Source: a virus | Virus record (IMG/VR): IMGVR_UViG_3300035670_000119 | Span: 21,906 to 85,905 of that record | DNA length: 64,000 bases | Strand: one strand, 5' to 3' | In this document: piece after piece, positions 1-64,000 of the stretch | Layout: each line of letters opens with the position of its first letter | Numbering within the stretch: the first letter of the stretch is position 1 | The notes under the pieces: generated by a model | The model's database searches: none | Told to the model about the DNA's origin: nothing | Seen by the model: the letters and a program-made list of their open reading frames with translations, nothing else | Made by a program: the position numbers and the translations under genes

Positions 1-171
1 TTTGATGGCGTACCACTCCATCAACCGCTGGTGATATAGATTAAGTAAAGCGTAGTGTAGCTCGTCCCAGGTTAATTCGCGTGCTGCAAGCTCTGCTTTC
101 CGCATGGAAAACTGCAGTTCCAATGGAAGCTCATACTCCTCCCTGACTGATTCTTCCATCCCACTCTGCAT
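1..171 (-). CDS. NblA-like phycobilisome degradation protein (partial, runs off left edge)
   Basis: Not in ORF track. Manual translation MQSGMEESVREEYELPLELQFSMRKAELAARELTWDELHYALLNLYHQRLMEWYAIK resembles the NblA L-x-L-E-x-x-F helix-loop-helix pattern; TAGAAT -10-like box upstream. Confidence 0.5.
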   Translation of the reverse strand, partial: MQSGMEESVREEYELPLELQFSMRKAELAARELTWDELHYALLNLYHQRLMEWYAIK

Positions 172-195
172 GGTTCAGATGCAACTATTCTAAGT

Positions 196-855
196 CTATC
201 TGTCAAACAATAAATACGTGTTGTCTTCTTTGTCAATCCCCCAGGGGTCTTCCTCTGTTTGGAAGTTGTTGGCAAACTCGGACAGCACATAAGGATTGAT
301 CGCCTCTTCCAGCTGGCGGATTGCATTGACTTGCTTCGCAGATGCGGTGTAATTGCGGAATGCAGCCAGTAAAACGCCTGCAGTACATCCAGGAATATTG
401 CTGACTCCCTGGATAAACAAGTCAATTTCTTCCCTACGCCGATCAAGTAACCCGCCAATTACCTTGTGGTCAGCATCAAAGATCCATCCTCCCATCTCTT
501 GGGTAACACCGGCGTAATTCTCTAGTTCAAGATTGTCGATAATGCTTGTGTACAGAAAAGGTTCCCACCCAATGGAGTGAACGAAGGAAATCAGCGCTTG
601 AAGCATATGGCTATCCAAGCCAAAATTAAACTTCAGCAGTTGAGTTTCAATCAGGTTGACTTCGTGAAACAAATACTCCAGGGCTTTTTCTTTACTGCAA
701 CAATTTCCCTTCCGCACTGGTGATCCGTCTGGGTAGAACTGTGTACCGTATCCGAAAGTGTAGGGTTCTGCACCAGTGGTCGGATCTGGGTAGGCCTTCT
801 CGTTAAATCCTTCGTATTTACGAATTAAGTTAATTGCACACGAAAGATCCGACAT
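196..855 (-). CDS. Phage lysozyme/endolysin, GH24 family, with C-terminal extension
   Basis: LIRKYEGFNEKAYPDPTTGAEPYTFGYG carries the E/D/T catalytic triad; C-terminal GLLDRRREE. ATG at 855 preferred over TTG at 879. Confidence 0.88.
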   Translation of the reverse strand: MSDLSCAINLIRKYEGFNEKAYPDPTTGAEPYTFGYGTQFYPDGSPVRKGNCCSKEKALEYLFHEVNLIETQLLKFNFGLDSHMLQALISFVHSIGWEPFLYTSIIDNLELENYAGVTQEMGGWIFDADHKVIGGLLDRRREEIDLFIQGVSNIPGCTAGVLLAAFRNYTASAKQVNAIRQLEEAINPYVLSEFANNFQTEEDPWGIDKEDNTYLLFDR

Positions 856-891
856 GGGAGTAATTGTTATTACTCCCAATATACATAAATT

Positions 892-1017
892 TTATTTGCC
901 TTGGCCGCGCAATTTTTTCTTACCTCGACGTTGAGGTCGGCTATTTTGACCTTGACCAATGGAAGTGGTTTTGGGCTTGCCTTCGATGTGGGTGGAGTTT
1001 GATTTGGGTTTGGCCAT
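892..1017 (-). CDS. Small basic 41-aa protein (MAKPKSNSTHIEGKPKTTSIGQGQNSRPQRRGKKKLRGQGK)
   Basis: Manual translation; fills the intergenic gap; K/R-rich with an RGQG end typical of small cyanophage late proteins. Confidence 0.7.
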   Translation of the reverse strand: MAKPKSNSTHIEGKPKTTSIGQGQNSRPQRRGKKKLRGQGK

Positions 1018-1055
1018 GCTGGGAAGTAATCAGCCTATGCAGCTTAGCGGAGAAA

Positions 1056-1355
1056 TCACCATTTGACGCGGTGCGACCAGTACCTTGCCGACATTTTGTC
1101 AGGGTTGGGATCCTGGGCGTTATGACGGGCATAGTATGACTTCTTCCTTGCCTTATCCTTCTCAGTCTTGGGGTTCTTGCCAGCGCCTTCTACGCCTTGT
1201 TGACCAAAGCGAATAATCTTCTCCTCTCCCCCCTCGCATGCTTTTACCACATGAGACTTGGTCTTGTGTCCAGGGGTGCGCCGTGGCTTGTTGCAAGGCA
1301 TTGAATCCTTCGCAATCTTTGCCGCTTTTGCCGCTTTTTTACGTGTATCGGACAT
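1056..1355 (-). CDS. Conserved basic phage hypothetical protein
   Basis: KIIRFGQQG...KSYYARH...SARYWS...W pattern common in phage late regions; coupled to the upstream gene. Confidence 0.75.
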   Translation of the reverse strand: MSDTRKKAAKAAKIAKDSMPCNKPRRTPGHKTKSHVVKACEGGEEKIIRFGQQGVEGAGKNPKTEKDKARKKSYYARHNAQDPNPDKMSARYWSHRVKW

Positions 1356-3583
1356 CAGAATTTAAACCCGCCAAACATAGATGTAAACTCATTTAAGATT
1401 TGCTGCCCGCTTTTTGATTTAGCGTTAGCAGTTTCGTCATCATCTTCCAACATTGTAAGATAGCTAGATGTTTTACTTGTTGAACTGGAAGTTGTTGTGG
1501 TTTTAGGCTGTGTAGATGTTGTGTCAAATAGGCTTTCGGCAGCTCCCATTACTTCAAAAGGATCCTTGCTCTTTAAGCTGGTCCAAATACTGTCTTCAGT
1601 GTCCACACCTTTTTGCCCTTGGCTTAATAAAGCCATCTCACTTCTATTGACATCGGGCATAAAATTAGTATAAAACTCATCCTCGGTCCCGGCAAAGCCA
1701 GCGTTTTTGAACACGTTATATAGAGCCGTTTCTCCTTCTGATTCAACTGTCTTTACGTCTTCCGGACGCTGAATATACTCGATTCCAAGCAACTCTTGCG
1801 TTGGTGTTTTATTTTGTTTGTTTAATTCTTCAATTGCTGTCCTGATTGATTCTGCCGGAACCGTTCTGATTGTCTGCATCAGCATGTTTTTGACATCTTC
1901 AACGGGCTGACCGGTGTCTTCGATGCCGTATTTTTTCAGTGTTTCTTTCCAGGCTTCTGGGGTTTTTGCTGGATCTAATCCCCCGAGCAAAGAATCCGCT
2001 AACTGCTCTGGGGTCACAAACTCCAAGAACACATTAGAACCGTAATTTTTCTCTGCTTCGGCCAGGGTTGGCGCAAGATCCTTCTCAAGGAAATCAATCA
2101 AGTCTTTGTTCGTCAGTGTATCCGCGGCCGCATCATACTGCTTATCTTTACCAATCAGTTGATAATGAAGCTGCGCGAATTGGTCTTTGTTGTTTAGGTC
2201 AACACCATACTGATAAGCAAGCTGCTCCCAGCTCATTCCATTAGAAACTATTGCCCCTGGGTTTTTCTTTGCGTTATCCCAATCTTTGGCCACACTATCT
2301 TTTTGTTCTTGGTATAGCGCACTCTTTTGATCGTTTCCTGTAGGATCAAAGTAAAACTCTGGGTCAAAATAACGGATGTTACCAGTTTTAGCAAGATCCC
2401 GCACAAAAGTTTGTGCTTTTAAGGTGCCAAGTTCTTTTAGTTTGTTTGAAACAGTTTGTGTTTGCAAGATATTCTGTTCGCTATCTGTTACATCTAAATA
2501 GCTTATAAACTCTGACATTGAACGCGAAGTGTCAAAGCGCGGCTTCAAATAATCGTTGATGTATCGGGTTGCAAACTCTTTATCAAGTTCGTATTGCTTC
2601 TTTGCGTCTAAGGGGTCTTCTATTTTCTCAAGCGTTTCATATTTCTTTGTTAATGTATTGTCAAACCATTCTTGCCAATTGTATTGTACATTGCTTCCCA
2701 TGCCCAAGGCATTTTTCAGTCCTTCAGTTACTTTCTCTTCCGCCTTACTTCCTCCCATAATATTCAAATAACCTCCAATACCGGTATCTCCCAAAATAGA
2801 ATTGGACAGGTTGGACGTTAAATTGTATATCTCCGAGAACTCTGGCATTCGACTCATGAAATCCATTTGAGTCTCTTTCCACTTTGCCTTGTTTAATTCA
2901 TTAAGCGTTTCTTTTAACGTGTCTGAGACGAGTGCGTTAAACCGAAGCTCACCCTGTTCGTCAACATATTTTTGTGCTTGGCGCTCAACCAGGGAGGTTT
3001 CCCCTGGGCCTTTAGCCAATAACGTGTCCCGCATTATCTGCTGCTCACGGTCAGTGGGAACCCATCTTTCTTGGTATTGTTTGGTGGCCGCCAATTCTTG
3101 CGCGGCATTCGCTCGCATGCCTGAGTGCTTACCGACTGTCGTGTAATGATATTGAAGATAAGTGTCTGGATCATATCGCTCAGTAATATCGATATCGGGC
3201 AATGTTTGGCCGCCAAATTTTACCGCAGATCCAGCCTCGTTCCATTTTTGCAAAACTTCTGGAACTTGTTTGGAATAATAACCAGGATCAAAGTCGCCAA
3301 CCGGAGGCTTGGCACCCTTAGACGTATCCCATTTTGTAGATACGTTTTTTGCCTTGTAGAAATCAGTAATTGTATTTAAAGCTTCCGAAGGTACATATTT
3401 TTTAATGACGTCTTCTCCGTATTTTTTCTGTATAGTTGCCAATAAATCTTTGTAGGTACCAGGGGGAGCAGCGTTGAAACGTTGGGCAATATCTGCAGCC
3501 ACCTCATTTTCTTCTTGATTATCTGTCTCGATGTACTTTAAAGCAGGCTGTCCATTGACAACTGTGTACGTAAAAGAAGCCAT
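1355..3583 (-). CDS. Large hypothetical (probable virion) protein, 742 aa
   Basis: Long ORF in the late operon; repeated FDPxYY/FY motif; overlaps its neighbours by 1 nt. Confidence 0.8.
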   Translation of the reverse strand: MASFTYTVVNGQPALKYIETDNQEENEVAADIAQRFNAAPPGTYKDLLATIQKKYGEDVIKKYVPSEALNTITDFYKAKNVSTKWDTSKGAKPPVGDFDPGYYSKQVPEVLQKWNEAGSAVKFGGQTLPDIDITERYDPDTYLQYHYTTVGKHSGMRANAAQELAATKQYQERWVPTDREQQIMRDTLLAKGPGETSLVERQAQKYVDEQGELRFNALVSDTLKETLNELNKAKWKETQMDFMSRMPEFSEIYNLTSNLSNSILGDTGIGGYLNIMGGSKAEEKVTEGLKNALGMGSNVQYNWQEWFDNTLTKKYETLEKIEDPLDAKKQYELDKEFATRYINDYLKPRFDTSRSMSEFISYLDVTDSEQNILQTQTVSNKLKELGTLKAQTFVRDLAKTGNIRYFDPEFYFDPTGNDQKSALYQEQKDSVAKDWDNAKKNPGAIVSNGMSWEQLAYQYGVDLNNKDQFAQLHYQLIGKDKQYDAAADTLTNKDLIDFLEKDLAPTLAEAEKNYGSNVFLEFVTPEQLADSLLGGLDPAKTPEAWKETLKKYGIEDTGQPVEDVKNMLMQTIRTVPAESIRTAIEELNKQNKTPTQELLGIEYIQRPEDVKTVESEGETALYNVFKNAGFAGTEDEFYTNFMPDVNRSEMALLSQGQKGVDTEDSIWTSLKSKDPFEVMGAAESLFDTTSTQPKTTTTSSSTSKTSSYLTMLEDDDETANAKSKSGQQILNEFTSMFGGFKF

Positions 3584-3939
3584 CAGGAAGCAAGGTAGTG
3601 ATCTTTAAAGCTAGACAGGTTAATGATTTCATTTTCCATCCAGGCTTTTATTTTAGCCAATTTTTCTTCTGTGAAATACTCTTGTTGTTTAAACCATTCC
3701 TCCATATTGCTTGATGCTTTGTTTGCGTTACAGCGCCGACAGCAAGGAAGCAGGTTGTTTCGGTTAGAAGAACCAGACTTAAAGCGAGGTACTACGTGAT
3801 CCAGGCTTGTTGCCGGTTCTTGACAATAGCCACATTTATGATCCCAGGCTTTATATATCTCTTCTCTGAAACGTTTTTTTGCAAGTTTTGGCTTTAATTC
3901 AACTAGCAGGGCAAGGGGCTCGTGCTGGCTGCAAAACAT
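3583..3939 (-). CDS. HNH endonuclease
   Basis: CGYC...LDHVVPRFKSG...NLLPCCRRCNANK. Confidence 0.9.
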   Translation of the reverse strand: MFCSQHEPLALLVELKPKLAKKRFREEIYKAWDHKCGYCQEPATSLDHVVPRFKSGSSNRNNLLPCCRRCNANKASSNMEEWFKQQEYFTEEKLAKIKAWMENEIINLSSFKDHYLAS

Positions 3940-4074
3940 GCTATTTAATTGCCGTTAACTAATTCTAATTTCCCTATATGTGCTCCTCTGCAAAAAAAGA
4001 GATAAAGCTTTGCTTAAGTCGGTTGACAAGCCCTTGACTCGCGGTAGGTTATATGGGTAACCACTGCCACTCCA

Positions 4075-4293
4075 ATGGCTAAGCATCCCGGCTGGGTATC
4101 AATCCAGCAAGCAGAACAGCTCCTTGGTATTGACAAAAAAACCCTGTTCCAGTACCGAGACGATGGCACGCTAAAGCTGGGGCCTCACTTTGCGGCATTT
4201 CCTGGCACCATGTCCAGGGACAGCTATAAGTGGAATGTGTCTGCCGTCAGGAAGCACCTGCATAAACAGGGTATGGTGCCTGTTGCAGTGTAA
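4075..4293 (+). CDS. Excisionase/MerR-like helix-turn-helix DNA-binding protein
   Basis: WVSIQQAEQLLGIDKKTLFQYRDDG pattern; TTGACA upstream; own terminator. Confidence 0.75.
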   Translation: MAKHPGWVSIQQAEQLLGIDKKTLFQYRDDGTLKLGPHFAAFPGTMSRDSYKWNVSAVRKHLHKQGMVPVAV

Positions 4294-4328
4294 GCTACCT
4301 TGCAAAGCGGGGATGAGAGGATGTATGG

Positions 4329-4357
4329 CAGCTCTACAATTTGTAGGGCTGTTTTTT
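4329..4357 (+). terminator. Intrinsic terminator
   Basis: CAGCTCTACA-ATT-TGTAGGGCTG followed by T6. Confidence 0.7.
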
Positions 4358-5981
4358 ATTGCTGGCAGTAAACCAATAAGTTTTGAACAAACCAACCCAT
4401 GTGATACCCTCGTTTCATGTCTTTGATTAAAGCGTCTTCTATCCCTGGCATATGACATAGACCAGGTGTTTTATCCATTAGGTCTCTCCAGTATTCTTTT
4501 GGTTTGCAGTTAATGTGGCCAACCCCACCTTGACCAGGGGCTGCTGCTGTCCAAATTAAAATTCCCTTTGGTGCTAAACAACGCAAAATAGCTTGGATGA
4601 TTTCTTTGTTTTTGGATTCATCCATGTGCTCAGCTACTTCCATACACAAAACTACGCCAGCCTTTTCCTCAGGCGTGACAGTTAAAAGGTCTTGGCAAAA
4701 AAGATTGGGCTTACCTTCTATCCGTGGATCAATATCGTATCCAATTGCATCAATCCCTAGTTCGTTAAAACAGTCAACGTACGTCCCTGGTCCACAACCA
4801 AGATCAATCAGAAGATCGGGACTGAAGTAAGCATCGTCAATCCAACGAGCCAACCTTTTGGCAAAGGGTTTTTCCTCTATATCAAGACTGGTGTAATCAA
4901 TGACATCATGATTTTTCAGTTGATACCAGCCTTTTTCCCATAACGCATTGATGTCCTTGAAAATCTTGTCATATTTCTCACCACAAGTTTCCAGGCTATA
5001 GCGTTCTCTTGTGATACGTGCAATTTGTTTTCGGTCTAAATCACCTGCTTTTTCAATTGCATCAATCCAATCTTGAAGAGTGTGGCATCTAAAGCCTGTG
5101 ACACCATCCACAATGGTTTCTGTGAATGCACCGTAGTCAACGGCAATTAGCGGTGTACCGCAAAGCATTGCCTCTACGCCACTACCCCCAAAAGGCTCAG
5201 TAAAGTTGGTTGGCATCAATGCTGCTCGTGCATTACGCAAAAAGTTGGAGCGCTCCATACCAGAGATGGGCCCTTCATAAAAGATGTTGGGGTGTTCCCA
5301 AGGGGATGGATCTCCTTGTCCATGGAGAATAATAGGCCACGGACTGTAGTCGGCAATAGCACGAATGGTGTCCAGCCCCTTGGCGCTACAGATGCGTCCA
5401 AGAAACGCCAGGTAATCTCCTGGCTTTTCCTTAGGTTCCCATTCATCAAGGTCAAAGTAATTAGGGACAACCCACTCGTAGTTTTTGCCTTGGCGGTTTT
5501 CTTTGCCCTGGTGATAGTGCATCCAGGCGTAAGACTCAAAGATCCGAAAACTATTTGGCATCAATGTTGGATAGCCAATTCCGGTCTCAACGTGATGGTT
5601 GTTGGGAAACTCAGACAACAACTTTTGATGAGCATGCCCAAACGGATGACAAATGATGTCTTTCTCTTTGACCCGTTTACGTAGTTCAACAATCAGACGT
5701 TCTTCAAATACCTTGTGAGCAGGGCTGCCCACATATGCGTGATCTCCGAAGAAATCTGTTTCCCTCCTGGCGCCAAAGAAAGAACGGAACTCTTCTTCGT
5801 TCAAGATTTCTACATGTTCGTCAGCGGTTGATTCGCTGCCGTAATTTGAGTATTCAGTAACCTCGTAGCCGAACCGCTGCATCATCTTTGGAAAGCGTAA
5901 AACTTTTCCAGTAAATGCGCAGTGCGAATAATCCAGGGCCGTACGCGTGTGGAACAAGCCAATAAGGTGAAGCATGCCCAA
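4356..5981 (-). CDS. GT4-type glycosyltransferase fused to class I SAM-dependent methyltransferase
   Basis: FLGRICSAKG and EPFGGSGVEAMLCGTPLI (GT4); IDLGCGPG...GYDID...CMEVAEH (MTase). Confidence 0.88.
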   Translation of the reverse strand: MGMLHLIGLFHTRTALDYSHCAFTGKVLRFPKMMQRFGYEVTEYSNYGSESTADEHVEILNEEEFRSFFGARRETDFFGDHAYVGSPAHKVFEERLIVELRKRVKEKDIICHPFGHAHQKLLSEFPNNHHVETGIGYPTLMPNSFRIFESYAWMHYHQGKENRQGKNYEWVVPNYFDLDEWEPKEKPGDYLAFLGRICSAKGLDTIRAIADYSPWPIILHGQGDPSPWEHPNIFYEGPISGMERSNFLRNARAALMPTNFTEPFGGSGVEAMLCGTPLIAVDYGAFTETIVDGVTGFRCHTLQDWIDAIEKAGDLDRKQIARITRERYSLETCGEKYDKIFKDINALWEKGWYQLKNHDVIDYTSLDIEEKPFAKRLARWIDDAYFSPDLLIDLGCGPGTYVDCFNELGIDAIGYDIDPRIEGKPNLFCQDLLTVTPEEKAGVVLCMEVAEHMDESKNKEIIQAILRCLAPKGILIWTAAAPGQGGVGHINCKPKEYWRDLMDKTPGLCHMPGIEDALIKDMKRGYHMGWFVQNLLVYCQQ

Positions 5982-5997
5982 GCAATTTTTATTTAGT

Positions 5998-6321
5998 TTA
6001 GTCTTCTTCCCAGCTAACTTGCTGAATTTGATCGCAGATTATTTTATCGTTATCATCGATTGCTTTTTGTGAAAGAGTTTCTACAAGTTCTTCTAGCTCA
6101 TTTGATCTGCTTCTGTAAAAAGCACATAAACTTTTTACTTCTTCTGGCACTGGCTTGCCTCCCGATACTTCTCGTTCAACCATCCATTGCATGCCAGTTC
6201 CTTCAATTGCTTCTTTGCATTTTGTTTTTATTTCGTTAATTTTTTCAAGTGCGGCAGATGAAACGGTGCGTTCGTCAATAACTTGTATGCAAACACCATT
6301 TTTGTAAAGTTCGTAACGCAT
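5998..6321 (-). CDS. Hypothetical, possible fibre assembly chaperone
   Basis: Directly downstream of the fibre gene; ends in IQQVSW as many tail-fibre chaperones do (inference). Confidence 0.55.
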   Translation of the reverse strand: MRYELYKNGVCIQVIDERTVSSAALEKINEIKTKCKEAIEGTGMQWMVEREVSGGKPVPEEVKSLCAFYRSRSNELEELVETLSQKAIDDNDKIICDQIQQVSWEED

Positions 6322-9300
6322 TTAAACCACCCTAAGATAAACAGCGGGCATGGCAAGAGTGTACAAAGTTGGCGTTGTTGAGGCTGTTGCTGGTAGTGTA
6401 CTTCCTGTTGTTGTTTCAGTAAACCCATTAGCCGTTAAAGTTGTATTGCTTACTGTGGTGCCATAGGTAAAAATGGCGGCAGCAGACTCGGACGCCCTGG
6501 CCCTATAGCTTGACGTAAGCGTCTTAACAAAAGCAAGGTAATAAAAACCCGCTTCAAGAGTTTCACTAATTACAATTTCTTTTTCTCCACTGGTATTTGT
6601 CTGTACTGTTCCGTAATCCGAAATTAAATCACCCGGAAGACCTGTTGAAGCTACGGAATAAAGGCCAAGGCGTGCAACACCTAGTGATGTGGAAACACTG
6701 GTAACCTCGATTCCAATACGGGTCCACGTTGTTTTTTTGGTACAATTAAACAACTGATAATAAATTAAACTATTTGTAAAACTTATGGTACTTGTCGTTG
6801 AGCTTGCTCCCGTCCTGTAGTAGTATCGATCAGTAATTACAGGGGGTCGTGCATTTGATAATCCCGCAATCGAGCCTGCTGTTGTTTTTCTGTTTTCAGT
6901 TTCAGATACATCGTAATAAGGAATAAATTCTGTATTTAAAACAATACCCTCGGTTAAGCTATTGACGTCTATTGCTCCAGTGGCACCTGTGGCACCTGTA
7001 GCTCCGCCAGGACTACCTGCTGGACCTGTCGCACCCGTTGCACCTGTGATTCCGTTTGTACCTGCTGGGCCGGTAGGACCAGTGGGACCTGAAATACCCG
7101 CTGGGCCAGTGGGACCTGTTGCACCAGTTGCTCCGTTTGTGCCTGCTGGGCCGGCAGGACCAGTGGGGCCAGCAAGGCCAGTGGCACCTGTTGCTCCTGT
7201 AATGCCAACTGGACCAGTGGCACCTGTTGCACCCCCTGGATCACCTGCAGGACCTGTGGCTCCTGTGGGGCCTGTAACTCCGTCTGAACCAGCTACGCCT
7301 GTTGCACCAGTAACACCAATCCCTGTAGCACCTGTAGCTCCCTCGGGACCTGTAGCTCCTGTGGGGCCTGTAACTCCGTCTGAACCAGCTACGCCTGTTG
7401 CACCTGTCGCGCCATTTACACCCGCAGGACCTGTAGCTCCTGTGGCTCCATTAACTCCTGTTGCACCAGTAACACCAATCCCTGTAGCGCCTGTAGAACC
7501 TTGTATTCCTGTTGCACCAGCAACACCTGTTGCCCCTGTAGCCCCAGTGATTCCAACACCTGTTGCTCCGGTAATTCCAACGGGACCAGTGGGACCAGTG
7601 GGACCCGTAGGTCCGTCTATACCTGCTGGACCAGTGGCACCTGTTGCACCACCTGGATCACCTGCAGGACCCGTAGCTCCTGTTGCACCATCTACACCCG
7701 CAGGACCTGTAGCTCCTGTAGCGCCACCGGGACTGCCCGCATCTCCGGTGCGGAAGAACGTTATGGCTAAAACAGCTCCAGAAGTTGGTGTGCTGTTATT
7801 TTCTATAGCTGTGACAGGGATTTTATAGTAGCCTGATAACGTACTCCCCGATAAAATAATGTTACCAGTTATCTGAAAAACATGATAAATAGAGGTGACG
7901 TTTGAAAATAAACTTTGGATTAATAAACGCCCTCTATCTCCTGTTGTTGTTGAATCATCCCAGCTAGCAATCTCATCCGAAGAATTAACAGAATAGTAGT
8001 TAAGTACATCAATATAAATAAATGTTGCGTTGGCAGGAGTTGTGTTATTGAAGCGTATATCCCCAGAACCGGGATCCGAATCTACCGTACTTGTATCAAA
8101 TCGATACGCATTTCCGTTGCGAACACCCGTGGCACCAGCAGGACCTGTGGCACCTGTTGCACCATCAACCCCCGCAGGACCAGTGGGACCTGTTGCACCA
8201 TCAACGCCGGCAACTCCTGTTGCACCTGTCGCACCTGTTGCACCTCCGGGATCTCCTTGTGGACCTGTCGCGCCAGTAACACCAGTGGCACCTGTTGCGC
8301 CTGTAGCTCCGTTAACACCAGCAAGGCCTGTTGCACCAGTGTCCCCCTGAGGGCCAGTGGGACCAGTCGCTCCGTTCGTACCTGCTGGGCCGGTAGCGCC
8401 AGTGGCGCCATCAACGCCGGCAACTCCTGTTGCACCTGTTGCACCCGTAGCACCTCCCGGATCACCCGCAGGACCCGTGGCACCTGTAACTCCGGTGGAT
8501 CCTCGAGGGCCTGTCGCACCAGTCGCCCCACTCACACCAGTAGCACCTACCACACCCGTAGCACCTACCGCACCTTGGAGGCCGGTGGCACCGGTATCTC
8601 CAGTGGCGCCAGTGGGACCTGTTGGGCCTTCAATACCAGTGGCACCTGTTGCGCCTGTGCTTCCAACTCCGGTTGCCCCTTGATCTCCTGTCGCACCTGT
8701 TGGCCCTTGATCTCCTGTACGTGAAAACTCAATGACTAAAGTAGCGTTATTCGCGGGAAGTGCTCCAAGTACATACTGAACTGGTATTTCATAATACCCA
8801 GAGCTTGGATTAATTGTTCCCGTGATCTTAAATATGTTTAGTGTTGTACCAGCACTAGTTGCTTCGTTGATTGTCAGGTAGCCTTTGTCAGAAGAAGAGG
8901 AATCGTCCCAAGAAGAAATCCAGGCTCCTTGATTAGTATTGTTAACGTCTGCTTGATCGATATAAATTTGGCTAACACTTGCAATAGTACCGCTGTTGTA
9001 ACGGAATAAACCAACGCCAGGATCTGAATTAACAGTGGAAGTACTAAAGTTGTAACGTACTCCACCACGTAATCCCGTGGCCCCTTCTACGCCTGTAGCT
9101 CCTTGAATTCCGGTAGGACCAGTTGTTCCCTGTGGACCTGTTGCGCCTGTGGTACCAGTGGGACCAGTAACTCCGGTGGGACCTTCAATACCAGTGGCGC
9201 CTGTTGCGCCTGTGATTCCAACTCCGGTTGCCCCGGTGGGTCCTTCAATACCCGTAGGGCCCGTAGCTCCAGTAGTTCCTTGGGGACCGGTAGCGCCAGT

Positions 9301-9933
9301 AACTCCGGTGGTTCCTTGGGGACCAGTGGGACCTGCAATGCCTGTAGCACCTGTAGGACCTGCTACTCCCGTAGGACCGGTTGTTCCCTGTGGGCCGGTA
9401 GCACCTTGAATACCAGTAGATCCAGTAGGACCGGTCGGTCCTTGAGCACCAGTGGGACCAGTTGTTCCCTGGGCACCTGTAGGACCAGTAGCGCCAGTAG
9501 CCCCGGTAACACCTGTTGCTCCCCCAGGATCACCTGCTGGTCCCGTAGGACCAATCATCGCGTAAACTTTTTCAAGGCCACTGACGTCATAGACGTGCCA
9601 ATTGCCTTCCTGATCTAAAACTAATTCTTCTCCAGCTGCGAGCGTACCTTCCCAGACGGTACTAACGGTCGTGCCATCAGTATGCTGAACGTCTAATGTG
9701 TTGGAGACAGATGCAGATTCGTTTTTAAAATAAAGTGTTCTTACGTTGCGCTGAATATTCTCGTCGGGAGACTCAACAATTGTCGTTGTTGTAGCAGAAG
9801 AAATAACAGTATTTTTGCGTTCAGGATTGATAACGCCACTATCGTTATCAACGTAGGAAGCGTGTACCTCTAGCGACGCCGCACTAGAAGTAACGACCTG
9901 AACCAAGTCTGTAGTCGACCCAAGAATTAACAC
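6322..9933 (-). CDS. Collagen-like (G-X-T) fibre protein, 1203 aa
   Basis: Three long GAT/GPT/GVT triplet tracts separated by two homologous globular domains. Confidence 0.9.
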
Positions 9934-9970
9934 TGTCTTTCACCCAATGCTTCTATTTTAAAACAAATTA

Positions 9971-11641
9971 TTAAGTTCCTGGTTTTTCACCAAGTGATGG
10001 GCTATAGGCCGCACCATTCTTGTCGTACATGGTGAACCCACTGATTTTAATATACGTCAAAGGAATATTGAAAAGACGTTGCAACATTGGTTGCATATGC
10101 TGAGCTTGACAGTTGTAAGGCGGAACATCCATATAGGAAAACGCTTCGGTGGATAGTTTGTGCAATCGTTTGTCTTGTTCTTTTTGCGTTTGCTCAACCA
10201 AGTTCTGTTCCCAGGCCGCCATGCTGCCCGCGCCAACCGGAAAGTCGGAAGGCTCCGGCGGGAACACATCGTCCTGAAAACGCATTGCGTAAATGTGTTT
10301 GCAGTAACGTAACTCGTCTAGCACTGGCGTCCAGAAATCACTCAAGGATGTTATCTCAATTTGAGGTATGGCGTTTGCATCAGTTTGTATGGTTCGGGAA
10401 GCGTAATCGTTATAAGAAGGCATACCTTCTGCTGTAGAACCACTTAGTCCTGGATTGGAAGTAGATCGAGTGTACTGTGCGCCAAATTCACTGTAAACAC
10501 CTGGGTTGTCCCTGGTAGCCAGGAGATTGACAATGTTTTCAGTTGTTACGGTATCGGGGAGAATAAACTCTTCCCCTGGGGCAATAATCTGAAGAATACG
10601 GTCAACATCAGCATCTGTCATCAGAGCATTGTCGACTACCCCCGCATTCTTCAGGATCTCATAACGACCAGGCTTTACGCTAGCGATAGAAGAACGTGGG
10701 AATGCGCGTTTATTGCTGGCGCCTAGATTCATCATGTAGCTGTATTGCCGATGTGTAAAATCTTGGCAAGTACAGCAGTATCTCGGACCTGTAATGAAAT
10801 AGCGCCCAATAGCGGGTGGCCTGGTGGCAGGAGTTACCAGGGTTCTATCAGGTGTTGCCTCAACAGACCCCGCTTTTTTAAACGTAAGAACACCTGTTTC
10901 TTCATCTGTATCTACCAGGACAGCCTGGACGTATCCATATCTCTTCTGTGTAGAAGGATCGATTGTATCTCGGTCAATGATTGTACCGTCTTTGGATAAG
11001 ATGCGATCCTCTAAAACCTCACCATTAAGCGCCTTTAAGCCTTCAAGTCCTGATCCGAGGTCTACATACAACGGCGGCGGCAACTTGTTACCTTTCGACC
11101 AAACCCCGTTTAATTTGACGTACCAATAATCGGCATCCTCCGTAACCGAACCGATATATGCATCAATGTTTCTTGTTTGTTTTGCTTCTTCATCAAACCA
11201 CTGACCCGGATCTTCATAGTCGTAGAGACCATGGTCGAATGAATATTTGTTTAAGAGAGCAATGTACGATTTTAATTTGTCAAAGCGAACGCTTCCCGGC
11301 GTTTTCTTCCCAGCCCAGTGGACGCGGAACTCTTTACTGCGCGTTGGAAATCCCTGGAAATAACCAAGGATATCTGGGTACTCCGTTCCTTTAGGTAAAA
11401 ATCCCTCAGAGAATGGAACGGTGTACTTAAAGCGGTAAGAAAGATTGTTGGTATACAGAGATGAAGTTGCTATTTCGTAACCTTTTCTCCACCTGGCCCA
11501 GGCTGATTCCCTGTTGGCTGCGTACAAAGAATCTGGTACAGAGCCAGGGGAAAACTCTGTCGTTATCGGTTTAACGCCATTGACCGAAAAGGCTCTCGTA
11601 TCGCTGAAATTGCCAAAAGAGCCTCCACTCTTTCTAGCCAT
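9971..11641 (-). CDS. Hypothetical protein with split SWIM-like zinc finger
   Basis: YCCTCQDF ... YCKHIYA separated by roughly 150 aa. Confidence 0.7.
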   Translation of the reverse strand: MARKSGGSFGNFSDTRAFSVNGVKPITTEFSPGSVPDSLYAANRESAWARWRKGYEIATSSLYTNNLSYRFKYTVPFSEGFLPKGTEYPDILGYFQGFPTRSKEFRVHWAGKKTPGSVRFDKLKSYIALLNKYSFDHGLYDYEDPGQWFDEEAKQTRNIDAYIGSVTEDADYWYVKLNGVWSKGNKLPPPLYVDLGSGLEGLKALNGEVLEDRILSKDGTIIDRDTIDPSTQKRYGYVQAVLVDTDEETGVLTFKKAGSVEATPDRTLVTPATRPPAIGRYFITGPRYCCTCQDFTHRQYSYMMNLGASNKRAFPRSSIASVKPGRYEILKNAGVVDNALMTDADVDRILQIIAPGEEFILPDTVTTENIVNLLATRDNPGVYSEFGAQYTRSTSNPGLSGSTAEGMPSYNDYASRTIQTDANAIPQIEITSLSDFWTPVLDELRYCKHIYAMRFQDDVFPPEPSDFPVGAGSMAAWEQNLVEQTQKEQDKRLHKLSTEAFSYMDVPPYNCQAQHMQPMLQRLFNIPLTYIKISGFTMYDKNGAAYSPSLGEKPGT

Positions 11642-11643
11642 CT

Positions 11644-12426
11644 CTAGAAGAATCCGCCTTGAGCAATGACGTGAGCACCAGGGTTGTAGCCGGAAATGTT
11701 CGGGCCGTCTGGGAAAACACCCACATAAATGCGGTCGCCACGTTCCAGGTAGATGCCCTTATTGCGTAGAGGTGCAGTCGACCCAAGACCAGTGGTAACA
11801 CCTGCTTGCGGCATGGGGGTTGCTAATTGCGGCAGGAGATCCGAGCAGTCAACTGAACCGCTATTGGCAGGAATTGTTTTGGCGAACAATACCCGGTAAT
11901 CACCTGATGCAGGAATAGGAGTCGTTGTGTTACGCGTGTGGTAGAAAACAAAAGTAACGGCGGGCTGATTCCCGTAATCCACACCGTTAAACGTAAAACC
12001 GCTAGAGGTGCCGCCTGAGTAGTGGAAAGCGGTATTTACGCCGGTAAGCGTCGTTGCTCCAGTATAGGTGTAATAGCCGATACCGCTGGCAGGAGTGGTG
12101 GCGGTAATAACGCCAGTGGAGGTGACGTTAACGATTTGTCCGCTTACCAGGGAGATGACAGTTCCCGAGGTCGTCGTATTGACAATGTAGTCTGCTTCCC
12201 TATAGAAGTCATTGCGTGTGATCGTAATTGAATCAACAACGCCACCATTATTATTGTCTTCTTCAAGGGCAGCGTCCATGTCTACGAGAATAGACGGAGC
12301 CTGACCACCCTGCACAAATAACGTATTCGTGGTAGCGTTACCAACGGTCTGAGTCGTTACTCGTACCGTATCGAATAGCGGACGGTCAACCAGAAGTGGC
12401 TGTTTATTAGTGCTAGTGGACGCCAA
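11644..12426 (-). CDS. Probable virion structural protein (T/G-rich)
   Basis: 260-aa ORF, beta-rich composition, TATAAT upstream. Confidence 0.7.
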   Translation of the reverse strand: MASTSTNKQPLLVDRPLFDTVRVTTQTVGNATTNTLFVQGGQAPSILVDMDAALEEDNNNGGVVDSITITRNDFYREADYIVNTTTSGTVISLVSGQIVNVTSTGVITATTPASGIGYYTYTGATTLTGVNTAFHYSGGTSSGFTFNGVDYGNQPAVTFVFYHTRNTTTPIPASGDYRVLFAKTIPANSGSVDCSDLLPQLATPMPQAGVTTGLGSTAPLRNKGIYLERGDRIYVGVFPDGPNISGYNPGAHVIAQGGFF

Positions 12427-12462
12427 TGTTCTACTTCCTGTTTCTTTACATTATAGTCTTTA

Positions 12463-13185
12463 TCAGCCAATAGATCCAAACGCCTTTAAGAAGTTAGAGA
12501 AAGAAGATGTAGGTGTTTCACGCCTTTGCGATAAAAGCGGAGAATTAATTTGATTCATTAATAGTGCCATCAGCTCAGGATTATCCTGGCCAGCAATCGC
12601 AATATTCTCACCGGAAGAGGCGGGGGAAGTTGTCGCAATAGGTTCTTGCGCATCCAATACTTCGCTTCGGGGGCCAAGTTTTTGCCACCAGGGCTTTTGT
12701 GCTTTCTTTCCGGTTTCGCTGAATAATGTATTCTCAGTGAAGTCAGGGGTTAATCCTTTTTTACGTATTTCTGCTGGTGTTAAATACTGGAGACCACCAC
12801 CCAATCTGACGGGAATTAAATTATCGGGATACTTCATGAGAAGCCCCTGTTTGTTCAGGTACGAGGTTGATCGAAAATCACCAACCCCACCAAGTTGATT
12901 TGCAGTGTTTGCTAAAAGCCTTAAGCCTTCAGGGCTGTTGTAAAACTGTTTTGCAAGACCGCCTGTCTCTTTGGTAGGTTTCTTTAAAACTGCATATTGA
13001 CTTGGATTCATCCAAGATTGCCAGTTGCTTCCATAGCCAGGCATGTGGAAGCGATTAAGGATACTAGCAAAAGTACCCGGCTTTGCCCCGTATTTTGGGT
13101 CCCTGGCTTCCAGGGTGGCAACACGATATGCGGTATTTAAAAAATCTTGCGGGAATATAGAAGCAAGACCTGCGGGAGTAGGCAT
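12463..13185 (-). CDS. SleB/Hydrolase_2-like cell-wall hydrolase (lytic transglycosylase)
   Basis: RVATLEARDPKYG...ASILNRF..PGY...SQYA matches the SleB EARGE...VILNR...QF pattern; ATG 13185 avoids overlap. Confidence 0.55.
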   Translation of the reverse strand: MPTPAGLASIFPQDFLNTAYRVATLEARDPKYGAKPGTFASILNRFHMPGYGSNWQSWMNPSQYAVLKKPTKETGGLAKQFYNSPEGLRLLANTANQLGGVGDFRSTSYLNKQGLLMKYPDNLIPVRLGGGLQYLTPAEIRKKGLTPDFTENTLFSETGKKAQKPWWQKLGPRSEVLDAQEPIATTSPASSGENIAIAGQDNPELMALLMNQINSPLLSQRRETPTSSFSNFLKAFGSIG

Positions 13186-13190
13186 TGGTT

Positions 13191-14708
13191 TTACATCTGT
13201 GGGTTTCTCGCCTGGAGTTTCATCAACTCCCGGTAAGCAAGGCCAGGATTCTGACGCGTCCAATCCATCAGAGCCTGGTCGCTCATCCCGGCAAAAGCGC
13301 CCAGTTCCTTCAAGCGACGCTGAAGCTCTCCACCCTGCTCCATGCTCCTACCCAGTTGCTGCTGGCCCGCATAGAAGGAAGGTAAGGAAACACCTGCAGG
13401 AGCAGCATACTGCTGAGCAGCATTAAGTACTTCTTGAGAGAGCGCGCGTTCTTGAACATTTTGACGTTGTGCGGGAGCACCGGCCCCGTTAGACACAACT
13501 CCGGGAGGCACACGAGGCGCAAGGGGAGGAGGTGTCAGTTGTCCGGCTTGCAGCCCTGGATCCAGAAGAGCTGGAGGGGCTGGTGCTTCAGGAGGCTGTA
13601 AACTTCCGGAAGCAATACCCACGTTAGCACCGTACAATTTTCTAAAGCTTTCTGGAGACTGGAAACCATAGTTCCGGCCAGCCCATACACGGCCCTGTGC
13701 ATCGCGAATTGATGCGTCACCACCAAATGGTCGTGTGTTTTGTGCTAGAGACTGACGCAAGTAAGTGGCTTCTTTTTCGTCCTCAACACCGGCTGCAGAA
13801 GGGAAAAGGGCATCTACTGCTCCATAAGCTGCTAAACCTCCGCCAACAGTTGTTAATAAACCTGGCGTTGTTCCAGCAATGCCCAGGCTCTGTGCTAACC
13901 GTGCGCCGGCACTGATGCCTGGCATGGGATTTGCGGCATCAAGAAGATTGGCGGGATTCAGTGGATTAAAAACCTGACCAACTTTACCAAGTAGGGTTGT
14001 CGGCGTCCTTGTTGCTAAGGGGTTAATGGCTGTTGGTATCCGTCCTTGAAGATTGCGAAAAATTCCTTTTGCTGTATCGACACCGCCCTGCAACATGTTT
14101 TGGGGTTCACGCGCAAACATAGAAGTTTTTGCGGTGATTTGTCCCAGAGGGCTAGATGGTCCTAGCATCCCTTCAGACGGCATCTGGAAAGGAAGGGGAG
14201 GCTGGACCTTCTTTAATTGCTCAACAGGGATGCCAAGTTTTTTTGCCAACTGCTCGGCAGATCCTGTCAATCCGGAAGCACGCCGTAAAGCGTAATCAAT
14301 GTTATAAGGGTTGTTTCCAGGGAGAGGCGTACTTGCTGGTGTCGTTAAGACGGGAGCTTGCGGACGTTGTCCAGGTAAGCCTGGAGCCCTAACTACACCA
14401 CCTGCATTGACTGCTCCCGCTGGACGAGCAGGGGGCTGAGCTGCAGCGCGAACAAGCGTAGTTTTTGCTTGGCTTCTTGCGGCTTCTTTTGCAGTCCCTG
14501 GAGCCATCTGTGAAATACCACTCAGTCGATCCAGGAACCCTGTCGTGAGTCCGCCCCAATTTACATTCTGCGGGATAGCACGAGAGAGTACGTCACCTGC
14601 TGCTCTTTGCAGGAATTGATAGTTACGTGGGTCTGCGGCTTGAGCTGCACCACGTCCAATGAAGTTATAAAGAAAACCTGCGGGGGACTTAGGAGCCATT
14701 AGCGCCAA
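13191..14708 (-). CDS. Hypothetical P/G/A-rich protein (possible internal virion protein)
   Basis: 505-aa ORF with one hydrophobic Gly-rich stretch. Confidence 0.7.
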   Translation of the reverse strand: MALMAPKSPAGFLYNFIGRGAAQAADPRNYQFLQRAAGDVLSRAIPQNVNWGGLTTGFLDRLSGISQMAPGTAKEAARSQAKTTLVRAAAQPPARPAGAVNAGGVVRAPGLPGQRPQAPVLTTPASTPLPGNNPYNIDYALRRASGLTGSAEQLAKKLGIPVEQLKKVQPPLPFQMPSEGMLGPSSPLGQITAKTSMFAREPQNMLQGGVDTAKGIFRNLQGRIPTAINPLATRTPTTLLGKVGQVFNPLNPANLLDAANPMPGISAGARLAQSLGIAGTTPGLLTTVGGGLAAYGAVDALFPSAAGVEDEKEATYLRQSLAQNTRPFGGDASIRDAQGRVWAGRNYGFQSPESFRKLYGANVGIASGSLQPPEAPAPPALLDPGLQAGQLTPPPLAPRVPPGVVSNGAGAPAQRQNVQERALSQEVLNAAQQYAAPAGVSLPSFYAGQQQLGRSMEQGGELQRRLKELGAFAGMSDQALMDWTRQNPGLAYRELMKLQARNPQM

Positions 14709-15160
14709 ACCTCATGAAGATAAATACGAGAACCAACTGCAGTATCAGCTGGCCCAGGTAAAGCCTGAATAAATTCTGCACCTGAGCGTTCATACCGATA
14801 CCGAGCCTGGAAAGGATCTTTGTAGTTAGGAACGTAAAGAATTCCAGCTAAACGATTTGTCTCGTAAAGATAGATTTCGTCCCAAACTTTTAAAGCTTCT
14901 TTTGCATTACTAGAGCGAATCGTGCGATCCACATCACCAGCAATGCTTTCAAGTCTAGTAGAAGGCGATGTTGCGACTTCTGTTTTCTTTTCGGCCGTAT
15001 CACAGCGGCCCATTTGAATAACAAGTTTGTCGTAGAAGTATGAATCGGGAACCGTATTCATTGCTTCTTCTAGACGAGCATAGTCACCCGCCGGCACGGA
15101 AACCGTGAAGTAGCCCAAATGATATCGGACTCTGCTTTTATCAAAATCGCTGAGCTGCAC
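14699..15160 (-). CDS. Probable head-tail adaptor/connector protein
   Basis: 153 aa, DKSRVRYHLG N-terminus, position downstream of capsid genes. Confidence 0.5.
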   Translation of the reverse strand: MQLSDFDKSRVRYHLGYFTVSVPAGDYARLEEAMNTVPDSYFYDKLVIQMGRCDTAEKKTEVATSPSTRLESIAGDVDRTIRSSNAKEALKVWDEIYLYETNRLAGILYVPNYKDPFQARYRYERSGAEFIQALPGPADTAVGSRIYLHEVWR

Positions 15161-15199
15161 AGCTTACTTCCGTATGTTTTTAATTATAAATGACCTTTA

Positions 15200-15910
15200 C
15201 TAACTCAGTTGGCCAGACAAGGGGTTGTCTAGTACTCCAGTGGGAACACTTCCCATTAGCTCTTGGAGTTCCGCGAAAGGATCTTGTTTCTTGCCTCTAA
15301 CTTGTTGCAGTATTTGTTGTGCCATTTGATTTGAAATATAGTCTTTAAGAAATTTTTGCTGCCTTGCTTCTTCTACCCGAGGATCCGGAGGAAGAACTGG
15401 TGCGGGTGGAGGGGTGCCACCGGCTTCTGCTCTTGCTGTTGACGCTTGTTGTGGTAGTTCATTTAAGTGCATGAACTCCAAAGTAAATGGACGATTATCC
15501 AGTGTCCTGCTGGTGAATCGGGACATATTGCCCGCAGCGCCCACATTGGCCAACGGTGTTACTGATCCCTCGCCCAAAACACGCAACATCGTGTTTGCAG
15601 GCAAATCATAATCCTCGCCACGATGAGGAACATTCCTTGCACCGGTAACAGGATGTACAGCGCGTACTCCGAAGGGATCTATTAATTTAACGCCCGGATG
15701 CAAACCATATTGACTTTGACCAAGATTTTGGAATAAAGATTCCCAGGTTTCGCTTCCTGGCCTTTTGAATTGAATTCGTGTACCTGCAATTGATCTCCCC
15801 GCCTGGCTCAATGGCATGTGTTTGCCATCGACAATAAACCCCAGGTGAAGATGAGGGCCTGTAACACCGCCGGTGCTACCTGATTTACCAACGTAACTTG
15901 CAGCTGACAT
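15200..15910 (-). CDS. M23 family peptidase, circularly permuted
   Basis: GKSGSTGGVTGPHLH precedes FGVRAVHPVTG..PHRGED and FMHL. Confidence 0.8.
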   Translation of the reverse strand: MSAASYVGKSGSTGGVTGPHLHLGFIVDGKHMPLSQAGRSIAGTRIQFKRPGSETWESLFQNLGQSQYGLHPGVKLIDPFGVRAVHPVTGARNVPHRGEDYDLPANTMLRVLGEGSVTPLANVGAAGNMSRFTSRTLDNRPFTLEFMHLNELPQQASTARAEAGGTPPPAPVLPPDPRVEEARQQKFLKDYISNQMAQQILQQVRGKKQDPFAELQELMGSVPTGVLDNPLSGQLS

Positions 15911-15936
15911 ATTGGTTTTCTTTTTATTTTAAGACT

Positions 15937-15961
15937 AAAAAACCCCCGGTTTCCCGAGGGT
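15937..15961 (-). terminator. Intrinsic terminator of capsid operon
   Basis: Minus strand CCCTCGG-GAAA-CCGGGGG followed by T6. Confidence 0.75.
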
Positions 15962-15977
15962 ATAAAGGATGAGTAAA

Positions 15978-16406
15978 TCAGACGCGAATTAAATTAGCTG
16001 CAAAAACCGAATCCCAATCAACCCGTTTGATTTGTTTTAGCTGTTCAAGATTGTTGAATCTTTCACCCGATAAGGACATTTGAAGATCTTTAATCTCACG
16101 AGCCGTTTTCAAACCAATGCCTTTAATATGATCCGCAATCATCTGAGCAGTGGCTGAGTTCACATTTAGGCGAGTATCCGGTGGAAAAGTACGAGGCTCT
16201 TCCTGTGCTGCTTTATCTTTTACCTGAAGAGTTTTAACCTTTTTGGTTGCTTCTTCGTCGGGCTGGATCTCAGTTTTGTAAACGGTAAAAAGGCGACCGT
16301 CCTGATCTTCGACCATGAACCAATCGCCTTGATCCCATTCGCTTACAACTTTGACGCGAGCGCCCGTTTTTTTGTGCTGGTAAAGCATTGCCGGAATAGT
16401 TGTCAT
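15978..16406 (-). CDS. ComEA-like helix-hairpin-helix protein
   Basis: LNVNSATAQMIADHIKGIGLKTAREI...FNNLEQLKQIKRV. Confidence 0.8.
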   Translation of the reverse strand: MTTIPAMLYQHKKTGARVKVVSEWDQGDWFMVEDQDGRLFTVYKTEIQPDEEATKKVKTLQVKDKAAQEEPRTFPPDTRLNVNSATAQMIADHIKGIGLKTAREIKDLQMSLSGERFNNLEQLKQIKRVDWDSVFAANLIRV

Positions 16407-16441
16407 AAGACCAGTGGTAACCTGGTCTTAGTTTAACTTAC

Positions 16442-17233
16442 TCAGCTAACAGTGCGGCCCAGGAGATAGCCTTCGATGTCTTCGTAGCCAGCGGCTTCAT
16501 CGGGCTGGAGATAACACACTTCAACCACGAAGTAACCAGTGCGATTGGCATTGGCATCACCACTGGAGATGTACCAACCACCAGAAGTGCTGGTCGAAGT
16601 ACGCGAACCGCGAGCTTGCACGGTATAGGTGGTGGAAGAGGTGATCTGCTTGTAGATGTTGTTCACAGCTACACCGGCGGCACCAGTGGCGGTCAGGAAG
16701 GGCTGAGCGCTATAGGCAGCGGTACCAGCGGCGAAGAAGATTTCACCGGACTGGTCACCAGAGGTGGTGGAGGTGAGGTCAGCCTGGGACACGGCAGCGC
16801 CTGCATCACCAGAAGACACCAGACCAGGACCAAAGGTAATCACGTTACCAGTGGCGGCATACACACCAGAAGCAACGCGGCCATCGCCCCAGCCAGAAGC
16901 AACGGAGATGGTGGCGCGATACACGTAGGCAGGGATAGCGCTGCTACCAGAGATCACCATGCCGGTGATGTCGGTGCGGGTGTCGTCATTCCGATAGGGG
17001 GAAGGAACGATCACGCTACCGGAGGCAACGGCACCAGCACCAGAGGTAGTGGTCACGGCCACATAACCACGTTGCTGGAAGTAACGGTAACCAGGAACGG
17101 CCAGCACTGAAGTGGGGCCACCCTTGGAACCATCATTGGTACCGCTGTCGTCGGTATCAATGTTCTTGTACCAACCGTTCAGAGGCTCCGCCCAGTTACC
17201 TGGGTAGATTTTTTTGGCGGACAAATAGGTCAT
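16442..17233 (-). CDS. Abundant structural protein (capsid decoration or tail)
   Basis: Immediately after MCP with the same strong codon bias; S/T/G-rich. Confidence 0.65.
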   Translation of the reverse strand: MTYLSAKKIYPGNWAEPLNGWYKNIDTDDSGTNDGSKGGPTSVLAVPGYRYFQQRGYVAVTTTSGAGAVASGSVIVPSPYRNDDTRTDITGMVISGSSAIPAYVYRATISVASGWGDGRVASGVYAATGNVITFGPGLVSSGDAGAAVSQADLTSTTSGDQSGEIFFAAGTAAYSAQPFLTATGAAGVAVNNIYKQITSSTTYTVQARGSRTSTSTSGGWYISSGDANANRTGYFVVEVCYLQPDEAAGYEDIEGYLLGRTVS

Positions 17234-17269
17234 TTATCTTTTCCTATGTTGTAGGTTTATGTTTAATTA

Positions 17270-18433
17270 TCAGACAGTGCCGTCATCTTGCACAAAGCTG
17301 TATGCGGTGGTGACGAAATCTTTGTTCAGGATTTCGAAACCAGCGTACAGTTGCCAAATGAGAATAATGAAACGGCTGAAGTCGTCGTTGTTGTTGATGA
17401 GCACCTGAGCGTTAGGACCGCCGATACCAACACCAACAGACTGAGGACCGAAGAAGTAACCTTGGGCCACTTCCTTAGAAGCATAGCTGGAACCACCATC
17501 AAAGGAAGCAGAAACGTTCTTGGTCGGGAAGTTGGTCGACTCGAAGAACTTAACGCCTTCAAACTGGACGCCAGTAGGCATCACAGGTTCACCAGCCAGG
17601 AAGTAACCCTGACCAGCCTGGGGACCCATGTAGAAGCTGGCGTTGTTAGGCATCATGGGGTTGCCCATGTACATGCCTTGGCCAGGATTGCCGCTATAAC
17701 GGGCGATCTCACGGAAGTCAGGATCACGACGCAGGTGCATCATGAAGGTGGGATCGCAGATGCAGCGATACAGACCATCACCAAAGGTGGGGACGTTGCG
17801 CTTGCGGAGATCCTTCACAAGGCTCAGCAGGTCGGTACGCACCTGGAACTGCTGAACTTCATTACCATACTCGGTGGAGGTGTAGGACACACGACCAGAA
17901 GAGTCCTTGGTTTTACCGCCAGCGAAGTAGTAACCACCTTGAGTGGTAGAAGCAGCACCATTGGCTTCGGCTTTGGCGAGTTCATCAATGAACACGCGGT
18001 CGCGCCAACGGCGATAGTCGTCGAGCAGCGTCAGGCTACCGATCGACTGGTGGAACATGTTGAGGTTGCCACTATCCAGCAGAAGGCGCTGAGCAGTGAT
18101 CAGGGTCTCACGTGCAATCTTGAAGGTGCTAGGCTGGGTAGGATCGCCCGGATCTGCAGGACCAGTGTACTCTTTCAGTACAACAAGCACCTTCTCTTTG
18201 GTGATGTTGCGGCTGTTGGCAGTACCGATAGTTTGGTCAGCAATACGCTCGCGGCTGTCCTTAGTACCAGGGGTACCCCAGAACTTATAGCGATCTAACT
18301 GAACGGTTTGACCGGGCTGACGAGTGAAGTCATGAACGACCACGGGCTCGACCGCCATTTCTGCGATATACGCAGGGTGGGGGCGGTAGAGTTCCGCACC
18401 CAAAATCTTTGGAAAGTCGTTATCAATGAACAC
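17270..18433 (-). CDS. Major capsid protein
   Basis: 387 aa, strong codon bias, GGAGG SD, follows portal/scaffold; PGQTVQLDRY E-loop-like segment and terminal W..YAGFEIL. Confidence 0.8.
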   Translation of the reverse strand: MFIDNDFPKILGAELYRPHPAYIAEMAVEPVVVHDFTRQPGQTVQLDRYKFWGTPGTKDSRERIADQTIGTANSRNITKEKVLVVLKEYTGPADPGDPTQPSTFKIARETLITAQRLLLDSGNLNMFHQSIGSLTLLDDYRRWRDRVFIDELAKAEANGAASTTQGGYYFAGGKTKDSSGRVSYTSTEYGNEVQQFQVRTDLLSLVKDLRKRNVPTFGDGLYRCICDPTFMMHLRRDPDFREIARYSGNPGQGMYMGNPMMPNNASFYMGPQAGQGYFLAGEPVMPTGVQFEGVKFFESTNFPTKNVSASFDGGSSYASKEVAQGYFFGPQSVGVGIGGPNAQVLINNNDDFSRFIILIWQLYAGFEILNKDFVTTAYSFVQDDGTV

Positions 18434-18538
18434 TTTGTTTTATCCTCCAGTGTCGCAGGAAGTGTTTTTATCGGATGAAAGATTCAGACATTGTTATGTC
18501 TTATCTAACACAAATTTTAGCAGTTGGTAATTTACTTA

Positions 18539-19159
18539 TTACATGTACTGCTTGATAGGCATGTTGCTAGAGCCATAAGACTCAGGATCAATAGCTTGTT
18601 GTGCAGCCATCTGCATGGCAGCATCTTGATTCATGCCTGGAATGCCAACCAATTGACCTGCGTTTGCAAGGCCACCGCCAATCATTCCACCAAACCCGCC
18701 AGCGGCGGTTAAGCCGATTGGAATACCAGCAGTATTAATAAGAGCCTGAGACCGACGAAGGCCAGTCTTAAATTGATCTCTTATTTGGTCTGGATCGCCA
18801 CCTTGAGCGTTTAACTGCCGAAGCATATCGCGAACGTATTCTGCGTTCTCAATTTCAGAAGCAGACATACGAGCTTTGCGTGCAGCTGCTCCTGGATTGT
18901 TCATGACAACAGCACCGAGGTCGCTCATTGCTTTTACAGCGCGGCCACGTAAGCCAGGAATTTGTGCACCAAGTAGAGCACCAGCTCCGCCAGCGCCAAG
19001 TGCCTCTAATCCAAGGCGGCCAGCACCTTCGTCTTGAGCTTCACCAGAAACCAGGTTTCCTAATGTAGCAAGGCCGGCGGCACCGAGGCCGCCAGCCACT
19101 GCAGAAGCAATGGGATTCCTGCTGATTGTGTTAGCGTACTTACCAGCAAGTTTAATCAT
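18539..19159 (-). CDS. Gly/Ala-rich hypothetical protein
   Basis: 206-aa ORF with glycine-zipper-like segments. Confidence 0.7.
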   Translation of the reverse strand: MIKLAGKYANTISRNPIASAVAGGLGAAGLATLGNLVSGEAQDEGAGRLGLEALGAGGAGALLGAQIPGLRGRAVKAMSDLGAVVMNNPGAAARKARMSASEIENAEYVRDMLRQLNAQGGDPDQIRDQFKTGLRRSQALINTAGIPIGLTAAGGFGGMIGGGLANAGQLVGIPGMNQDAAMQMAAQQAIDPESYGSSNMPIKQYM

Positions 19160-19163
19160 CGCT

Positions 19164-20126
19164 TCACTCCATCACAAACAGTTTGTTTGCAACGACTTGA
19201 GGCTGGGCTTGGTTCAGGAGGCGCCAGGCTTGTGCAGGATCCACATCCATTTGCTGCTTGAAGGAACCCCAGAAGTTTTCAGGTTGCTGAGGAGCGGAAG
19301 CTGCGGGAGGAGCAGGGAACTGTGGCATGTAAGGATTCACAGCCTCAGTGCGGTAACCAGGGGTTTCCAGGTCGGCCTCACTTTCGTACACGGGGTACGG
19401 GCCTTCAGGACCAAAGAACCGCAAAGTGTAATCACTGAGAACGTCAGGGTTCGTCAGGATCTCGTTGTAAGCCAGGTTCTCTTGGTGCTCGTTAACCGCG
19501 AACTCGGCATACCCTTCGATCAGGCCTTTGGCTTGGGTGCCCCAGGCAACAGCACTATCCAGCATGCCTTCCAGTTGGAGGGCATAGTTGTTCAGGATGG
19601 CAGGTGCTTCAACGCCGTACGCGCTTACCACGTGACGGGTTTCTGGACTCCACTGGAGCAGATCCGCTACGTCCCCCAAGGATTGAACCGAGAAGGTTTG
19701 GGAAGAGCTGGGCGAGGATGTCGGGTTGGCTTGCCAGGTCTGCGGAGCCGATTGTTGCGTAGCTGGGCCTACTTGCTGGCCGTAGTTCGCCGGGGCGTAC
19801 TGAGTCGGCGCTACTGATGGTTGACCCTGGAACGGGGATTGAACTGGTGCGCTCAGAAGGCCCACCACTTTGTTGAACGCCGATTCCCACGGATTGCTCT
19901 GAGTCGCCGGTTGGGATTGGGGGGCGTACTGAGTAGGGGCTGATTGGTAGCTGGGGGCTGCCTGCGGTACTGCTTGGGGGTAGCTGGTACCCACCTGATA
20001 CGCCACTGGAGCTGCCTGGTAGCTCGCCGGCGCTTGCGCTGGAGCTGGTGCCACGTAGCTGCTCGGAGCCACCGCTGCCGGAACTTGGCTCGTCTGTGGG
20101 ATCGATTGGACGGTAGCGTCCTGCAT
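19164..20126 (-). CDS. Probable scaffolding protein (Q/P/A-rich N-terminus)
   Basis: Between portal and MCP; AAGGAG SD inside the portal gene. Confidence 0.6.
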   Translation of the reverse strand: MQDATVQSIPQTSQVPAAVAPSSYVAPAPAQAPASYQAAPVAYQVGTSYPQAVPQAAPSYQSAPTQYAPQSQPATQSNPWESAFNKVVGLLSAPVQSPFQGQPSVAPTQYAPANYGQQVGPATQQSAPQTWQANPTSSPSSSQTFSVQSLGDVADLLQWSPETRHVVSAYGVEAPAILNNYALQLEGMLDSAVAWGTQAKGLIEGYAEFAVNEHQENLAYNEILTNPDVLSDYTLRFFGPEGPYPVYESEADLETPGYRTEAVNPYMPQFPAPPAASAPQQPENFWGSFKQQMDVDPAQAWRLLNQAQPQVVANKLFVME

Positions 20127-21873
20127 AACTCATCTCCTTTTGTAAGGCTTCTAAAGTTCGATACAGATATGGGGTTAAATCCAATCTGGGATCCGCAGCC
20201 ATCGGTAGATCCGGTGCTTGCGGGTGAGGAGTCTGCATCATTCCCCCCACTAGTTTCGCGAATTGAGAGTATGCACCCTGCAACTCGTTAACCATCCTGA
20301 ACGGGAACCCAGATAACATCTCGGCTCGTTCCTCATCCGTCTTAGACGGGAAGAGGTATTTCAGTGCTTCAATGCTATCAACACCTAATTCCTGAAGATT
20401 TCGAACAACAATGGAGTTGTTCAAGATATCTTGCGTGGAATCTTCATACACTGGACCAAGCCAGCGCCAAAGTACGGTGAGATCCCCGTCGGGAATAAGA
20501 CCCATGACTCCAGGTGGAATCATTTGGGTCTCTACACATGCCATCATAATTTGTTTCAGTTTCTCGTTGTATTGTTTCAACGCTTCGTCATAAGCAGCTT
20601 GCTCTTCTGGCCTTGCTTCTTTTGGAAGATCTACTGGTTTTTCTAATCCAGCGGCGGCGGCTAGTGTTGTTTTAAACAACTGTTCTTCTTGGTAAATAAT
20701 TAATTCCAAACACCGGCAAATACCATGTGTATAAATTGCGTTTGCTTTTTTCTTTGATGTGGCCGCAACACGTCCGAAGAGTGACTTGTATTCAGTTGCG
20801 GTTACACCTGCAGAGATAGACAGTTCATCTACGCCGCCTAGTGCAGTACGGATTTCTTCGCGATACTGACGCGCAAATGCATTTTGGTCACCAGTAATCG
20901 CATCAGGAACAATGTAACCAACTCGATCGTTTGGTTCCAGGTTTGCAATAATCCGTGGAACACGAATCTGACCATCAATGCTACGGCTGGTGGGATCAGC
21001 CTTGAACATTGACCGACTCATCGGTGAAGGGCTGGCAAAGCCAGAGTTTGCTGCAATAGAAGGACGCTGGATATTAACGTCCCCACCTGCCTCCATTAGG
21101 TCGGTCTTGGGACGAGAGGAAAGAAGCGTGGGATTACCAAAGAACGTAATATTCTTTCGCATCGTACGCATCAATTCATCGTGCGTACAAATGTGATTGG
21201 CCATGGCATCGAATTCGCCAATGCCTTCTGTGGAGAATCCCTGGGGATTGTTAAGAATCTCGACGCAAGGAATAAAGCCTAGGCTATTCTTGAATTCTTT
21301 TGTTGTTCCAGTAACTGCATAGGTAGGCATGTCAAAAGACATTTCGCCATCTGAGTGCGTTTCTTCAATCAGATCCGGACGAATAGAAAGACGGATATAC
21401 CGTTTGGCGCCAGGGCTATACGTACTCTTGGAGCCGGTCAAATTTGTAGTATTAATTTGATCACCAAAGCCCGCTCCACGCCTGACCTTGTAGCTGTAGA
21501 TGATTACGACTTCATCTAGCTCACCGTCAACGTTGTAGTATGTCCTGTACTCGTGCTCGCGGAAGTAATAGAGGCGATAACTGTTTTTAGTTGGGCGGAT
21601 ATAAAACAACCCTTTGCCATCACACAGGAAGTACTCCCAGATAGAATCCAGGCGCGTATCCATCTTGTTGTACTTCAGTACGCGATCAAGAAAGTCCTTG
21701 CGCTGGGCACCAAAATTATCTTGTGCTGGAAAGAACTCAACTCCCTGGCGAATGCCAAAGAGTTTCATTTGTGCAATATGGGACGCGACAATTCCGGTAT
21801 CAACGACAATGTCACTATCCTTGTCAAGGTAGGCATTGACAATTTCTTGAAGCCGGGCTTTAGCGTCTGCCAT
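19609..21873 (-). CDS. Portal protein with low-complexity C-terminal tail
   Basis: Position downstream of TerL; NSLGFIPCVEI..N and ISAG.TATE segments typical of portals. Confidence 0.78.
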   Translation of the reverse strand: MADAKARLQEIVNAYLDKDSDIVVDTGIVASHIAQMKLFGIRQGVEFFPAQDNFGAQRKDFLDRVLKYNKMDTRLDSIWEYFLCDGKGLFYIRPTKNSYRLYYFREHEYRTYYNVDGELDEVVIIYSYKVRRGAGFGDQINTTNLTGSKSTYSPGAKRYIRLSIRPDLIEETHSDGEMSFDMPTYAVTGTTKEFKNSLGFIPCVEILNNPQGFSTEGIGEFDAMANHICTHDELMRTMRKNITFFGNPTLLSSRPKTDLMEAGGDVNIQRPSIAANSGFASPSPMSRSMFKADPTSRSIDGQIRVPRIIANLEPNDRVGYIVPDAITGDQNAFARQYREEIRTALGGVDELSISAGVTATEYKSLFGRVAATSKKKANAIYTHGICRCLELIIYQEEQLFKTTLAAAAGLEKPVDLPKEARPEEQAAYDEALKQYNEKLKQIMMACVETQMIPPGVMGLIPDGDLTVLWRWLGPVYEDSTQDILNNSIVVRNLQELGVDSIEALKYLFPSKTDEERAEMLSGFPFRMVNELQGAYSQFAKLVGGMMQTPHPQAPDLPMAADPRLDLTPYLYRTLEALQKEMSYAGRYRPIDPTDEPSSGSGGSEQLRGTSSSASAGELPGSSSGVSGGYQLPPSSTAGSPQLPISPYSVRPPIPTGDSEQSVGIGVQQSGGPSERTSSIPVPGSTISSADSVRPGELRPASRPSYATIGSADLASQPDILAQLFPNLLGSILGGRSGSAPVESRNPSRGKRVRR

Positions 21874-21910
21874 TATCTTGGTCTTTTGTTGAATACTAAC
21901 AAGTTATTTT

Positions 21911-22432
21911 TTAAATTGCACCTGTACCAAGTTCACCCTGCAATCCAGGTCCTTGATAACGCTCAAAATATGGACGAATACCAGGCATCAAGCCCTCTGG
22001 CACCCCATAGGGCCATCGATAATTACGCAACGGATTGGAACGATTATTCATTGTGTAATTCGTAGGGTCGTATGGCAGAAATTGAGTATCTTGCCGAGTG
22101 CGTACATCTCCCGGAATGTCGCTCATGCCGCCATCGCGATTGCCAATAAGCTGTTTCAAAGTTGGTTTGGAGCCAGAGGCAGGTCTGCTTTGCGCAACTA
22201 ACATTCCACCAACGTTACCAACTCCCGCCGCGGGCAACTGTGGTTGAAGTGGAAAAGTAAATTGTTTTTCCTCGTATTCTTTGGTCTCCTTTCCGGGAAG
22301 AAGGGGTTTATGCCAAGGCTCTCCACCTTGAATCTTAAAACGCGGATCTAAAAGAGGATTGCCACCCGCAACGGCACCTTGATTACCAACAAAACCACCG
22401 TATGTGCCGCCGGGTTGTGTAATGTAACGCAT
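21911..22432 (-). CDS. Hypothetical protein
   Basis: ORF with TAAAAT upstream; ATG 22432 preferred. Confidence 0.6.
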   Translation of the reverse strand: MRYITQPGGTYGGFVGNQGAVAGGNPLLDPRFKIQGGEPWHKPLLPGKETKEYEEKQFTFPLQPQLPAAGVGNVGGMLVAQSRPASGSKPTLKQLIGNRDGGMSDIPGDVRTRQDTQFLPYDPTNYTMNNRSNPLRNYRWPYGVPEGLMPGIRPYFERYQGPGLQGELGTGAI

Positions 22433-22457
22433 CCTTTTATCTATCAATCTTTTTATT

Positions 22458-22640
22458 TTACTCTTCTATAACCTCGTAACCAGCCGCGTCATTCACTTTG
22501 CTAAGAACAATGCCGTTGCTGCGTACGTCCCAGTTGAGAATATCGCCTTCTTGCCAGCCCAAATCTTCAATCACCTCGTCAGGAAGAACAATATACTGGT
22601 CTCCGTTCTCGTCCTCCTGGACCTCAAGGATGTAACTCAT
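22458..22640 (-). CDS. AbrB/MazE/SpoVT-like DNA-binding protein
   Basis: NGDQYIVLPDEVIEDLGWQEGDIL. Confidence 0.8.
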   Translation of the reverse strand: MSYILEVQEDENGDQYIVLPDEVIEDLGWQEGDILNWDVRSNGIVLSKVNDAAGYEVIEE

Positions 22641-22942
22641 TTGCTTGAAAGCATCGTCTCGATTAGTTTATCAAGCTTATTATTAATTTCGCGAAAGTTG
22701 TCTCGCATATCTTGGATTTCTCTTAAGAAATCAACTTTAAGGACATACTCTAGAGGCAAGCGCTTCAGGTCTTCTTCCAAAAGATCGATCCTTCTCTTCT
22801 GTGATCCTATGTAATTGTAGGCCTGTTGCACCTGGTCGTTGTATCGACTTAAGATTTTGGATGCGGCCCAGCCGCCGCCGGTAACAGCCGATATGACGGC
22901 GGTTAAGCCGATGGCTAAGTATTCGGGTCCCACCGCAAACAA
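22637..22942 (-). CDS. Membrane-anchored coiled-coil protein (holin-like?)
   Basis: N-terminal hydrophobic helix, then LPLEYVLKVDF..INNKLDKL coiled coil. Confidence 0.6.
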   Translation of the reverse strand: MFAVGPEYLAIGLTAVISAVTGGGWAASKILSRYNDQVQQAYNYIGSQKRRIDLLEEDLKRLPLEYVLKVDFLREIQDMRDNFREINNKLDKLIETMLSSK

Positions 22943-22964
22943 TGCTTTTTTCTAATTCTAGAGT

Positions 22965-24491
22965 TTAGTAATCAACCTGAAGCTGACCTTTTCGCATTAA
23001 ACCGGTAAGCAAAAACACAAGTGCGTCGACACAGTCATCGTGGCTGCTAACGCCAAAGTTAGTCAACTCCTCAAACATTGAAGTGAAATTGCGGAAGCGA
23101 TTAAAAATAATTTTTCGATCCTCAAACATCCCCATGCAGCCACGGAAACGTGCAAGTTTATCCGCACGGAAACCTTTGACAGCATGCCAATTCAAGTTGT
23201 ACAAACCTTCATTGTTCAAACAGATACGTTTAAAGTCTGCCTCCAGGGAAGCCTGATACGCCACAGCCTCGCTCCAGATATCACAAGTTGAATACGTAGG
23301 AAAGTAATTACCAGAGTCGTCTTTCCCAAGAACAGACCAATCGTTTAACAATTCTTTGAGGGCATCTAGTTTCTCTAGATTACCCATGACACGTAAACGT
23401 CTGTAATCGATGATATGAATTTGATCGCCTATGCGGCCACCAAGAACCATGACCGTGTAATCGTTTTTCTCCTTAGTACCAACAGAGAGATCAACCCCGA
23501 TTCCGAGGGTGTCAAATTCAGTTGAGATTTCAGCCTTAACGATCAGCTCTGGCGCCAGAGACAACTCGTTTTGTCTAACAACCTGATTCATGTACTGGAA
23601 AGAAAAAGCAATAGGAGCTTGCCGCTTTTTTTCCTTTAGATAGTCCAGAGACCACATCTCTGGCCAGTAAGAAATTTCTTCCCCTGTTTTGGGATCATTA
23701 AGAATGGCGGACAAGACAATCTGCTGCCAATTGTTTTGCTCGTTAAAAGTTGTGGAATGAATGTCATCATGGCGAAAGCGTGTGCCAAGGCAAATTGCAC
23801 GTCCTCCCTCGAACATGGTGGGCGCAATCACAGCGTTCCAGTTTTCCTGCATCTGTTTGCGGATATCTGGGTTGGCAATATCAGCGGCAGATTTAATGGC
23901 GTCATCAATCATCACCAGGTGTGAGCGCTTAGAGGTCACAGAACCTTTCAAACCAGCCGCGCAAAGCGTAAACTGTTCTTCACCCGTGGTATCAATGCCA
24001 GCAAACTTGTGATCAATTGACCAGTACTCATTACTGGTTACGTTCTTCAATAGACGTACTTTTGGGAAGACTTCTTGGTATCGTTTGCTTTCGATGATAC
24101 GTTTGATAGTTGCAGATTTAGAACGAGCAATATCAACGGTGTAGGAAAGATAAAGAATTTGAAGTGGTTTTTGAGCATGAGTATGGATGCCAATGGCCCA
24201 AGCTGTCAGCAGACCTAGTACTGTTGACTTAGCGGAACCACGGGGGGCCAAGAGGTCGACGTTAGGTCCAGCAATCTTGATGAGGCAACTACTATCTTCG
24301 TGGGTAACGAAGTGGCGATGCCAATACTTGTGATGCGTGGCGGGAGGCTTATCAGCTACATACTCACAAAAGAAACCAAAATCTTCTCGTGCACGCTCAA
24401 TATTTTCTAAGTTTTTATGTGGTCTAATTTGTTGCTTTTGTGCTGCCGCCCTGGCATTACGTCGATATGCAAGATGTTGGTAAGCAGGCAC
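22965..24491 (-). CDS. terL: Terminase large subunit
   Basis: LAPRGSAKST (Walker A), VMIDD (Walker B), LGTRFRHDD, GVDLS, HDDCVDAL nuclease motifs. Confidence 0.93.
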   Translation of the reverse strand: MPAYQHLAYRRNARAAAQKQQIRPHKNLENIERAREDFGFFCEYVADKPPATHHKYWHRHFVTHEDSSCLIKIAGPNVDLLAPRGSAKSTVLGLLTAWAIGIHTHAQKPLQILYLSYTVDIARSKSATIKRIIESKRYQEVFPKVRLLKNVTSNEYWSIDHKFAGIDTTGEEQFTLCAAGLKGSVTSKRSHLVMIDDAIKSAADIANPDIRKQMQENWNAVIAPTMFEGGRAICLGTRFRHDDIHSTTFNEQNNWQQIVLSAILNDPKTGEEISYWPEMWSLDYLKEKKRQAPIAFSFQYMNQVVRQNELSLAPELIVKAEISTEFDTLGIGVDLSVGTKEKNDYTVMVLGGRIGDQIHIIDYRRLRVMGNLEKLDALKELLNDWSVLGKDDSGNYFPTYSTCDIWSEAVAYQASLEADFKRICLNNEGLYNLNWHAVKGFRADKLARFRGCMGMFEDRKIIFNRFRNFTSMFEELTNFGVSSHDDCVDALVFLLTGLMRKGQLQVDY

Positions 24492-24548
24492 AACAATAGG
24501 TTCAAGTATTACTGAATACTACTTTATTTTTGTTGGGTCTGGTTCTTT

Positions 24549-24863
24549 TTACGTTCTTGATACTGGCGTGCCTTGTCCAAAGCCGCCTTGCGTTTTTCCT
24601 TGTCCGTCATCTTGCTGCCGTCTTTGTTCTTCGCGTTCTTTGTCTTGAAGTGCTCCAGGAGCTGAGGCGGCCTTTTGTTCTTTGTCATTTTTAAGAGCGT
24701 TTAAAACGGCAGCTCCTTGTTTTGCTTCGCCGCCAATGGGAGAACCTTGCAATTCACGTACTCCGCCGAAACGGTTTTTTTGAAGTTGCTGAACAACATT
24801 CATGAGTCCACCAGCGAGACGCGCATCGTTGGCTGGTGGCATCTGTTCGCCGGAAGGTTTCAT
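24549..24863 (-). CDS. Hypothetical protein
   Basis: 104-aa ORF in the late operon. Confidence 0.6.
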   Translation of the reverse strand: MKPSGEQMPPANDARLAGGLMNVVQQLQKNRFGGVRELQGSPIGGEAKQGAAVLNALKNDKEQKAASAPGALQDKEREEQRRQQDDGQGKTQGGFGQGTPVSRT

Positions 24864-24874
24864 GTTCTTATTGT

Positions 24875-25495
24875 TTAGGTTTCGTCATACTGAATTTTAG
24901 CCCATACACTCATTGAAGCTTCTTCCAAGGGCAATTCAATTGGATCATCCTTAAAGCAAGCCATCAACTCACGAATTGCTCTATCCGCACCAGCCATCAA
25001 CAAACCTTTGCGATCGCGGTTTGAAGTGTAGTTTTCAATCTGTGCAATCGTACCGCGCAATTCTTTTTGCATTGCAGCAATACGTGCAACACCTGCATCG
25101 CGTTTTACGAGGCCTTCATCTACATCCTGGCGTAACTTACGAATATCCTCCTGCATCTCATCAATTTCGTAGAGGAGGGTTTTGCGATGATCTGGTTTTG
25201 GATAGTTGGTTTTAAGCCAGAGTTCACACGCAGCAATGCTTCCCTTATAGCCCAGGAAACGAGCATAGAGGAAGCACTCAATGATGGAGTAATTATCGAG
25301 AGAAAAACCGCTAAAAGCTTCTTGTTCAGCAGAGTTTAAATTATCAAACCACTGCTCAAACAGCTTAATATCGATAAGCTCGCTGGGCCTGGTTGTAGTC
25401 TCGGGCTTCGTCAGCTTGACGGAACTGCTGCGATTGTTCAGATGAGGTGCGCTGTTCTTCTGCGCCCTTGCCGATGGTTTCTCGCTCTTGTTCAC
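24875..25495 (-). CDS. Hypothetical helical protein (possible terminase small subunit)
   Basis: Upstream of TerL; GGAGG 6 nt before GTG 25495, inside the upstream gene. Confidence 0.55.
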   Translation of the reverse strand: MNKSEKPSARAQKNSAPHLNNRSSSVKLTKPETTTRPSELIDIKLFEQWFDNLNSAEQEAFSGFSLDNYSIIECFLYARFLGYKGSIAACELWLKTNYPKPDHRKTLLYEIDEMQEDIRKLRQDVDEGLVKRDAGVARIAAMQKELRGTIAQIENYTSNRDRKGLLMAGADRAIRELMACFKDDPIELPLEEASMSVWAKIQYDET

Positions 25496-25613
25496 CAAGA
25501 TCCTCCGCTTTTTTCTTAGAGAAACTATAAGCTACTTCAGCAGCTTGTTTGTATTTATCTAGGTCAAACCAGTCATCAGTATCGGTTTGTCCTGTTGGTA
25601 CGCTGCTAGCCAT
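25365..25613 (-). CDS. Small acidic protein with SVPTGQ-DDxFD leader
   Basis: ORF track; N-terminus paralogous to 25640-25819. Confidence 0.75.
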   Translation of the reverse strand: MASSVPTGQTDTDDWFDLDKYKQAAEVAYSFSKKKAEDLGEQERETIGKGAEEQRTSSEQSQQFRQADEARDYNQAQRAYRY

Positions 25614-25639
25614 AGCTTATAGCTCTAACTTGAAGGGGA

Positions 25640-25819
25640 TCAGAAGTTGCTCATCATGCTGGCAAGACCTTGCGCGTAAATATTACGGCGGCCTTCCAGG
25701 GATTCTTGGCGCTTTTGACGACCTTTTGAACCTTCCAGCTTGTCAAGCAAGGTCTGGAATTTATCGATATCAAAGTAATCGTCGGTAGCACTTTGGCCGG
25801 TAGGGACAGAAGCAGTCAT
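25640..25819 (-). CDS. 59-aa protein MTASVPTGQSATDDYFDIDKFQTLLDKLEGSKGRQKRQESLEGRRNIYAQGLASMMSNF
   Basis: Manual translation (below track cutoff); TAAAAT upstream; paralogous N-terminus. Confidence 0.75.
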   Translation of the reverse strand: MTASVPTGQSATDDYFDIDKFQTLLDKLEGSKGRQKRQESLEGRRNIYAQGLASMMSNF

Positions 25820-25858
25820 GTGAATAACGCATTGGTTATTTACTTATTTTAAACAATA

Positions 25859-26578
25859 TTATCCAAAAGCGGAAGTAAGTAGACCGTACATTGATCCGGC
25901 AAGTTGCATTTTACCGAGAGCTTTGTCTGCTTCCGTTCGAGTTGTCATGGATTTCAGGCTATATTCACCAGTTGTCTTGGCAACGTCACGTGCTGCTAAT
26001 CCTTCAATATCAGCAACACGTTCAAGACCGGCATTAATAATTGGCTGAAGGTCCAGCTTGCCCTTGGTCTCGATCTCGGCTACCCTTTGCCGCCACTCGG
26101 ATTCCCTGTCGGCAGTATACTTGGTGCCTTCTAAACCAAGCTCTGCAACCCTGTTTTGCGCATTTGCGTAAGCATTTGCAACATTAAGGTCACCTTCGTT
26201 TTCGGCGCGCTGAAGATCTACGTTGGCGTTACCAACATTCTGGAAGAGCGTGTTTAGAGTGTTGGTATCAAACTGAATACCATTGATTGTTGCAGAGGTG
26301 GGATTTGGATTGACATTATTGTTGTTATTGTTAGTGTTGGTATTAGTATTGGTGTTGGTCGGCGGCTGCCAGGTAGACGCATAGTTTTGCGCACTAGAGG
26401 CAACCTTGGCGGAGGGCGCCCTTGTCTCAATCCTTGATACAATTGACGTCGGCGTTAAGCCTGTTTTCTTTTCAATTTGCTTGAGTTCGCCAGCGCCAAT
26501 TTTTTTGCCGTAGTCACTGATGTCAATCTTCTTGCCGGCAATTTTAATTGTATCGTTCTTCTTGTCTTTGTTTGCCAT
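25859..26578 (-). CDS. Putative internal virion/ejection protein
   Basis: 239 aa, TN/N-rich linker, helical C-terminal half. Confidence 0.65.
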   Translation of the reverse strand: MANKDKKNDTIKIAGKKIDISDYGKKIGAGELKQIEKKTGLTPTSIVSRIETRAPSAKVASSAQNYASTWQPPTNTNTNTNTNNNNNNVNPNPTSATINGIQFDTNTLNTLFQNVGNANVDLQRAENEGDLNVANAYANAQNRVAELGLEGTKYTADRESEWRQRVAEIETKGKLDLQPIINAGLERVADIEGLAARDVAKTTGEYSLKSMTTRTEADKALGKMQLAGSMYGLLTSAFG

Positions 26579-26588
26579 CGTTTTATAC

Positions 26589-27239
26589 CTAAGCGGTGGG
26601 ATAATTCATTTTATAAGGAGTATACAGATTAAGAATTTCTCCTTTCTCGTTTCTTGCTGACGGCCCGAACATGTAGGAAATCATTTCTTGTTGCGGTGTT
26701 GCAACCAGGCGCCTTGCCAGCATATCTTCTTTTACTTTATTAGCAAACGCTTGGGGACTACGGATATTAGCGGCTTTTGCAAGGCCTGCATAACGCTCAG
26801 CGTCTTCAGGACTCAGGTCAAGACCTTGTTGAAAATATAGGTTTTCAATCTCGCTTTGGTAAGCGGGCTTGCTGTAATCAATAGGTTTCTTGAGACTTTT
26901 TGTTAACGCTTTATCAATAAATTTTGAATTGGAATAGAGGTTTTTATATTTATCAAGGAACTCTTCTGCGCCACCTCGGTTGCCAGAAGCTACGTATTGC
27001 CTAAACTCAGATTTAATTCTTTTCTTGGTACTTTTTGGAGGCTTGATCTGGCTGAGTCCGTATTTCCCAAAGGCTACTTCTTGTTCAGTAGGCTCGTAGG
27101 GTGCGGGGCCACCACCTCCAAAACCGCCTGAGAGAAGACCACCAACGCCGCCAATGATGGAGCCAACCGGACCGAAAACAGAGCCGGTTGCCGCCCCTGA
27201 TAGGCCCCCTCCAAACGCACTTCCAATATCAAAAGCCAT
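26589..27239 (-). CDS. Putative DNA-pilot/ejection protein
   Basis: N-terminal glycine zipper GAATGSVFGPVGSIIGGVGGLLSG. Confidence 0.65.
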   Translation of the reverse strand: MAFDIGSAFGGGLSGAATGSVFGPVGSIIGGVGGLLSGGFGGGGPAPYEPTEQEVAFGKYGLSQIKPPKSTKKRIKSEFRQYVASGNRGGAEEFLDKYKNLYSNSKFIDKALTKSLKKPIDYSKPAYQSEIENLYFQQGLDLSPEDAERYAGLAKAANIRSPQAFANKVKEDMLARRLVATPQQEMISYMFGPSARNEKGEILNLYTPYKMNYPTA

Positions 27240-27279
27240 TTATCTAATAAACCTATTGCTTTATTTTAACCGAAAAGAT

Positions 27280-27729
27280 TTATGAGCCAGCGAAGCCACC
27301 AAAAGCAGTACCGCCGTATTTACCGGCAAGGTCATAGAACCTATTCGCCCTATTTGCTTGTGAATAAAAAGGATCGTTTGCTGTGAATTTAGAAGCCCAA
27401 AGAGGGGCTTCTTTTTGATTAAAAATATCAGTATTCAATGCGTGGTATTGACGACCTGTCGCAGCATCACCAAGAACGCCAGCCGCTTGCTGAAATTGGT
27501 TGTAAGACTGATTGGCATTATTCATGCCCACCATGCTTAAACCAAGGTTGGCAATATTAAGTAAACCCCCGAGTTGACCAGTAGAAAATCCTCCACCTGA
27601 CGAAGATCCTGCAGAAGTCGACGGCGCTGGAGTAAAGGAGCCTGGAGGAGCATATTGCTGCCAACCAGATGCTCCAAATCCTGGCGCAGGAATAAATGAA
27701 CCAGGGGGAGCGTACTGTTGCCAACTCAT
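27280..27729 (-). CDS. Gly-rich putative ejection protein
   Basis: Duplicated SWQQYAPPGSF.PAP N-terminus; hydrophobic Gly-rich helix. Confidence 0.65.
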   Translation of the reverse strand: MSWQQYAPPGSFIPAPGFGASGWQQYAPPGSFTPAPSTSAGSSSGGGFSTGQLGGLLNIANLGLSMVGMNNANQSYNQFQQAAGVLGDAATGRQYHALNTDIFNQKEAPLWASKFTANDPFYSQANRANRFYDLAGKYGGTAFGGFAGS

Positions 27730-27739
27730 TGTTCTACTC

Positions 27740-28198
27740 TTACAGATTGATGTACTGACGGGAAACCAATGCCGGACGCTCGCGTGCCTGGCCGATTAAG
27801 TTAATTGTAGGCTCCGCAAATGTAAATTTCTGCGCCATAGCCTTCTGCCAATTGCCGGGGAGATCCATAAAGCCTTTGAAGACATGGCCTTGCATAGAAC
27901 GTTGTTGAGCTTTATCAAATAAACGTCCCATTGTCCCCTCGTAAATACGGGAGCGCTCTTCCAAGATTCGCGGATCGTTGTTAATGATGTCTTGAAAGAT
28001 CTGTACTTTCAGGGCACGTGACGTCGGATTGTCATCTTTTCCAGAGCCAAACACGTCCTTGAGATCAATACCAAGACGATTTGCTGCGTCTTTATAGATC
28101 TGCGTGTGATCAAGTGTGCCAGCGAGGGGAGGCTCTGTACCTGCTGCAACAGGCTGGGGAGCAAAACCAAAACCACCAAACAGCTGTCCCAGTCTCAT
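27740..28198 (-). CDS. Hypothetical late protein
   Basis: 152-aa ORF, AAGGAG SD. Confidence 0.7.
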   Translation of the reverse strand: MRLGQLFGGFGFAPQPVAAGTEPPLAGTLDHTQIYKDAANRLGIDLKDVFGSGKDDNPTSRALKVQIFQDIINNDPRILEERSRIYEGTMGRLFDKAQQRSMQGHVFKGFMDLPGNWQKAMAQKFTFAEPTINLIGQARERPALVSRQYINL

Positions 28199-28209
28199 TG
28201 TTTTTCTCC

Positions 28210-29250
28210 TTAGAACGTAATGTTGGGAGCAGCAAGAACCCCGTGTTGATAAGGGTTGGCCTGTAAAGCAGTTCGCAAGTTTGCACCAGCTTCTTGTTGA
28301 CTACCAACAGCTAATTTACCTGCAGTTGCAACAGTACCAAGCATTGCATAATTCTGACCCATGGTTGCAATCAAGGCTTGCTGACGCACCAGGTCATTAC
28401 GTTTTGCCTGTTCAACAATTGGGAACTGTCGTTTTAAAACTTCAAGATCTAACTCGGCAGCATCACGACCCAACTGCTTTTGGGTCTGAATATAAAGTTG
28501 TGCTGTCCTTGCATCCATCTTCGAATAAGCCTCGACAAGCTTATCGGTCATACCGATTTGCTCAGCAAGGGAACCCTCGCGACCCGTGATGGGTTGTCCT
28601 TTGCCAATGCCACCTGGCAACTTGCCTTCTGCCTTTGCCGCTTCAGCCATGTCACCAAGTCCTGTACCAGCGGCACTTGCCAGGGCAGGAACAACGTAAC
28701 CAGCTGCTTTCAGTAATGGATTTTGGGAGGCACGCAAACCAGATGTAATGGCGGCAGTGGCACCGCCAGCCGCTAAGCCACCTACCGCACCTGCCGCAGC
28801 GCCAAGAGGACGGCCCTGGATCAATTCGTTAGTTGCGATGCCAAGAGCAGGAAGTGCGACGGTACCTTGAAGCAAACGTCCACGATCAAACAAAGCATTA
28901 CGCACTTGATTAGCTGATTGCCCAAGGCCGCCAGGGCCACCGGGAGTAGCATTGGTCCCTGTAATCGGAACAGTGCCACCACCGCCGCCGCCACCTGTTA
29001 CGCGCCCTTGACCAGTACCTGAACCGCGTCCACCGCCGCCTGTAGTTACATTACCTGCTTCAGGGTAAGCATTACCAGTAATGCGTGGATCAAGGCTGGG
29101 TTGTTGCTCACCAAGTCCAACCGCTTGCGCCATGCCTTGCATCAAGTTTTGGAACGCAGCGCCAATGCCTGTACTTGGTTCTTGATAAAGGCGGGATGCG
29201 CGGCCACGACGAGAAAAAGTCTGTTCGTCGCCCCCTGTAACGCTTGCCAT
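28210..29250 (-). CDS. Gly-rich putative ejection protein
   Basis: 346 aa, VTGGG repeats, glycine zipper. Confidence 0.7.
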   Translation of the reverse strand: MASVTGGDEQTFSRRGRASRLYQEPSTGIGAAFQNLMQGMAQAVGLGEQQPSLDPRITGNAYPEAGNVTTGGGGRGSGTGQGRVTGGGGGGGTVPITGTNATPGGPGGLGQSANQVRNALFDRGRLLQGTVALPALGIATNELIQGRPLGAAAGAVGGLAAGGATAAITSGLRASQNPLLKAAGYVVPALASAAGTGLGDMAEAAKAEGKLPGGIGKGQPITGREGSLAEQIGMTDKLVEAYSKMDARTAQLYIQTQKQLGRDAAELDLEVLKRQFPIVEQAKRNDLVRQQALIATMGQNYAMLGTVATAGKLAVGSQQEAGANLRTALQANPYQHGVLAAPNITF

Positions 29251-29280
29251 ATTACAGCTATGTTTTATGTGATAATTCTA

Positions 29281-30276
29281 TCACTGCACTTCTTGTTCAT
29301 ATTGTGCAAGTGTTGGTAACTTAGGACGATTGCCTTGTGCAATTAACTCATTAACTGCTGTGCCAAGTACAGCGCCAGCCACTGCACCTACAACTCCGCC
29401 GCCTAATCCCCTTCTAGTGAGGCCCTTGGCAGAAGAAAGACTCGTGGTAACAACATCGTCGGCAATACCAGGGAGGCCCTGCTGGACAACAACAGAACGG
29501 TTTGGATTAGGTGCACGCAACGCAACAGCTGCACCAGCAAGACCCCCAAGAGCTGTTGCAGCAGACGCAATATTGACAGGGTAACCAAGCATGCGAAGCT
29601 CTGGCACACCTTCTAGGTTTTCATTGGTGTATTTAACTAAACCAAGTAAGCCTTTATCTTGGTAATAGTTTTTCATAAAATTGGAGTAGCGTTCAGGAGT
29701 TAAATCCGGGATGTCTTCTTTTGCAGTCTCATATTTTAAAGGTCTGCCTTGACGACTTAAAAAGAAACGTTCAAACAATTCTTGAACTGGTTGTTCAGTT
29801 TGCCTACGATCTTCTGAGCCTTCTTCTGCGTACTGTTGCGCATAGCCCTTGGGCCTGAACATCTCTCCAACATTTGTAATGTCATAGGTACCAGCGAGAG
29901 CTGTGGCCGGTGCAGTAATACCAAGCGCAATAAGACCTGTTTTTGTTTTACCCAACTGTTTATACGCTTCTTCACCTATTGCCGTTTCTAGTGTTCTATC
30001 AACTGCTTTGTCCAGAATTGCTAAAGGGTGGTTATACCGCCAGTAAATGCCGCGTGTGCCGTCATTGGCTATGTCAGTCATCAAGCGTGCGCCAAAAGCA
30101 CCTACAGCTTGAACAGGTGTTTCACTTAAAGATACGCCAAGATTTTTTAATTCTTGGTGGTACTTCCCACGGAGGTTTAGAACACTTGGATAAACCTCTT
30201 CCGCACGACGCGTCGCCTCTGCACTTTTGGCAGCACCTGCACCGAGATTATTTAAGAAGTTTTGAAACTTATTCAT
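29281..30276 (-). CDS. Hypothetical protein with C-terminal glycine-zipper helices
   Basis: ORF track frame, start at MNKFQ; hydrophobic segments. Confidence 0.7.
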   Translation of the reverse strand: MNKFQNFLNNLGAGAAKSAEATRRAEEVYPSVLNLRGKYHQELKNLGVSLSETPVQAVGAFGARLMTDIANDGTRGIYWRYNHPLAILDKAVDRTLETAIGEEAYKQLGKTKTGLIALGITAPATALAGTYDITNVGEMFRPKGYAQQYAEEGSEDRRQTEQPVQELFERFFLSRQGRPLKYETAKEDIPDLTPERYSNFMKNYYQDKGLLGLVKYTNENLEGVPELRMLGYPVNIASAATALGGLAGAAVALRAPNPNRSVVVQQGLPGIADDVVTTSLSSAKGLTRRGLGGGVVGAVAGAVLGTAVNELIAQGNRPKLPTLAQYEQEVQ

Positions 30277-30277
30277 A

Positions 30278-30868
30278 TCACACACCCACAATGGATGCCA
30301 TGCCCGCACGAATGGCGTTCAAGTCAACTCCGCCAGAATTAAGCAGTTCTTCTCGTGCTGCATAAGACATGGGCAATGTTGACTCAATGCCTTGAGTTTG
30401 GAACATAGTACCGGGGGAGTAGGCATTGCGTACTGCCATACGGTTTGCGTTTACTTGATTTGCTTGTTCAGCAAGTTTTTCATTAAGAAGATCACGTTGT
30501 ATATTTTGTTGTAAAACTTGTTGAGATTGGATAAGATCGGTGGGAAGAGGTTGATTATGTAATAGACTGCCTACGCCCATGCTGGTAAGAAGGCTTGTGC
30601 CAATATTGACCGGTGTCTCTAAACGACTAACAATTGGTTCTGTTCTTTTTACACCGTTCTCTATAACCGTACGTGTCCCTTTGGGTCTAAGCGCACGAAC
30701 GCCAGAAACTGCAGCGCCCGAAGCAAGGGTATCTGCTGCACCATAAAGCATAGCCTCTGGAAGCGGAGTGCCTGTCAGTAATCCATATCCAGTGGTAAGC
30801 AGTCCGCTGCTTAGACCAGGCTTAACAGCGTTTAATAAAGATTGAAAAAGCCTGCCGCTTGCAGCCAT
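30278..30868 (-). CDS. Hypothetical late protein
   Basis: 196 aa, TATAAT upstream. Confidence 0.7.
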   Translation of the reverse strand: MAASGRLFQSLLNAVKPGLSSGLLTTGYGLLTGTPLPEAMLYGAADTLASGAAVSGVRALRPKGTRTVIENGVKRTEPIVSRLETPVNIGTSLLTSMGVGSLLHNQPLPTDLIQSQQVLQQNIQRDLLNEKLAEQANQVNANRMAVRNAYSPGTMFQTQGIESTLPMSYAAREELLNSGGVDLNAIRAGMASIVGV

Positions 30869-30895
30869 GATATCTTTTTCTTTTTATTATAAATG

Positions 30896-31435
30896 TTAGG
30901 CATCCTCTGAATCATTACTTAAGAGCTGGGCGACAGACCTCTTGTCTTCCATCTCAGCTTCAACCCTGCGCTCTGCGGTCTCCATGAGATAGCCCCGTGG
31001 ATCAGGGTTAGCAATGCGAGGCATGGGATTGGTAATGCGTTTATCAGGATTAAGGGTAGGACTTAGTTTGTAAGCCTCTACCCAGATATCAGAAAAACCT
31101 GGTTGCTCTTGAGGACGCAAAGCAGTATTGGGACGCCCTTCATCAAAGCTGTAATCTTCTTTGCGTTTAAACCTTCCAAGTCCAGCAAAAACTTCAAACT
31201 CTTCAGGATTGTTGCCAACGAAGTTTAAACCTGGATTTAGTTTTAACTTACGTGTTTGGATGCGACGAAGAATATCTTTGTCCTCGAAGCGACCGTGCAT
31301 CCATGGAGAAACACCAGTGGATGCTTTGGGCGCAAAGAGATCATCGTAGTTTAGTTGTTTCTTTTGGGTGAAAATATCCTGTCCGTAGGAAATATACTTT
31401 GACGGATCGCTGCTAAGCCGATGATCTCTTGCCAT
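30896..31435 (-). CDS. Hypothetical protein
   Basis: 179 aa, coupled to the upstream gene. Confidence 0.7.
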   Translation of the reverse strand: MARDHRLSSDPSKYISYGQDIFTQKKQLNYDDLFAPKASTGVSPWMHGRFEDKDILRRIQTRKLKLNPGLNFVGNNPEEFEVFAGLGRFKRKEDYSFDEGRPNTALRPQEQPGFSDIWVEAYKLSPTLNPDKRITNPMPRIANPDPRGYLMETAERRVEAEMEDKRSVAQLLSNDSEDA

Positions 31436-31665
31436 TATTCCTCAGCTTTCTTGCGGTCTTTTTTCTTCTTTAATCCTACCAAGGTTTGACGCAACCGCGC
31501 TTGTTTTACGGTTTTTTCATCGTACTTTTCAGGATTGGCAAGAACGTTTTCTTGGAGCTGAGCAGAAGTAATACCTTTTTTCTTGGCTTTAGCAGTAAAA
31601 ACACCCTCCTTCATCTCCATGCCTTGAATCCACTTTTTATCCTTCTTTTTCTTTTGTTCAGCCAT
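31435..31665 (-). CDS. Small basic protein (KKWIQ..MKEG.FTAKA type)
   Basis: Highly Lys-rich; motif common in phage late regions. Confidence 0.75.
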   Translation of the reverse strand: MAEQKKKKDKKWIQGMEMKEGVFTAKAKKKGITSAQLQENVLANPEKYDEKTVKQARLRQTLVGLKKKKDRKKAEE

Positions 31666-31667
31666 GA

Positions 31668-34600
31668 TTAGCCTCGTGGGAAGAAGACGTTGCGTTGAAC
31701 CGGGCGATTCGCCTGCGCCATTGGAACCATTTTACCTTGTCTGCGCACCATTCTCTGAGGAGTGGATTGAGAAGCAAGCTGCTGCGCTTCACGTGCCAAT
31801 GCTTTTTCATAGAAGTCCAGGGCACTGTTGGGGGTGTAACCCGAAGCCGGTCTTTCCGTAAGCATACCGGGAATCGAAAGTTGAGGTCCAGTAACACGAC
31901 GTTCGTAACCGGCAATCTCACGGTTGGCACTTGTACCTAAGGTACTAACAGCGGGACCTTGTTGAGGTGGTGGAATAGGACCGTAAGTGCGTTCTCCAGC
32001 AGTGCCCATTGGAATGTTACGTTCACCAGTCTTAACGCCTACTTGAGTTGCTCCAGGTTGTTGACCACGCTTGTAAGCTGCTTGTGCCATAAGTTGATTA
32101 CCGATCTGTTGTAACTGCGATCCAGAAGCACCATAGCGCTCAAGAACTTGAGATTCAGTTAGTGCGCCAAGACCGGCGGGAATAGCTCCTATGCCCTGGC
32201 CAAGCTGTTGCGCACCACGCACCATGCGGCCACCGGGGGTTGCTTCTGCAGCGGCTGCAAGACGATAGCGGTTATATTCTTGAAGCTCAGCGGAAGGAGA
32301 TGTACGCACCGAAAGACGGCTTCCGCCTTGTGGATAATCGCCACTAAGAACATCAGATGCTGGGCCAGCAGCAAAACGAGCAGGTCCTGTAAAGGAAGAC
32401 GTAATTGGTTCTTGTATCAACTCCCCAAACTCGTTGTAATAGAAGCCGGGTTTTGCGGGACGCTGTGTAGGAGATACGTTTGGTTGACCTGTTTGACGAG
32501 AAGACAGGGTTTGATAGGGGCCCGAAACCACCTCACCTTCTCCTTTTAAGGTAATTCCTGTAAGCTCCGCAATGTTTAATGCATCCTGATTCTCTCTCTT
32601 GAGAGTTTCAATTAATTGATTGCGTGGATAAGAGACGGTTTTATCACCCATCTTATAAGTAACTTTGGCCCCAGGGGTGCCAGGGGGATCAGTAGAGACT
32701 TGCGCACCGCTCTTAAGCAAAGTACGCAACTGAGAAGAAACCGCTCCACCCATCGAAGGCTCAAGGCGTGCGTAATACGCCGAACGGACATTCTCTCCAG
32801 TAGCAGATTTTTGCATGATATCCGGAAGAGGTTGACCGGATAGTTGGCGTTCGGGCGATGAAATTTGAGGTTTGGCAGAAGTAATAACACCAGACTCATC
32901 AAAGCCTGGTAGGTATTGAGAAACAAGAGTTTGCGTGCGTTTCGAGATTTCTTCAGGATCTAAACCTTGCTGCTTAAGACTAGATTCAATTGTGTTAGAA
33001 AGTTGACGCTGAGCTTCAATAATATTTGTACGGCGATTTTGTTCATTTTGCACCGCAGATTTGCCTTTAGTTTGTGGTCCAGTGTAAGGAAGTTTTTCTC
33101 CATTCACACCAACCAAGAAACCTTTTTGTTGCGTCTCATAAGACGCCCCAGAAAGCATATTAATAAATTGACGACGGGACTCATCATACTGATCAAAAGG
33201 CCGTTGCGTCATGATTGGTGTATCACCAACCGTATTCTTCAAAAGAACATTAACCTTTCTGTTGATTGTTTCGTAATCATCGCCATGAATATCTTTAATA
33301 CTTTGTACAGCATTTTGAATTGAAGTGAGCGGTGGTACACCGACAAGGGCCGCGGCATAAGGTGAAACTTCAGCATCTAAACGAATGTTGAAATTCACAA
33401 GGCGCGGTTTTGTTTTGCCAGAATCTGGATCTGTTACTAGTTCTACACGTTGAAGAGGAGCATGAACAATTTCAGTAGTTTTAAATTGACCAATAACACC
33501 AGGGGCAATTTCGTTTTCAGTTAAGGCATCTACTGCCATGGGAACGGTGTCAATGATATTCCCTGTTTCAGCCCCTTTATAGCGAATTGGAGATTGACGA
33601 GATTCAGCCGTCAACGAAGAAAGGTTATAAGAAGGAAAACCAACCATTTGACCATTTATCTTGCGCATGGCAGGATAAACTTCTGGCTGGTACACCGGCA
33701 GGTATGCGCGATCTCTTGGTTGTGTAGAACCACTTGGGCGTTCTTTTTCAAAATATTTCTGAAGAGGCCCTGTATATTCTTCTTGTTCACCAAGACGCGC
33801 ACGGGCTTCTTCTCCACGAGCAGGCCGTAATTCAGTGATGTACTGAGGAATATCTCCGACTTCTGATTCGTAAATTTCTTGCAAAGCTTCTGATGTTGCT
33901 TTGTCCCAACCGCCAAACGTTTGTGCACGATTGCGAGAATCACGTTGAGCCTCTGGTAATTGATAATTGAGAAGACCAGCGGCTTTGCGTTTTTCGTAAT
34001 CAGTGATCGTATGTGGAAGCTCTGCCGAACGACGCTCCCAGTAATTCTTCATGGCCTCTGCATAAGCCGGGTTTACCACTTCGCGCATCTCCCCGCGAAT
34101 ACCACTGATGGGCTCATCAAGTAATTCGGTGTAAGGCAATTTACCTTTACGCGACAAAGCTAAAGCCGTAGTACCAGCTTCACCACGGACTCCTTCGCTT
34201 GCTTGTTTTAAACGTTGAAGATTGTAAATAGCACCTTCTTTTTGACCAGGGCTTAACTCAGTATCGTTTAAAACATTTTGGATTTGGCGATCAACCATCT
34301 CAGGATCAATTTGTGCAAATGCCGAGAAAGTTTCACGCATTGGCGAACTTGGTCCCAAGACATTTACTTCTTCTCCTTCGTATACGTTTTTCAGAGAAGA
34401 AGGATAATTAACGATTCCTTCAGGCATCTGCCGTGAAGGCGACAGGCTTGTGCCTTCGTTCCAGGCTCTCTTTGAGAATATAGGCTGTTCAAGCAAAGCC
34501 TGCTCACTTGCCAAGCGGTCTAAAATCTTTTCTTCCCGCAAAGGGCGACGTGCTGCAGGAAGTACGCTAGATGGCGCATAAATACGTTCCTCCTGTGGAA

Positions 34601-35099
34601 CGGCAACAGCTTGATCTGTAGATGAGGTACTGCGTTGTTTTTCTTCCAGGCGGCGCTGAAGAAATTGTTGGGCACCAGAGTTTACTGTTTCGTTACGTAC
34701 GTCAGCTACAGGGGGCTCCTTGGATTCTTGTACGTCAACTAAGGTTTCCTCTGGAACTTCCGGTACATCTTCCTGTGGACGGTAACGTGCGCCCGCTGCA
34801 GTCTCTAAATCGGTAAAAGTGACGCCTGACTTACCAGGCTGCTTAGGAATATCAGTAACACCACGGTCCTGAAGCAGTTTACGCACCCCATAAGCACCTG
34901 CACCAAGGCCAGCAGCCGCTAAACCAAGGCCAATGCCCACCGAAACAGGGTCAATGCCCTCAGATTGGGGTGCTTTTAGCTGATTACGGCGAAATTCCAG
35001 AACTTCTGGGGCCATCTGCGCCCTTTCTTCCGGATCTTCGGGTACTGGAACCCCGGTTGCACGGCTATAAGCGTAAAAATCAGCGGGTGCCAGTGCCAT
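31668..35099 (-). CDS. Large hypothetical protein, 1143 aa (probable internal virion protein)
   Basis: First gene of the late arm; N-terminal hydrophobic GxxxG helix; no recognisable motif. Confidence 0.8.
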   Translation of the reverse strand: MALAPADFYAYSRATGVPVPEDPEERAQMAPEVLEFRRNQLKAPQSEGIDPVSVGIGLGLAAAGLGAGAYGVRKLLQDRGVTDIPKQPGKSGVTFTDLETAAGARYRPQEDVPEVPEETLVDVQESKEPPVADVRNETVNSGAQQFLQRRLEEKQRSTSSTDQAVAVPQEERIYAPSSVLPAARRPLREEKILDRLASEQALLEQPIFSKRAWNEGTSLSPSRQMPEGIVNYPSSLKNVYEGEEVNVLGPSSPMRETFSAFAQIDPEMVDRQIQNVLNDTELSPGQKEGAIYNLQRLKQASEGVRGEAGTTALALSRKGKLPYTELLDEPISGIRGEMREVVNPAYAEAMKNYWERRSAELPHTITDYEKRKAAGLLNYQLPEAQRDSRNRAQTFGGWDKATSEALQEIYESEVGDIPQYITELRPARGEEARARLGEQEEYTGPLQKYFEKERPSGSTQPRDRAYLPVYQPEVYPAMRKINGQMVGFPSYNLSSLTAESRQSPIRYKGAETGNIIDTVPMAVDALTENEIAPGVIGQFKTTEIVHAPLQRVELVTDPDSGKTKPRLVNFNIRLDAEVSPYAAALVGVPPLTSIQNAVQSIKDIHGDDYETINRKVNVLLKNTVGDTPIMTQRPFDQYDESRRQFINMLSGASYETQQKGFLVGVNGEKLPYTGPQTKGKSAVQNEQNRRTNIIEAQRQLSNTIESSLKQQGLDPEEISKRTQTLVSQYLPGFDESGVITSAKPQISSPERQLSGQPLPDIMQKSATGENVRSAYYARLEPSMGGAVSSQLRTLLKSGAQVSTDPPGTPGAKVTYKMGDKTVSYPRNQLIETLKRENQDALNIAELTGITLKGEGEVVSGPYQTLSSRQTGQPNVSPTQRPAKPGFYYNEFGELIQEPITSSFTGPARFAAGPASDVLSGDYPQGGSRLSVRTSPSAELQEYNRYRLAAAAEATPGGRMVRGAQQLGQGIGAIPAGLGALTESQVLERYGASGSQLQQIGNQLMAQAAYKRGQQPGATQVGVKTGERNIPMGTAGERTYGPIPPPQQGPAVSTLGTSANREIAGYERRVTGPQLSIPGMLTERPASGYTPNSALDFYEKALAREAQQLASQSTPQRMVRRQGKMVPMAQANRPVQRNVFFPRG

Positions 35100-35220
35100 T
35101 TGTTTATTGTTGCGCGTTAAAGTTGTCCTTCTTTGTATTTTAAAGGAAAGAATTTGTAAAACACTACGTAAGTTAGACTGTTAACAAGAAAAACACAGCG
35201 ACAAGCAACGTAAAAAAGTC

Positions 35221-35430
35221 ATGAACCCTAAAACGCAGATGGAAAGGGGAATTGCACTCAAGGCAATTGCCAGCAAAGCACGAGAACTGCAAGATAAAGG
35301 AGTCAGTGGCTTAGCTGTAGATCAATTTTTAATTGGTGCCAGGCAAAAATTGGCGGAAGAGCGCCCTGATGTAGAAGCACACGCTAAGGCCGCGGCTGCA
35401 TCTAACAAATGGATGGCACAAAACCGTTAA
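35221..35430 (+). CDS. Hypothetical protein
   Basis: 69-aa ORF followed by a terminator. Confidence 0.65.
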   Translation: MNPKTQMERGIALKAIASKARELQDKGVSGLAVDQFLIGARQKLAEERPDVEAHAKAAAASNKWMAQNR

Positions 35431-35462
35431 GAAGAGTAAAAATATTTTTTAATATTTTTTAC

Positions 35463-35486
35463 CGGGGGCTAAAACCCCCGTTTTTT
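35463..35486 (+). terminator. Intrinsic terminator
   Basis: CGGGGG-CTAAAA-CCCCCG followed by T6. Confidence 0.75.
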
Positions 35487-35699
35487 GTGTAATTTTTTGG
35501 TGTAAGCAGTTGTTACCCATACATTTTTTGCAAAAATTGGCCCTATAGGGGTCCAAAAAGGATAAAAAATTATCTGACGCTTCTTCAACACCATGCGCGT
35601 AGTGAATTGCGTATAGAAAAAAAGAAAGGTGTGGTGGGTTAAATAATTTATCGGGGGCTGCGCATCCGTGTAACGCAGGTATTCCATCGCTTTAGATCA

Positions 35700-36011
35700 A
35701 TGCAGTTGACGAAGGAAGAGCAGAAGGTTGTCGAGTTTGACGACCGTTGTCAGATGGTGGCAAGTTATCTATGGGAAGGTAAGTCTGTCACGATGACTGC
35801 GAAGCAGCTTGAGTGGTATGACGTGACGCCGCACCAAGTGATAGCGGAGCTGAGCGGTTGGCTTCGTTCGGAAGAGCAAGAAGCCTGCTGGGAAGCGGAG
35901 CATTTGTATCGTGGCAGCCGCCGTGAGCGTACACATGTTGTCTATTGCACCAAGCAAGGTGACAAGTATGTGTTCAAGGCGAAGGTTGTCAAGGTAGCTA
36001 ACTACGTTTGA
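35700..36011 (+). CDS. First early-region hypothetical protein
   Basis: 103-aa ATG ORF. Confidence 0.65.
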   Translation: MQLTKEEQKVVEFDDRCQMVASYLWEGKSVTMTAKQLEWYDVTPHQVIAELSGWLRSEEQEACWEAEHLYRGSRRERTHVVYCTKQGDKYVFKAKVVKVANYV

Positions 36012-36184
36012 CGGTTAACTCTTCCCCTGGTGAGAGCCAGGGGTTTATTTAGCCCTCAAAGCTATGCTTCTAGACGCATAAACGCATTCTGTACAGTCTG
36101 TACATCGCGCGCGCGTACTTTTGGGCTACATCTGCTGCCTGTTCAGGCAGGACAGTCGCGCCGCAAGGGATCTCAGCGATTAAT

Positions 36185-36209
36185 CGTCAAGCTGGACGTT
36201 AAACGTAGC
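36185..36209 (+). promoter_or_regulatory. Pseudoknot leader motif copy 1 (divergent)
   Basis: CGTC-AAGCTG-GACG-TTAAAC-GTAGC. Confidence 0.55.
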
Positions 36210-36232
36210 CTTGTCCTACCTAATTCAACACC

Positions 36233-36394
36233 ATGACTTACACCGTTATCATCAAGCATCACGACGTATTCTCTCAGTCTTATCTCCAGGGCTGTGAGCA
36301 ATCGTTTGACACTGAGCAGCAAGCTCAGGATTACATTCAAACATTTGAGGATTGGGAACAAGATCTTCTGGAGATTGATTTCAATCCTTTCTGA
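36233..36394 (+). CDS. Small acidic early protein (53 aa)
   Basis: Manual translation MTYTVIIKHHDVFSQSYLQGCEQSFDTEQQAQDYIQTFEDWEQDLLEIDFNPF; CAACACC-ATG context. Confidence 0.65.
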   Translation: MTYTVIIKHHDVFSQSYLQGCEQSFDTEQQAQDYIQTFEDWEQDLLEIDFNPF

Positions 36395-36475
36395 GTAACA
36401 GGCGTGATGCCGGGGGATCGAATCCCCCACTCAGTATTGCCACAATTCAGTGGCATTTACCTACACCACACGACC

Positions 36476-36664
36476 GTGATCAAAGCACAGAACGTCTACG
36501 CACTCATCATCATCCAGGCATTTGCCATGGGTATTATCGCTGGTCCAGTTGCTGGATACTTCATTGATAAGGCAACTGCCAAGCAATGCATTACTCACGA
36601 CTGGCCGAAGGAGGCCGATCAAATCCACCGTGATTGGTGCGTCACTAACGGCTACAAGATCTAA
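36476..36664 (+). CDS. Small membrane protein
   Basis: Hydrophobic helix then C.THDWP...H.DWC..NGY; GTG start inferred. Confidence 0.6.
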   Translation: MIKAQNVYALIIIQAFAMGIIAGPVAGYFIDKATAKQCITHDWPKEADQIHRDWCVTNGYKI

Positions 36665-36736
36665 GACTCCTGCTCTGGGGACTACGGTCCCCTCAACAGG
36701 ACTCAACATCCTGTATCCCACTGCTCATTCAACACC

Positions 36737-36946
36737 ATGTCAATGATTAAGAACTGCACTGTCGTACTTTCCAACGGCAACGTCGTTGGGATGCATGCAA
36801 ACGAAGCAGATGCAGAAATGCAAGCAATGGAGCTGGCATACGAATGGCGCAGACAATCTGACTGTGGCTCCGAGGTACCAGCACCTAAGCTTGCCGTCCT
36901 GTCATTCAATGACTGGATGCAACTGCAGAAAGAGTTTGCATTCTGA
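36737..36946 (+). CDS. Early hypothetical protein
   Basis: CAACACC-ATG, fits between leader hairpins. Confidence 0.65.
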   Translation: MSMIKNCTVVLSNGNVVGMHANEADAEMQAMELAYEWRRQSDCGSEVPAPKLAVLSFNDWMQLQKEFAF

Positions 36947-37040
36947 TTCCTGCACTTAACCCTTCCATTGTGGTACATATGTACTACGACGGTAGGTTTT
37001 CTGCAGGCAATCAAGTCTGCTATCCAACTCAACTCAGCTC

Positions 37041-37229
37041 ATGACTGCACTACACATCCGCAAGAACATTGCTGCTGCACTGTTTAACACAGCGGCAGCT
37101 ATTGACAATGCCAAGCTTCCTACCAAGGAAGATATCGGTACTAAGGTGAATGAGTATCGGCTGCGTGCAGCGGCACTCATGATGCCGAACGATATGGCAT
37201 TCGTCATCACTCCTAAGCAAGGCAACTGA
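37041..37229 (+). CDS. Early hypothetical protein
   Basis: ORF after leader hairpin. Confidence 0.65.
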   Translation: MTALHIRKNIAAALFNTAAAIDNAKLPTKEDIGTKVNEYRLRAAALMMPNDMAFVITPKQGN

Positions 37230-37231
37230 TC

Positions 37232-37435
37232 ATGCACCGTAATTACTTTTCTGACTCCTGTGTCGCTCTTATTCTTGGCTCTGGCTTGGGTTTACTGTTA
37301 TCTGTTGGAGCACAGAAGCTTCTCAACAGACACTACCAAGCAACGTGCCATGACAGACCAGGACACAATCTGATCTACGTCCAAGGATTCCTTGGCGATA
37401 CGTACTACTGCATCAACAGTAAGTATATCAACTGA
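37232..37435 (+). CDS. Small membrane protein
   Basis: N-terminal hydrophobic helix. Confidence 0.6.
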   Translation: MHRNYFSDSCVALILGSGLGLLLSVGAQKLLNRHYQATCHDRPGHNLIYVQGFLGDTYYCINSKYIN

Positions 37436-37527
37436 TCTCTGCACTTTCCCATCATATCCATTGGATGTGATGGGTTCCTGCAGGGCTTAGCTCTGCATAC
37501 ACCACACGACACCACCAGGACTCAACC

Positions 37528-37773
37528 ATGACTCCTAAAGCTGTTGAATATCTCCTGACCCAAGACGCTCGTCTGCTAGCCAGGAGAGATGCCCCTTGCA
37601 TCGACCAAGAACTTGAGGCGCAGCGCCAAGCTGCTCTTGAATTGTTCTTCGAGTGGCAAGACGGTATGCGTCAATTCCAAGACCTTGTTCCCTTCGTTGC
37701 CATCGTGCAGCGTAAGGTAGATCTCAACCGGGATCTGCTTCGTTGGGAACGCAGGCAACTGGAACAAGATTGA
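37528..37773 (+). CDS. Early hypothetical protein
   Basis: ORF after leader hairpin. Confidence 0.65.
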   Translation: MTPKAVEYLLTQDARLLARRDAPCIDQELEAQRQAALELFFEWQDGMRQFQDLVPFVAIVQRKVDLNRDLLRWERRQLEQD

Positions 37774-37847
37774 CGACTACACTGAGGGGCTTCGGCCCTT
37801 CTCTGTAGTCTTCATCAAGAAGGCTACGTACCACTGCACACAACACT

Positions 37848-38111
37848 ATGGCAGTTTCAATTGACCATCACGACATCACAGCAGCCCTTAATAAATTCAA
37901 CCTTGAGGTAACTGATTATTATCTTGAGTTTGCTGATGATGTCATCTATATGTACTGGGTAGCATGCCCGGCAGATATAGAACACTACATCAAAGAAGAC
38001 ACTGGTTGCCTTGCGATTCAGATTAAAGGCAAGTGGTTCTATCTGGATGAATCCCGACCGGACACTGAGCGTCCGTTTGTTAACTGTCGTTATATCTTGG
38101 AGACAATCTGA
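37848..38111 (+). CDS. Early hypothetical protein
   Basis: ORF after leader hairpin. Confidence 0.65.
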   Translation: MAVSIDHHDITAALNKFNLEVTDYYLEFADDVIYMYWVACPADIEHYIKEDTGCLAIQIKGKWFYLDESRPDTERPFVNCRYILETI

Positions 38112-38317
38112 TGAAGACGATTTATTCAATGGGGAGAGGCAAATACATCCACCTCGATTCTTACGGTGAGTCTCATGGGACTCGCCGTTGGTCAGTTGGT
38201 ATTGCCCTCTTCTCCATCGTCATCGCCGCCATCACTGCCACCGCACTGGTGGACGTTGACATCACTGATCCTTCACTGAAACAACACCATGTCATTCACA
38301 ATCGCATTGGTTACTGA
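38111..38317 (+). CDS. Small membrane protein
   Basis: TGATG coupling; hydrophobic helix. Confidence 0.6.
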   Translation: MKTIYSMGRGKYIHLDSYGESHGTRRWSVGIALFSIVIAAITATALVDVDITDPSLKQHHVIHNRIGY

Positions 38318-38513
38318 CCGGAGTGGGCGTTATGCTCACGTCTGGGGAGAACCAAGGAGCTGGAATCAATTCGTTGAACAGCTCGAAGATGCTGGCTGCG
38401 AAGTGATTGAAAACCAGACCGAAGATTGGGAAGGGTCTACCAGGGATGAAGTCGCTGAAGACTGCTTGACAGTTCATCAGCTACTGCACGACACTGACTT
38501 CATTCCCCACTAA
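38289..38513 (+). CDS. Acidic early protein
   Basis: CAACACC-ATG; D/E-rich. Confidence 0.65.
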   Translation: MSFTIALVTDRSGRYAHVWGEPRSWNQFVEQLEDAGCEVIENQTEDWEGSTRDEVAEDCLTVHQLLHDTDFIPH

Positions 38514-38515
38514 AC

Positions 38516-38570
38516 ACCTGGGCATCCACAATTGAGAACTCTTCTCAATAACGTGGTGTAAGTCCCAGGT
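38516..38570 (+). promoter_or_regulatory. TAAGT-bulge stem motif copy 1
   Basis: ACCTGGG-CATC...GGTG-TAAGT-CCCAGGT. Confidence 0.65.
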
Positions 38571-38598
38571 CCAACCGTTCACTTACTCAACTTACACC

Positions 38599-38781
38599 AT
38601 GAGAGACCCTAACTTCATTGATGAACAACGTAACGCTGACTTGCTTGATACCATGGCTGATGTGGCATATCAACAAGAGCAAGCCATGCGTGAAGCGTTT
38701 GAAGAACATCAAGAACAATGGATGATGCGTGAATTGAATCTCAACTTATTTGAACAGGAGACCTACGATGACCAAGCCTAA
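38599..38781 (+). CDS. Acidic early protein
   Basis: 60-aa ORF after leader motif. Confidence 0.6.
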   Translation: MRDPNFIDEQRNADLLDTMADVAYQQEQAMREAFEEHQEQWMMRELNLNLFEQETYDDQA

Positions 38782-38868
38782 GTACACACTGCGTCAAGCA
38801 TGGGATGACGGTGACATTATCGTCATCCTGATCGCAATCATTTCAATCATCATCACTGAATTCGCATC

Positions 38869-39237
38869 ATGTCTTACATCTCAGAACTCAAGAAGTTCTA
38901 CCCCAAGACCTACAAAGTCCGCTTTGCAATCAACGCCTACAACACACACAAGTATTTCGAACACGAAAATCCAACGGTCATCACCGTGCACGAAACCTGC
39001 CTCCGTTATGGAGGACCCGAAGAAGGAGGCTGGTGGTTCCAGCAAGGTAACCCGGTCCTCAGCCACTGCATCTTCTCCAAGAAGCAAGCGATCCAAACCT
39101 ACGTCAAGTACTTCGAAGAGTACAAGATCGAAGGGCAGCCGTCTCTTGGAGATACAACAACTAGCTCCAACATCGAGCTAAGTTTTTCCAACAGGTATGC
39201 AGAGGTGTACCCTAAGACGCGTCCCCATTACTGCTGA
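38869..39237 (+). CDS. Conserved phage hypothetical (YGGPEEGGWW motif)
   Basis: Distinctive YGGPEEGGWW...RPHYC pattern. Confidence 0.75.
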   Translation: MSYISELKKFYPKTYKVRFAINAYNTHKYFEHENPTVITVHETCLRYGGPEEGGWWFQQGNPVLSHCIFSKKQAIQTYVKYFEEYKIEGQPSLGDTTTSSNIELSFSNRYAEVYPKTRPHYC

Positions 39238-39242
39238 GATTC

Positions 39243-39485
39243 ATGCTTGCCACTGCAGTACCAGCACTCAGTATCAATCAACGTAACCTCTATGCTTACT
39301 TCTTGAACCACAAGAAGAAGTATGGGAACACACCATGCTTTGTACCAAGGCTTCCGTCACAGGCCTCAAGGCTTGAGCAATATCTTCAAGCCTTGGTAAG
39401 GCTAGAGGAATACGGATTGATACGTGTAGACAGAAGCGTTGATAACTACACAGGCTGGATGATGCTAGAACCTAAGGCCACATAA
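39243..39485 (+). CDS. Winged-helix-like hypothetical protein
   Basis: LSINQRNLY...ALVRLEEYGLIRV. Confidence 0.55.
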   Translation: MLATAVPALSINQRNLYAYFLNHKKKYGNTPCFVPRLPSQASRLEQYLQALVRLEEYGLIRVDRSVDNYTGWMMLEPKAT

Positions 39486-39562
39486 CGTAATAACAGTGCC
39501 GTAGTATTGGATGGCATGTAAGAATTGCCAATACATGCCAATACTTCAGTTATAGTCTCAAT

Positions 39563-39603
39563 CCTGGGCAGCACTGACGTAAGTACGGTGCGTAAGTCCC
39601 AGG
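39563..39603 (+). promoter_or_regulatory. TAAGT-bulge stem motif copy 2
   Basis: CCTGGG-CAGCAC...GTGCG-TAAGT-CCCAGG. Confidence 0.6.
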
Positions 39604-39606
39604 CTT

Positions 39607-39834
39607 TTATCCGACTGTATTACGTACATCAGGTGTAAACCTTTGCATCTGATCTAACAACCTAAGCTCTGCTTGTTTGTTTTGTATCGGAATGCTTTCA
39701 TTTCTTATAACAGATGTTAAGAAGTCCATTACTTTATCTTGAGGTGGCATAGAACCATGTGCCTTCATGTATTCTTGTTGCCACCCTTGAAGGAATGGAC
39801 TATTGGCCATTGCATATCTACCAGCTAATAACAT
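39607..39834 (-). CDS. Counter-oriented hypothetical protein
   Basis: 75-aa ORF filling the gap between two leader motifs. Confidence 0.6.
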   Translation of the reverse strand: MLLAGRYAMANSPFLQGWQQEYMKAHGSMPPQDKVMDFLTSVIRNESIPIQNKQAELRLLDQMQRFTPDVRNTVG

Positions 39835-39863
39835 GGACCTGAGTATGTCCTTAAACTACTCAG
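39835..39863 (+). promoter_or_regulatory. Pseudoknot leader motif copy 2
   Basis: GGAC-CTGAGTAT-GTCC-TTAAAC-TACTCAG. Confidence 0.7.
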
Positions 39864-39902
39864 TCCATCATACTCATCATCAACCTCAACTCCACATCAA
39901 CC

Positions 39903-40178
39903 ATGACCTACCCCGAAATCGACTGGAAGAAGAACGAGTACAAGCAATTGGAAGAAGCTTTGGACATACTCAAAGCTGTCATCGAACGTGAATCAAAGCG
40001 TCATCAAATGGATGAGCACTTAGTTCCAGGAGATAATGATATTGTCCAAGAAGCAATCGGTTTGCTTGAAGAGATCATTGACTATGACCCGACACCTAAC
40101 GAGCCTGGTGAACCTCCCATGACAATGGACGAAATGCACAGTGCTGCATGGAAAGAACACCAGGAGATGCACCGGTAA
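39903..40178 (+). CDS. Acidic hypothetical protein
   Basis: 91-aa ORF after leader. Confidence 0.7.
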   Translation: MTYPEIDWKKNEYKQLEEALDILKAVIERESKRHQMDEHLVPGDNDIVQEAIGLLEEIIDYDPTPNEPGEPPMTMDEMHSAAWKEHQEMHR

Positions 40179-40329
40179 CAGCCAACTAGGGGGGACTAGT
40201 ACATAAGTACTTCCCCCCACACCCCCCGACAGAGTACCAGGGAATCCTTGGATTTATATAGGACATACTTATGTTCCATTCCCTTGACTCCCTGGTAGAC
40301 TGTCCTTGTTAATCAACTCATCTCAACCC

Positions 40330-40542
40330 ATGACTACTCCCAACACTCCACGTATACCTGACTCTCTTGACATGCAAAGACTTCAAGCTATGCAACTTGT
40401 TGCAAAGATGAAGGAATCAGCAGAGAGAAATGGTATTGGATTCATTGGTGGATTCATTGCTCCGAATGGAGAGAAGTTTGTCATGACCAACATGACAGAC
40501 GAAGATGACATCAATGCACTCATGCCGGAGGATCTTAAGTGA
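40330..40542 (+). CDS. Hypothetical protein
   Basis: ATG in CAACCC context. Confidence 0.65.
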   Translation: MTTPNTPRIPDSLDMQRLQAMQLVAKMKESAERNGIGFIGGFIAPNGEKFVMTNMTDEDDINALMPEDLK

Positions 40543-40874
40543 ATCAATCTCATCCCGTTATTCCAACCGAGTACCTGCTTGATGCTTGGCATCAGCAACA
40601 TCAACGATACAGAAAGAGCTTCAAAGAAATTCTTATTGAAGCTGCCCAATGGGGAGCTGATACAGAATTAGAAGAATGTTGTAAGCTATTCGAATCTAAT
40701 TCTGTATGTGGCACCAAGTTTCAGCGGAGATCTTCTGTTCGAGATCTACGTGAAAAGCGTAGACCTTCACCCAAGCAAAAGACATTGACAGTGTCAATCA
40801 CTGGTACTGAAGATGAACTTGAACAACTCATTCGCAAACTCAAACATGAACAACAAATCTCGATTGAACTTTGA
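40539..40874 (+). CDS. AAQWGAD-ELE-CC family paralog
   Basis: HPVIP...W...AAQWGADTELEECC. Confidence 0.7.
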   Translation: MNQSHPVIPTEYLLDAWHQQHQRYRKSFKEILIEAAQWGADTELEECCKLFESNSVCGTKFQRRSSVRDLREKRRPSPKQKTLTVSITGTEDELEQLIRKLKHEQQISIEL

Positions 40875-41043
40875 CAAAACTATCGCAGGATTCAACATTA
40901 CCGAGCGCGGTGTGCGCTCGTACAGTAAATCAATTAAGCTTGGTCCATTCCAAGTAACACTTAACGCACGTGAGTCTGGCTTACGTGGTACCATTGGTAT
41001 CCCTGGCACAGGCGTTTCAATTCCAAACATTAAGCTAATCTAA
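40846..41043 (+). CDS. DUF4236-like protein
   Basis: NITERGV.S.S...GP...TIGIPGTGVS. Confidence 0.6.
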   Translation: MNNKSRLNFDKTIAGFNITERGVRSYSKSIKLGPFQVTLNARESGLRGTIGIPGTGVSIPNIKLI

Positions 41044-41107
41044 AGATCTGGGCATCCGAAAGCAACGCCGCGTCCAGGACACGCCGTAGGTGTAAGTCCC
41101 AGATCTT
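41043..41107 (+). promoter_or_regulatory. TAAGT-bulge stem motif copy 3
   Basis: AAGATCTGGG-CATC...GGTG-TAAGT-CCCAGATCTT. Confidence 0.65.
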
Positions 41108-41129
41108 GTCCACTAACTCAACTCAACTC

Positions 41130-41315
41130 ATGTCTGCTTACGTCGAAAACCTCACCTTGTTTGATCGCATCAATCTTGCTGCCTGCGCACAGCGCAGAGC
41201 AACAGAAAATGTGTTGGATTCAACACGATTCAATGGCGAGTTTGACACAGCACGTCTGTGGATGAAGTATCGCCTTGTCAAGTACAGCAACTATTCATTT
41301 ATCGAGGGCAACTGA
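41130..41315 (+). CDS. Hypothetical protein
   Basis: ATG after leader. Confidence 0.6.
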   Translation: MSAYVENLTLFDRINLAACAQRRATENVLDSTRFNGEFDTARLWMKYRLVKYSNYSFIEGN

Positions 41316-41566
41316 TGACAGTCTTAGCAATCGAAAACACTTCATTCACTGACACTCATGTCACAGTTACAGCAGTTGTTGACGAGATGCGCCTGCTCTA
41401 TCGCGGAAGTCGTCTCGACCCTGAAGAGTGGGCTCCTGCATTGTGTCAAGCAACTATTGAGTTGGATCCAGAGGAACAAATCCCTCTTGATGAAGATGGC
41501 TTCTGTGCCTATCTTGATCACCTCGATCCTCAATGGCAAGTACTAGATCCGGAGGACATCGGATGA
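41315..41566 (+). CDS. Acidic hypothetical protein
   Basis: TGATG coupling. Confidence 0.65.
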   Translation: MTVLAIENTSFTDTHVTVTAVVDEMRLLYRGSRLDPEEWAPALCQATIELDPEEQIPLDEDGFCAYLDHLDPQWQVLDPEDIG

Positions 41567-41748
41567 TTGGCTTCTCAATTGAATTCAAACGTTGGTACTT
41601 TGTACTACGTGGTCCTAAGGGTCGTGTGTACTTGGCAACTGGCTTTGCTAAACGCATGCCAGTCATAACGCCGATTGGCACCTATGACATGGAACAGTAC
41701 ATCGAAGAGACGTCACTGTTCTTAGATATACATCGGTACGAAGACTGA
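41563..41748 (+). CDS. Hypothetical protein
   Basis: ATGA coupling. Confidence 0.55.
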   Translation: MIGFSIEFKRWYFVLRGPKGRVYLATGFAKRMPVITPIGTYDMEQYIEETSLFLDIHRYED

Positions 41749-41753
41749 TCACA

Positions 41754-41781
41754 CGTCCTGGACATGACGTTAAACTGTCTA
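41754..41781 (+). promoter_or_regulatory. Pseudoknot leader motif copy 3
   Basis: CGTC-CTGGACAT-GACG-TTAAAC-TGTCTA. Confidence 0.7.
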
Positions 41782-41803
41782 TTTCATTTACTCATTTAAC
41801 CCA

Positions 41804-42100
41804 ATGGAAATCAATTCTCCAACGCCACCTTTAGATCTTGTTAATGATTGGATGACGCATTGGTATGACGACAATCAAACCGATGATACCCAAGAAATGT
41901 ACATTGCAACTAAGGCTGCAATGTGGGGTGCTATCTGGGGTGCTACTAATGCGTTAGAAACAGCTATCAAAGACACATCTCCTGTTCACTGGCGTGTAGC
42001 CGGTGGTGCAGAAGATGGTCAGCAAATAGTACGTGTTATTGATCTAATGGAATGGCTTGCACAATTCCGTAAAGAATATGAGGAGAAGATCAATGGCTGA
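41804..42100 (+). CDS. Divergent AAxWG family paralog
   Basis: TPPLDLVNDW...YIATKAAMWGA. Confidence 0.65.
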   Translation: MEINSPTPPLDLVNDWMTHWYDDNQTDDTQEMYIATKAAMWGAIWGATNALETAIKDTSPVHWRVAGGAEDGQQIVRVIDLMEWLAQFRKEYEEKING

Positions 42101-42347
42101 ACTTTCACCAGTAGCAAAATCAATTTTGAAAGCTGCTTATAAAGCAACACGAATTCCTGATTGGCAGAATAAGTTTTATTCCAGCTATGCTGCTGCTGTG
42201 CTTCGTACTGCCGTAGAAAAAGTGATTTCAAAGGAATGGCCAACTATTGAAGACTACAACGAATACGATCAAGGCTTTGCTGCTGCACACATCAACTATC
42301 GAAATCAACTTTTAGATATTGCTGATGAACTTGAAAGCTTGACTTGA
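42093..42347 (+). CDS. ELSP-AAVLR-LLxIAxELE family paralog
   Basis: MAELSPVAKSILKAAY...AAAVLR...LLDIADELE. Confidence 0.7.
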   Translation: MAELSPVAKSILKAAYKATRIPDWQNKFYSSYAAAVLRTAVEKVISKEWPTIEDYNEYDQGFAAAHINYRNQLLDIADELESLT

Positions 42348-42352
42348 TCAAC

Positions 42353-42380
42353 CGTCCTGGATATGACGTTAAACTGTCCA
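42353..42380 (+). promoter_or_regulatory. Pseudoknot leader motif copy 4
   Basis: CGTC-CTGGATAT-GACG-TTAAAC-TGTCCA. Confidence 0.7.
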
Positions 42381-42402
42381 TTCCCTTTACCTACACTACA
42401 CC

Positions 42403-44130
42403 ATGCAATTTGCTCTGCCTTCCAACTTGCAAACTGAACTGCTTGCCTATGATCCAAAGCGCAAGGCTTTGGCTAAGCAACAACAGGCCAACAAACCAAG
42501 TGCTAAACCTAAATATCCACTTGGTAAGATTCCTTGTCTGATTCCAACGAATGTTGTACGTGAAGCAGATCAGCTAGCGGCTATCGAACGCATCAATCAG
42601 CAACCTGCACCACAGAGGTACCAGGTGTTTACTACGCCTGTGGATGTAGCAACTCCGCAGGCCAGACTCAAAGTCATTGCCATCCTGTATCACTATGAAC
42701 AGGTGTGGTATGCAGCATGGTTACCTCCCAAGCAGGAGAAAGATCAGTACATCTATGGTCATGCGTATGCATTCAAGAACACATCCGCAGCAGCAAATAC
42801 TGCACCTAATTGGATATGGAACAGCAAAGATAAGTGCATCATGCACGACATCGGTCGTGGTTCTCAACTCTTTACGTATATCAAGAATATAACAAGAGAT
42901 GAGATCACAGCTACCGATGGTAATGGCTGGACTAGTTACCAGTGGAAAGCAGCTAATCTTTTCCAGCGGAAGGGATATGAAATCCGTGACAATGCTGTGC
43001 ATCAATTCGAAGCAAGCCTAAGGGAAGACCTGCCAACATGGGAGGATTCACGTGGTTTGTTTGATCGCATCCGCTGCAAGAACATCTTTGATGCAGCAGG
43101 TATTCCACACATGACGTCAAGATACCTTGATGTCGAACGTGGTCTTACTGTTGAGAATTTTATTGATGGTGCAATTAAATTTAATGAAGAGAGTTGTGTT
43201 TCATTTACATACACATCTGTTGTAAAACTAACTCACATTATTACTAAACCTGCAATCCGTAAGCTATTACAAGAAGAACTTGATCGCAGCATCACCGCAT
43301 ATAACAATCCTAATAATAGGAATCAGCTACCTATTAAACAAGGCTTCAACACTTTTGTTCAGATCATTAACTCTATTGATTGGATCAATGACATCTGGCC
43401 TGACTGTCCTATTGATTATTATCAAACTTACTTTAAAGAACTGAAGTACATTCGATTGAATCAGGTGCGTGTATGTAATGTTAACAACCAGTCAGTATTG
43501 ATTCCTTGGTTACGTGAGCACATGCCAGTTGCATCTATGTTCACAATCATGCGTAAGTATCTTGAGCAGGATGAGCCTAGCCGTTGGACTGACAACGAAG
43601 TTGGTTATGCACGCCAGGGATTCTATCAGCTCAACGATACATTCTCAATGATCATTCGCATCCTAAGTAATGACAAAACACTTGAGCCTCCTAAGCGTTG
43701 GCGCCTGACTGAGTTCCACGACTATGTGCAAGCAGAGTCTTGGAAGATTGAGAATCCTAAGGAAACACTACGTCAAGATCTATTCCCTGAACCCATTAAG
43801 GTGAAGCGTCAAGATGAAGTGTGGACTTTCATCCAGCCTTTTGATACTCACCAGCTAGCAATGTGGGGCCAGGCTGTACGCAACTGCGTTGGCTCGGCAT
43901 CACACTATGCGGAAGATATTAAGAAACGTAAACACTTCATTGTGTTGTGCATGGTTGACGGCAAGCCCACCTTCACAATCCAACTGGTTGTGGATCAGGG
44001 CGTTATGTCTGTCAAGCAGATTGCTGGCGTTGCCAACAGGAGTCTGGACTGTCAGCAGCGTGAGGCCTATACCGAGGCATTCCGTGAGGCGTTGCAACTC
44101 CGTGAATCTGCGCTAGCATCTGAGAGCTGA
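42403..44130 (+). CDS. PcfJ-like domain protein
   Basis: C-terminal FHD...P....QLAMWGQAVRNCVG...Y...TFTIQL...QIAGVAN. Confidence 0.75.
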   Translation: MQFALPSNLQTELLAYDPKRKALAKQQQANKPSAKPKYPLGKIPCLIPTNVVREADQLAAIERINQQPAPQRYQVFTTPVDVATPQARLKVIAILYHYEQVWYAAWLPPKQEKDQYIYGHAYAFKNTSAAANTAPNWIWNSKDKCIMHDIGRGSQLFTYIKNITRDEITATDGNGWTSYQWKAANLFQRKGYEIRDNAVHQFEASLREDLPTWEDSRGLFDRIRCKNIFDAAGIPHMTSRYLDVERGLTVENFIDGAIKFNEESCVSFTYTSVVKLTHIITKPAIRKLLQEELDRSITAYNNPNNRNQLPIKQGFNTFVQIINSIDWINDIWPDCPIDYYQTYFKELKYIRLNQVRVCNVNNQSVLIPWLREHMPVASMFTIMRKYLEQDEPSRWTDNEVGYARQGFYQLNDTFSMIIRILSNDKTLEPPKRWRLTEFHDYVQAESWKIENPKETLRQDLFPEPIKVKRQDEVWTFIQPFDTHQLAMWGQAVRNCVGSASHYAEDIKKRKHFIVLCMVDGKPTFTIQLVVDQGVMSVKQIAGVANRSLDCQQREAYTEAFREALQLRESALASES

Positions 44131-44179
44131 AGCCACAGCAGGGGGATCCTATCTTCGTTATATGGATCCCTCTTTACCT

Positions 44180-44398
44180 ATGACTGACTACACCGATGAT
44201 CAGTTACTTGCTATGGCCATGGCAAACCTTGGCGAATACATTCACGAAAACTCACCACACTATGTATTGATTGAAGAAGATTCTCGTAACGAGGATGACT
44301 ACGACACATGGGAGTACGGCACTGAGCCGTTACCTCAAGACCACACTTGGCACTCCACATCAATTGATGTAGAGGTAAGTCCAAGTGAGGCCGACTAG
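44180..44398 (+). CDS. Very acidic small protein
   Basis: D/E-rich; stop lies inside the tRNA 5' end. Confidence 0.6.
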   Translation: MTDYTDDQLLAMAMANLGEYIHENSPHYVLIEEDSRNEDDYDTWEYGTEPLPQDHTWHSTSIDVEVSPSEAD

Positions 44399-44464
44399 CC
44401 CAACGGCAGAGGCAAGCGACTTAAAATCGCTCAAGTCCCGGTTCGAATCCGGGGTCGGCTACCA
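44389..44464 (+). tRNA. tRNA-Leu(TAA), short variable loop, CCA encoded
   Basis: GGCCGAC/GTCGGCT acceptor, AGCGA-CTTAAAA-TCGCT, CCCGG-TTCGAAT-CCGGG, ACCA. Confidence 0.9.
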
Positions 44465-44483
44465 ATTTACTTAACAAAATCCA

Positions 44484-44744
44484 ATGACTTCAACAAACGA
44501 TCGCTTTACTTTTTTCTCACGTGATGGAGTTAAAGTTCCTATAAATTGTCATCATTGTTTTTATTACATTCCAATGGATGATAATACTGGCGAATGTCAT
44601 TACCATCCACCTGTTGGAAGGAATTTTGAATATGAACATATAGAAGACATTCCTGACAAACCAACAGAGTGGCTTTTCCCTACATTAGATGGTGCCAATT
44701 ATTGTTCTAAATGGAAATGGAGTGGAGAACGAAAAGTAAACTAA
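44484..44744 (+). CDS. Cys-rich hypothetical protein
   Basis: CHHCFY...GECHYHPP...FP.....YCSKW; AT-rich. Confidence 0.7.
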   Translation: MTSTNDRFTFFSRDGVKVPINCHHCFYYIPMDDNTGECHYHPPVGRNFEYEHIEDIPDKPTEWLFPTLDGANYCSKWKWSGERKVN

Positions 44745-44764
44745 GAAGTTTTTAGTTCTTAAAT

Positions 44765-44795
44765 GACTAGGCATCTTACGGTGTAAGTCCTAGTT
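44765..44795 (+). promoter_or_regulatory. TAAGT-bulge stem motif copy 4 (minimal)
   Basis: GACTAGG-CATC-TTAC-GGTG-TAAGT-CCTAGTT. Confidence 0.65.
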
Positions 44796-44819
44796 ACCAA
44801 ATCACACTCAATTCACATC

Positions 44820-45182
44820 ATGCAAATCTTTGCCGCTTTCAAACATCTCATTCCTGAGTTCCATGCATTTAGTGATGAGGACAAGCGTTACAACATCGGT
44901 GCTACCTGGACCGATAACGATGGCCTGCGAGACTTCCACAATCTTGAGATGCGGTACGTCCGTAACTCAGAGCGCCTTGCTCTCCAGGGGGAGCCTCAGC
45001 CTGATGGTTCATGGAAGTACGTGGAACCCAACGGCAACACACACGTCATCTCAGCGGAGCGTGCACGTCACTTCATGGAAACCACACAAGCTCACGCCAG
45101 CATGATGTGTGACATGCTTGAGCGCCTGAAAAAGGCTGGCCTTTATGACAAGTTCATTGACACCGAGGCACGGCCTGCCTAA
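44820..45182 (+). CDS. Hypothetical protein
   Basis: 120-aa ORF after leader. Confidence 0.7.
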   Translation: MQIFAAFKHLIPEFHAFSDEDKRYNIGATWTDNDGLRDFHNLEMRYVRNSERLALQGEPQPDGSWKYVEPNGNTHVISAERARHFMETTQAHASMMCDMLERLKKAGLYDKFIDTEARPA

Positions 45183-45200
45183 GATCACAGCGGAATGTTC

Positions 45201-45226
45201 GGCCCCTGCACAAGCGGGGGTCTTTT
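45201..45226 (+). terminator. Possible intrinsic terminator
   Basis: GGCCCCTGC-ACAA-GCGGGGGTC-TTTT. Confidence 0.5.
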
Positions 45227-45230
45227 CTTC

Positions 45231-45560
45231 ATGATCAGTTCATTGCAATCAGAAACAGCAACAGATGTAATGCAACTTATTGCAGATTGTATTCCAGATT
45301 CCGAATGGTATCGGGTACGCAATGCAATTGTTGAACGCATTGTTGATAACATGCCAGGTGAAATTTTATTCAGGTTGACAAACAGCCATGATGACTTTGA
45401 TTTGGCTGAGATTATTCTTAAAACTCATTACGAAGAGTCTCCAAATGTTGAATTAATTGCCGATGCATTTAAGCTCATTGGCTCTGAGCAAACAGCAGAT
45501 CTTCTCGATTCATTGAACATTCAAGAAACAGATGGCATTTCAAAAGGCAATCCTTCCTGA
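45231..45560 (+). CDS. Acidic hypothetical protein
   Basis: ORF track frame, ATG after hairpin. Confidence 0.65.
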   Translation: MISSLQSETATDVMQLIADCIPDSEWYRVRNAIVERIVDNMPGEILFRLTNSHDDFDLAEIILKTHYEESPNVELIADAFKLIGSEQTADLLDSLNIQETDGISKGNPS

Positions 45561-45903
45561 CTGCCCTGAATGTAAACAACCTGGACTCAGAGTTATTGAA
45601 TCAAGGAAGACTGATCTATCTACAAGACGCAGAAAGAAATGTGATTACTGTGGCTACAAGGTTACAACCCATGAAGTTACAGCAGACTTCTTTGAAGAAG
45701 CCAAGCAGAATCAAATTCTGGTTAAGCAAATGCGTAATCTTCTTGGTGCAGACCTACCCATTCCTGGGGTAGAACCACCCCAGATGGGGGTGGAAATCAA
45801 ATGTGACGAATGCGTGCACAACAATGGCAAGCGTTGTGCATTTGACTTTCCAGAGTACGGCACAGATGAGTCGTATGATTGCAATCAGTATTCACTACCA
45901 TGA
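45532..45903 (+). CDS. NrdR-like zinc-ribbon protein (no ATP cone)
   Basis: CPEC...RVIESR....RRRKKCDYCGYKVTTHE plus a second Cys cluster. Confidence 0.75.
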   Translation: MAFQKAILPDCPECKQPGLRVIESRKTDLSTRRRKKCDYCGYKVTTHEVTADFFEEAKQNQILVKQMRNLLGADLPIPGVEPPQMGVEIKCDECVHNNGKRCAFDFPEYGTDESYDCNQYSLP

Positions 45904-46247
45904 CACAAGAGCATTCAATCACGCCAGCGCCAGAGCTAATTACAGAATGGATTGAAAATTATTTTGGTTGCGTTGTTACCGGCGCACTTTCTGATCTTGA
46001 AACTGCTATTGCTACACAAGCTGCCCAATGGGGTGCTGACCAGGAACTTGAATCATGTTGCGCATGGGTTGATTGGAAATGCTCAGGCAATAACGCTCGC
46101 CAGCTTCGAGAAGATCGACGCTCCAAACCGCTGAGCTTGAAGGAACAATCCATTGCCTTGCTTGACTTGATCCAAGAAAGCAAGAAGCCTTGGCAGCTTG
46201 AAGACCTAGACGTAGTGCGCCGCGCCCTTGAACAACTACCTGATTAA
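45900..46247 (+). CDS. AAQWGADQELE-CC family paralog
   Basis: MTQEHSITPAPELITEW...AAQWGADQELESCC...SLKEQ...RRALE. Confidence 0.75.
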   Translation: MTQEHSITPAPELITEWIENYFGCVVTGALSDLETAIATQAAQWGADQELESCCAWVDWKCSGNNARQLREDRRSKPLSLKEQSIALLDLIQESKKPWQLEDLDVVRRALEQLPD

Positions 46248-46251
46248 CCCC

Positions 46252-46551
46252 ATGACAACCAAACCTCAATACAGCTACGCCATTGGCGATCGCGTAGCAG
46301 AACGTCCCAAGACCCATGGCATCTACACACGACATGCTGATGTTCGTCAACGCATTGCTCAATACCGTAAGCAACGGTATGGCACAGTCGTTGACATCAG
46401 AACCAAACGCATCAATGGTGATCGCAAGATGAAAGTACTTGTGATCCAGTGGGATAATCTCAAAACACCTACTGAACATGCCAAGATGCGTATCTGTCCC
46501 ATCAGTGAACTGGACAGGCTGGCCAAGGAAACTATTGTGCCAGGGGAATGA
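46252..46551 (+). CDS. Hypothetical (SH3/KOW-like) protein
   Basis: YAIGDRV...YGTVV...IQWD. Confidence 0.6.
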   Translation: MTTKPQYSYAIGDRVAERPKTHGIYTRHADVRQRIAQYRKQRYGTVVDIRTKRINGDRKMKVLVIQWDNLKTPTEHAKMRICPISELDRLAKETIVPGE

Positions 46552-46748
46552 AAGATCTTAGACCTTTTATTGCTGCAGCAATTCTTTTCTTTGGGTTTTT
46601 GCTTTTGTTTTATGGAATCTTTTTCACTGACAAACCAGAGGCAACAAACTCAGCTAAGTTCCAGGTAATTGACACCTATCAAGGTTGTGAGGTAATCAGG
46701 TACACTGATCCAACACAACGCTGGTACTACTTCCTTAAATGCTCATGA
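46548..46748 (+). CDS. Small membrane protein
   Basis: Hydrophobic helix then FQVIDTYQGCEVIRY. Confidence 0.65.
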   Translation: MKDLRPFIAAAILFFGFLLLFYGIFFTDKPEATNSAKFQVIDTYQGCEVIRYTDPTQRWYYFLKCS

Positions 46749-47398
46749 GTGACGTCAAGCTGATCTGGGTAACACCCAATGCAGAAGAGATGATCGTGAA
46801 AATGGCACGCGTAAGTGCGCCATCAAACCAAGACAACATGGAGACTGCGCCTAAGTTATTGCGTTATCTGATTAAACACAAGCACTGGTCACCGTTTGAG
46901 ATGGCCAACATGTGTGTTGAAATCAACACAACACGTGGTATTTCACCACAGATCTTGAGGCATCGTTCATTTAGTTTCCAGGAATTCAGTCTGCGTTATG
47001 CAGATGTCTCAGAGGTGGGCAGTATTGTAATGCCGCATCTTCGTAGCCAGGACTACAAGAACAGGCAAAACTCCAACGACGATCTCAAGGAACGTCTTGG
47101 TGGTGAGAAGCTTGCTCACTTCTACAGACGCATGTCTACTATCCTGGAAGACTCCAAGCATCTGTACCAGGAGATGATCAGTGAAGGTGTAGCAAAAGAG
47201 TCAGCGCGTTTTGTACTGCCTCTTGCAGCACCTACCCGTCTTTATATGAACGGAACTCTTCGTTCATTTATTCATTACCTACAAGTTCGTTGTGACCCAA
47301 GCACCCAAGCAGAGCACCGAGAAATTGCAGAAGCAATCAAAGAAATCTTTTGCAAACAATTCCCTATCATTGGAGAAGCAGCCTTTACAAGAGCCTGA
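46745..47398 (+). CDS. thyX: FAD-dependent thymidylate synthase
   Basis: HWSPFE, QILRHRSFSFQEFSLRY, ESARFVLP, TQAEHR. Confidence 0.95.
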   Translation: MSDVKLIWVTPNAEEMIVKMARVSAPSNQDNMETAPKLLRYLIKHKHWSPFEMANMCVEINTTRGISPQILRHRSFSFQEFSLRYADVSEVGSIVMPHLRSQDYKNRQNSNDDLKERLGGEKLAHFYRRMSTILEDSKHLYQEMISEGVAKESARFVLPLAAPTRLYMNGTLRSFIHYLQVRCDPSTQAEHREIAEAIKEIFCKQFPIIGEAAFTRA

Positions 47399-47399
47399 T

Positions 47400-47445
47400 G
47401 AACTAAAGCAATGGCGATCAGAAGGTCGCGGTGCTTTGTTCTTTT
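47400..47445 (+). terminator. Long hairpin plus T-run after thyX
   Basis: GAAC.AAAGCA..GCGATC-AGAA-GGTCGC..TGCTTT-GTTC-TTTT. Confidence 0.45.
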
Positions 47446-47475
47446 AACTTAGTGACTTGCTCTAATCACCTTCCA

Positions 47476-47844
47476 ATGACACAACAACATCCCATCACCC
47501 CACCGCCGGAGCTGGTGCAGCAGTGGGTGAATCAGTTTGCGGGCAATCAGGAATGTATGCCTGAGCAAATTTACATTGCAAGAGCCGCCGCCCAATGGGG
47601 CGCCGACCAGGAGCTGGAGGCGTGTTGTGAGTGGTTACAAGATCCTGATCTGAATGTGGACACTTACAAACTTCGCGCCGCCCGCCGCCCAAAGCAGTCG
47701 TCGTTGAAGGAGCAATCTATTGCCTTGCTTGACTTGATTCAAGGAAGCAAGAAGACTTGGCAGCTTGAAGACCTAGACGTGGTTCGCCGCGCTCTTGAAT
47801 CAATCCCCGACCATACAAGTGAGGAACGTTACGATGTCGGATAA
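47476..47844 (+). CDS. AAQWGADQELEACC family paralog
   Basis: MTQQHPITPPPELVQQW...AAQWGADQELEACC. Confidence 0.75.
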   Translation: MTQQHPITPPPELVQQWVNQFAGNQECMPEQIYIARAAAQWGADQELEACCEWLQDPDLNVDTYKLRAARRPKQSSLKEQSIALLDLIQGSKKTWQLEDLDVVRRALESIPDHTSEERYDVG

Positions 47845-48043
47845 GCAATTCATTATGAAGAATTTGGCCCTTGACACGGAAAAATCGTTTTCGGAAAACA
47901 CCGCTCCCAAGTGGCTTACCTGCGAAAACACTGTACCCGGATCAACTATGGACGATAGATGGTTCTGGGAAAAGCATGTACTCACACTTGAAGTCGGAGA
48001 GTCAATAGATACCGACTTTCGACGCATTACAAGAACGGCTTGA
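47834..48043 (+). CDS. Hypothetical protein
   Basis: GAGG SD-like sequence before ATG 47834. Confidence 0.6.
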   Translation: MSDKQFIMKNLALDTEKSFSENTAPKWLTCENTVPGSTMDDRWFWEKHVLTLEVGESIDTDFRRITRTA

Positions 48044-48084
48044 CTGATGTGTCACTAACAACCCTCGTAGTGGAACCCACTTCT

Positions 48085-48336
48085 ATGCCTGAACTTTCAC
48101 CCACCGCGCAGGCAGTCCTTACTGCGTACAACCAGCGGGAATTGGCAGCTAAGCGAACAACCGCACTCGCCGCCGCCCTGCGAGCTGCTGCAGATCAGGT
48201 GGTGCCGAATGAACCAGCTCCGACAGGTATGAGGCCAGCAGGAGATGTGTACTCCAGCCGAGAGATACGACGTGGACAGCGACAAGAAACACGAAGCCAG
48301 CTCCTCGCCATCGCTGCCGAACTAGAAAACCAATGA
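48085..48336 (+). CDS. ELSP-AALRAAADQVVP family paralog
   Basis: MPELSPTAQAVL...LRAAADQVVP...LLAIAAELE. Confidence 0.75.
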   Translation: MPELSPTAQAVLTAYNQRELAAKRTTALAAALRAAADQVVPNEPAPTGMRPAGDVYSSREIRRGQRQETRSQLLAIAAELENQ

Positions 48337-48566
48337 CTGAACTTTCTTCCGCTGCAACTGCAGTTTTAAATGCCTACATGAATAACTGTGGCTGGCTCGA
48401 TGGTCCGTTTGAAAAAGACTATCGCTGTGCCGCTGCCGTTCTTCGTGCTGCTGCGGATCAGGTGGTTCCAGCGCCACGTCTTCCGTATGATTCTTGCTGT
48501 GATGTAAATGCATCAGCAATACGCGCCGAACTTTTAGCCATTGCTATTGAACTTGAAACCCAGTAG
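48333..48566 (+). CDS. ELS-AVLRAAADQVVP family paralog
   Basis: MTELSSAATAVL...LRAAADQVVP...LLAIAIELE. Confidence 0.75.
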   Translation: MTELSSAATAVLNAYMNNCGWLDGPFEKDYRCAAAVLRAAADQVVPAPRLPYDSCCDVNASAIRAELLAIAIELETQ

Positions 48567-48585
48567 TCATTACCACTAATCACCC

Positions 48586-49008
48586 ATGACACAAGAACAT
48601 CCCATTGTTCCACCGAAACTGTTAGTAGAAGAATGGGTCAATGACTACTGGGCAAAGCGTCCGCAGGAGGGGTACAACCGGTATATTGCTACCCGTGCAG
48701 CTCAATGGGGCAAAGATCAGGGCAAGGAAGAAATCAAGCGCGAACGGCAAGAAGCCGCTGATCAAGAGCTGGAGGCGTGCTGCCAGGTGCTGTATGACAG
48801 GTACGACAGTGTTCGCCATGCAACTGGGTTTCCTGGAAGCGATATGAGCGATTGGCTCCGCGCCGTTCGCCGCCCCAAGCCGCCGAGCTTGAAGGAGCAG
48901 GCGCTTGAAATTGTGAGGGGAACTCCAGCAAACAGCGCCGGACTTTATTCCTATGAACACATAGAAATTATCCGCCGCGCCCTAGAACAACTCCCCGACA
49001 ACGAGTAG
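48586..49008 (+). CDS. AAQWG...ADQELEACC family paralog
   Basis: MTQEHPIVPPKLLVEEW...AAQWG(insert)ADQELEACC...SLKEQ...RRALE. Confidence 0.75.
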   Translation: MTQEHPIVPPKLLVEEWVNDYWAKRPQEGYNRYIATRAAQWGKDQGKEEIKRERQEAADQELEACCQVLYDRYDSVRHATGFPGSDMSDWLRAVRRPKPPSLKEQALEIVRGTPANSAGLYSYEHIEIIRRALEQLPDNE

Positions 49009-49022
49009 TCGCTTCCACTTCT

Positions 49023-49100
49023 ATGCCTGAAATTCTCTTTGCGATTTGCCTCACTATCGTTTGCCTTGCTGTCCTGGACTTTTGCCAGCGGCCCTCGTAG
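49023..49100 (+). CDS. 25-aa hydrophobic mini-protein MPEILFAICLTIVCLAVLDFCQRPS
   Basis: Manual translation; exactly bounded by two junction sites. Confidence 0.45.
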   Translation: MPEILFAICLTIVCLAVLDFCQRPS

Positions 49101-49222
49101 TCACCTTCCCTAAAAGGTAGCAACACTTTGTTTTTGCAATTCTTTGATGGCATGCTTGGACTCAACATCCGAGCGTGTCATCTTTTTCTTTTTGTTAACC
49201 AGGTAAACGATCAATGCTTTGT

Positions 49223-49375
49223 TCATTTGATTTGTCCTCCGGTGACGTAAGGGAAGTAACAGACGTTACGATACTTCAAACAGAGCCAGGGGCGATGTGC
49301 TAAATTCCACCAGGCCCTGTCTGCCTTGGCTTGATCTTCTTGGTTGTATTTGCAACCGCGATACGTTAACGTCAT
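49223..49375 (-). CDS. DUF4278-like cyanobacterial small protein
   Basis: MTLTYRGCKY...LKYRNVCY duplicated motif; TATACT upstream. Confidence 0.7.
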   Translation of the reverse strand: MTLTYRGCKYNQEDQAKADRAWWNLAHRPWLCLKYRNVCYFPYVTGGQIK

Positions 49376-49451
49376 TGCTTTAGTATCTATTGATACGAAA
49401 AGTATATGACGATTGATGTACATGATGTCGTTCACTCTGTAACACAACACC

Positions 49452-49718
49452 ATGAACATGATTGCATCTTTTAAGGTACCTGTTGCTTTTTATTTGGATT
49501 ATGAACAACAACAAGAAGCAAGGAGAGCAATCAATACGTATTATCTTGGCGAAGCTGAGTGCAATTATTTAGATCCAGGAACAAAAGAGTATCTTCCAAA
49601 ACATCCCGAAAAAGAAACTAAAGAGTTTAAAGAAGCTAGTAAAAATGTGTCTTGCGAGTGGATTGAGTATGTAACTGTTGGACTTGACTCGAATGGTTGT
49701 CTATCTCTTATTAGCTAA
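49452..49718 (+). CDS. Hypothetical protein
   Basis: CAACACC-ATG. Confidence 0.65.
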   Translation: MNMIASFKVPVAFYLDYEQQQEARRAINTYYLGEAECNYLDPGTKEYLPKHPEKETKEFKEASKNVSCEWIEYVTVGLDSNGCLSLIS

Positions 49719-49738
49719 ACATTCCCGAACGGGAAGAT

Positions 49739-49766
49739 GGACCTGAGCACGTCCTTAAACTACTCA
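49739..49766 (+). promoter_or_regulatory. Pseudoknot leader motif copy 5
   Basis: GGAC-CTGAGCAC-GTCC-TTAAAC-TACTCA. Confidence 0.7.
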
Positions 49767-49801
49767 TCAGTTTTCTTTATCATTCAGCTCAACTCAACAC
49801 C

Positions 49802-50566
49802 ATGAAACTTCTCAAGTTTTCCACCGGCAACGGCAAGCTCAAGAACCGACTCATCTTTAACCTGCCTGCTGGTTATGCATGCCCGCACGCTGGTGTGTGC
49901 AAGACCTTTGCTGATCGCACCACAGGTCAGATCACTGACTTGCCTCAGTACACAGGTGTCACAGCAGACCTTGAGTACCGCTGCTTTGCTGCCATGGCAG
50001 AGACCCGTCCCACCGTACGGGAAGCACGCTGGCACAACTGGGATCTACTGCGTGAAACCATTCACATGAATGGGAACCAAGCTGTGCTGTTGCGTGATCT
50101 GATCGACCTATCACTCTTGATGCAGCCAGCTAAAGAACTCATCCGTATCCATGAGAGCGGTGATTTCTGGACCGAGAACTATATGAAGGCGTGGATCATG
50201 GTTGCACAAAGTCGTCCACAACAGAAGTTCTATGCATACACCAAGTCTCTTGGTATGTGGTACAACTTGCGTGACATCATTCCTGACAACTTTTATCTCA
50301 CCGCATCACACGGCGGTACGCTCGATTACCTGATCGACAAGTATCCTGATGTGTACCAGCGGGTTGCTCACGTTGTCTATACAGAAGAGCAGGCGGCAGA
50401 GCTTGGACTCAGCATCGATCATGATGACAGCCATTGCTTAGGTAACAAGCCGTTTGCACTCCTGGTCCATGGATCCCAACGTGCTGGGTCTGATGCCATG
50501 GCTGCTATCACACAACGCAAGAAAGATGGCAAGTTTGTAGGCTACGGTAAGACAAACAAGAAATAA
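49802..50566 (+). CDS. Gp88-like (radical-SAM-related) phage protein
   Basis: GNGKL...FNLPAGYACPHAGVC...CFA...IRIHESGDF...FYAYTKS. Confidence 0.75.
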   Translation: MKLLKFSTGNGKLKNRLIFNLPAGYACPHAGVCKTFADRTTGQITDLPQYTGVTADLEYRCFAAMAETRPTVREARWHNWDLLRETIHMNGNQAVLLRDLIDLSLLMQPAKELIRIHESGDFWTENYMKAWIMVAQSRPQQKFYAYTKSLGMWYNLRDIIPDNFYLTASHGGTLDYLIDKYPDVYQRVAHVVYTEEQAAELGLSIDHDDSHCLGNKPFALLVHGSQRAGSDAMAAITQRKKDGKFVGYGKTNKK

Positions 50567-50628
50567 TTCTGTAGACACTTGCGGATCAGGTGAAATCAGA
50601 TATCATGCACCTGTCTTTCATCTGATCC

Positions 50629-50862
50629 ATGTCTTACGTCATTGCTTGTTGGCAGGAGGGCAAGCCTTATGCCATTACTGCCAACAGTAAATCCAATGCA
50701 TTTGAGTTGATTCCGCTAAACTCTGATGTAGCTTTAAACAAGATCTTCTCTCATCCCTACAGGGCTGGAGCACAGCAGATCTTGACGTGGATCAACAGCA
50801 ATGACCAAGACCTTGCCGGTAAAGAACTCCAGGTTCGAGATGAATCCGAATTCCGTAAATGA
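50629..50862 (+). CDS. Hypothetical protein
   Basis: 77-aa ORF upstream of the polymerase. Confidence 0.65.
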   Translation: MSYVIACWQEGKPYAITANSKSNAFELIPLNSDVALNKIFSHPYRAGAQQILTWINSNDQDLAGKELQVRDESEFRK

Positions 50863-52663
50863 CAAATGGTTTGTATTTGATTTGGAATCGGATGGACTCT
50901 ATGACAAGGTCACTAAAATCCATTGCATTGTTATCTATGACATCACAGGCCAACAAACTTTTACTTATGGGCCTGATCGCATTGCTGATGCTATTGCTCA
51001 TCTGGCAACCGCTGATGTTTTGATTGGCCATAATGTTTGTTTCTACGACATACCTGTTCTGCAAAAGTTGCATTCATTTGATTGCAAAGCACGCATTATT
51101 GACACACTCATTTGCACACGATTGATCTGGCCTAAGGAGAAACTCTATGAACTTGACGAAGAACAATATCCGCAGGTTCCAAAGAAGAACCGAGGTGCCG
51201 CATCACTTAAGGCCTGGGGATGGCGCTTGGCCGATCATAAGATCGACTTCAAAGACTTCTCCGAATATTCTGAAGAGATGCTTGCGTATTGTCAGCAAGA
51301 CGTTGCAGTCACGACGAAACTCTGGGCGCACATCACTAAACAAAACTATCCGCAGTCAGCGCTTAAGCTGGAGCACGACTTTGCCAATGCAATTAATAAA
51401 CAAATTAGAGCAGGTGTTCCTTTTGATGTGGATGCAGCTCTTGATCTTGTGGATAATCTCCGAGCAAAAGAAACACAGCTGGAGTCACAACTAAAAGAAA
51501 TCTTTCCTCCTATCAAGCACAGTACTTGGTTTACACCCAAAGTAAACAACGCAACACGTGGTTATGTCAAGGGAGTTCCTTTTGAAAAAATCCGATACGA
51601 AGAATTCAATCCTGGATCTCGTGACCAAATTGTTGAGCGACTCAAAAGTAAGTACGGATGGGAACCTGAAAAAACAACTGAAAAAGGAAATCCAATCCTT
51701 AATGATGAAGTGTTAGAACAGCTGCCATACCCAGAGGCCAAGCCCCTGGCAGAATATATGCTCGTCAAGAAACGTCTAGGTCAAATCATTGATGGAAACA
51801 ACTCTTGGCTCAAGCTGGTTAATAATGACAGCGGTTGCATGCACGGTGACGTTGTCACTAATGGTTGCATCACTGGTCGTGCTAGTCACCGATACCCAAA
51901 CATGGGTCAGGTCCCTGCAGGTTATTCGCCATACGGTAAGGAGTGCCGTTCATTATTTCATGCGCCACAAGGATGGAACATGATTGGTATTGATGCCAAA
52001 GCTTTGGAGTTACGTTGTCTTGCCGGTTATCTAGCCCTGTGGGATAACGGAGAATATGCACGTGTTGTAACAAACCCTGACATTGACATTCACGTATACA
52101 ACCAAGAAAGGTTTGGTGTTGAAACACGTGACATAAGTAAGAGATTGCTTTATGCCGTACTGTATGGTGCAGGTAATCTCAAGGCAGGTACTATTATTAA
52201 CCCAAATGAAAAAGATGAAGAAGTTCTGCGACAACTAGGAAGAACTGCAATTAATTCATTCATGAAAGGTGTGCCTGCACTTAAAGCACTTAAGGAACAA
52301 ATCGATGGTTACATTAGATCCAGGGGTTATCTCATTGGTCTTGATCGCCGTATTTTATATTGTCGCTCAGCGTTTAAAGGATTGAATGTCCTGTTGCAAT
52401 CAGCAGGTGCAATCTTAATGAAACAAGTTGTCATTAACATTCATGAGAACATTGAACATAAGCTTGGCTTGGTCCATGACCAAGACTGGCAGCAAGTCTT
52501 GATGGTCCATGATGAAGTACAGATTGTTTGTAAGCCTGAACACACAGAACGCATCCGTGATCAGGCCATGGCAGCCTTCCCGCAAGCACAGAAATTCTTT
52601 GGCTTCCAGTGTGAGATCGAAGGCGATTCTCGTGTAGGATCCAGCTGGGCAGAGACGCACTAA
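50840..52663 (+). CDS. polA: T7-type family A DNA polymerase with 3'-5' exonuclease
   Basis: FDLESDG, IGHN...YDIP, GIDAKALELR (motif A), RDISKRLLYAVLYGAG (motif B, Tyr762 type), VHDEVQ (motif C). Confidence 0.95.
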   Translation: MNPNSVNDKWFVFDLESDGLYDKVTKIHCIVIYDITGQQTFTYGPDRIADAIAHLATADVLIGHNVCFYDIPVLQKLHSFDCKARIIDTLICTRLIWPKEKLYELDEEQYPQVPKKNRGAASLKAWGWRLADHKIDFKDFSEYSEEMLAYCQQDVAVTTKLWAHITKQNYPQSALKLEHDFANAINKQIRAGVPFDVDAALDLVDNLRAKETQLESQLKEIFPPIKHSTWFTPKVNNATRGYVKGVPFEKIRYEEFNPGSRDQIVERLKSKYGWEPEKTTEKGNPILNDEVLEQLPYPEAKPLAEYMLVKKRLGQIIDGNNSWLKLVNNDSGCMHGDVVTNGCITGRASHRYPNMGQVPAGYSPYGKECRSLFHAPQGWNMIGIDAKALELRCLAGYLALWDNGEYARVVTNPDIDIHVYNQERFGVETRDISKRLLYAVLYGAGNLKAGTIINPNEKDEEVLRQLGRTAINSFMKGVPALKALKEQIDGYIRSRGYLIGLDRRILYCRSAFKGLNVLLQSAGAILMKQVVINIHENIEHKLGLVHDQDWQQVLMVHDEVQIVCKPEHTERIRDQAMAAFPQAQKFFGFQCEIEGDSRVGSSWAETH

Positions 52664-52668
52664 CTACC

Positions 52669-52920
52669 ATGGCAACCAAACGCACACCTACTCTTAAACA
52701 ACTTTTTAATACATGGAAAAGGTATAAAAAAATACAAAGTCAACTAACACAAATTCAACACGAGTTAAACAGCATGGCTCAAAAGATTGACTATGCTACT
52801 GAGTTAATTCGTGATGAAGATAATGTATATAGAGTTACTGCCAAGGGCCGTTATGGTTGTTATGAAATTGAACAAATTGCTTGCGCAGAAGAACTAAACA
52901 ATCTCCTAACCAACTCCTAA
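52669..52920 (+). CDS. Hypothetical protein
   Basis: 83-aa ORF. Confidence 0.6.
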   Translation: MATKRTPTLKQLFNTWKRYKKIQSQLTQIQHELNSMAQKIDYATELIRDEDNVYRVTAKGRYGCYEIEQIACAEELNNLLTNS

Positions 52921-52940
52921 TTATCTCCAAATTAGGAGTT

Positions 52941-52968
52941 CGTCCTAAGCATGACGTTAAACTGCTTT
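52941..52968 (+). promoter_or_regulatory. Pseudoknot leader motif copy 6
   Basis: CGTC-CTAAGCAT-GACG-TTAAAC-TGCTT. Confidence 0.7.
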
Positions 52969-52988
52969 AACACTACCCATCTGATCTG

Positions 52989-53807
52989 ATGAATTACGTT
53001 GATGTTTGTGCAATCCTGAACGAGGAACCTCGTCAGGTGTATACAAGTGCAACCGCATTCAATTACTGCGCAGAAGTAACGCTTCCGCCAGCTAGCAACA
53101 ACAAAGCTCCTACCGTACTTGCCCTCAATGTCTACGGGAAAACTGGCGAAGCATTCAAGGGAATGCCTAAAGGAGCCAGGATTTATATTCACGGCGCCAA
53201 GTTACGGTTTGATGTCCAATCAAAAACGTATTCGCTCCATGGAGGAGTTGTTGCTCAAGTTACTGAAGCATTCCCCGTCTTTAACGACGTGATCTTAACT
53301 GGTCGTTGCATCAAAGATATTGATCAAACAGATGCACGCGCTTTTAAAACAACGGCTGATGGTTTGATGATTGCCAATCAAACACTATCAGTTAATACTG
53401 GTCGCAACCAAGCTGATCTGTTCAACTTCTACGCTATTAACACAGCGCAAGACAAGTTCAATCAAGCTGAATTGCTTGTGAACTTTACCAAGAAGGGAAC
53501 AGGTATTACGATTCGTGCTCGCCTTGTTACCGATGCATGGACCGATAAAGAAACACAAGAGCGGCGAAGTGTTACCAAGTTACAGTTGATTAATATGACT
53601 CTTGCTCCTAAGAGCAGTGAGTCTCAACCGAAACAAGTGACATCTCAGACAACGGTTGCATCCACCGAGAATGTTGCTAACCTATGGGGCGGCAAGACCG
53701 TTGAGGAGTCCACTGATCCCTGGACTGCAGGCCCCAACACTGGACTGCCTGACCTCCCTGGTCAATACGGCAACGCACCTGAATTTAACGACGAACCTCC
53801 ATTCTGA
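52989..53807 (+). CDS. ssb: Single-stranded DNA-binding protein with two OB folds
   Basis: NDVILTGR...KKGTGITIRARLVTDAWTDKET..RS; acidic tail NDEPPF; N-terminal OB-like copy. Confidence 0.75.
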   Translation: MNYVDVCAILNEEPRQVYTSATAFNYCAEVTLPPASNNKAPTVLALNVYGKTGEAFKGMPKGARIYIHGAKLRFDVQSKTYSLHGGVVAQVTEAFPVFNDVILTGRCIKDIDQTDARAFKTTADGLMIANQTLSVNTGRNQADLFNFYAINTAQDKFNQAELLVNFTKKGTGITIRARLVTDAWTDKETQERRSVTKLQLINMTLAPKSSESQPKQVTSQTTVASTENVANLWGGKTVEESTDPWTAGPNTGLPDLPGQYGNAPEFNDEPPF

Positions 53808-54061
53808 TGTCAACTCAGCCCGAAGATCAATTTACTTTCCTCTATGAGGACGGTAAACGTAAAGTCCTGCATGAGTTCCAGGGCATTGCAACTGATGAAA
53901 TTGTTGATGAGATGATCCAATTCCTTCGTGGTGTTGGGCATCTCGAAATCAATATCATCGAACGGCTGCATGAAATCTCAAGACAATATCTTGAGTTATA
54001 TGAAGCTACGTCAACGATCAAACTGCCGATGCAGCAGGATGATCTTGATGAAGTAGAGTGA
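53807..54061 (+). CDS. Hypothetical protein
   Basis: HEF...DEIVDEMIQFLRGVG pattern; TGATG coupling. Confidence 0.7.
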   Translation: MSTQPEDQFTFLYEDGKRKVLHEFQGIATDEIVDEMIQFLRGVGHLEINIIERLHEISRQYLELYEATSTIKLPMQQDDLDEVE

Positions 54062-54066
54062 TCTCT

Positions 54067-54093
54067 CGTCCTCTGGTACGACGTTAAACTGCC
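54067..54093 (+). promoter_or_regulatory. Pseudoknot leader motif copy 7
   Basis: CGTC-CTCTGGTAC-GACG-TTAAAC-TGCC. Confidence 0.65.
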
Positions 54094-54115
54094 TGTCCTT
54101 GACTACGAAACAACC

Positions 54116-55135
54116 ATGACTACTGCCATGACGACCAAGAAAACTGCTGCGCTTGCAACCAGGAGCCTCGATTCTTTCAAACTCTTCCAATCCAAAGAAT
54201 TTGTCTCTGGATACCAAAATCTGGTTACTATTCAACCCCTTAACAAATCCAAAGTCCGAGGTTGGTTTGTGCGGAAATCAGACCTGGACACTTGCGGATG
54301 GAGTGCCACTGAAAATCAATTTGCTAAAGGTTCAGTTATCTGGGACTACAAACAAACTTTTGGTATGGCTCCCAACACTTCAATTGAAGAAGGACTTAAT
54401 TTTACTGAGCCTCGTTTGCAAATCCTTTTACGTTCTCCCCTCATGGTTGAGGAGACAACAGGGATGAGGCAGACGATCGGAACCTTTGAGGATCCGGAAG
54501 TCAAAGCCATGTTTGATAACGACAAAGTAGCCGCTGATCTTGCCAACAGCAAAGGTGAGATGTACAAACGTAAGTACAGCGTACGCACAAAGTACCTGGT
54601 CTACATCCTGACCGAAGACAACAAGCGTGCACATAAGATTCCTATGGTGCTTACACTCAAGGGTCTTAATGGCACGGATGTCAGCGACAAAGTCAAGCTG
54701 TACGAAAAAGAGATGTCCAAGTGCCTGAGCAAGGCGCTGGACTCTGAGGTACCCCTGGCATTCAACGAGAAGTTCTATGCCACCACGGTGTTTGTTCCCG
54801 TACTTGCCAACGAGATGCGTGGTGCAAACAACGTGGAGATCTGTGCTATCGAATCGTTTGAGATTCCGGATTACAGCACGCAAGATGAAGCGATTAATTC
54901 GCTTAATCGCCTCAGCATTCCTGATGAAGATCGTGAATCAACCTGGAAATTCCAGGAGATGTTCAGCGATTACATCAATCAGCATGCAAGACAGGATGCA
55001 CAGAAGCTTGGTGGTGCCTATGGAATCAAGGAGGGTGTTGAAATTCTCCCCGTTTCTCGTACCACGGATGCAGTAGATGTGAAAGCATTGCCTGCCCGTG
55101 ATCCTCTGACTGGTGAGGATGATTCACTCCTTTGA
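54116..55135 (+). CDS. Hypothetical replication-module protein (possibly cyanobacterial DUF5895-like)
   Basis: 339-aa ORF; family assignment tentative. Confidence 0.6.
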   Translation: MTTAMTTKKTAALATRSLDSFKLFQSKEFVSGYQNLVTIQPLNKSKVRGWFVRKSDLDTCGWSATENQFAKGSVIWDYKQTFGMAPNTSIEEGLNFTEPRLQILLRSPLMVEETTGMRQTIGTFEDPEVKAMFDNDKVAADLANSKGEMYKRKYSVRTKYLVYILTEDNKRAHKIPMVLTLKGLNGTDVSDKVKLYEKEMSKCLSKALDSEVPLAFNEKFYATTVFVPVLANEMRGANNVEICAIESFEIPDYSTQDEAINSLNRLSIPDEDRESTWKFQEMFSDYINQHARQDAQKLGGAYGIKEGVEILPVSRTTDAVDVKALPARDPLTGEDDSLL

Positions 55136-55333
55136 TTTCTGCATGTAATTCTCTTGCATGAGATCCATAGCATCAGAGACCAATCCTTTGATTGCTATTT
55201 GACGTTGTGTAGCGATCTTGGTCAACAAGGTCGCTATTTCTTTTAGCTCACTTACCGAATTACATTCATTGATTTGACGTATCATCTTTTCTTGCCAGAA
55301 AGAATCTTCTGGTGAGATTTCAAATTTCAACAT
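55124..55333 (-). CDS. Small helical protein, weakly NblA-like
   Basis: EISPEDSFWQEKMIRQI...LKEIATLL...IKGLV; TAGAAT upstream. Confidence 0.45.
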   Translation of the reverse strand: MLKFEISPEDSFWQEKMIRQINECNSVSELKEIATLLTKIATQRQIAIKGLVSDAMDLMQENYMQKSKE

Positions 55334-55412
55334 GTTATTCAATTAGTTTGTATCATTCTACGTACCCATTTAAACTTGACCTGATTCCACTGAATGTGTT
55401 AAGGATTACAAA

Positions 55413-55616
55413 ATGAAACCTGAAGACAAAGCAGCTCTCAAGGTGGGAGGTGCCACAGCCCTGATTGTTGGTACCATTGCGTTTTGCATACCAAACCCCG
55501 CTGCCTGGGCGGCAGTGATCTGGGGATCGTATAAGATGGGTAAGCAGGCCAGGGATCGAGAGATCAGCCGGCAGGCCAAGCGTCACTGGTCTGCGGACCA
55601 GGACAACACCATCTGA
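55413..55616 (+). CDS. Small membrane protein
   Basis: Hydrophobic hairpin. Confidence 0.6.
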   Translation: MKPEDKAALKVGGATALIVGTIAFCIPNPAAWAAVIWGSYKMGKQARDREISRQAKRHWSADQDNTI

Positions 55617-55624
55617 TTCAAACC

Positions 55625-55789
55625 ATGCGTAAACTATTCCAGCTCTTGTGGATAGGCCATGAACACAAATGGAAGATCATTGAAGAAAGTAGTTTTCAAT
55701 ACGAAGGTAGCTTTAGTAGTTACCGATGCATTCGTTACTACCTTCAATGCGAGGTATGCGGTGATGTAAAAATACGCGACATGCGTTAA
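55625..55789 (+). CDS. 54-aa zinc-ribbon-like protein
   Basis: Manual translation ...GHEHKW...QCEVCG. Confidence 0.55.
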   Translation: MRKLFQLLWIGHEHKWKIIEESSFQYEGSFSSYRCIRYYLQCEVCGDVKIRDMR

Positions 55790-55814
55790 CAACCAATTCA
55801 ATTTGATTTAATCC

Positions 55815-56765
55815 ATGACAACTCAACTTCAACAACAAGAATTAAATCCTGCGCAAGCTCTAATCTACACACGTACTAATATCAGTCGTGCATTCCAGGG
55901 GTTTGATGACACCGAAATTGCTGGCATTTATCTGCGAGGCGATGATTGTCTTGTGGTGCGTCGCGATGGTAGTGAGCAGACTTACCCAAGGGAGCTAATC
56001 AAGCTTGCCTTTACCAATTACACTAACCGTCTTAAAGATTTCTTTTCTTACCTTGGTCCTAATTATCGTGGCCCTAGTGTATGGCACAACAATGCTTACA
56101 TTATGTTTAAGGGCTGGCACTACACGCACGCACTCGGACACCTGACTTCCAATGCAAAACTACAAGCTCACTGGGCAGACAAATTTATACACCTATCAGA
56201 CTCCAACAAGCTCATCACCCTCCTTCAATCTGACCAAACGGACATTGGACATCTGGTTGCGCCGGACGGGTTGCGGCTTACGAATCGGCCGATTGATTTG
56301 GACTCTGACATGGAGGAAGAAGGGTCAGGTGTATCGCCCGTCACTCCTGAACCTTATTGCTCATGTGGGTCCTTTCAGCGTCAGCTTCTTAATGTTTCAG
56401 AATTTCAGGCTGAGATCCAGGGATTCAAACCCTGGTGCATCCACCTGAGTTGGTTCAACAAGTACAGAGAGTTGCTGTGCAAACGCACAGAAGCACGTAA
56501 CGCCAGTCCCAGTGGCACACCTGAGAAGTGCGTGGCCTGGTGGTATGCACCGCCTAAGGACTCAATCAGTGACGGACGCTTTGTATTGTTGTATACAAAC
56601 CATGGAGCACAAGCTCCTCTCAGTCACTGGCGTACCTACAAACCTAACGAAGTGTTTACTCAGCACCATGCATGGGATCTGTTTTTCAATATGATGGAGG
56701 CTTCCTACGTACCATTCCCTGGAATTTCATTACCTCAACTCAAGTCCGCAATCAAGAAACAATGA
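55815..56765 (+). CDS. SWIM zinc-finger domain protein
   Basis: YCSCGSF...WCIHL. Confidence 0.7.
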   Translation: MTTQLQQQELNPAQALIYTRTNISRAFQGFDDTEIAGIYLRGDDCLVVRRDGSEQTYPRELIKLAFTNYTNRLKDFFSYLGPNYRGPSVWHNNAYIMFKGWHYTHALGHLTSNAKLQAHWADKFIHLSDSNKLITLLQSDQTDIGHLVAPDGLRLTNRPIDLDSDMEEEGSGVSPVTPEPYCSCGSFQRQLLNVSEFQAEIQGFKPWCIHLSWFNKYRELLCKRTEARNASPSGTPEKCVAWWYAPPKDSISDGRFVLLYTNHGAQAPLSHWRTYKPNEVFTQHHAWDLFFNMMEASYVPFPGISLPQLKSAIKKQ

Positions 56766-56965
56766 TTGAAAACGAAATTGATTACAAAACTGAATACCAC
56801 CGTATTGCCCATACTGTGAGCAAACACTTTCCCGAATGTGAAATCACCACACTTGATATGGTGAAACTTTTAATCCATGAAAACAACACGCTTCGAATGG
56901 CCCTTAAGATTCCAATTGCTCGTAATGTACTCTGGCGTATAGAAACTGATGACAATGACGGATGA
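56762..56965 (+). CDS. Hypothetical protein
   Basis: ATGA coupling. Confidence 0.55.
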   Translation: MIENEIDYKTEYHRIAHTVSKHFPECEITTLDMVKLLIHENNTLRMALKIPIARNVLWRIETDDNDG

Positions 56966-57443
56966 CATCTTTGGCTACGCACGTCTGGTCCCTCACTCCC
57001 GTTTGTGGAAGAGCAGCTCGATGACTGATGACACCCTTGAATACGCACGTCAACTTGTTGCAAACCAACCCATGAAACTTCCAGCGCATCGCAACTACCA
57101 TCTTGAAATTCCTGATGATTTGCATTGGGAGTTAGTCAGGCTTGGCGCAGAACTTAAGATGGACTATGAAGTTTATGCAGAAGAAATTCTTAAGATGCAC
57201 GCAGAAGATGCAATAAGTAAACGGATTGTTGCCAGGGCATACAACGATCCGAGCTGGGTGTACAAACTCAACCTTGAATGTATTGAAGAAGAAGATGGTT
57301 CCATGACCATTCACATCGAGTGGGATGAAAAGGATCCTGATCTTCAATACTGGACAAACCTTGGGTCCAAGGGGCAGGAAAACCTTATACTGACTGCGTT
57401 GCGCTCCGCTTGCAACTCTGTTTTATCCAATCATGACAATTGA
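56949..57443 (+). CDS. Hypothetical protein (possible ribbon-helix-helix segment)
   Basis: YHLEIPDDLHWELVRLGAE; internal MTDD...YAR duplication. Confidence 0.55.
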   Translation: MTMTDDIFGYARLVPHSRLWKSSSMTDDTLEYARQLVANQPMKLPAHRNYHLEIPDDLHWELVRLGAELKMDYEVYAEEILKMHAEDAISKRIVARAYNDPSWVYKLNLECIEEEDGSMTIHIEWDEKDPDLQYWTNLGSKGQENLILTALRSACNSVLSNHDN

Positions 57444-57849
57444 CACCTACGGCCTCACCACTGAACAATACACTGAGTTCTTCCATAAGAACTTAAGGTT
57501 TGCTGCCAAGCTTTACCTTGATACCTGCAACATCTTGAGCAGTGAAGGAGTCGGCAATGTTGACTTCAAAACTGTCTTAGATATGTACCAGGAAGCTGTG
57601 TACACAACCAATGATGACTGCCGTCGTTATCAAAAGAGCAACAACCCCGAAGCTCTGAAGGAAAACGATGTGTATGGCGTTGTTTCTTCTCGCGAAGAGC
57701 TTACTCAAATGATTGAAACATTGGTAACTTACACAGAGGCTCTTGATGCCAAACTTGAAGCACTGACCGAGTACGTCAACAACCTAGTCACTGTTACCAC
57801 AGCAGGTCTTGAGGGTATTGCCACGACCCTTGATGACAAGGTAGACTGA
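57433..57849 (+). CDS. Hypothetical coiled-coil protein
   Basis: 138-aa ORF. Confidence 0.7.
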   Translation: MTIDTYGLTTEQYTEFFHKNLRFAAKLYLDTCNILSSEGVGNVDFKTVLDMYQEAVYTTNDDCRRYQKSNNPEALKENDVYGVVSSREELTQMIETLVTYTEALDAKLEALTEYVNNLVTVTTAGLEGIATTLDDKVD

Positions 57850-57874
57850 CCACGCACAAGCCTTGCAGGGTCGC

Positions 57875-57901
57875 CGTCCTGGTCATGACGTAAAACTGAC
57901 C
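57875..57901 (+). promoter_or_regulatory. Pseudoknot leader motif copy 8
   Basis: CGTC-CTGGTCAT-GACG-TAAAAC-TGACC. Confidence 0.7.
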
Positions 57902-57924
57902 GCCACTTCAACTCACTTCATCCA

Positions 57925-58038
57925 ATGTTTGAATTCATTTGTGCCGCCGTGCTTCCGGTGATCAAAGATTTGCTTTGGGCTGCAGCCGGCGCGCTGTTGA
58001 CTTATTGCATGAATAAATTAACAAATAGTTGGGCATGA
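57925..58038 (+). CDS. 37-aa membrane peptide
   Basis: Manual translation MFEFICAAVLPVIKDLLWAAAGALLTYCMNKLTNSWA; canonical spacing from the leader. Confidence 0.6.
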   Translation: MFEFICAAVLPVIKDLLWAAAGALLTYCMNKLTNSWA

Positions 58039-58247
58039 ACAAAACACATGCAATTAAGTTCTATACAAAACTTGCTGGGCAATATGGTTTCAAATTGATC
58101 AGATGGAAAAAGCATCTGGTATTTCGCAATGACCAAGGCAAAACTTTTGTTGTGTCTTCCACGACATCAGATCCTAGGTCAATCAAAAATCACTTCTCAG
58201 ATCTCAAACGTTTAATTCAAGACAATGACTCAGATCACACAAGCTAA
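58035..58247 (+). CDS. HicA-like protein
   Basis: LAGQYGFKLIRWKKHLVFRNDQG..VVSSTTSD.R. Confidence 0.55.
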   Translation: MNKTHAIKFYTKLAGQYGFKLIRWKKHLVFRNDQGKTFVVSSTTSDPRSIKNHFSDLKRLIQDNDSDHTS

Positions 58248-58938
58248 ACTAAAAGACTTATCCATCATCAAGCTTTACGAACACTACCGTGCTCTTGAGC
58301 AATCACTGCCTTTACTTACTCCTGAGTCCCAGGAGCTGGCTAAAGCCGAGCTGGAGTCTTGTGCCAACCTACGGTCAGAAAAAGTTGATCGCGTTTATTA
58401 CGCCATGGCGGCGCATGAAGACGCCCTGGAACGCATCAAGAAAGAAGGGGATCTCATCACGCAAGCCAAGCGTCACCACGAATCCCAACTGCGGTCGCTC
58501 AAGGGTCTGTTAAATTATTTGCGTCGGGTCCTCCCTCAAGACTCGAACAAAATCACAGGCCGTAACTACCAGTTCACCCTTGTTAAAAAGAAGGACCTCA
58601 CAGTCGAAATCTCCTCGGACCCGGAGTTTTGGCACACTGAAGAAAGAGAACTTTATTGCGTTACAGAAGAAGTCACCACAACAAAGCGAGTTGTGTTACG
58701 TTCAATGTCAGGAGAGATCCTTGATGAAAGGATCGAACCCAAAACAACAACTAAAGTCCTCCCTAATCTCGATGCCATACGCAGCGCCTATCAAGAAGGC
58801 AAGCACCTCCCCACTGGAGTCAAAGTCCTCCAGGAATATTCCGTCCGATCAAAACGAATCTTTGCAGAACCTAAGCTGGACATGGTTTCATCCGAGTATC
58901 CAGGAGAGCTTCTACCAGAAGATCCAGGCTCCGACTGA
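58225..58938 (+). CDS. Siphovirus Gp157-like protein
   Basis: IKLYE...EKVD...IKKEGDLI..AK...LRSLKGLL...PNLDAIR..Y..G..PTGVK. Confidence 0.7.
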   Translation: MTQITQAKLKDLSIIKLYEHYRALEQSLPLLTPESQELAKAELESCANLRSEKVDRVYYAMAAHEDALERIKKEGDLITQAKRHHESQLRSLKGLLNYLRRVLPQDSNKITGRNYQFTLVKKKDLTVEISSDPEFWHTEERELYCVTEEVTTTKRVVLRSMSGEILDERIEPKTTTKVLPNLDAIRSAYQEGKHLPTGVKVLQEYSVRSKRIFAEPKLDMVSSEYPGELLPEDPGSD

Positions 58939-59185
58939 TGCCGAAGATGCACGCATCAAGATGAGTTGCCATGAGCATGCTATCAAAGACTTTGATCTTC
59001 AACTGGAGATGAATGGTCTGCAAATGGCTATGCTCATGGAGGAAGGCAAGGTGCTGGACTATCACATGAGTGAGTACGAAGACCTTGAACAAAAGAAACT
59101 CAAGCTTCTTGTTGGCAAACGATTCCACCAGAATGCAGCCAATGCATATTGGTATCACATGCAACGAGAAAAAGCTGGTAAATAA
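58862..59185 (+). CDS. Hypothetical protein (start uncertain)
   Basis: C-terminal part of the 58580 frame looks coding; TTG 58862 or ATG 58961. Confidence 0.5.
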   Translation: MQNLSWTWFHPSIQESFYQKIQAPTDAEDARIKMSCHEHAIKDFDLQLEMNGLQMAMLMEEGKVLDYHMSEYEDLEQKKLKLLVGKRFHQNAANAYWYHMQREKAGK

Positions 59186-59219
59186 ACTGCAATACAATAG
59201 TTAAAGCAACAGGAGTTCC

Positions 59220-59483
59220 ATGGGCGGTGATCCAGTTTTAAACAAACTTATTGCTGGGTTTACCCAGGATGGAACTCCTCTTTCGGCAACAATTGGGTCA
59301 AAGATGGAACATGGTGTTGTCATCCTGACAGCAGCCATGCTTGCCAATGAAAACCTTGCATCCTCAATGGATGCAGAAGAGATGGTAGATGCTGCCATTA
59401 ATTACTACAACGTTATTCAACAACGTCTTGGTTATTACCAACAGCATCAAGCACATTCATTAGAACGTTTGCTGGGTAGTTGA
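59220..59483 (+). CDS. Hypothetical protein
   Basis: AGGAG SD, TACAAT upstream. Confidence 0.7.
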   Translation: MGGDPVLNKLIAGFTQDGTPLSATIGSKMEHGVVILTAAMLANENLASSMDAEEMVDAAINYYNVIQQRLGYYQQHQAHSLERLLGS

Positions 59484-59484
59484 A

Positions 59485-59763
59485 ATGGCCCTAAATAAAA
59501 ACTACAACGCTGAAAGCGCTTGGAATTATTTGGGGACAGGTTTGTTTGATGGACGTGGCGCCTATGACTATGCCGTAGCACCAAGTCATTTGCAAGAGTT
59601 TGCAAGAATTACAAGAATGCCTAGCTTTCCTCAAGTTGGAGATGGACGTGCACAATATCGTTTTGATCCTGGGCAGATAGATAAGTATTTATTAGCAATC
59701 AACAACTATCCAGAAGTTGCACTTAACAATACGTTGGCTGGAAAATTTACAAAACTTTTTTAA
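59485..59763 (+). CDS. Hypothetical protein ending LAGKF
   Basis: 92-aa ORF. Confidence 0.65.
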   Translation: MALNKNYNAESAWNYLGTGLFDGRGAYDYAVAPSHLQEFARITRMPSFPQVGDGRAQYRFDPGQIDKYLLAINNYPEVALNNTLAGKFTKLF

Positions 59764-59819
59764 TGCCGCGTGCCATATCCTAATTTGTTGCTACAGTAAT
59801 TGCACCCTTACAACAAGGA

Positions 59820-60014
59820 ATGGAACCTGTTTACACAACCAAACTCACAGTGTCTTTTGCTATTGACCTTGAGGTGGAGTACAACTCTTTTGGTGGCAAA
59901 ACCGTAGATGAAATTGCTACGGCACTCCAAGATGATCTAGATGATCTATTATTTGAACTCCCTCACGTAGAGGGTGTTTACACAACCCTTACTAACCTTG
60001 GCTTCAATGACTGA
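59820..60014 (+). CDS. Acidic hypothetical protein
   Basis: AAGGA-ATG. Confidence 0.6.
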   Translation: MEPVYTTKLTVSFAIDLEVEYNSFGGKTVDEIATALQDDLDDLLFELPHVEGVYTTLTNLGFND

Positions 60015-60285
60015 CGATCTTGCTACCAAACTCAAAACCGCTGGTGCTTTTGATACGCCTTGGCTGAAAAAACAACTCCAGAGCTGGAACGTAATCGCTG
60101 AGCAAAAGAAAGCCGACTTCATGGAGCACATGTACAAATGCTCAGGTCGGACCAACGGGCTCTACACTGGTCTGTGGCAAGACTTCTGTATCCGTGAGGC
60201 AGGTCCTATTATGCGTGAGCGGTACTTTGAAATGATGGAAGCAGTCCGTCTGTACGAAGAGGGTTTGCTCGAGCCTATTTCTTAA
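60007..60285 (+). CDS. Hypothetical protein
   Basis: FMEHMY..SGR.NGLYTGLW pattern. Confidence 0.65.
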   Translation: MTDDLATKLKTAGAFDTPWLKKQLQSWNVIAEQKKADFMEHMYKCSGRTNGLYTGLWQDFCIREAGPIMRERYFEMMEAVRLYEEGLLEPIS

Positions 60286-60348
60286 GGTTTACACTGAACC
60301 CTACTTTTGTTTAGGGCATGCCACTATGGTGGTATGCCTCTTTTACTT

Positions 60349-60726
60349 ATGGACACTTCACAAGAACCTGTGGATACCATCAAGCAATGGCAAGACTGGT
60401 ATCGTAAACACCGCATCGTTGCCGAGATTGATGTCCCCTTAGTCACCAAGGAGTCTCGTGAGAATCTACATGAGACATCTAATGCAACAACTACCCTAGA
60501 CGGTAGCAACAATCTACTAACTGACTACTGTAAAGCTATGTCTTTCCAAAAAGCAAAAGAGTATTTTGCAGACACCGTCGCTGAGTTTGCCAATGAACTT
60601 TCGGGTAAAGAACTTTACAAAGCCTTTTATGCTGCTGCCATGGACAACATGGAATGCGTAGAAAAGGAATACAATAAGGCCAAGCAACTCGTTGACATGC
60701 TGCGTTGTAACAATGTCGCGCCTTAA
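60349..60726 (+). CDS. Hypothetical protein
   Basis: ORF track frame; ATG after hairpin. Confidence 0.65.
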   Translation: MDTSQEPVDTIKQWQDWYRKHRIVAEIDVPLVTKESRENLHETSNATTTLDGSNNLLTDYCKAMSFQKAKEYFADTVAEFANELSGKELYKAFYAAAMDNMECVEKEYNKAKQLVDMLRCNNVAP

Positions 60727-60967
60727 AGATCCCGACTACCCCACCTGGGTATGTCATACATGTGGCCAAGACTATGGCACTTGGTATAAAAAAGGTTCTT
60801 ACATTGGGCCTCCATACCACTGTGCTACTTACCACATTGGAACATGCGAGGTGTGTGGTGCAGAAAAAATTGCTGTAACTGAACCACGGGACTATGGACA
60901 TTTAGAAGGTGAGTGGAGGGCTGCGATAATAAAGAAAAAAGAAGAGAAGTCTAATGCCGGTTTATAG
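60713..60967 (+). CDS. Zinc-finger protein
   Basis: WVCHTCG...ATYH.GTCEVCG...TEPRDYG. Confidence 0.65.
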   Translation: MSRLKDPDYPTWVCHTCGQDYGTWYKKGSYIGPPYHCATYHIGTCEVCGAEKIAVTEPRDYGHLEGEWRAAIIKKKEEKSNAGL

Positions 60968-62276
60968 AGAGTCAGGTGGAACAATCCTGTACGACGTTGT
61001 AAAAGTACAGACGTGTAGTGGACAACCGCTAGAGGTAACGTCTTCTCCCAGCTCAAGCCCTGTAGTTGTTACAACTGCGGGCACACCAGCGGGTGATGCC
61101 TTTGGTCGTGCACGTGTATCTGAACCGCTTACACTCTTTGATTCCAGCCATCGTTACCAAGACAATGGACTGTGGGCTACTGCTACCGGTACTGGATCTG
61201 ACGCAACGTTTGATGCTAACGCTGGTCTCGTAAAACTCAACGTACCCACCACATCTGGTGCATACGTCAAGCGGGAAACCAAAAAAGTGTTTGCGTATCA
61301 GCCAGGGAAATCCTTATTAGTTCTTTCAACGTTTACATTGAATGCTGCTAAAACCAACCTGCGTCAGCGGGTTGGTTATTTCAATGATGACAATGGACTT
61401 TATGTACAATTAAACGATTCGACTCTTAGTTTTGTTGAGCGTAATTCTGTAGCTGGGACGCTGGCTGAAACAGTTGTTAATCAAGCCGATTGGAATATAG
61501 ATAAATTAGATGGCACTGGACCATCTGGTTTGACGCTTGACATTAGCAAAGCGCAAATCTTCTGGATGGATATTGAATGGCTAGGCCTTGGCACGGTCCG
61601 CATAGGCTTTGTTATCAACGGTTCCTTCATTCATTGTCATTCATTCCATCATGCAAATATAATTGGCGGAACGTATATCACCACAGCGTGTTTACCTCTG
61701 CGCTACGAGATTGAAAATCTTGGGACTACTGCAAGCGCCAGTACATTAAAACAAGTTTGCTCTACTGTTATTTCAGAAGGCGGCTATGAATTACGCGGTA
61801 AACAAAACGCTGTTGGAACTCCAATTGATTCACCGCGAGATCTAACGGCAACAGGTGTTGCTTATCCTGTTGTCTCGGTGCGCCTGAAGAGCAGTCCTGA
61901 TCGCCTTGATGCAATTGTCGTCCCAACTGCTGCAAGCATCCTAGGCGTTGGTAATAATGCTTTCTTTGAATGGAAGCTGCAAAGTAACGCCACAACATCT
62001 GGTGGCACATGGACCAGTGCTGGTGATTCATCTGCTGTGGAGTATAATCTCAGCGGCGTTAGCTCCAGTGGCGGTGTAACTCTTGCGAAAGGATACGTGT
62101 CGTCTACTACGCAAAGCACCAACGCAATTGATATCCTAAAGGCTGCATTGTTCCAGTTTCAATTGCAACGGAACGGTTTAACAGGAACTCCGGAAGAATT
62201 TAGTATCTTGATGCAAACAAAAACTGCTGGTGATGATGTTTATGCATCGCTTGACTGGGAGGAAATCAGTCTCTGA
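60954..62276 (+). CDS. Beta-rich probable virion structural protein
   Basis: DAFGRARVSEP, YQPGKS, DIEWLGLGTVR..F, LPLRYEI, terminal WEE motifs seen in phage structural proteins. Confidence 0.7.
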   Translation: MPVYRESGGTILYDVVKVQTCSGQPLEVTSSPSSSPVVVTTAGTPAGDAFGRARVSEPLTLFDSSHRYQDNGLWATATGTGSDATFDANAGLVKLNVPTTSGAYVKRETKKVFAYQPGKSLLVLSTFTLNAAKTNLRQRVGYFNDDNGLYVQLNDSTLSFVERNSVAGTLAETVVNQADWNIDKLDGTGPSGLTLDISKAQIFWMDIEWLGLGTVRIGFVINGSFIHCHSFHHANIIGGTYITTACLPLRYEIENLGTTASASTLKQVCSTVISEGGYELRGKQNAVGTPIDSPRDLTATGVAYPVVSVRLKSSPDRLDAIVVPTAASILGVGNNAFFEWKLQSNATTSGGTWTSAGDSSAVEYNLSGVSSSGGVTLAKGYVSSTTQSTNAIDILKAALFQFQLQRNGLTGTPEEFSILMQTKTAGDDVYASLDWEEISL

Positions 62277-62302
62277 TAAACTGGAATTACTGATTAAAAA
62301 TC

Positions 62303-62866
62303 ATGTATACTCCTGGTCCTCAAACGCAACAACCACCCCAGATGGGGGTAGAACCACTCAATACTGGAGTAGCTCCAGAGCCTCAGCCCAAGCCTAAAGC
62401 TCCTGCCAAGAGCAAGGGGAATGATGTGGGTGGCTTTATCCAGCAGTTGATTGCACTGATGGCTTACGTGCATCAGCTTCAGGTGCAGGCACATTTACTC
62501 CACGCCAACTACGAAGGTCCAAACTTTTTTGGTGTTCATAAATTTCTGCGCAAACAGTACGAAGCTCATCTTGAGCAATTTGATGCATTGGCTGAGTACA
62601 TTCGTTCTCTTGATTATCTTTTACCGATGTGTCATAAAGGTTTGATGGCTGCAAGCCCTGAATTCAAACATTGCACCTCCTATAAAGGTGCTGAAATGCT
62701 TGGCGTGTATTACAAGAATCTTGAAGAGCTAGGCATGAAAGCTAAAAAACTAGAATCAATAGCTCAGCAAGTAAAAGCTATTGATGTGGCTAATTATTTG
62801 GCAGACGTCGTTGGACAATCTTTTAAAGCTGCTTGGCAAATTAAAGCTACTCTTCGGAATCCTTGA
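62303..62866 (+). CDS. dps: Dps/ferritin-like protein with P/Q-rich N-terminus
   Basis: AHLLHANYEGPNFFGVHKFL..QY.....FDALAEYIRSL. Confidence 0.8.
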   Translation: MYTPGPQTQQPPQMGVEPLNTGVAPEPQPKPKAPAKSKGNDVGGFIQQLIALMAYVHQLQVQAHLLHANYEGPNFFGVHKFLRKQYEAHLEQFDALAEYIRSLDYLLPMCHKGLMAASPEFKHCTSYKGAEMLGVYYKNLEELGMKAKKLESIAQQVKAIDVANYLADVVGQSFKAAWQIKATLRNP

Positions 62867-63302
62867 GATACAATATTGCATTTGATAACAAAGCAATGTT
62901 ATCGTTTAGCATTCCAAGTGCAGTATTACATTTAACACAAAGCAAACCTCTTACTTTTCCTGTTGTATGACAGTGATCTACAGATAGTAAATTACGGGTT
63001 ACGCATGGGTTTTTGCAAATTTTACAAACACCATTTTGTTTTGCATACATTTTTTCATATTGTTCTAAAGTAATTCCATACCTTTTAATCCACCGTTCTT
63101 GTTTCTTTTTTAAATTTAAATTATGCCAGTGTTTTAAAGAGGCTTTGCGATATATATCGGGATTTGTTTTTCTGTATGTATTGTAATAATCTTTTGCACA
63201 TTGTTTACAGCGTGCTTGTTTGCCATCTTTAACTCTTGATTCATTGTAATATTCATCAAGAGATTTTTCAATTCCACATTTTGTGCACTTTTTAGTTTCC
63301 AT
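62847..63302 (-). CDS. Endonuclease VII-like (homing) endonuclease
   Basis: CTKC...CKQC, RYGITLEQY, CKIC, VDHCHTTGKVRGLLCVKCNTALG; AT-rich. Confidence 0.88.
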   Translation of the reverse strand: METKKCTKCGIEKSLDEYYNESRVKDGKQARCKQCAKDYYNTYRKTNPDIYRKASLKHWHNLNLKKKQERWIKRYGITLEQYEKMYAKQNGVCKICKNPCVTRNLLSVDHCHTTGKVRGLLCVKCNTALGMLNDNIALLSNAILYLKDSEE

Positions 63303-63311
63303 TGTGAATTT

Positions 63312-63587
63312 TTAACTGTGAACATTGTAACAGTATTTTTCCCAGTGCTCAAGTCTATGGCAGTTGCAACATAACGGTATACACTTACTGATTTCTTCTT
63401 CTACTCTGCTCCAGGAATAGCCGTGGTTCACCATGGATGAAATGTTGTTGTCCTTGTCACCTACGTGGTGGAACTCAAGGACACGATGATCATCCAGCCC
63501 ACACTTCTGGCACTGCAAAGTCTGTTTGTACTCCAGCAGCTTCTTTCTATTTTTATCGATACGTTTCTTGGCGTCAGCCCAAGCCAT
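63312..63587 (-). CDS. Small HNH endonuclease
   Basis: CQKCG...LEFHH...EISKCIPLCCNCHRLEH. Confidence 0.8.
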   Translation of the reverse strand: MAWADAKKRIDKNRKKLLEYKQTLQCQKCGLDDHRVLEFHHVGDKDNNISSMVNHGYSWSRVEEEISKCIPLCCNCHRLEHWEKYCYNVHS

Positions 63588-63640
63588 TCATAACTTTTAT
63601 TCGTGTACTTAATATACGGCATTTATTGATGTTTGTTATA

Positions 63641-63712
63641 TCGAGATGACAGGGATCGAACCTGTGACCCTCTGCTCCCAAAGCAGATGCGCTACCGCTG
63701 CGCTACATCTCG
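63641..63712 (-). tRNA. tRNA-Pro(TGG), CCA not encoded
   Basis: CGAGATG/CATCTCG-A acceptor, TCTGC-TTTGGGA-GCAGA, ACAGG-TTCGATC-CCTGT. Confidence 0.92.
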
Positions 63713-63845
63713 GAGTAGGGCGAGGATGTCCGCCTACGTTCACCGACCATCGCTAGGGCTGTGTTACCACAAACTTAACGGTGAATCTACGATGCGGCCG
63801 AGGGGATCCTTCGTTTAATGCAACGTTCCTTGTTGCACCCTAAGG

Positions 63846-63915
63846 GGGCGGACTGGGACTTGCACCCAGACTGAGTTCCAGTTGTCCTGGCTGCCTCTAC
63901 TTGGGCTACCCGCCA
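63846..63915 (-). ncRNA. tRNA-like element with aberrant anticodon arm
   Basis: GGCGGG/TCCGCC stem, D arm GCC..GGC, CCAG-GACAA-CTGG, T arm CTGGG-TGCAAGT-CCCAG. Confidence 0.55.
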
Positions 63916-64000
63916 TATAGATGGATGCAGTGTGACTGGCGTACCGACAATCGGGCTGTGAGTTAACCAGGCGTATCCAGACAGTGACTGCACCTCTATC

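Follow-up and report, generated by a model that had tools for sequence, protein, structure and literature searches.

Eight copies precede early and replication genes

What does a small RNA fold do that a phage carries eight times, each time on the gene strand and shortly upstream of a start codon? The window analysed here, a 64-kb stretch of viral DNA, holds seven canonical copies and one atypical copy of such an element, an H-type pseudoknot of 27-29 nt. The record to which it belongs is that of a lake cyanophage, S-EIV1-like, in which the knots lie between early and replication genes. A first-pass annotation had listed eight sense-oriented copies; all of them are found where it had placed them, on the + strand, which is the strand of the genes.

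The atypical copy (36185..36209, +) comprises a first stem S1 (CGTC/GACG), a 6-nt loop, TTAAAC, and a possible shifted 4-bp second stem S2, and ends 28 nt before the ATG of a 53-aa ORF (36233). We consider it atypical because its loop is the 6-nt AAGCTG, because the invariant loop letters are missing, and because only the shifted S2 is possible; model R2 matches only GACGTTAAAC (positions 15-24) in this copy, with an E value of 3.7. The canonical copies, likewise on the + strand, begin with 39835..39863, a member of the GGAC/GTCC class with a 7-bp S2, located 46 nt before ATG 39903 (91 aa, no family). The copies at 41754..41781 and 42353..42380 both follow an upstream stop codon that ends 5 nt before the knot, and both lie 28 nt before an ATG, that of a 98-aa ORF (41804) and that of a PcfJ-like gene (42403-44130), respectively. 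The second GGAC/GTCC copy (49739..49766) has one C-A mismatch in S2 and is followed after 41 nt by the ATG of a GP88-family gene (49802-50566). The next two copies each lie 26 nt from their ATG: 52941..52967 precedes the SSB gene (52989-53807), and 54067..54093, which has a 9-nt loop, a 4-bp S2, and an upstream stop codon ending 5 nt before it, precedes a DUF5895 gene (54116-55135). The last copy, a TAAAAC variant (57875..57902), stands 28 nt before ATG 57925 of a short hydrophobic ORF (MFEF...).

Measured from the end of TWAAAC, the six CGTC copies thus stand 26-28 nt from the ATG and the two GGAC copies 46 and 41 nt, values identical to those given previously. Pfam assigns the PcfJ-like, GP88, and SSB genes that had been named as targets and adds DUF5895. 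While the downstream distance of the eight copies stays within 26-46 nt, the gap on the upstream side varies between 5 and 349 nt, with 173 and 349 nt of apparently non-coding RNA before two of them.

A structural scan of the window (4-bp stem, 6-10 nt loop, TWAAAC) returns 11 sites on the + strand, eight of which are the reported copies, and two on the - strand, against a background of 61 (+) and 54 (-) TWAAAC words. Exact GACGTWAAAC occurs six times, always on the + strand and within reported copies, and allowing one mismatch gives 13 matches where 6.3 are expected. The covariance model, scored at every window position, recovers seven copies (E 2e-8 to 0.27) and none beyond those.

Fold and covariation

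S1 consists of 4 bp, N-G-U-C with G-A-C-N; in S2, loop bases form 5-6 bp with those that immediately follow UWAAAC. C or C-U makes up L1, a single junction base follows the 5′ strand of S2, and L3 is UWAAAC. Covariation of both stems, claimed before from the window, also holds at the orthologous sites of 11 S-EIV1-like relatives and in 119 unique, unrelated viral sequences picked by a sequence pattern that left S2 free. Among 48 distinct copies from this phage and the 11 relatives, S1 is 100% and S2 89.9% paired, and none of 500 shuffles reaches the observed pairing or covariation score. The G-C and C-G pairs of S1 are invariant; for the middle pair, 39 of the 48 copies have UA and 9 have AU. 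In the 119 sequences, each of the four variable S2 positions forms a pair in 108-116 cases, with four to five pair types apiece and double changes present; overall, 93.4% of cells are paired for the structure versus 21-49% in slid controls.

Orthologous loci tell the same. The GP88 leaders carry four S1 pairs (TGTC/GACA, CGTC/GACG, GGAC/GTCC, and GGTC/GACC) at 12 orthologous sites, and the PcfJ-like orthologues show compensatory changes in S2. In the SSB group, the knot is found with a 26-nt gap to the start in 11/11 loci, and a second ortholog group holds 26 nt in 7/7. The loop has 8 nt, C-U-N4-A-(U/A/C). Its penultimate A is present in 119/119 although the pattern left it free, and its last letter is U in 76, A in 30, C in 12, and G in one. 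The second letter, fixed as T by the search pattern in this set, is U in each of the seven canonical copies of the window; rare relatives have C there, and none has G.

All 55 model matches are in gene orientation, 74 G-U pairs stand against 15 A-C mismatches, and the same element is present in RNA-virus genomes. This bears out the earlier proposal of an RNA of the sense strand rather than a double-stranded DNA site. The element is very probably a coremin-class sense-strand RNA pseudoknot.

The core is shared with coremin

The comparison with Rfam that the first-pass annotation had proposed yields no family for the element. Against Rfam 15, only two tRNAs in the window reach the gathering score; none of the families, among them preQ1, SAM-II, pistol, and GP20-b, overlaps a copy at E<=10, and eight loci holding the knot give no match at E<=0.1. 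GP20-b (RF03003), located upstream of phage scaffold/GP20 genes, resembles the knot in preceding PF06810-type scaffolding genes in Firmicute prophages, but its covariance model does not match the knot, with no match at E<=10 in this phage and none over the cut-off in five prophage hosts. The view that this is not a described family holds in that the element is absent from Rfam and unreported in phages, the searched literature containing no description of a coremin-like motif there. It does not hold for the core, which is that of coremin, a published RNA that resists Xrn1 and comes from RNA viruses of plants and other eukaryotes (PMC10520033, PMC6546385).

The coremin sequence in PMC10520033 and the knot share GUC...GAC-G-UUAAAC-U, and the core common to both elements is GUC-loop-GAC-N-UWAAAC-U. 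In coremin hp1, the loop-closing C-G pair is needed and the second pair is swappable (PMC6546385); the knot has the GUC/GAC stem with an invariant closing C-G and an exchangeable second pair (UA or AU). In the coremin spacer, (G)UUAAACUAC, A16 to A20 are essential and U13U14 tolerant; in mutational tests, A16-A17, C18, and U19 could not be changed one at a time, nor A15-A17 all together (PMC6546385). The knot keeps UWAAAC-U, varying at exactly the tolerant positions (T/C and T/A at U13U14) and invariant from A15 to U19, but in place of the final A-C it has variable letters, which pair with the loop. Both elements, moreover, occupy intergenic or UTR sites just past a stop codon and occasionally occur in tandem.

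The differences concern the loop, S2, and the downstream hairpin. Coremin needs G at the second loop position (YGAD, or YGNNAD with six letters); the 8-nt loop of the knot (C-U-N4-A-H) keeps the first pyrimidine, the penultimate A, and the A-D end, but has U at the second position. A 5-6 bp Watson-Crick S2 takes the place of the fixed AC of coremin. Further, hp2, reported as strictly necessary for Xrn1 resistance in both coremin types (PMC10321173), is missing from the phage knots: as regards a hairpin of at least 4 bp after the spacer, the 30 nt after S2 have an MFE of 0 in five of the eight window copies, and 128 copies on DNA contigs average -1.78 kcal/mol there, no different from shuffles (-1.47 kcal/mol). 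RNA-virus contigs with the same 8-nt-loop variant keep a hairpin at this place (-7.67 versus -5.44 kcal/mol for shuffles, n=7), six of the seven folding at -4 kcal/mol or below. Finally, the phage knot resides in DNA genomes with bacterial hosts.

Relation to other compact RNA folds

One published form is the Watson-Crick coremin, xrRNA-WCC, comprising screen hits and Sanxia picorna-like virus 5 (PMC10321173). As in xrRNA-WCC, whose ribosome effects are independent of hp2, the knot forms a canonical antiparallel S2 between hairpin loop and spacer, here backed by covariation. Its register differs, since the published S2 has 3 bp including the C of AAAC, with a 4-nt loop and G as L1; resistance of xrRNA-WCC to Xrn1 still needs hp2.

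Luteovirid -1 frameshift pseudoknots such as that of BWYV, a comparison also drawn in PMC10321173, resemble the knot closely in dimensions and plan, with their short S1, an L1 of 1-2 nt with C, the junction base, and the A-rich L3. In contrast to these, the phage knot lies between genes rather than inside an overlap and has no upstream slippery heptamer: none is found 5-9 nt upstream of the eight window copies, and 6/177 instances have one versus 3/177 in a control window. This speaks against a -1 programmed frameshift signal. BWYV-type knots of similar size do not stall Xrn1 (PMC10321173).

Flaviviral and tombusvirid/solemovirid xrRNAs would have the protein-free directional block in common with the knot, but their folds form rings, are larger (44-70 nt), and do not resemble it in sequence. 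Bacterial RNase J1 is halted in vitro by an xrRNA of flaviviral type (PMC5760640), which lends plausibility to a block of decay in bacteria. The T4 gene 32 operator likewise places a pseudoknot in the 5′ leader, followed by unstructured RNA before the SSB gene. An operator of this type, specific for the SSB leader, is rejected, as seven of the eight copies precede other genes and the knot also occurs in unrelated viruses, RNA viruses among them, and in bacterial cells.

Placement in phages, prophages, and cells

The knot is widespread, being found in many phage contigs, prophages, tRNA-adjacent sites, and a cellular small-ORF context, in which a tiny ORF ends with its stop codon at the knot or within it. 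Prophage copies precede scaffolding genes in six of ten loci tested, tRNA genes follow the knot after 2-10 nt in six loci, and tandem copies occur as with other xrRNAs. Among 179 instances, the distance from the upstream ORF stop to the knot is 5 nt 39 times, 6 nt 11 times, 7 nt seven times, and 4 nt twice, and shorter distances (0-3 nt) do not occur; a stop triplet stands at offset 5 in 58/178, compared with about 11 at other offsets.

The leaders downstream of the knots are short, G-poor, unfolded, and lack a Shine-Dalgarno (SD) sequence. The suggestion that the knot substitutes for the SD as a ribosome-recruiting enhancer fails, since in other phages it precedes strong-SD genes at variable distance and knot-less genes of the window are equally SD-less. 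Nor does the knot mark a regulon of early and replication genes, for in unrelated genomes its downstream neighbours include scaffolding genes, tRNAs, and genes of cells.

Possible roles of the knot

A plant-virus RNA with the same core physically stops decay enzymes as well as ribosomes, so that the knot is probably a roadblock on long phage messages. What it would block is uncertain, 5′-to-3′ decay or ribosomes. We tentatively favour the reading that it halts 5′-to-3′ RNA decay as a roadblock in 5′ leaders. Each copy would be transcribed within the sense mRNA and fold into a compact H-type pseudoknot heading the leader of a selected cistron inside long early and replication transcripts. Like other coremin-class knots, it would stop enzymes moving 5′ to 3′ along the RNA without any protein. 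Decay starting upstream, most likely by the exonuclease RNase J or by 5′-end-tracking RNase E, would be halted there, and the SSB, GP88, or PcfJ-like cistron downstream would then keep a stable, defined 5′ end. Both the blocking in bacteria and the enzyme blocked are what we infer.

Among the four functions suggested in the first-pass annotation, an exonuclease block is the one best backed by outside knowledge, and we count for it the scaffolding genes behind prophage copies, which are high-demand genes, as well as the narrow range of distances to the ATG, the knots shortly before tRNA genes, and the tandem copies. Its RNase J component finds no enrichment: a match over the cut-off is present in 30/50 genomes with the true motif versus 17/32 with chance matches, and about 16 motif-bearing genomes, possibly incomplete, have none. 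The control, TIGR00649, matches in Synechococcus elongatus. Speaking against a block of decay are also the missing hp2, U instead of G as second loop letter, and the frameshift knots of similar size that do not stall Xrn1.

Ribosomes rather than nucleases may be barred, an unlikely but substantial alternative. The knot, which would narrowly clear the footprint of a terminating ribosome on its upstream side and that of an initiating ribosome downstream, would stop post-termination sliding, read-through, or coupling, and each downstream cistron would therefore be initiated independently. Coremin indeed stalls scanning ribosomes and drives -1 frameshifting (PMC10520033, PMC10321173), and its Watson-Crick variants came from an E. 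coli frameshifting screen, one of them, Hit2, retaining ~30% frameshifting without hp2 (PMC10321173). As nuclease resistance needs hp2, it speaks for ribosomes that the phage form is exactly the hp2-less Watson-Crick type; the stop codon at or inside the knot in cells and the sharp edge at 5 nt in the upstream-stop distance point the same way, although that edge is equally expected if the knot merely must stay folded. Against ribosomes as the target stand the copies that immediately flank tRNA genes on either side, a setting in which translation plays no part, the 173 and 349 nt of apparently non-coding RNA before two window copies, the lack of the slippery heptamer, and a benefit of blocking in bacteria that is not evident.

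It is improbable that a protein of host or phage, either an endoribonuclease or an operator-binding repressor such as SSB, binds or cuts the knot and thereby punctuates the polycistronic RNA. Highly conserved loops, an SSB gene among those downstream, and strong hairpins before the same kind of leader in 7 of 20 other gaps would suit such a site, but SSB accounts for only one of eight downstream genes, coremin works without protein in vitro (PMC6546385), and the knot spans eukaryote-type RNA viruses, phages of many hosts, and cellular genes, so that no phage-specific partner is possible. Quite improbable is protection of the upstream message, whereby the leader would be cut and 3′-to-5′ exonucleases would trim back to the knot. 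This agrees with the stop codon 5-7 nt upstream in 57/179 instances, with the G-poor, unfolded leader, and with knots 2-4 nt before a tRNA, which would become 3′ ends after RNase P cleavage. The distances that are held are the downstream ones, however, in the window as in the ortholog groups (26 nt in 11/11 and 7/7), and coremin-class resistance is reported for the 5′ direction only. It is highly improbable that the knot acts at the DNA level, as a promoter or hairpin promoter of a phage RNA polymerase, or that it is a small aptamer sensing a ligand. The fixed distance to genes and the core conserved over ~20 nt would fit, as would a size similar to that of preQ1-I aptamers. Opposed to this are the G-U excess, the occurrence in RNA-virus genomes, the lack of sigma-70-like sites at the copies (17 found versus 30 expected), the lack of any Rfam riboswitch match at E<=10, and a range of downstream genes too broad for a single ligand; nothing speaks for the gene-32-like operator or the riboswitch put forward earlier.

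Implications

To our knowledge, exoribonuclease-resistant RNAs are known only from viruses of eukaryotes. It is possible, though doubtful, that the knots are the first prokaryotic exoribonuclease- or translocase-resistant RNAs, representing one protein-free directional fold common to eukaryotic RNA viruses, giant viruses, DNA phages, prophages, and cellular leader-peptide operons. In phages it would divide up polycistronic messages and give single cistrons, such as those of SSB and scaffolding proteins, their own stability against RNase J, 5′-tracking RNase E, and/or ribosomes, and the hp2-less phage form would be a distinct functional subclass. If so, the class would reach into prokaryotes, its coremin core occurring with strong covariation in phages, prophages, and genes of bacteria. 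This would explain concretely how compact phage operons differ in the expression of neighbouring genes, and yield a protein-free part of 28 nt with which bacterial mRNAs could be stabilised or insulated. The presence of hp2 in RNA-virus copies and its absence from phage copies amount to a natural experiment on what the coremin fold, still unsolved, requires for stopping a nuclease rather than a ribosome.

The strong hairpins in the knot-free gaps of the same region have z values of -2.3 to -6.9 and are reminiscent of phage RNase III sites.

Window copies share one covarying pseudoknot

All eight sites proposed in the first-pass annotation (36185, 39835, 41754, 42353, 49739, 52941, 54067, and 57875) were found as described there, and the TWAAAC-to-ATG gaps claimed for them measure 28, 46, 28, 28, 41, 26, 26, and 28 nt. 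Seven share a common plan, an H-type pseudoknot of 27-29 nt (the knot), in which a 4-bp first stem (S1) encloses an 8-nt loop (9 nt once) starting with C-U and ending with A-N, followed by the closing strand of S1, UWAAAC, and 4-7 bases that pair with the inner letters of the loop to form the second stem (S2). A covariance model applied to every position on both strands of the 64 kb retrieves the same seven copies and no other convincing match. At 36185, the match is restricted to GACGTTAAAC, and we label this site atypical because its loop comprises 6 nt and only a shifted 4-bp second stem is possible; of the eight copies claimed, seven thus follow the plan.

The window derives from an 85.9-kb IMG/VR virus record and shares 82% identity across its replication region with Synechococcus phage S-EIV1, a cyanophage of polar fresh waters. 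Between ~35 and 64 kb of the window, genes are on the + strand. The genes that follow the reported sites include those for PcfJ-like, GP88-family, and SSB proteins, as had been proposed, as well as for a DUF5895 protein, with a family A DNA polymerase gene lying between them. The tRNA-Leu(TAA) gene within the early gene block (44389-44464, +) and the tRNA-Pro(TGG) gene near the window end (63641-63712, -) have no adjacent knot.

The first covariance model identified 55 copies across the window, S-EIV1, and ten related contigs, every one on the gene strand. In the 48 distinct copies, every S1 cell is paired (100%), the outer pair being C-G, G-C, U-A, or A-U and the third pair U-A or A-U, while S2 is 89.9% paired and shows two-sided changes at five of six pairs. 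None of 500 shuffles is as highly paired or scores as high in covariation, and the paired share drops to 13-40% in slid registers. Since these hits came from a model that knew S2, ascertainment was repeated by sequence only, using the pattern GTCCT-N6-GAC-N-TWAAAC-T, which leaves the S2 letters unconstrained. The viral collection contains it at at least 132 places in at least 118 contigs. Among the 132 matches listed, 112 form five of five S2 pairs and 16 form four, whereas a register slid by one position mostly yields one or two. Within the 119 unique viral sequences among these matches, each of the four variable S2 pairs is formed in 108-116 sequences and by four or five pair types, and the penultimate loop A is invariant although the pattern does not constrain it. 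Both sets uphold the proposed covariation of the two stems. Moreover, G-U pairs outnumber A-C mismatches by 74 to 15, so that it is the sense strand that folds, in agreement with the view of the first-pass annotation that the element acts as RNA rather than dsDNA. Across orthologous phages, S1 of the GP88 leader reads TGTC/GACA, CGTC/GACG, GGAC/GTCC, or GGTC/GACC, and SSB leader orthologues display a compensatory stem change from an A-U to a G-C pair.

The phage knot is a distinct coremin-like variant

Several pattern matches lie on contigs of 1-5 kb, and seven of the ten tested encode RNA-virus proteins, comprising tombus-like, luteo/sobemo-like, and noda-like polymerases, an alpha-like helicase-polymerase, a dicistrovirus-type capsid, and a tombus-type coat. 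In twelve short contigs inspected, the knot lies on the strand of the preceding large ORF and starts ~10-90 nt past that ORF's stop. Seven loci on eukaryote-type RNA-virus contigs (L021, L052, L054, L058, L063, L084, and L094) carry an 8-nt-loop Watson-Crick knot soon after the stop of the polymerase or coat ORF, followed by a hairpin.

The knot in RNA-virus contigs led us to coremin, which the available text of PMC10520033 describes as the 20-nt core (GUCCGAAGACGUUAAACUAC) of a small Xrn1-resistant RNA in benyviruses, cucumoviruses, and many other RNA viruses. In the model of PMC10321173, as far as its text is available, coremin is an H-type pseudoknot akin to luteovirid frameshifting knots, and Watson-Crick variants have a 3-bp S2. 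GUC, GAC, and (G)UUAAAC-U are common to coremin and the phage knot. At the sequence level, the mutational map in the available part of PMC6546385 is consistent with the natural variation of the phage knot. U13U14 of coremin can be changed, and the phage equivalents vary (T/C and T/A); stalling is lost on a single change of A16, A17, C18, or U19 and on a triple change of A15-A17, positions whose phage equivalents are invariant. Likewise, the loop-closing C-G, which cannot be flipped in coremin, is invariant in phages, and the second stem pair, exchangeable while paired, is UA or AU.

The two forms differ in loop, second stem, and 3' flank. The phage loop has eight letters, C-U-N4-A-(U/A/C), whereas the coremin loop reads YGAD or YGNNAD, and the phage S2 is a canonical helix of 5-6 bp opening with an invariant A-U pair directly 3' of AAAC. 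Furthermore, the phage knot lacks hp2, the hairpin 3' of coremin that is strictly necessary for Xrn1 resistance of both types according to the available text of PMC10321173. The 30 nt 3' of S2 are unfolded in the window copies (MFE 0 in 5/8), and in 128 DNA-contig copies, where G content downstream of S2 is only 12%, the mean MFE of -1.78 equals that of shuffles (-1.47). In contrast, the corresponding values are -7.67 versus -5.44 for seven copies on confirmed and -7.12 versus -3.85 for five copies on suspected RNA-virus contigs. The 8-nt-loop variant therefore occurs with hp2 in eukaryote-type RNA viruses and without it in phages.

Knots of this kind are already known, but the phage form constitutes a separate variant and occurs in a realm of hosts new to them. 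It has no Rfam entry, and we found no description of it in the literature searched, nor, among the papers listed, a report of coremin or xrRNA in bacteriophage genomes or a regulatory-motif paper on S-EIV1. The accessible portions of PMC10520033 and PMC10321173 make no mention of the 8-nt-loop variant or of phages; the word "phage" occurs in neither, and "bacteria" and "RNase J" do not occur in PMC10321173. PMC10690425, in its available part, reports thousands of candidate phage RNAs, 12 of them upstream of SSB-type genes, and its full candidate lists may include an RNA overlapping the knot.

An Rfam comparison had been suggested in the first-pass annotation; no Rfam 15 family matches any copy. 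Only tRNAs score above gathering, and at E<=10 no match in 35000-59000 or 41700-42450 of the window overlaps a copy. A promoter was rejected, with 17 sigma-70-like sites against 30.0 expected in 35500-55400 and none at the copies; in Firmicute loci, the spacing of promoter-like hexamers to the knot is inconsistent. A tRNA-like structure or CCA tail was dismissed, as the letters 3' of S2 are not conserved, and a frameshift signal likewise, as no slippery heptamer was found upstream of the knots.

The knot extends to prophages and cellular genomes

The same pattern yields at least 120 rows in 185,579 species genomes, where many chance matches are expected in so much DNA. Among the 120 matches listed, 51 form all five S2 pairs and 32 form two or fewer; the former are spread over Firmicutes, Desulfobacterales, Omnitrophota, Patescibacteria, Chloroflexi, Bacteroidota, and further groups. 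A terminator-like hairpin often directly precedes the knot in Firmicute prophages, and a capsid scaffolding gene follows the knot in 6/10 loci tested; other downstream genes encode a ClpP-type protease, a PadR regulator, and ribosomal protein L11. The prophage knots L135, L149, L161, L170, L198, and L251 lie upstream of scaffolding genes (PF06810 or DUF4355), and in L149 and its sister locus L148, the knot stands right behind a terminator-like hairpin and T-run. This is also the context of the Rfam GP20-a/b motifs; yet GP20-b (RF03003) has no match there, none in this phage, and none above cut-off in five prophage hosts, and no Rfam family was found at E<=0.1 in eight knot-bearing loci.

In a 0.9-Mb genome, the knot of locus L240 lies ~100 nt ahead of the gene for ribosomal protein L11, a core-gene context. 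L194, on a contig binned in a Crocinitomicaceae (Bacteroidota) MAG, carries an S-EIV1-like knot and the small ORF whose product starts MFE...; this contig is probably mis-binned phage DNA or from an infected cell.

Placement and possible function in the 5' leader

For 179 unique knots of the window and the viral matches listed, we measured how far upstream the closest ORF of 40 or more codons ends. Gaps of 5, 6, 7, and 4 nt between ORF end and knot occur in 39, 11, 7, and 2 instances, respectively; gaps of 0-3 nt do not occur, and a long tail extends further out. Correspondingly, a stop triplet occupies offset 5 in 58/178 instances among these matches versus ~11 at other offsets. Three window copies show the 5-nt spacing, and the rest lie 20, 20, 25, 173, and 349 nt from the stop. 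With the stop codon 5 nt upstream, pairing begins at ~+12 relative to the P site, where the unwinding zone of the ribosome ends. Thus, the knot is as close to a terminating ribosome as folding permits. On the downstream side, the distance to the start codon is 26 nt in 11/11 SSB and 7/7 DUF5895 leaders, while knots in other phages stand at varying distance ahead of genes that have ordinary Shine-Dalgarno (SD) sites. Among the matches listed, the knot also lies 2-10 nt upstream of tRNA genes in six loci and 12 nt after a tRNA gene in two.

The evidence is consistent with an obstacle in the 5' leader that is directional and self-contained. Ranked first, though still tentative, is that the knot halts 5'-to-3' decay. 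Its kinship to an RNA that stops Xrn1 without protein speaks for this, as does the block of bacterial RNase J1 by a flaviviral xrRNA in vitro (PMC5760640, available text). Window knots are tied more tightly to downstream than to upstream genes, copies precede tRNAs and genes needed in bulk (SSB, scaffolding proteins), and tandem copies occur, all of which favors such a roadblock. However, hp2 is missing, and RNase J co-occurs without enrichment: among the matches listed, RNase J (TIGR00649) exceeds the cut-off in 30/50 true-motif and 17/32 chance-match genomes and is therefore not enriched in motif genomes, a comparison that includes MAGs of uncertain completeness and leaves out 37 loci with 3-4 of 5 S2 pairs. 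About 16 motif-bearing genomes have no RNase J, mostly small Omnitrophota-type MAGs of uncertain completeness.

Ranked second, and rather unlikely, is that ribosomes are the target and the knot insulates against them. The stop-codon edge upstream of the knots speaks for this, as do the reported stalling of scanning ribosomes by coremin (available text of PMC10520033 and PMC10321173) and, in the same portion of PMC10321173, the origin of Watson-Crick variants in an E. coli screen and the retained frameshift stimulation of one of them, Hit2, without hp2. Ribosome insulation, however, does not readily account for knots adjoining tRNA genes or for the long untranslated stretch upstream of two window copies. 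A recognition site for a protein or nuclease, a guard of the 3' end, and readings as a DNA-level signal or an aptamer are each given less weight than the roadblock or the insulator.

Accompanying leader modules and small ORFs

Window genes lack SD sites whether or not they bear a knot. Several other gaps contain very stable hairpins (z -2.3 to -6.9) ahead of the same G-poor leader, and the knot is therefore one among several structured modules heading leaders. These hairpin gaps lie at 36650-37830, 38520-38580, 41050-41110, 44740-44800, and 47395-47455; a GGTGTAAGTCC(C/T)AG-like stretch recurs in three of them as a second repeated module of leaders. In the tandem loci L051, L116, L168, L246, and L228, a more divergent second knot follows ~10-20 nt after the first.

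In cellular genomes, the knot and the end of a tiny ORF that has a strong SD overlap in L169, L172, L233, L141, L144, and ~17 further loci, in MAGs assigned to Omnitrophota, Desulfobacterales, and Anaerolineae or labelled Planctomycetales. The encoded peptide has 18-31 aa with the core (R/P)(P/R)VAHC-x-x-GC and no Pfam or NCBIfam match; the first base of the ORF's stop codon falls at knot position 0, 6, 12, 18, or 30. The arrangement looks like a control unit of leader peptide plus knot, and a gene for an Rrf2-type regulator often lies 20-40 nt downstream.

Follow-up and report, generated by a model that had tools for sequence, protein, structure and literature searches.

Linkers of 12–24 nt running from stop to start codon are probable translational elements and boundary sequences for gene exchange in lake cyanophages

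In T4-type phages, modular shuffling is attributed to mobile regulatory cassettes, the promoter-early stem-loops or PeSLs (Arbiol et al. 2010, PMC2839356; Comeau et al. 2014, PMC4122927). A PeSL is reported to combine a sigma-70-like early promoter with a terminator stem-loop (PMC2839356), and mini-circles are reported to have been shown for these elements (PMC2839356, PMC4122927). Two proposals for phage mosaicism are set out by Pope et al.: in the modular theory, short conserved boundary ('linker') sequences lie at mosaic module junctions, where homologous recombination could join unrelated neighbours, and in the other, random illegitimate recombination is followed by selection (Pope et al. 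2011, PMC3029335). As presented there, the second model is favoured largely because boundary sequences have not been found at most junctions (PMC3029335).

A compact element of related character appears in a 64,000-nt stretch of viral DNA (the window; IMG/VR record IMGVR_UViG_3300035670_000119, positions 21,906 to 85,905). Comparison of related loci suggests that it is a linker made up of a TAG (sometimes TAA) stop codon, a pyrimidine, a C-rich, G-poor 7-mer and ACTW, followed after 0–12 nt by an ATG and spanning 12–24 nt, and that such linkers join small promoterless same-strand genes in lake cyanophages. Like PeSLs as the cited papers describe them, linkers are short regulatory motifs that recur in hyperplastic regions, between small non-essential genes whose function is unknown; they are likewise points of exchange between otherwise unrelated sequences and bound insertions, deletions and replacements between close relatives, with no dedicated recombinase invoked. 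Unlike the PeSLs of those descriptions, linkers carry no promoter-like site or hairpin, are only 12–24 nt long, include the upstream stop codon and appear to be translational rather than transcriptional. On the best reading, they would be a small, translation-level analogue of the T4 PeSLs. Among the titles and abstracts returned by literature searches on cyanophages, phage mosaicism and PeSLs, none describes the motif (the S-EIV1 papers at that level only).

It is proposed, with a probability of about 0.6, that linkers are Shine-Dalgarno (SD)-less translational elements which double as short boundary sequences for general recombination, with no dedicated recombinase. In the proposed mechanism, a linker would join small promoterless genes that are transcribed together. 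In the mRNA, it would first terminate the upstream frame, and its unstructured, SD-less stretch would then start the next gene, either by termination–reinitiation or by initiation on open RNA. As the same small set of linker types is found at numerous gene borders in many phages that circulate together, linkers would also act as short conserved boundary sequences. Homology- or microhomology-dependent general recombination within linkers and conserved paralog ends would then cleanly swap, insert or delete whole genes, and no recombinase of its own would take part in the process.

The original prediction reported five such sites at gene boundaries within the window, and the letters and coordinates read from the window are identical to those it gave for all five. 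The sites and their linkers are as follows:

47450..47475, + strand: site 1 (TAGTGACTTGCTCTA at 47450), linker TAGT-GACTTGC-TCTA-ATCACCTTCCA, then ATG; the TAG is not an upstream stop
48059..48084, + strand: remnant gene end CAA CCC TCG TAG (QPS, stop) plus site 2 (TAGTGGAACCCACTT at 48068), linker TAGT-GGAACCC-ACTT-CT, then ATG
48564..48585, + strand: site 3 (TAGTCATTACCACTA at 48564), the commonest linker type, TAG-T-CATTACC-ACTA-ATCACCC, then ATG; end point of many blastn matches (48568-48585)
49006..49022, + strand: site 4 (TAGTCGCTTCCACTT at 49006), linker TAG-T-CGCTTCC-ACTT-CT, then ATG
49098..49112, + strand: site 5 (TAGTCACCTTCCCTA at 49098), linker TAGT-CACCTTC, shortened at the stop codon of a convergent gene (CTA on the + strand); right edge of the insertion

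Three of the five sites fit the strict pattern TAGT-N7-ACTW, the right arm being TCTA at site 1 and CCTA at site 5. As predicted, the upstream ORF ends in the TAG at three sites (3, 4 and 5; ORFs 48333-48566, 48586-49008 and 49023-49100) and an ATG follows four (sites 1–4, at distances of 11, 2, 7 and 2 nt). Several of these linkers have counterparts in other phages. The N7 of site 1 occurs in locus L231 both as TAGT-GACTTGC-ACTA and as CAGT-GACTTGC-TCTA, in each case 5′ of a family-A gene. Gene ends in QPS or RPS followed by the stop codon, resembling the site 2 remnant, stand 5′ of TAGT in other loci too. The site 4 linker elsewhere stands 5′ of full family-B genes (L010, L101, L106 and L119), and metagenome contigs connect position 49030, 3′ of site 4, with a full family-B gene. 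In L126 and L112, the site 5 linker has its full form, TAGT-CACCTTC-ACTA, and lies against the end of the same minus-strand gene.

The sites lie in a block, 47455-49113, that is an insertion without counterpart in the close relatives L003, L004/5, L006 and L007. Together with the main reading, and at the same level of confidence, the block is interpreted as an imported array (A2, x, B1, B2, A3 and a short ORF) in a slot running from thyX to a small convergent gene. The slot is hypervariable, with 47 distinct thyX–gp88 intervals of 201–3468 nt. The array, its anchors and the paralogs outside it are:

40539..40874, + strand: family A copy A4, GTG start (PHROG E 8.3e-14)
41804..42100, + strand: distant family A copy A5 (PHROG E 1.3e-3, N-terminal part only)
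42093..42347, + strand: family B copy B3 (included in the family B alignment)
45900..46247, + strand: family A copy A1, outside the block and without a TAGT linker (PHROG)
46739..47398, + strand: thyX (flavin-dependent thymidylate synthase), conserved left anchor of the slot (ORF; blastn to cyanophage genes annotated thyX/thymidylate synthase; S-EIVl annotation)
47409..47454, − strand: degenerate second copy of the small minus-strand gene's 3′ end (..LKEQSTATF, stop), left edge of the insertion (reverse complement read by eye)
47476..47844, + strand: family A copy A2, 122 aa, phrog_32006 (PHROG E 1.4e-28)
47834..48043, + strand: ORF x, 69 aa, overlapping the end of A2 (ORF list)
48085..48336, + strand: family B copy B1, 83 aa (ORF, family comparison)
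48333..48566, + strand: family B copy B2, 77 aa, overlapping B1 by ATGA and ending in the TAG of site 3
48586..49008, + strand: family A copy A3, 140 aa, ending in the TAG of site 4 (PHROG E 2.8e-24)
49023..49100, + strand: 25-codon hydrophobic ORF ending in QRPS, stop
49110..49226, − strand: 38-aa gene, right anchor of the slot (ORF; relatives)
49146-49192, + strand: terminator-like hairpin within the 38-aa gene, just 3′ of the array

In L003, L004, L006 and L007, sequence of the 47409..47454 type runs directly into the minus-strand gene. The window holds five copies of family A (phrog_32006) and three of family B. The sole PHROG hit of family A, phrog_32006, is annotated as 'unknown function', and neither family A, family B nor ORF x matches Pfam. 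ORF x also has no PHROG match and no blastn match at 82% identity or more in about 279 loci. AlphaFold2 models predict five helices for family A (A2; pLDDT 81.6) and three for family B (B1; pLDDT 83.8), and Foldseek returned no PDB match to either at E ≤ 0.001. A 112-aa gene between thyX and gp88 of S-EIVl was considered as a family A member and rejected, being only 19% identical. The predicted 25-codon unit does exist as an ORF. In L129, its place between these two linkers is taken by a 60-codon ORF ending in SRPS and a stop, and the shorter ORF may be a small cassette in its own right or what is left of a decayed one.

Within the window alone, and leaving clustering aside, support for the motif is weak. 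The strict pattern gives eight matches on both strands, two of them a single palindromic site counted twice, against 3.14 ± 2.07 expected, and at least eight were obtained in 2 of 100 shuffles. A relaxed pattern, TAGT-N8-CTW, gives 17 against 11.9 expected, and 17 was reached in 8 of 100 shuffles. The clustering is that in the early region, 35200-64000, the five sites are the sole + strand matches. Such counts, barely above chance for the window as a whole, would suit the view that the sites are alike by paralogy alone, duplicated genes having carried their upstream sequences along, as would the positions of sites 1 and 3 before family A and of sites 2 and 4 before MPE.. starts of the family B type. 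Very little credence is given to this explanation in the light of the related loci, where linkers follow many unrelated genes and precede at least five other kinds of gene start (6 of 38 contexts), with 17 different four-residue starts among 112 contexts.

The spacing also argues against paralogy. In about 160 related viral loci, TAGT-N7-ACTW occurs in 122 distinct + strand contexts, counted as distinct 100-nt stretches, compared with 8–26 for spacers of 3–6 or 8–12 nt and 10–30 for one-base variants of either arm. The constant 7-nt spacing predicted from the window reappears as a roughly 5- to 15-fold preference over other spacers. The loci were chosen through a family-A protein and gp88, so the sample is biased towards such arrays and its motif frequencies do not stand for cyanophages in general; spacer lengths were compared within this one sample. 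Among prokaryote genomes, 12 matches to a degenerate pattern were found, none with a phage-type 7-mer or a family-A start, and these are taken as chance.

Across the related loci, a TAG stop stands at the start of 68 of 139 distinct + strand inter-ORF gaps of 10–22 nt; TAGT-N7-ACTW is present in 40 of these gaps and TARY-N7-ACTW in 53. The TAG stop is rare elsewhere (7 of 391 overlapping junctions and 7 of 125 gaps of 1–9 nt). Gap lengths are quantised at 12, 14, 18 and 19 nt, and the 12-nt linkers finish in ..ACTAATG, giving a TAA that overlaps the ATG. In the linker with spacer CATTACC, TAR occupies positions −4 to −2 in 37 of 38 contexts, and in 23 of these 37 it closes, in frame, an ORF of 36 codons or more; information content drops sharply to the left of the TAR. 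Among 112 contexts collected with a search pattern in which the right arm was fixed as ACTA, the left arm reads TAGT in 78, TAAC in 18, TAGC in 13 and TAAT in 3, with ACTA constant. The left arm thus varies as a stop codon does while ACTA is unchanged, and the arms therefore do not co-vary.

There are 39 different spacers, and the common 7-mers form at least seven classes that share little beyond C-richness. On the coding strand, every spacer is rich in C and poor in G, a bias that suggests constraint at the mRNA level. All linkers have the same orientation, as read from their C-rich spacer and stop codon, and no inverted arrangement was seen among the loci. Linkers also occur with no + strand gene 3′ of them, for example ahead of a convergent gene end, a terminator-like hairpin or an element resembling a pseudoknot.

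Other features of the phage are consistent with SD-less translation. The G fraction is 0.14 in the 20 nt upstream of its early genes versus 0.229 genome-wide, SD-like words precede 7 of 53 early genes, and family A is G-poor from −24 to +28. At linkers, the stop codon lies less than about 25 nt from the next start, with no SD and little structure. In this they resemble translationally coupled phage junctions (termination–reinitiation), in which stop and start lie within a few to about 20 nt without an SD sequence. Translational coupling had been named at the outset as an alternative to cassettes; it fits the anatomy of the sites better, but does not alone explain their reassortment. To our knowledge, the ordinary coupled junctions of phages, with ATGA or TAATG overlaps, do not form portable, conserved types shared by unrelated gene pairs; linkers differ from them in being sequence types that recur between such pairs. 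Amber read-through was also considered and rejected: the only tRNAs are tRNA-Leu(taa) and tRNA-Pro(tgg), with no amber suppressor, and the lengths of the linkers do not keep a consistent frame. As a portable and compact stop-linker-start element, the linker would be relevant to SD-less translation in cyanobacteria.

The predicted arrangement of promoterless, same-strand, gene-sized units agrees with the array, in which all genes are on the + strand and 46600-49900 contains no sigma-70-like site against 3.5 expected. It might be supposed that each cassette instead has a linker as its promoter, read by a phage RNA polymerase or a modified host polymerase, since the length of about 20 nt, the strict conservation and the ..CACTA.. 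core are reminiscent of the promoters used by single-subunit polymerases of the T7 type. This is regarded as highly improbable. A search with PF00940 gave no match in the record, although that search is weak because its control genomes gave none either; an 880-aa ORF reads by eye as a primase-helicase; no sigma-70-like site is present; and the built-in stop codon and quantised ATG distance suit translation better.

Alternatively, the linker may be an mRNA operator for a phage or host factor, such as a RegA-like translational repressor or an endoribonuclease. Its conservation would then be purely functional, with module borders falling there because breaks elsewhere damage genes. The location between stop and start and the presence of linkers where no + strand gene follows would both be expected of an operator, and the discrete 7-mers and ACTW are conserved letter for letter, beyond the needs of an unstructured spacer. 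Even so, this is thought unlikely: at least seven dissimilar common 7-mer classes would demand a very tolerant reader, no candidate factor was identified, and selection on random breaks leaves unexplained the placing of one 15-mer between eight left and ten right unrelated flanks. Such an arrangement requires exchange at the edges of the 15-mer.

Those flanks belong to the N7 class CCGATCA, whose 11 contexts comprise 8 left and 10 right clusters, so that the 7-mer goes with neither gene. CACCTTC has 20 contexts, with 11 left and 13 right clusters, CATTACC goes with the right gene (37 contexts, 20 left and 6 right clusters), and CAACATC goes with the left gene (13 contexts, 2 left and 12 right clusters). 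As the N7 class follows the left gene, the right gene or neither according to class, no one crossover position applies throughout. Several right-hand modules occur in free combination with the N7 classes. The reassortment of flanks originally reported within the window is, for its part, largely a matter of the 5′ ends of paralogous genes; it is across loci that it stands, with the 15-mer between many unrelated neighbours.

Similarity between genomes starts and stops at or inside the sites, as the original prediction required of synteny breaks. Blastn matches to other phages begin or end at 47450, 48079 and 48568-48585: similarity to L129 starts exactly at 47450 (site 1), and that to L093 starts at 48079, inside site 2. 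Near site 3, the blastn end points are spread over 48568-48605, which also speaks against a fixed crossover. The B1–B2 pair stays together in both L093 and L108 (blastn). A breakpoint histogram was discarded as evidence; the arms had selected the contexts, so that peaks at the arm edges are partly forced. The breaks at linkers, together with the same 15-mer between unrelated neighbours, mean that the cassette-like description holds.

Linkers thus fit the boundary-sequence model, the same short sequence standing at junctions whose flanks are otherwise unrelated. They depart from the picture given in the source of that model, as described there, in being identifiable at 53 of 139 gaps of 10–22 nt and in discrete types (Pope et al. 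2011, PMC3029335). In the uncultured lake cyanophages, which form a large group, such sequences are plain to see: they fall into a handful of discrete types, occupy a large share of the short junctions separating small accessory genes, and have neighbours that reassort on both sides. These phages would provide a concrete system in which the boundary-sequence and illegitimate-recombination models can be told apart.

The integron analogy of the original prediction describes the layout well, at least by resemblance: like integron cassettes, the units are promoterless single genes, arrayed in one orientation and bounded by recurring sites. The mechanism attached to it, a site-specific tyrosine recombinase or an integron- or shufflon-like system, is unsupported. 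The core site of a tyrosine recombinase has inverted arms of about 9–13 bp around a 6–8-bp spacer that is identical in both partners, and the classical enzymes need this spacer identity. Linkers, by comparison, have 4-nt arms and 39 spacers, and the left arm changes at two of its four positions (TAGT to TAAC) unmatched by the right. An attC site is an imperfect palindrome of tens of nucleotides that folds and has conserved outer core sites. Linkers differ from the integron system in having no integrase in this record, in being 15-nt unfolded sites that overlap a stop codon and a translational leader, and in lacking a fixed crossover. In a shufflon (Rci/sfx), inverted repeats flip segments and the recombinase gene lies alongside; linkers have one orientation only and no accompanying PF00589 or PF00239 recombinase.

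Searches for an enzyme gave the same picture. PF00589 has no match in the 85.9-kb record or in five other linker-bearing records (71–87 kb, 88–100% complete by CheckV), although control genomes matched in 14 of 14 cases. PF00239 has none in five records, this one included, and no GIY-YIG protein was found. An HNH gene is present in 5 of 5 records and here adjoins large genes assumed to be packaging genes. Site RNAs fold at 0 to −4.5 kcal/mol (z −1.3 to +0.55), no better than shuffles, and Rfam gave only a chance miRNA match below threshold. A hairpin reading of the sites was accordingly set aside, there being neither a stable fold nor co-variation of the arms.

A dedicated integron- or shufflon-like mechanism that cuts and joins at TAGT-N7-ACTW, with an enzyme of unrecognised family or one supplied by the host, would account for module borders within a few nt of the sites, for a 15-mer that is the sole sequence common to many unrelated left and right flanks, for the sharp preference for 7-nt spacing and for promoterless cassettes in a single orientation. 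Set against the missing enzyme families, the dissimilar spacers and arms, the class-dependent side of the N7 and the unfolded, strand-specific composition of the sites, it is judged very improbable. Scarcely less improbable is a second form of the idea, in which linkers are targets of an unrecognised nuclease that makes breaks at TAG-Y-N7-ACTW, or of a new-family recombinase, of phage or host, that inserts or exchanges promoterless cassettes exactly from stop to start. Were it true, phages would possess an integron equivalent that works without an IntI-type enzyme, and such activity could combine with frozen constant blocks in family A genes to yield combinatorial diversity.

Several points weigh against the preferred reading of linkers as SD-less translational elements and boundary sequences. 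Lengths of 15–22 nt are small for homologous recombination to be efficient, and replication-region proteins (10 searched by Pfam, 8 by PHROGs) returned only SSB, DUF5895 and Gp157, with no single-strand annealing or RecA-like protein. Since the discrete N7 classes are retained without change between unrelated flanks, some factor could be reading the 7-mer itself. Plain coupling also has no established explanation for the strong preference of TAG over TAA or for the constant ACTW.

Metagenome contigs contain alternative joins at the sites (for example, 48078 to 48576) and also inside paralogs, such as a B1/B2 hybrid joining 48320 to 48552. These joins come from Logan contigs, which represent mixed populations at 90% likeness and of which none spans the region; they record the arrangements of relatives rather than events, and contig depth and uncovered parts carry no information on absence. 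Conserved residues of family A keep their codons, with a homozygosity of 0.65 versus 0.34 expected over 47 columns, and word depth in metagenome contigs is 20–100 times higher over the constant blocks of family A than over its variable parts. Both observations are consistent with frequent recombination through the constant blocks.

The window spans 64 kb of one viral record, 85.9 kb long and related to Synechococcus phage S-EIVl, of high-arctic lake origin. Five TAGT-N7-ACTW-like linkers, in which a 7-mer spacer separates two arms, are located in the + strand early/replication arm, between thyX and a GP88-family gene (gp88):

46739–47398: thyX, left of the array
47409–47454: decayed duplicate of the 3′ end of the convergent gene
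47450, 48068, 48564, 49006, 49098: linker sites 1–5
45900–46247, 47476–47844, 48586–49008: family A genes; more distant copies at 40539 and 41804
48085, 48333, 42093: family B genes
49110–49226, minus strand: small convergent gene
49802–50566: GP88-family gene (Pfam PF17338, E 1.5e-40), right of the array
After the GP88-family gene: family-A DNA polymerase, as its S-EIVl match is annotated

The positions and letters of all five sites in the original prediction agree with the sequence. Three of the five fit TAGT-N7-ACTW exactly; the right arm is TCTA at site 1 and CCTA at site 5. As proposed, TAG is the stop codon of the upstream ORF at three sites (3, 4 and 5), and an ATG follows four, at distances of 11, 2, 7 and 2 nt for sites 1–4. 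The strict motif occurs 8 times in the window versus 3.1 expected, with 8 or more matches in 2 of 100 shuffles; by themselves, these window statistics are weak. With the relaxed pattern TAGT-N8-CTW, nothing on the + strand of the entire early arm matches apart from sites 1–5.

Related loci establish the motif as a genuine feature of this phage group. Among 160 IMG/VR loci, of which 80 surround a gp88 homologue and 80 a family A homologue, TAGT-N7-ACTW occurs in 122 distinct 100-nt contexts on the + strand. Spacers of 3–6 and 8–12 nt yield 8–26, and one-base variants of either arm 10–30. These loci contain 39 different 7-mers, of which a few dominate (table below; also TCTACAC, 9 contexts). In a motif-independent survey of 969 distinct junctions between + strand ORFs, 68 of the 139 gaps of 10–22 nt begin with a TAG stop, 40 carry the strict motif and 53 carry TARY-N7-ACTW (TAG or TAA stop, pyrimidine, 7-mer, right arm). 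A TAG stop is rare at overlapping junctions (7/391) and gaps of 1–9 nt (7/125), and only 4 of the 53 early ORFs and 4 of the 35 late ones in the window's genome end in TAG. The linker is thus the typical form of short gaps between + strand ORFs in these loci. Across the whole collection, TARY-N7-ACTAATCACCYATG matched at least 119 stretches of viral contigs, and 12 in prokaryote genomes (596 Gb); the 12 include neither a phage-type 7-mer nor a family A start. A literature search, which covered most papers at title or abstract level only, returned no description of the motif.

The anatomy of the linker was resolved from its commonest type, CATTACCACTAATCACC (up to 2 mismatches; 38 distinct contexts). 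In 37 of these, TAR lies immediately 5′ with one pyrimidine between, and in 23 of the 37 it closes, in frame, an ORF of 36 codons or more; most others have a second stop just upstream. The upstream stop codon therefore belongs to the conserved unit. Conservation, as information content, stays close to maximal from the stop codon's T through the ATG and beyond, and is approximately zero six bases upstream. The family A start ATGACACAA follows in 32 of the 38 contexts and five other gene starts in the remaining 6; in a larger sample of 112 contexts, 17 different four-residue starts follow linkers. In the window and 279 loci, a sample that a pattern search enriched for one linker type, 240 distinct linkers precede ORFs of 40 or more codons; 115 of them carry stops in all three frames between TAG and ATGN (TAG, TAA in ACTAA and TGA in ATGA), so that the upstream ORF would end in any frame.

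Several features suggest that the linker most likely acts at the mRNA level. The whole linker, all 7-mers included, is rich in C and poor in G, but only on the coding strand; a stop is built in, and the distance to the ATG is short and quantised, with gap lengths in the junction survey peaking at 12, 14, 18 and 19 nt. Furthermore, Shine–Dalgarno-like words precede only 7 of 53 early genes (+ strand, 35200–64000) versus 7 of 35 late genes (− strand, 1–35100). The G fraction in the 20 nt before genes is 0.14 for early and 0.20 for late genes, and family A starts lie in a G-poor zone (−24 to +28). The linker probably terminates one reading frame and then exposes open RNA for the next start. No promoter-like site was found in 46600–49900, and just beyond site 5 there is a terminator-like hairpin of 15 pairs with TTTTTCTTTT after it (+ strand, 49146–49192); a single transcript begun upstream therefore probably carries the cassettes. 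The hairpin sits within the convergent gene, and a partial copy (47414–47429) lies in the duplicated remnant after thyX.

Neighbours on both sides of the linkers reassort, as clustering of the flanking 18 nt on each side shows for 256 TARY-N7-ACTW contexts.

Contexts and flank clusters of dominant 7-mers (7-mer: contexts in the 160 loci; contexts clustered; left clusters; right clusters)
CATTACC: 18; 37; 20; 6
CACCTTC: 15; 20; 11; 13
CAACATC: 13; 13; 2; 12
CGCTTCC: 11; 13; 7; 6
CCGATCA: 10; 11; 8; 10
CAGACCC: 7; 12; 5; 10

The 7-mer classes pair freely with several right-hand modules (ACTA|ATG, ACTTCT|ATG, ACTAATCACCC|ATG, ACTAACCACC|ATG and ACTAAACACN|ATG). Blastn matches between the window and other loci (at least 82% identity) begin at 47450 (L129) and 48079 (L093), and end at 48568–48569 (L145, L011, L213, L222 and others), 48577 (L108), 48580–48585 and 48605. 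Metagenome contigs, from four coded runs of mixed relatives in which joins represent arrangements rather than events, contain a join from 48078 to 48576, in which the left side of site 2 meets the right side of site 3 and the B1–B2 gene pair is missing. They also contain a full B gene after site 4 in another arrangement, and joins within paralogs, such as a B1/B2 hybrid. Flank clusters, match ends and joins at the sites together give a positive answer to the proposed test of whether synteny breaks fall within them. The reassorting flanks described within the window partly reflect mere paralogy of the downstream genes, as family A genes start after sites 1 and 3 and B-type starts follow sites 2 and 4.

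Family A has the pattern MTQ[QE]HPI..AAQWGADQELEACC..RRPKPPSLKEQ..IRRALEQLPD and matches phrog_32006, annotated 'unknown function'; family B has the pattern M[PT]ELS..LRAAADQVVP..LLAIA.ELE.Q. Neither has a Pfam match. AlphaFold models, built from alignments of 48 and 28 sequences, predict small helical bundles (pLDDT 81.6 and 83.8) with no PDB match at E ≤ 0.001. The three closer family A copies and 45 homologues (alignment A3) form a block mosaic, in which four constant blocks alternate with unalignable variable stretches. The blocks are kept to the codon level (for example, Ser AGC 93% versus 27% background; Leu TTG 93% versus 15%). Codon homozygosity at conserved residues is 0.65 versus 0.34 predicted from codon usage (47 columns), and constant-block words in metagenome contigs reach 20–100 times the depth of the variable parts; both support recombination through the blocks. 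Just 5′ of a family A copy, 45532–45903 encodes a 123-aa protein whose NrdR-like zinc ribbon matches PF22811 (E 1.8e-9).

An integron- or shufflon-like system was originally proposed. The cassette-like array and exchange at the sites stand, but integron-like machinery is lacking: the array shares the layout of integron cassettes and fails their defining tests. The prediction had noted no visible recombinase in the window; no tyrosine recombinase was found in the window's record and five other linker-bearing records (71–87 kb, CheckV 88–100%), and no serine recombinase in five records including the window's. An HNH gene occurs in 5/5 records; here it lies at 3583–3939, abutting a 742-aa ORF, in a putative packaging region. 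Site-specific recombination is unlikely on further grounds. The arms are 4 nt, and the left arm varies (TAGT 78, TAAC 18, TAGC 13, TAAT 3; n = 112) as allowed to a stop codon plus pyrimidine, with no matching change in the right arm. Spacers are many (39), and no single crossover point exists, because the 7-mer keeps consistently to neither side. The sites have no fold, and their skewed composition is confined to the coding strand. A small set of linkers is found again and again at borders in many phages, and these linkers therefore probably also serve as ready-made joints for general recombination, a role that the two signs of recombination through the family A blocks support.

The nearest analogue in behaviour is the PeSL of T4-type phages, described as a regulatory motif that is repeated in hyperplastic regions and marks where unrelated small genes change places (PMC2839356, PMC4122927). 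By that description the linker is not a PeSL, as it lacks a promoter and stem-loop and is several times shorter. The linker matches the long-standing notion that short conserved sequences mark module boundaries.

Comparison with relatives indicates that the block 47455–49113 is an insertion. In close relatives (L003, L004, L006 and L007; gp88 86–93% identical), the post-thyX sequence directly meets the 3′ end of a homologue of the convergent gene. The window instead retains the decayed duplicate, followed by the block and the intact convergent gene; the block's left junction falls in site 1 and its right junction in site 5. Despite this position, site 1 is a genuine linker variant, since TAGT-GACTTGC-ACTA and CAGT-GACTTGC-TCTA lie upstream of family A genes in L231. 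Site 5 is the usual TAGT-CACCTTC-ACTA, shortened, with CTA as the convergent gene's stop; L126 and L112 have the full form next to this gene end.

The thyX–gp88 slot is variable. One 112-aa gene separates the anchors in S-EIVl, versus 2.4 kb in the window. Relatives holding both anchors have 47 different intervals of 201–3468 nt, with 0–3 recognised A or B genes; in 17 of the 47 the minus-strand block begins 145–175 nt past thyX, versus 1825 nt in the window.

Other leader elements recur in the early arm. A CGTC-N8-GACG-TTAAAC or GGAC-N8-GTCC-TTAAAC element with co-changing stem letters lies approximately 25–45 nt 5′ of several early-gene ATGs (36183–36232, 41754–41803, 42353–42402, 49737–49760, 52939–52988 and 54066–54115), and in other loci often directly 3′ of a TAGT-N7-ACTA linker. 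A second element, with GGTGTAAGTCC, lies within 50 nt 5′ of the ATGs at 38599, 41130 and 44820. The stretches before gp88 (49734–49802) and before the ORF at 39903 (39830–39899) are 77% identical over 70 nt. The window also encodes tRNA-Leu (anticodon taa; 44389–44464, + strand) and tRNA-Pro (tgg; 63641–63712, − strand).
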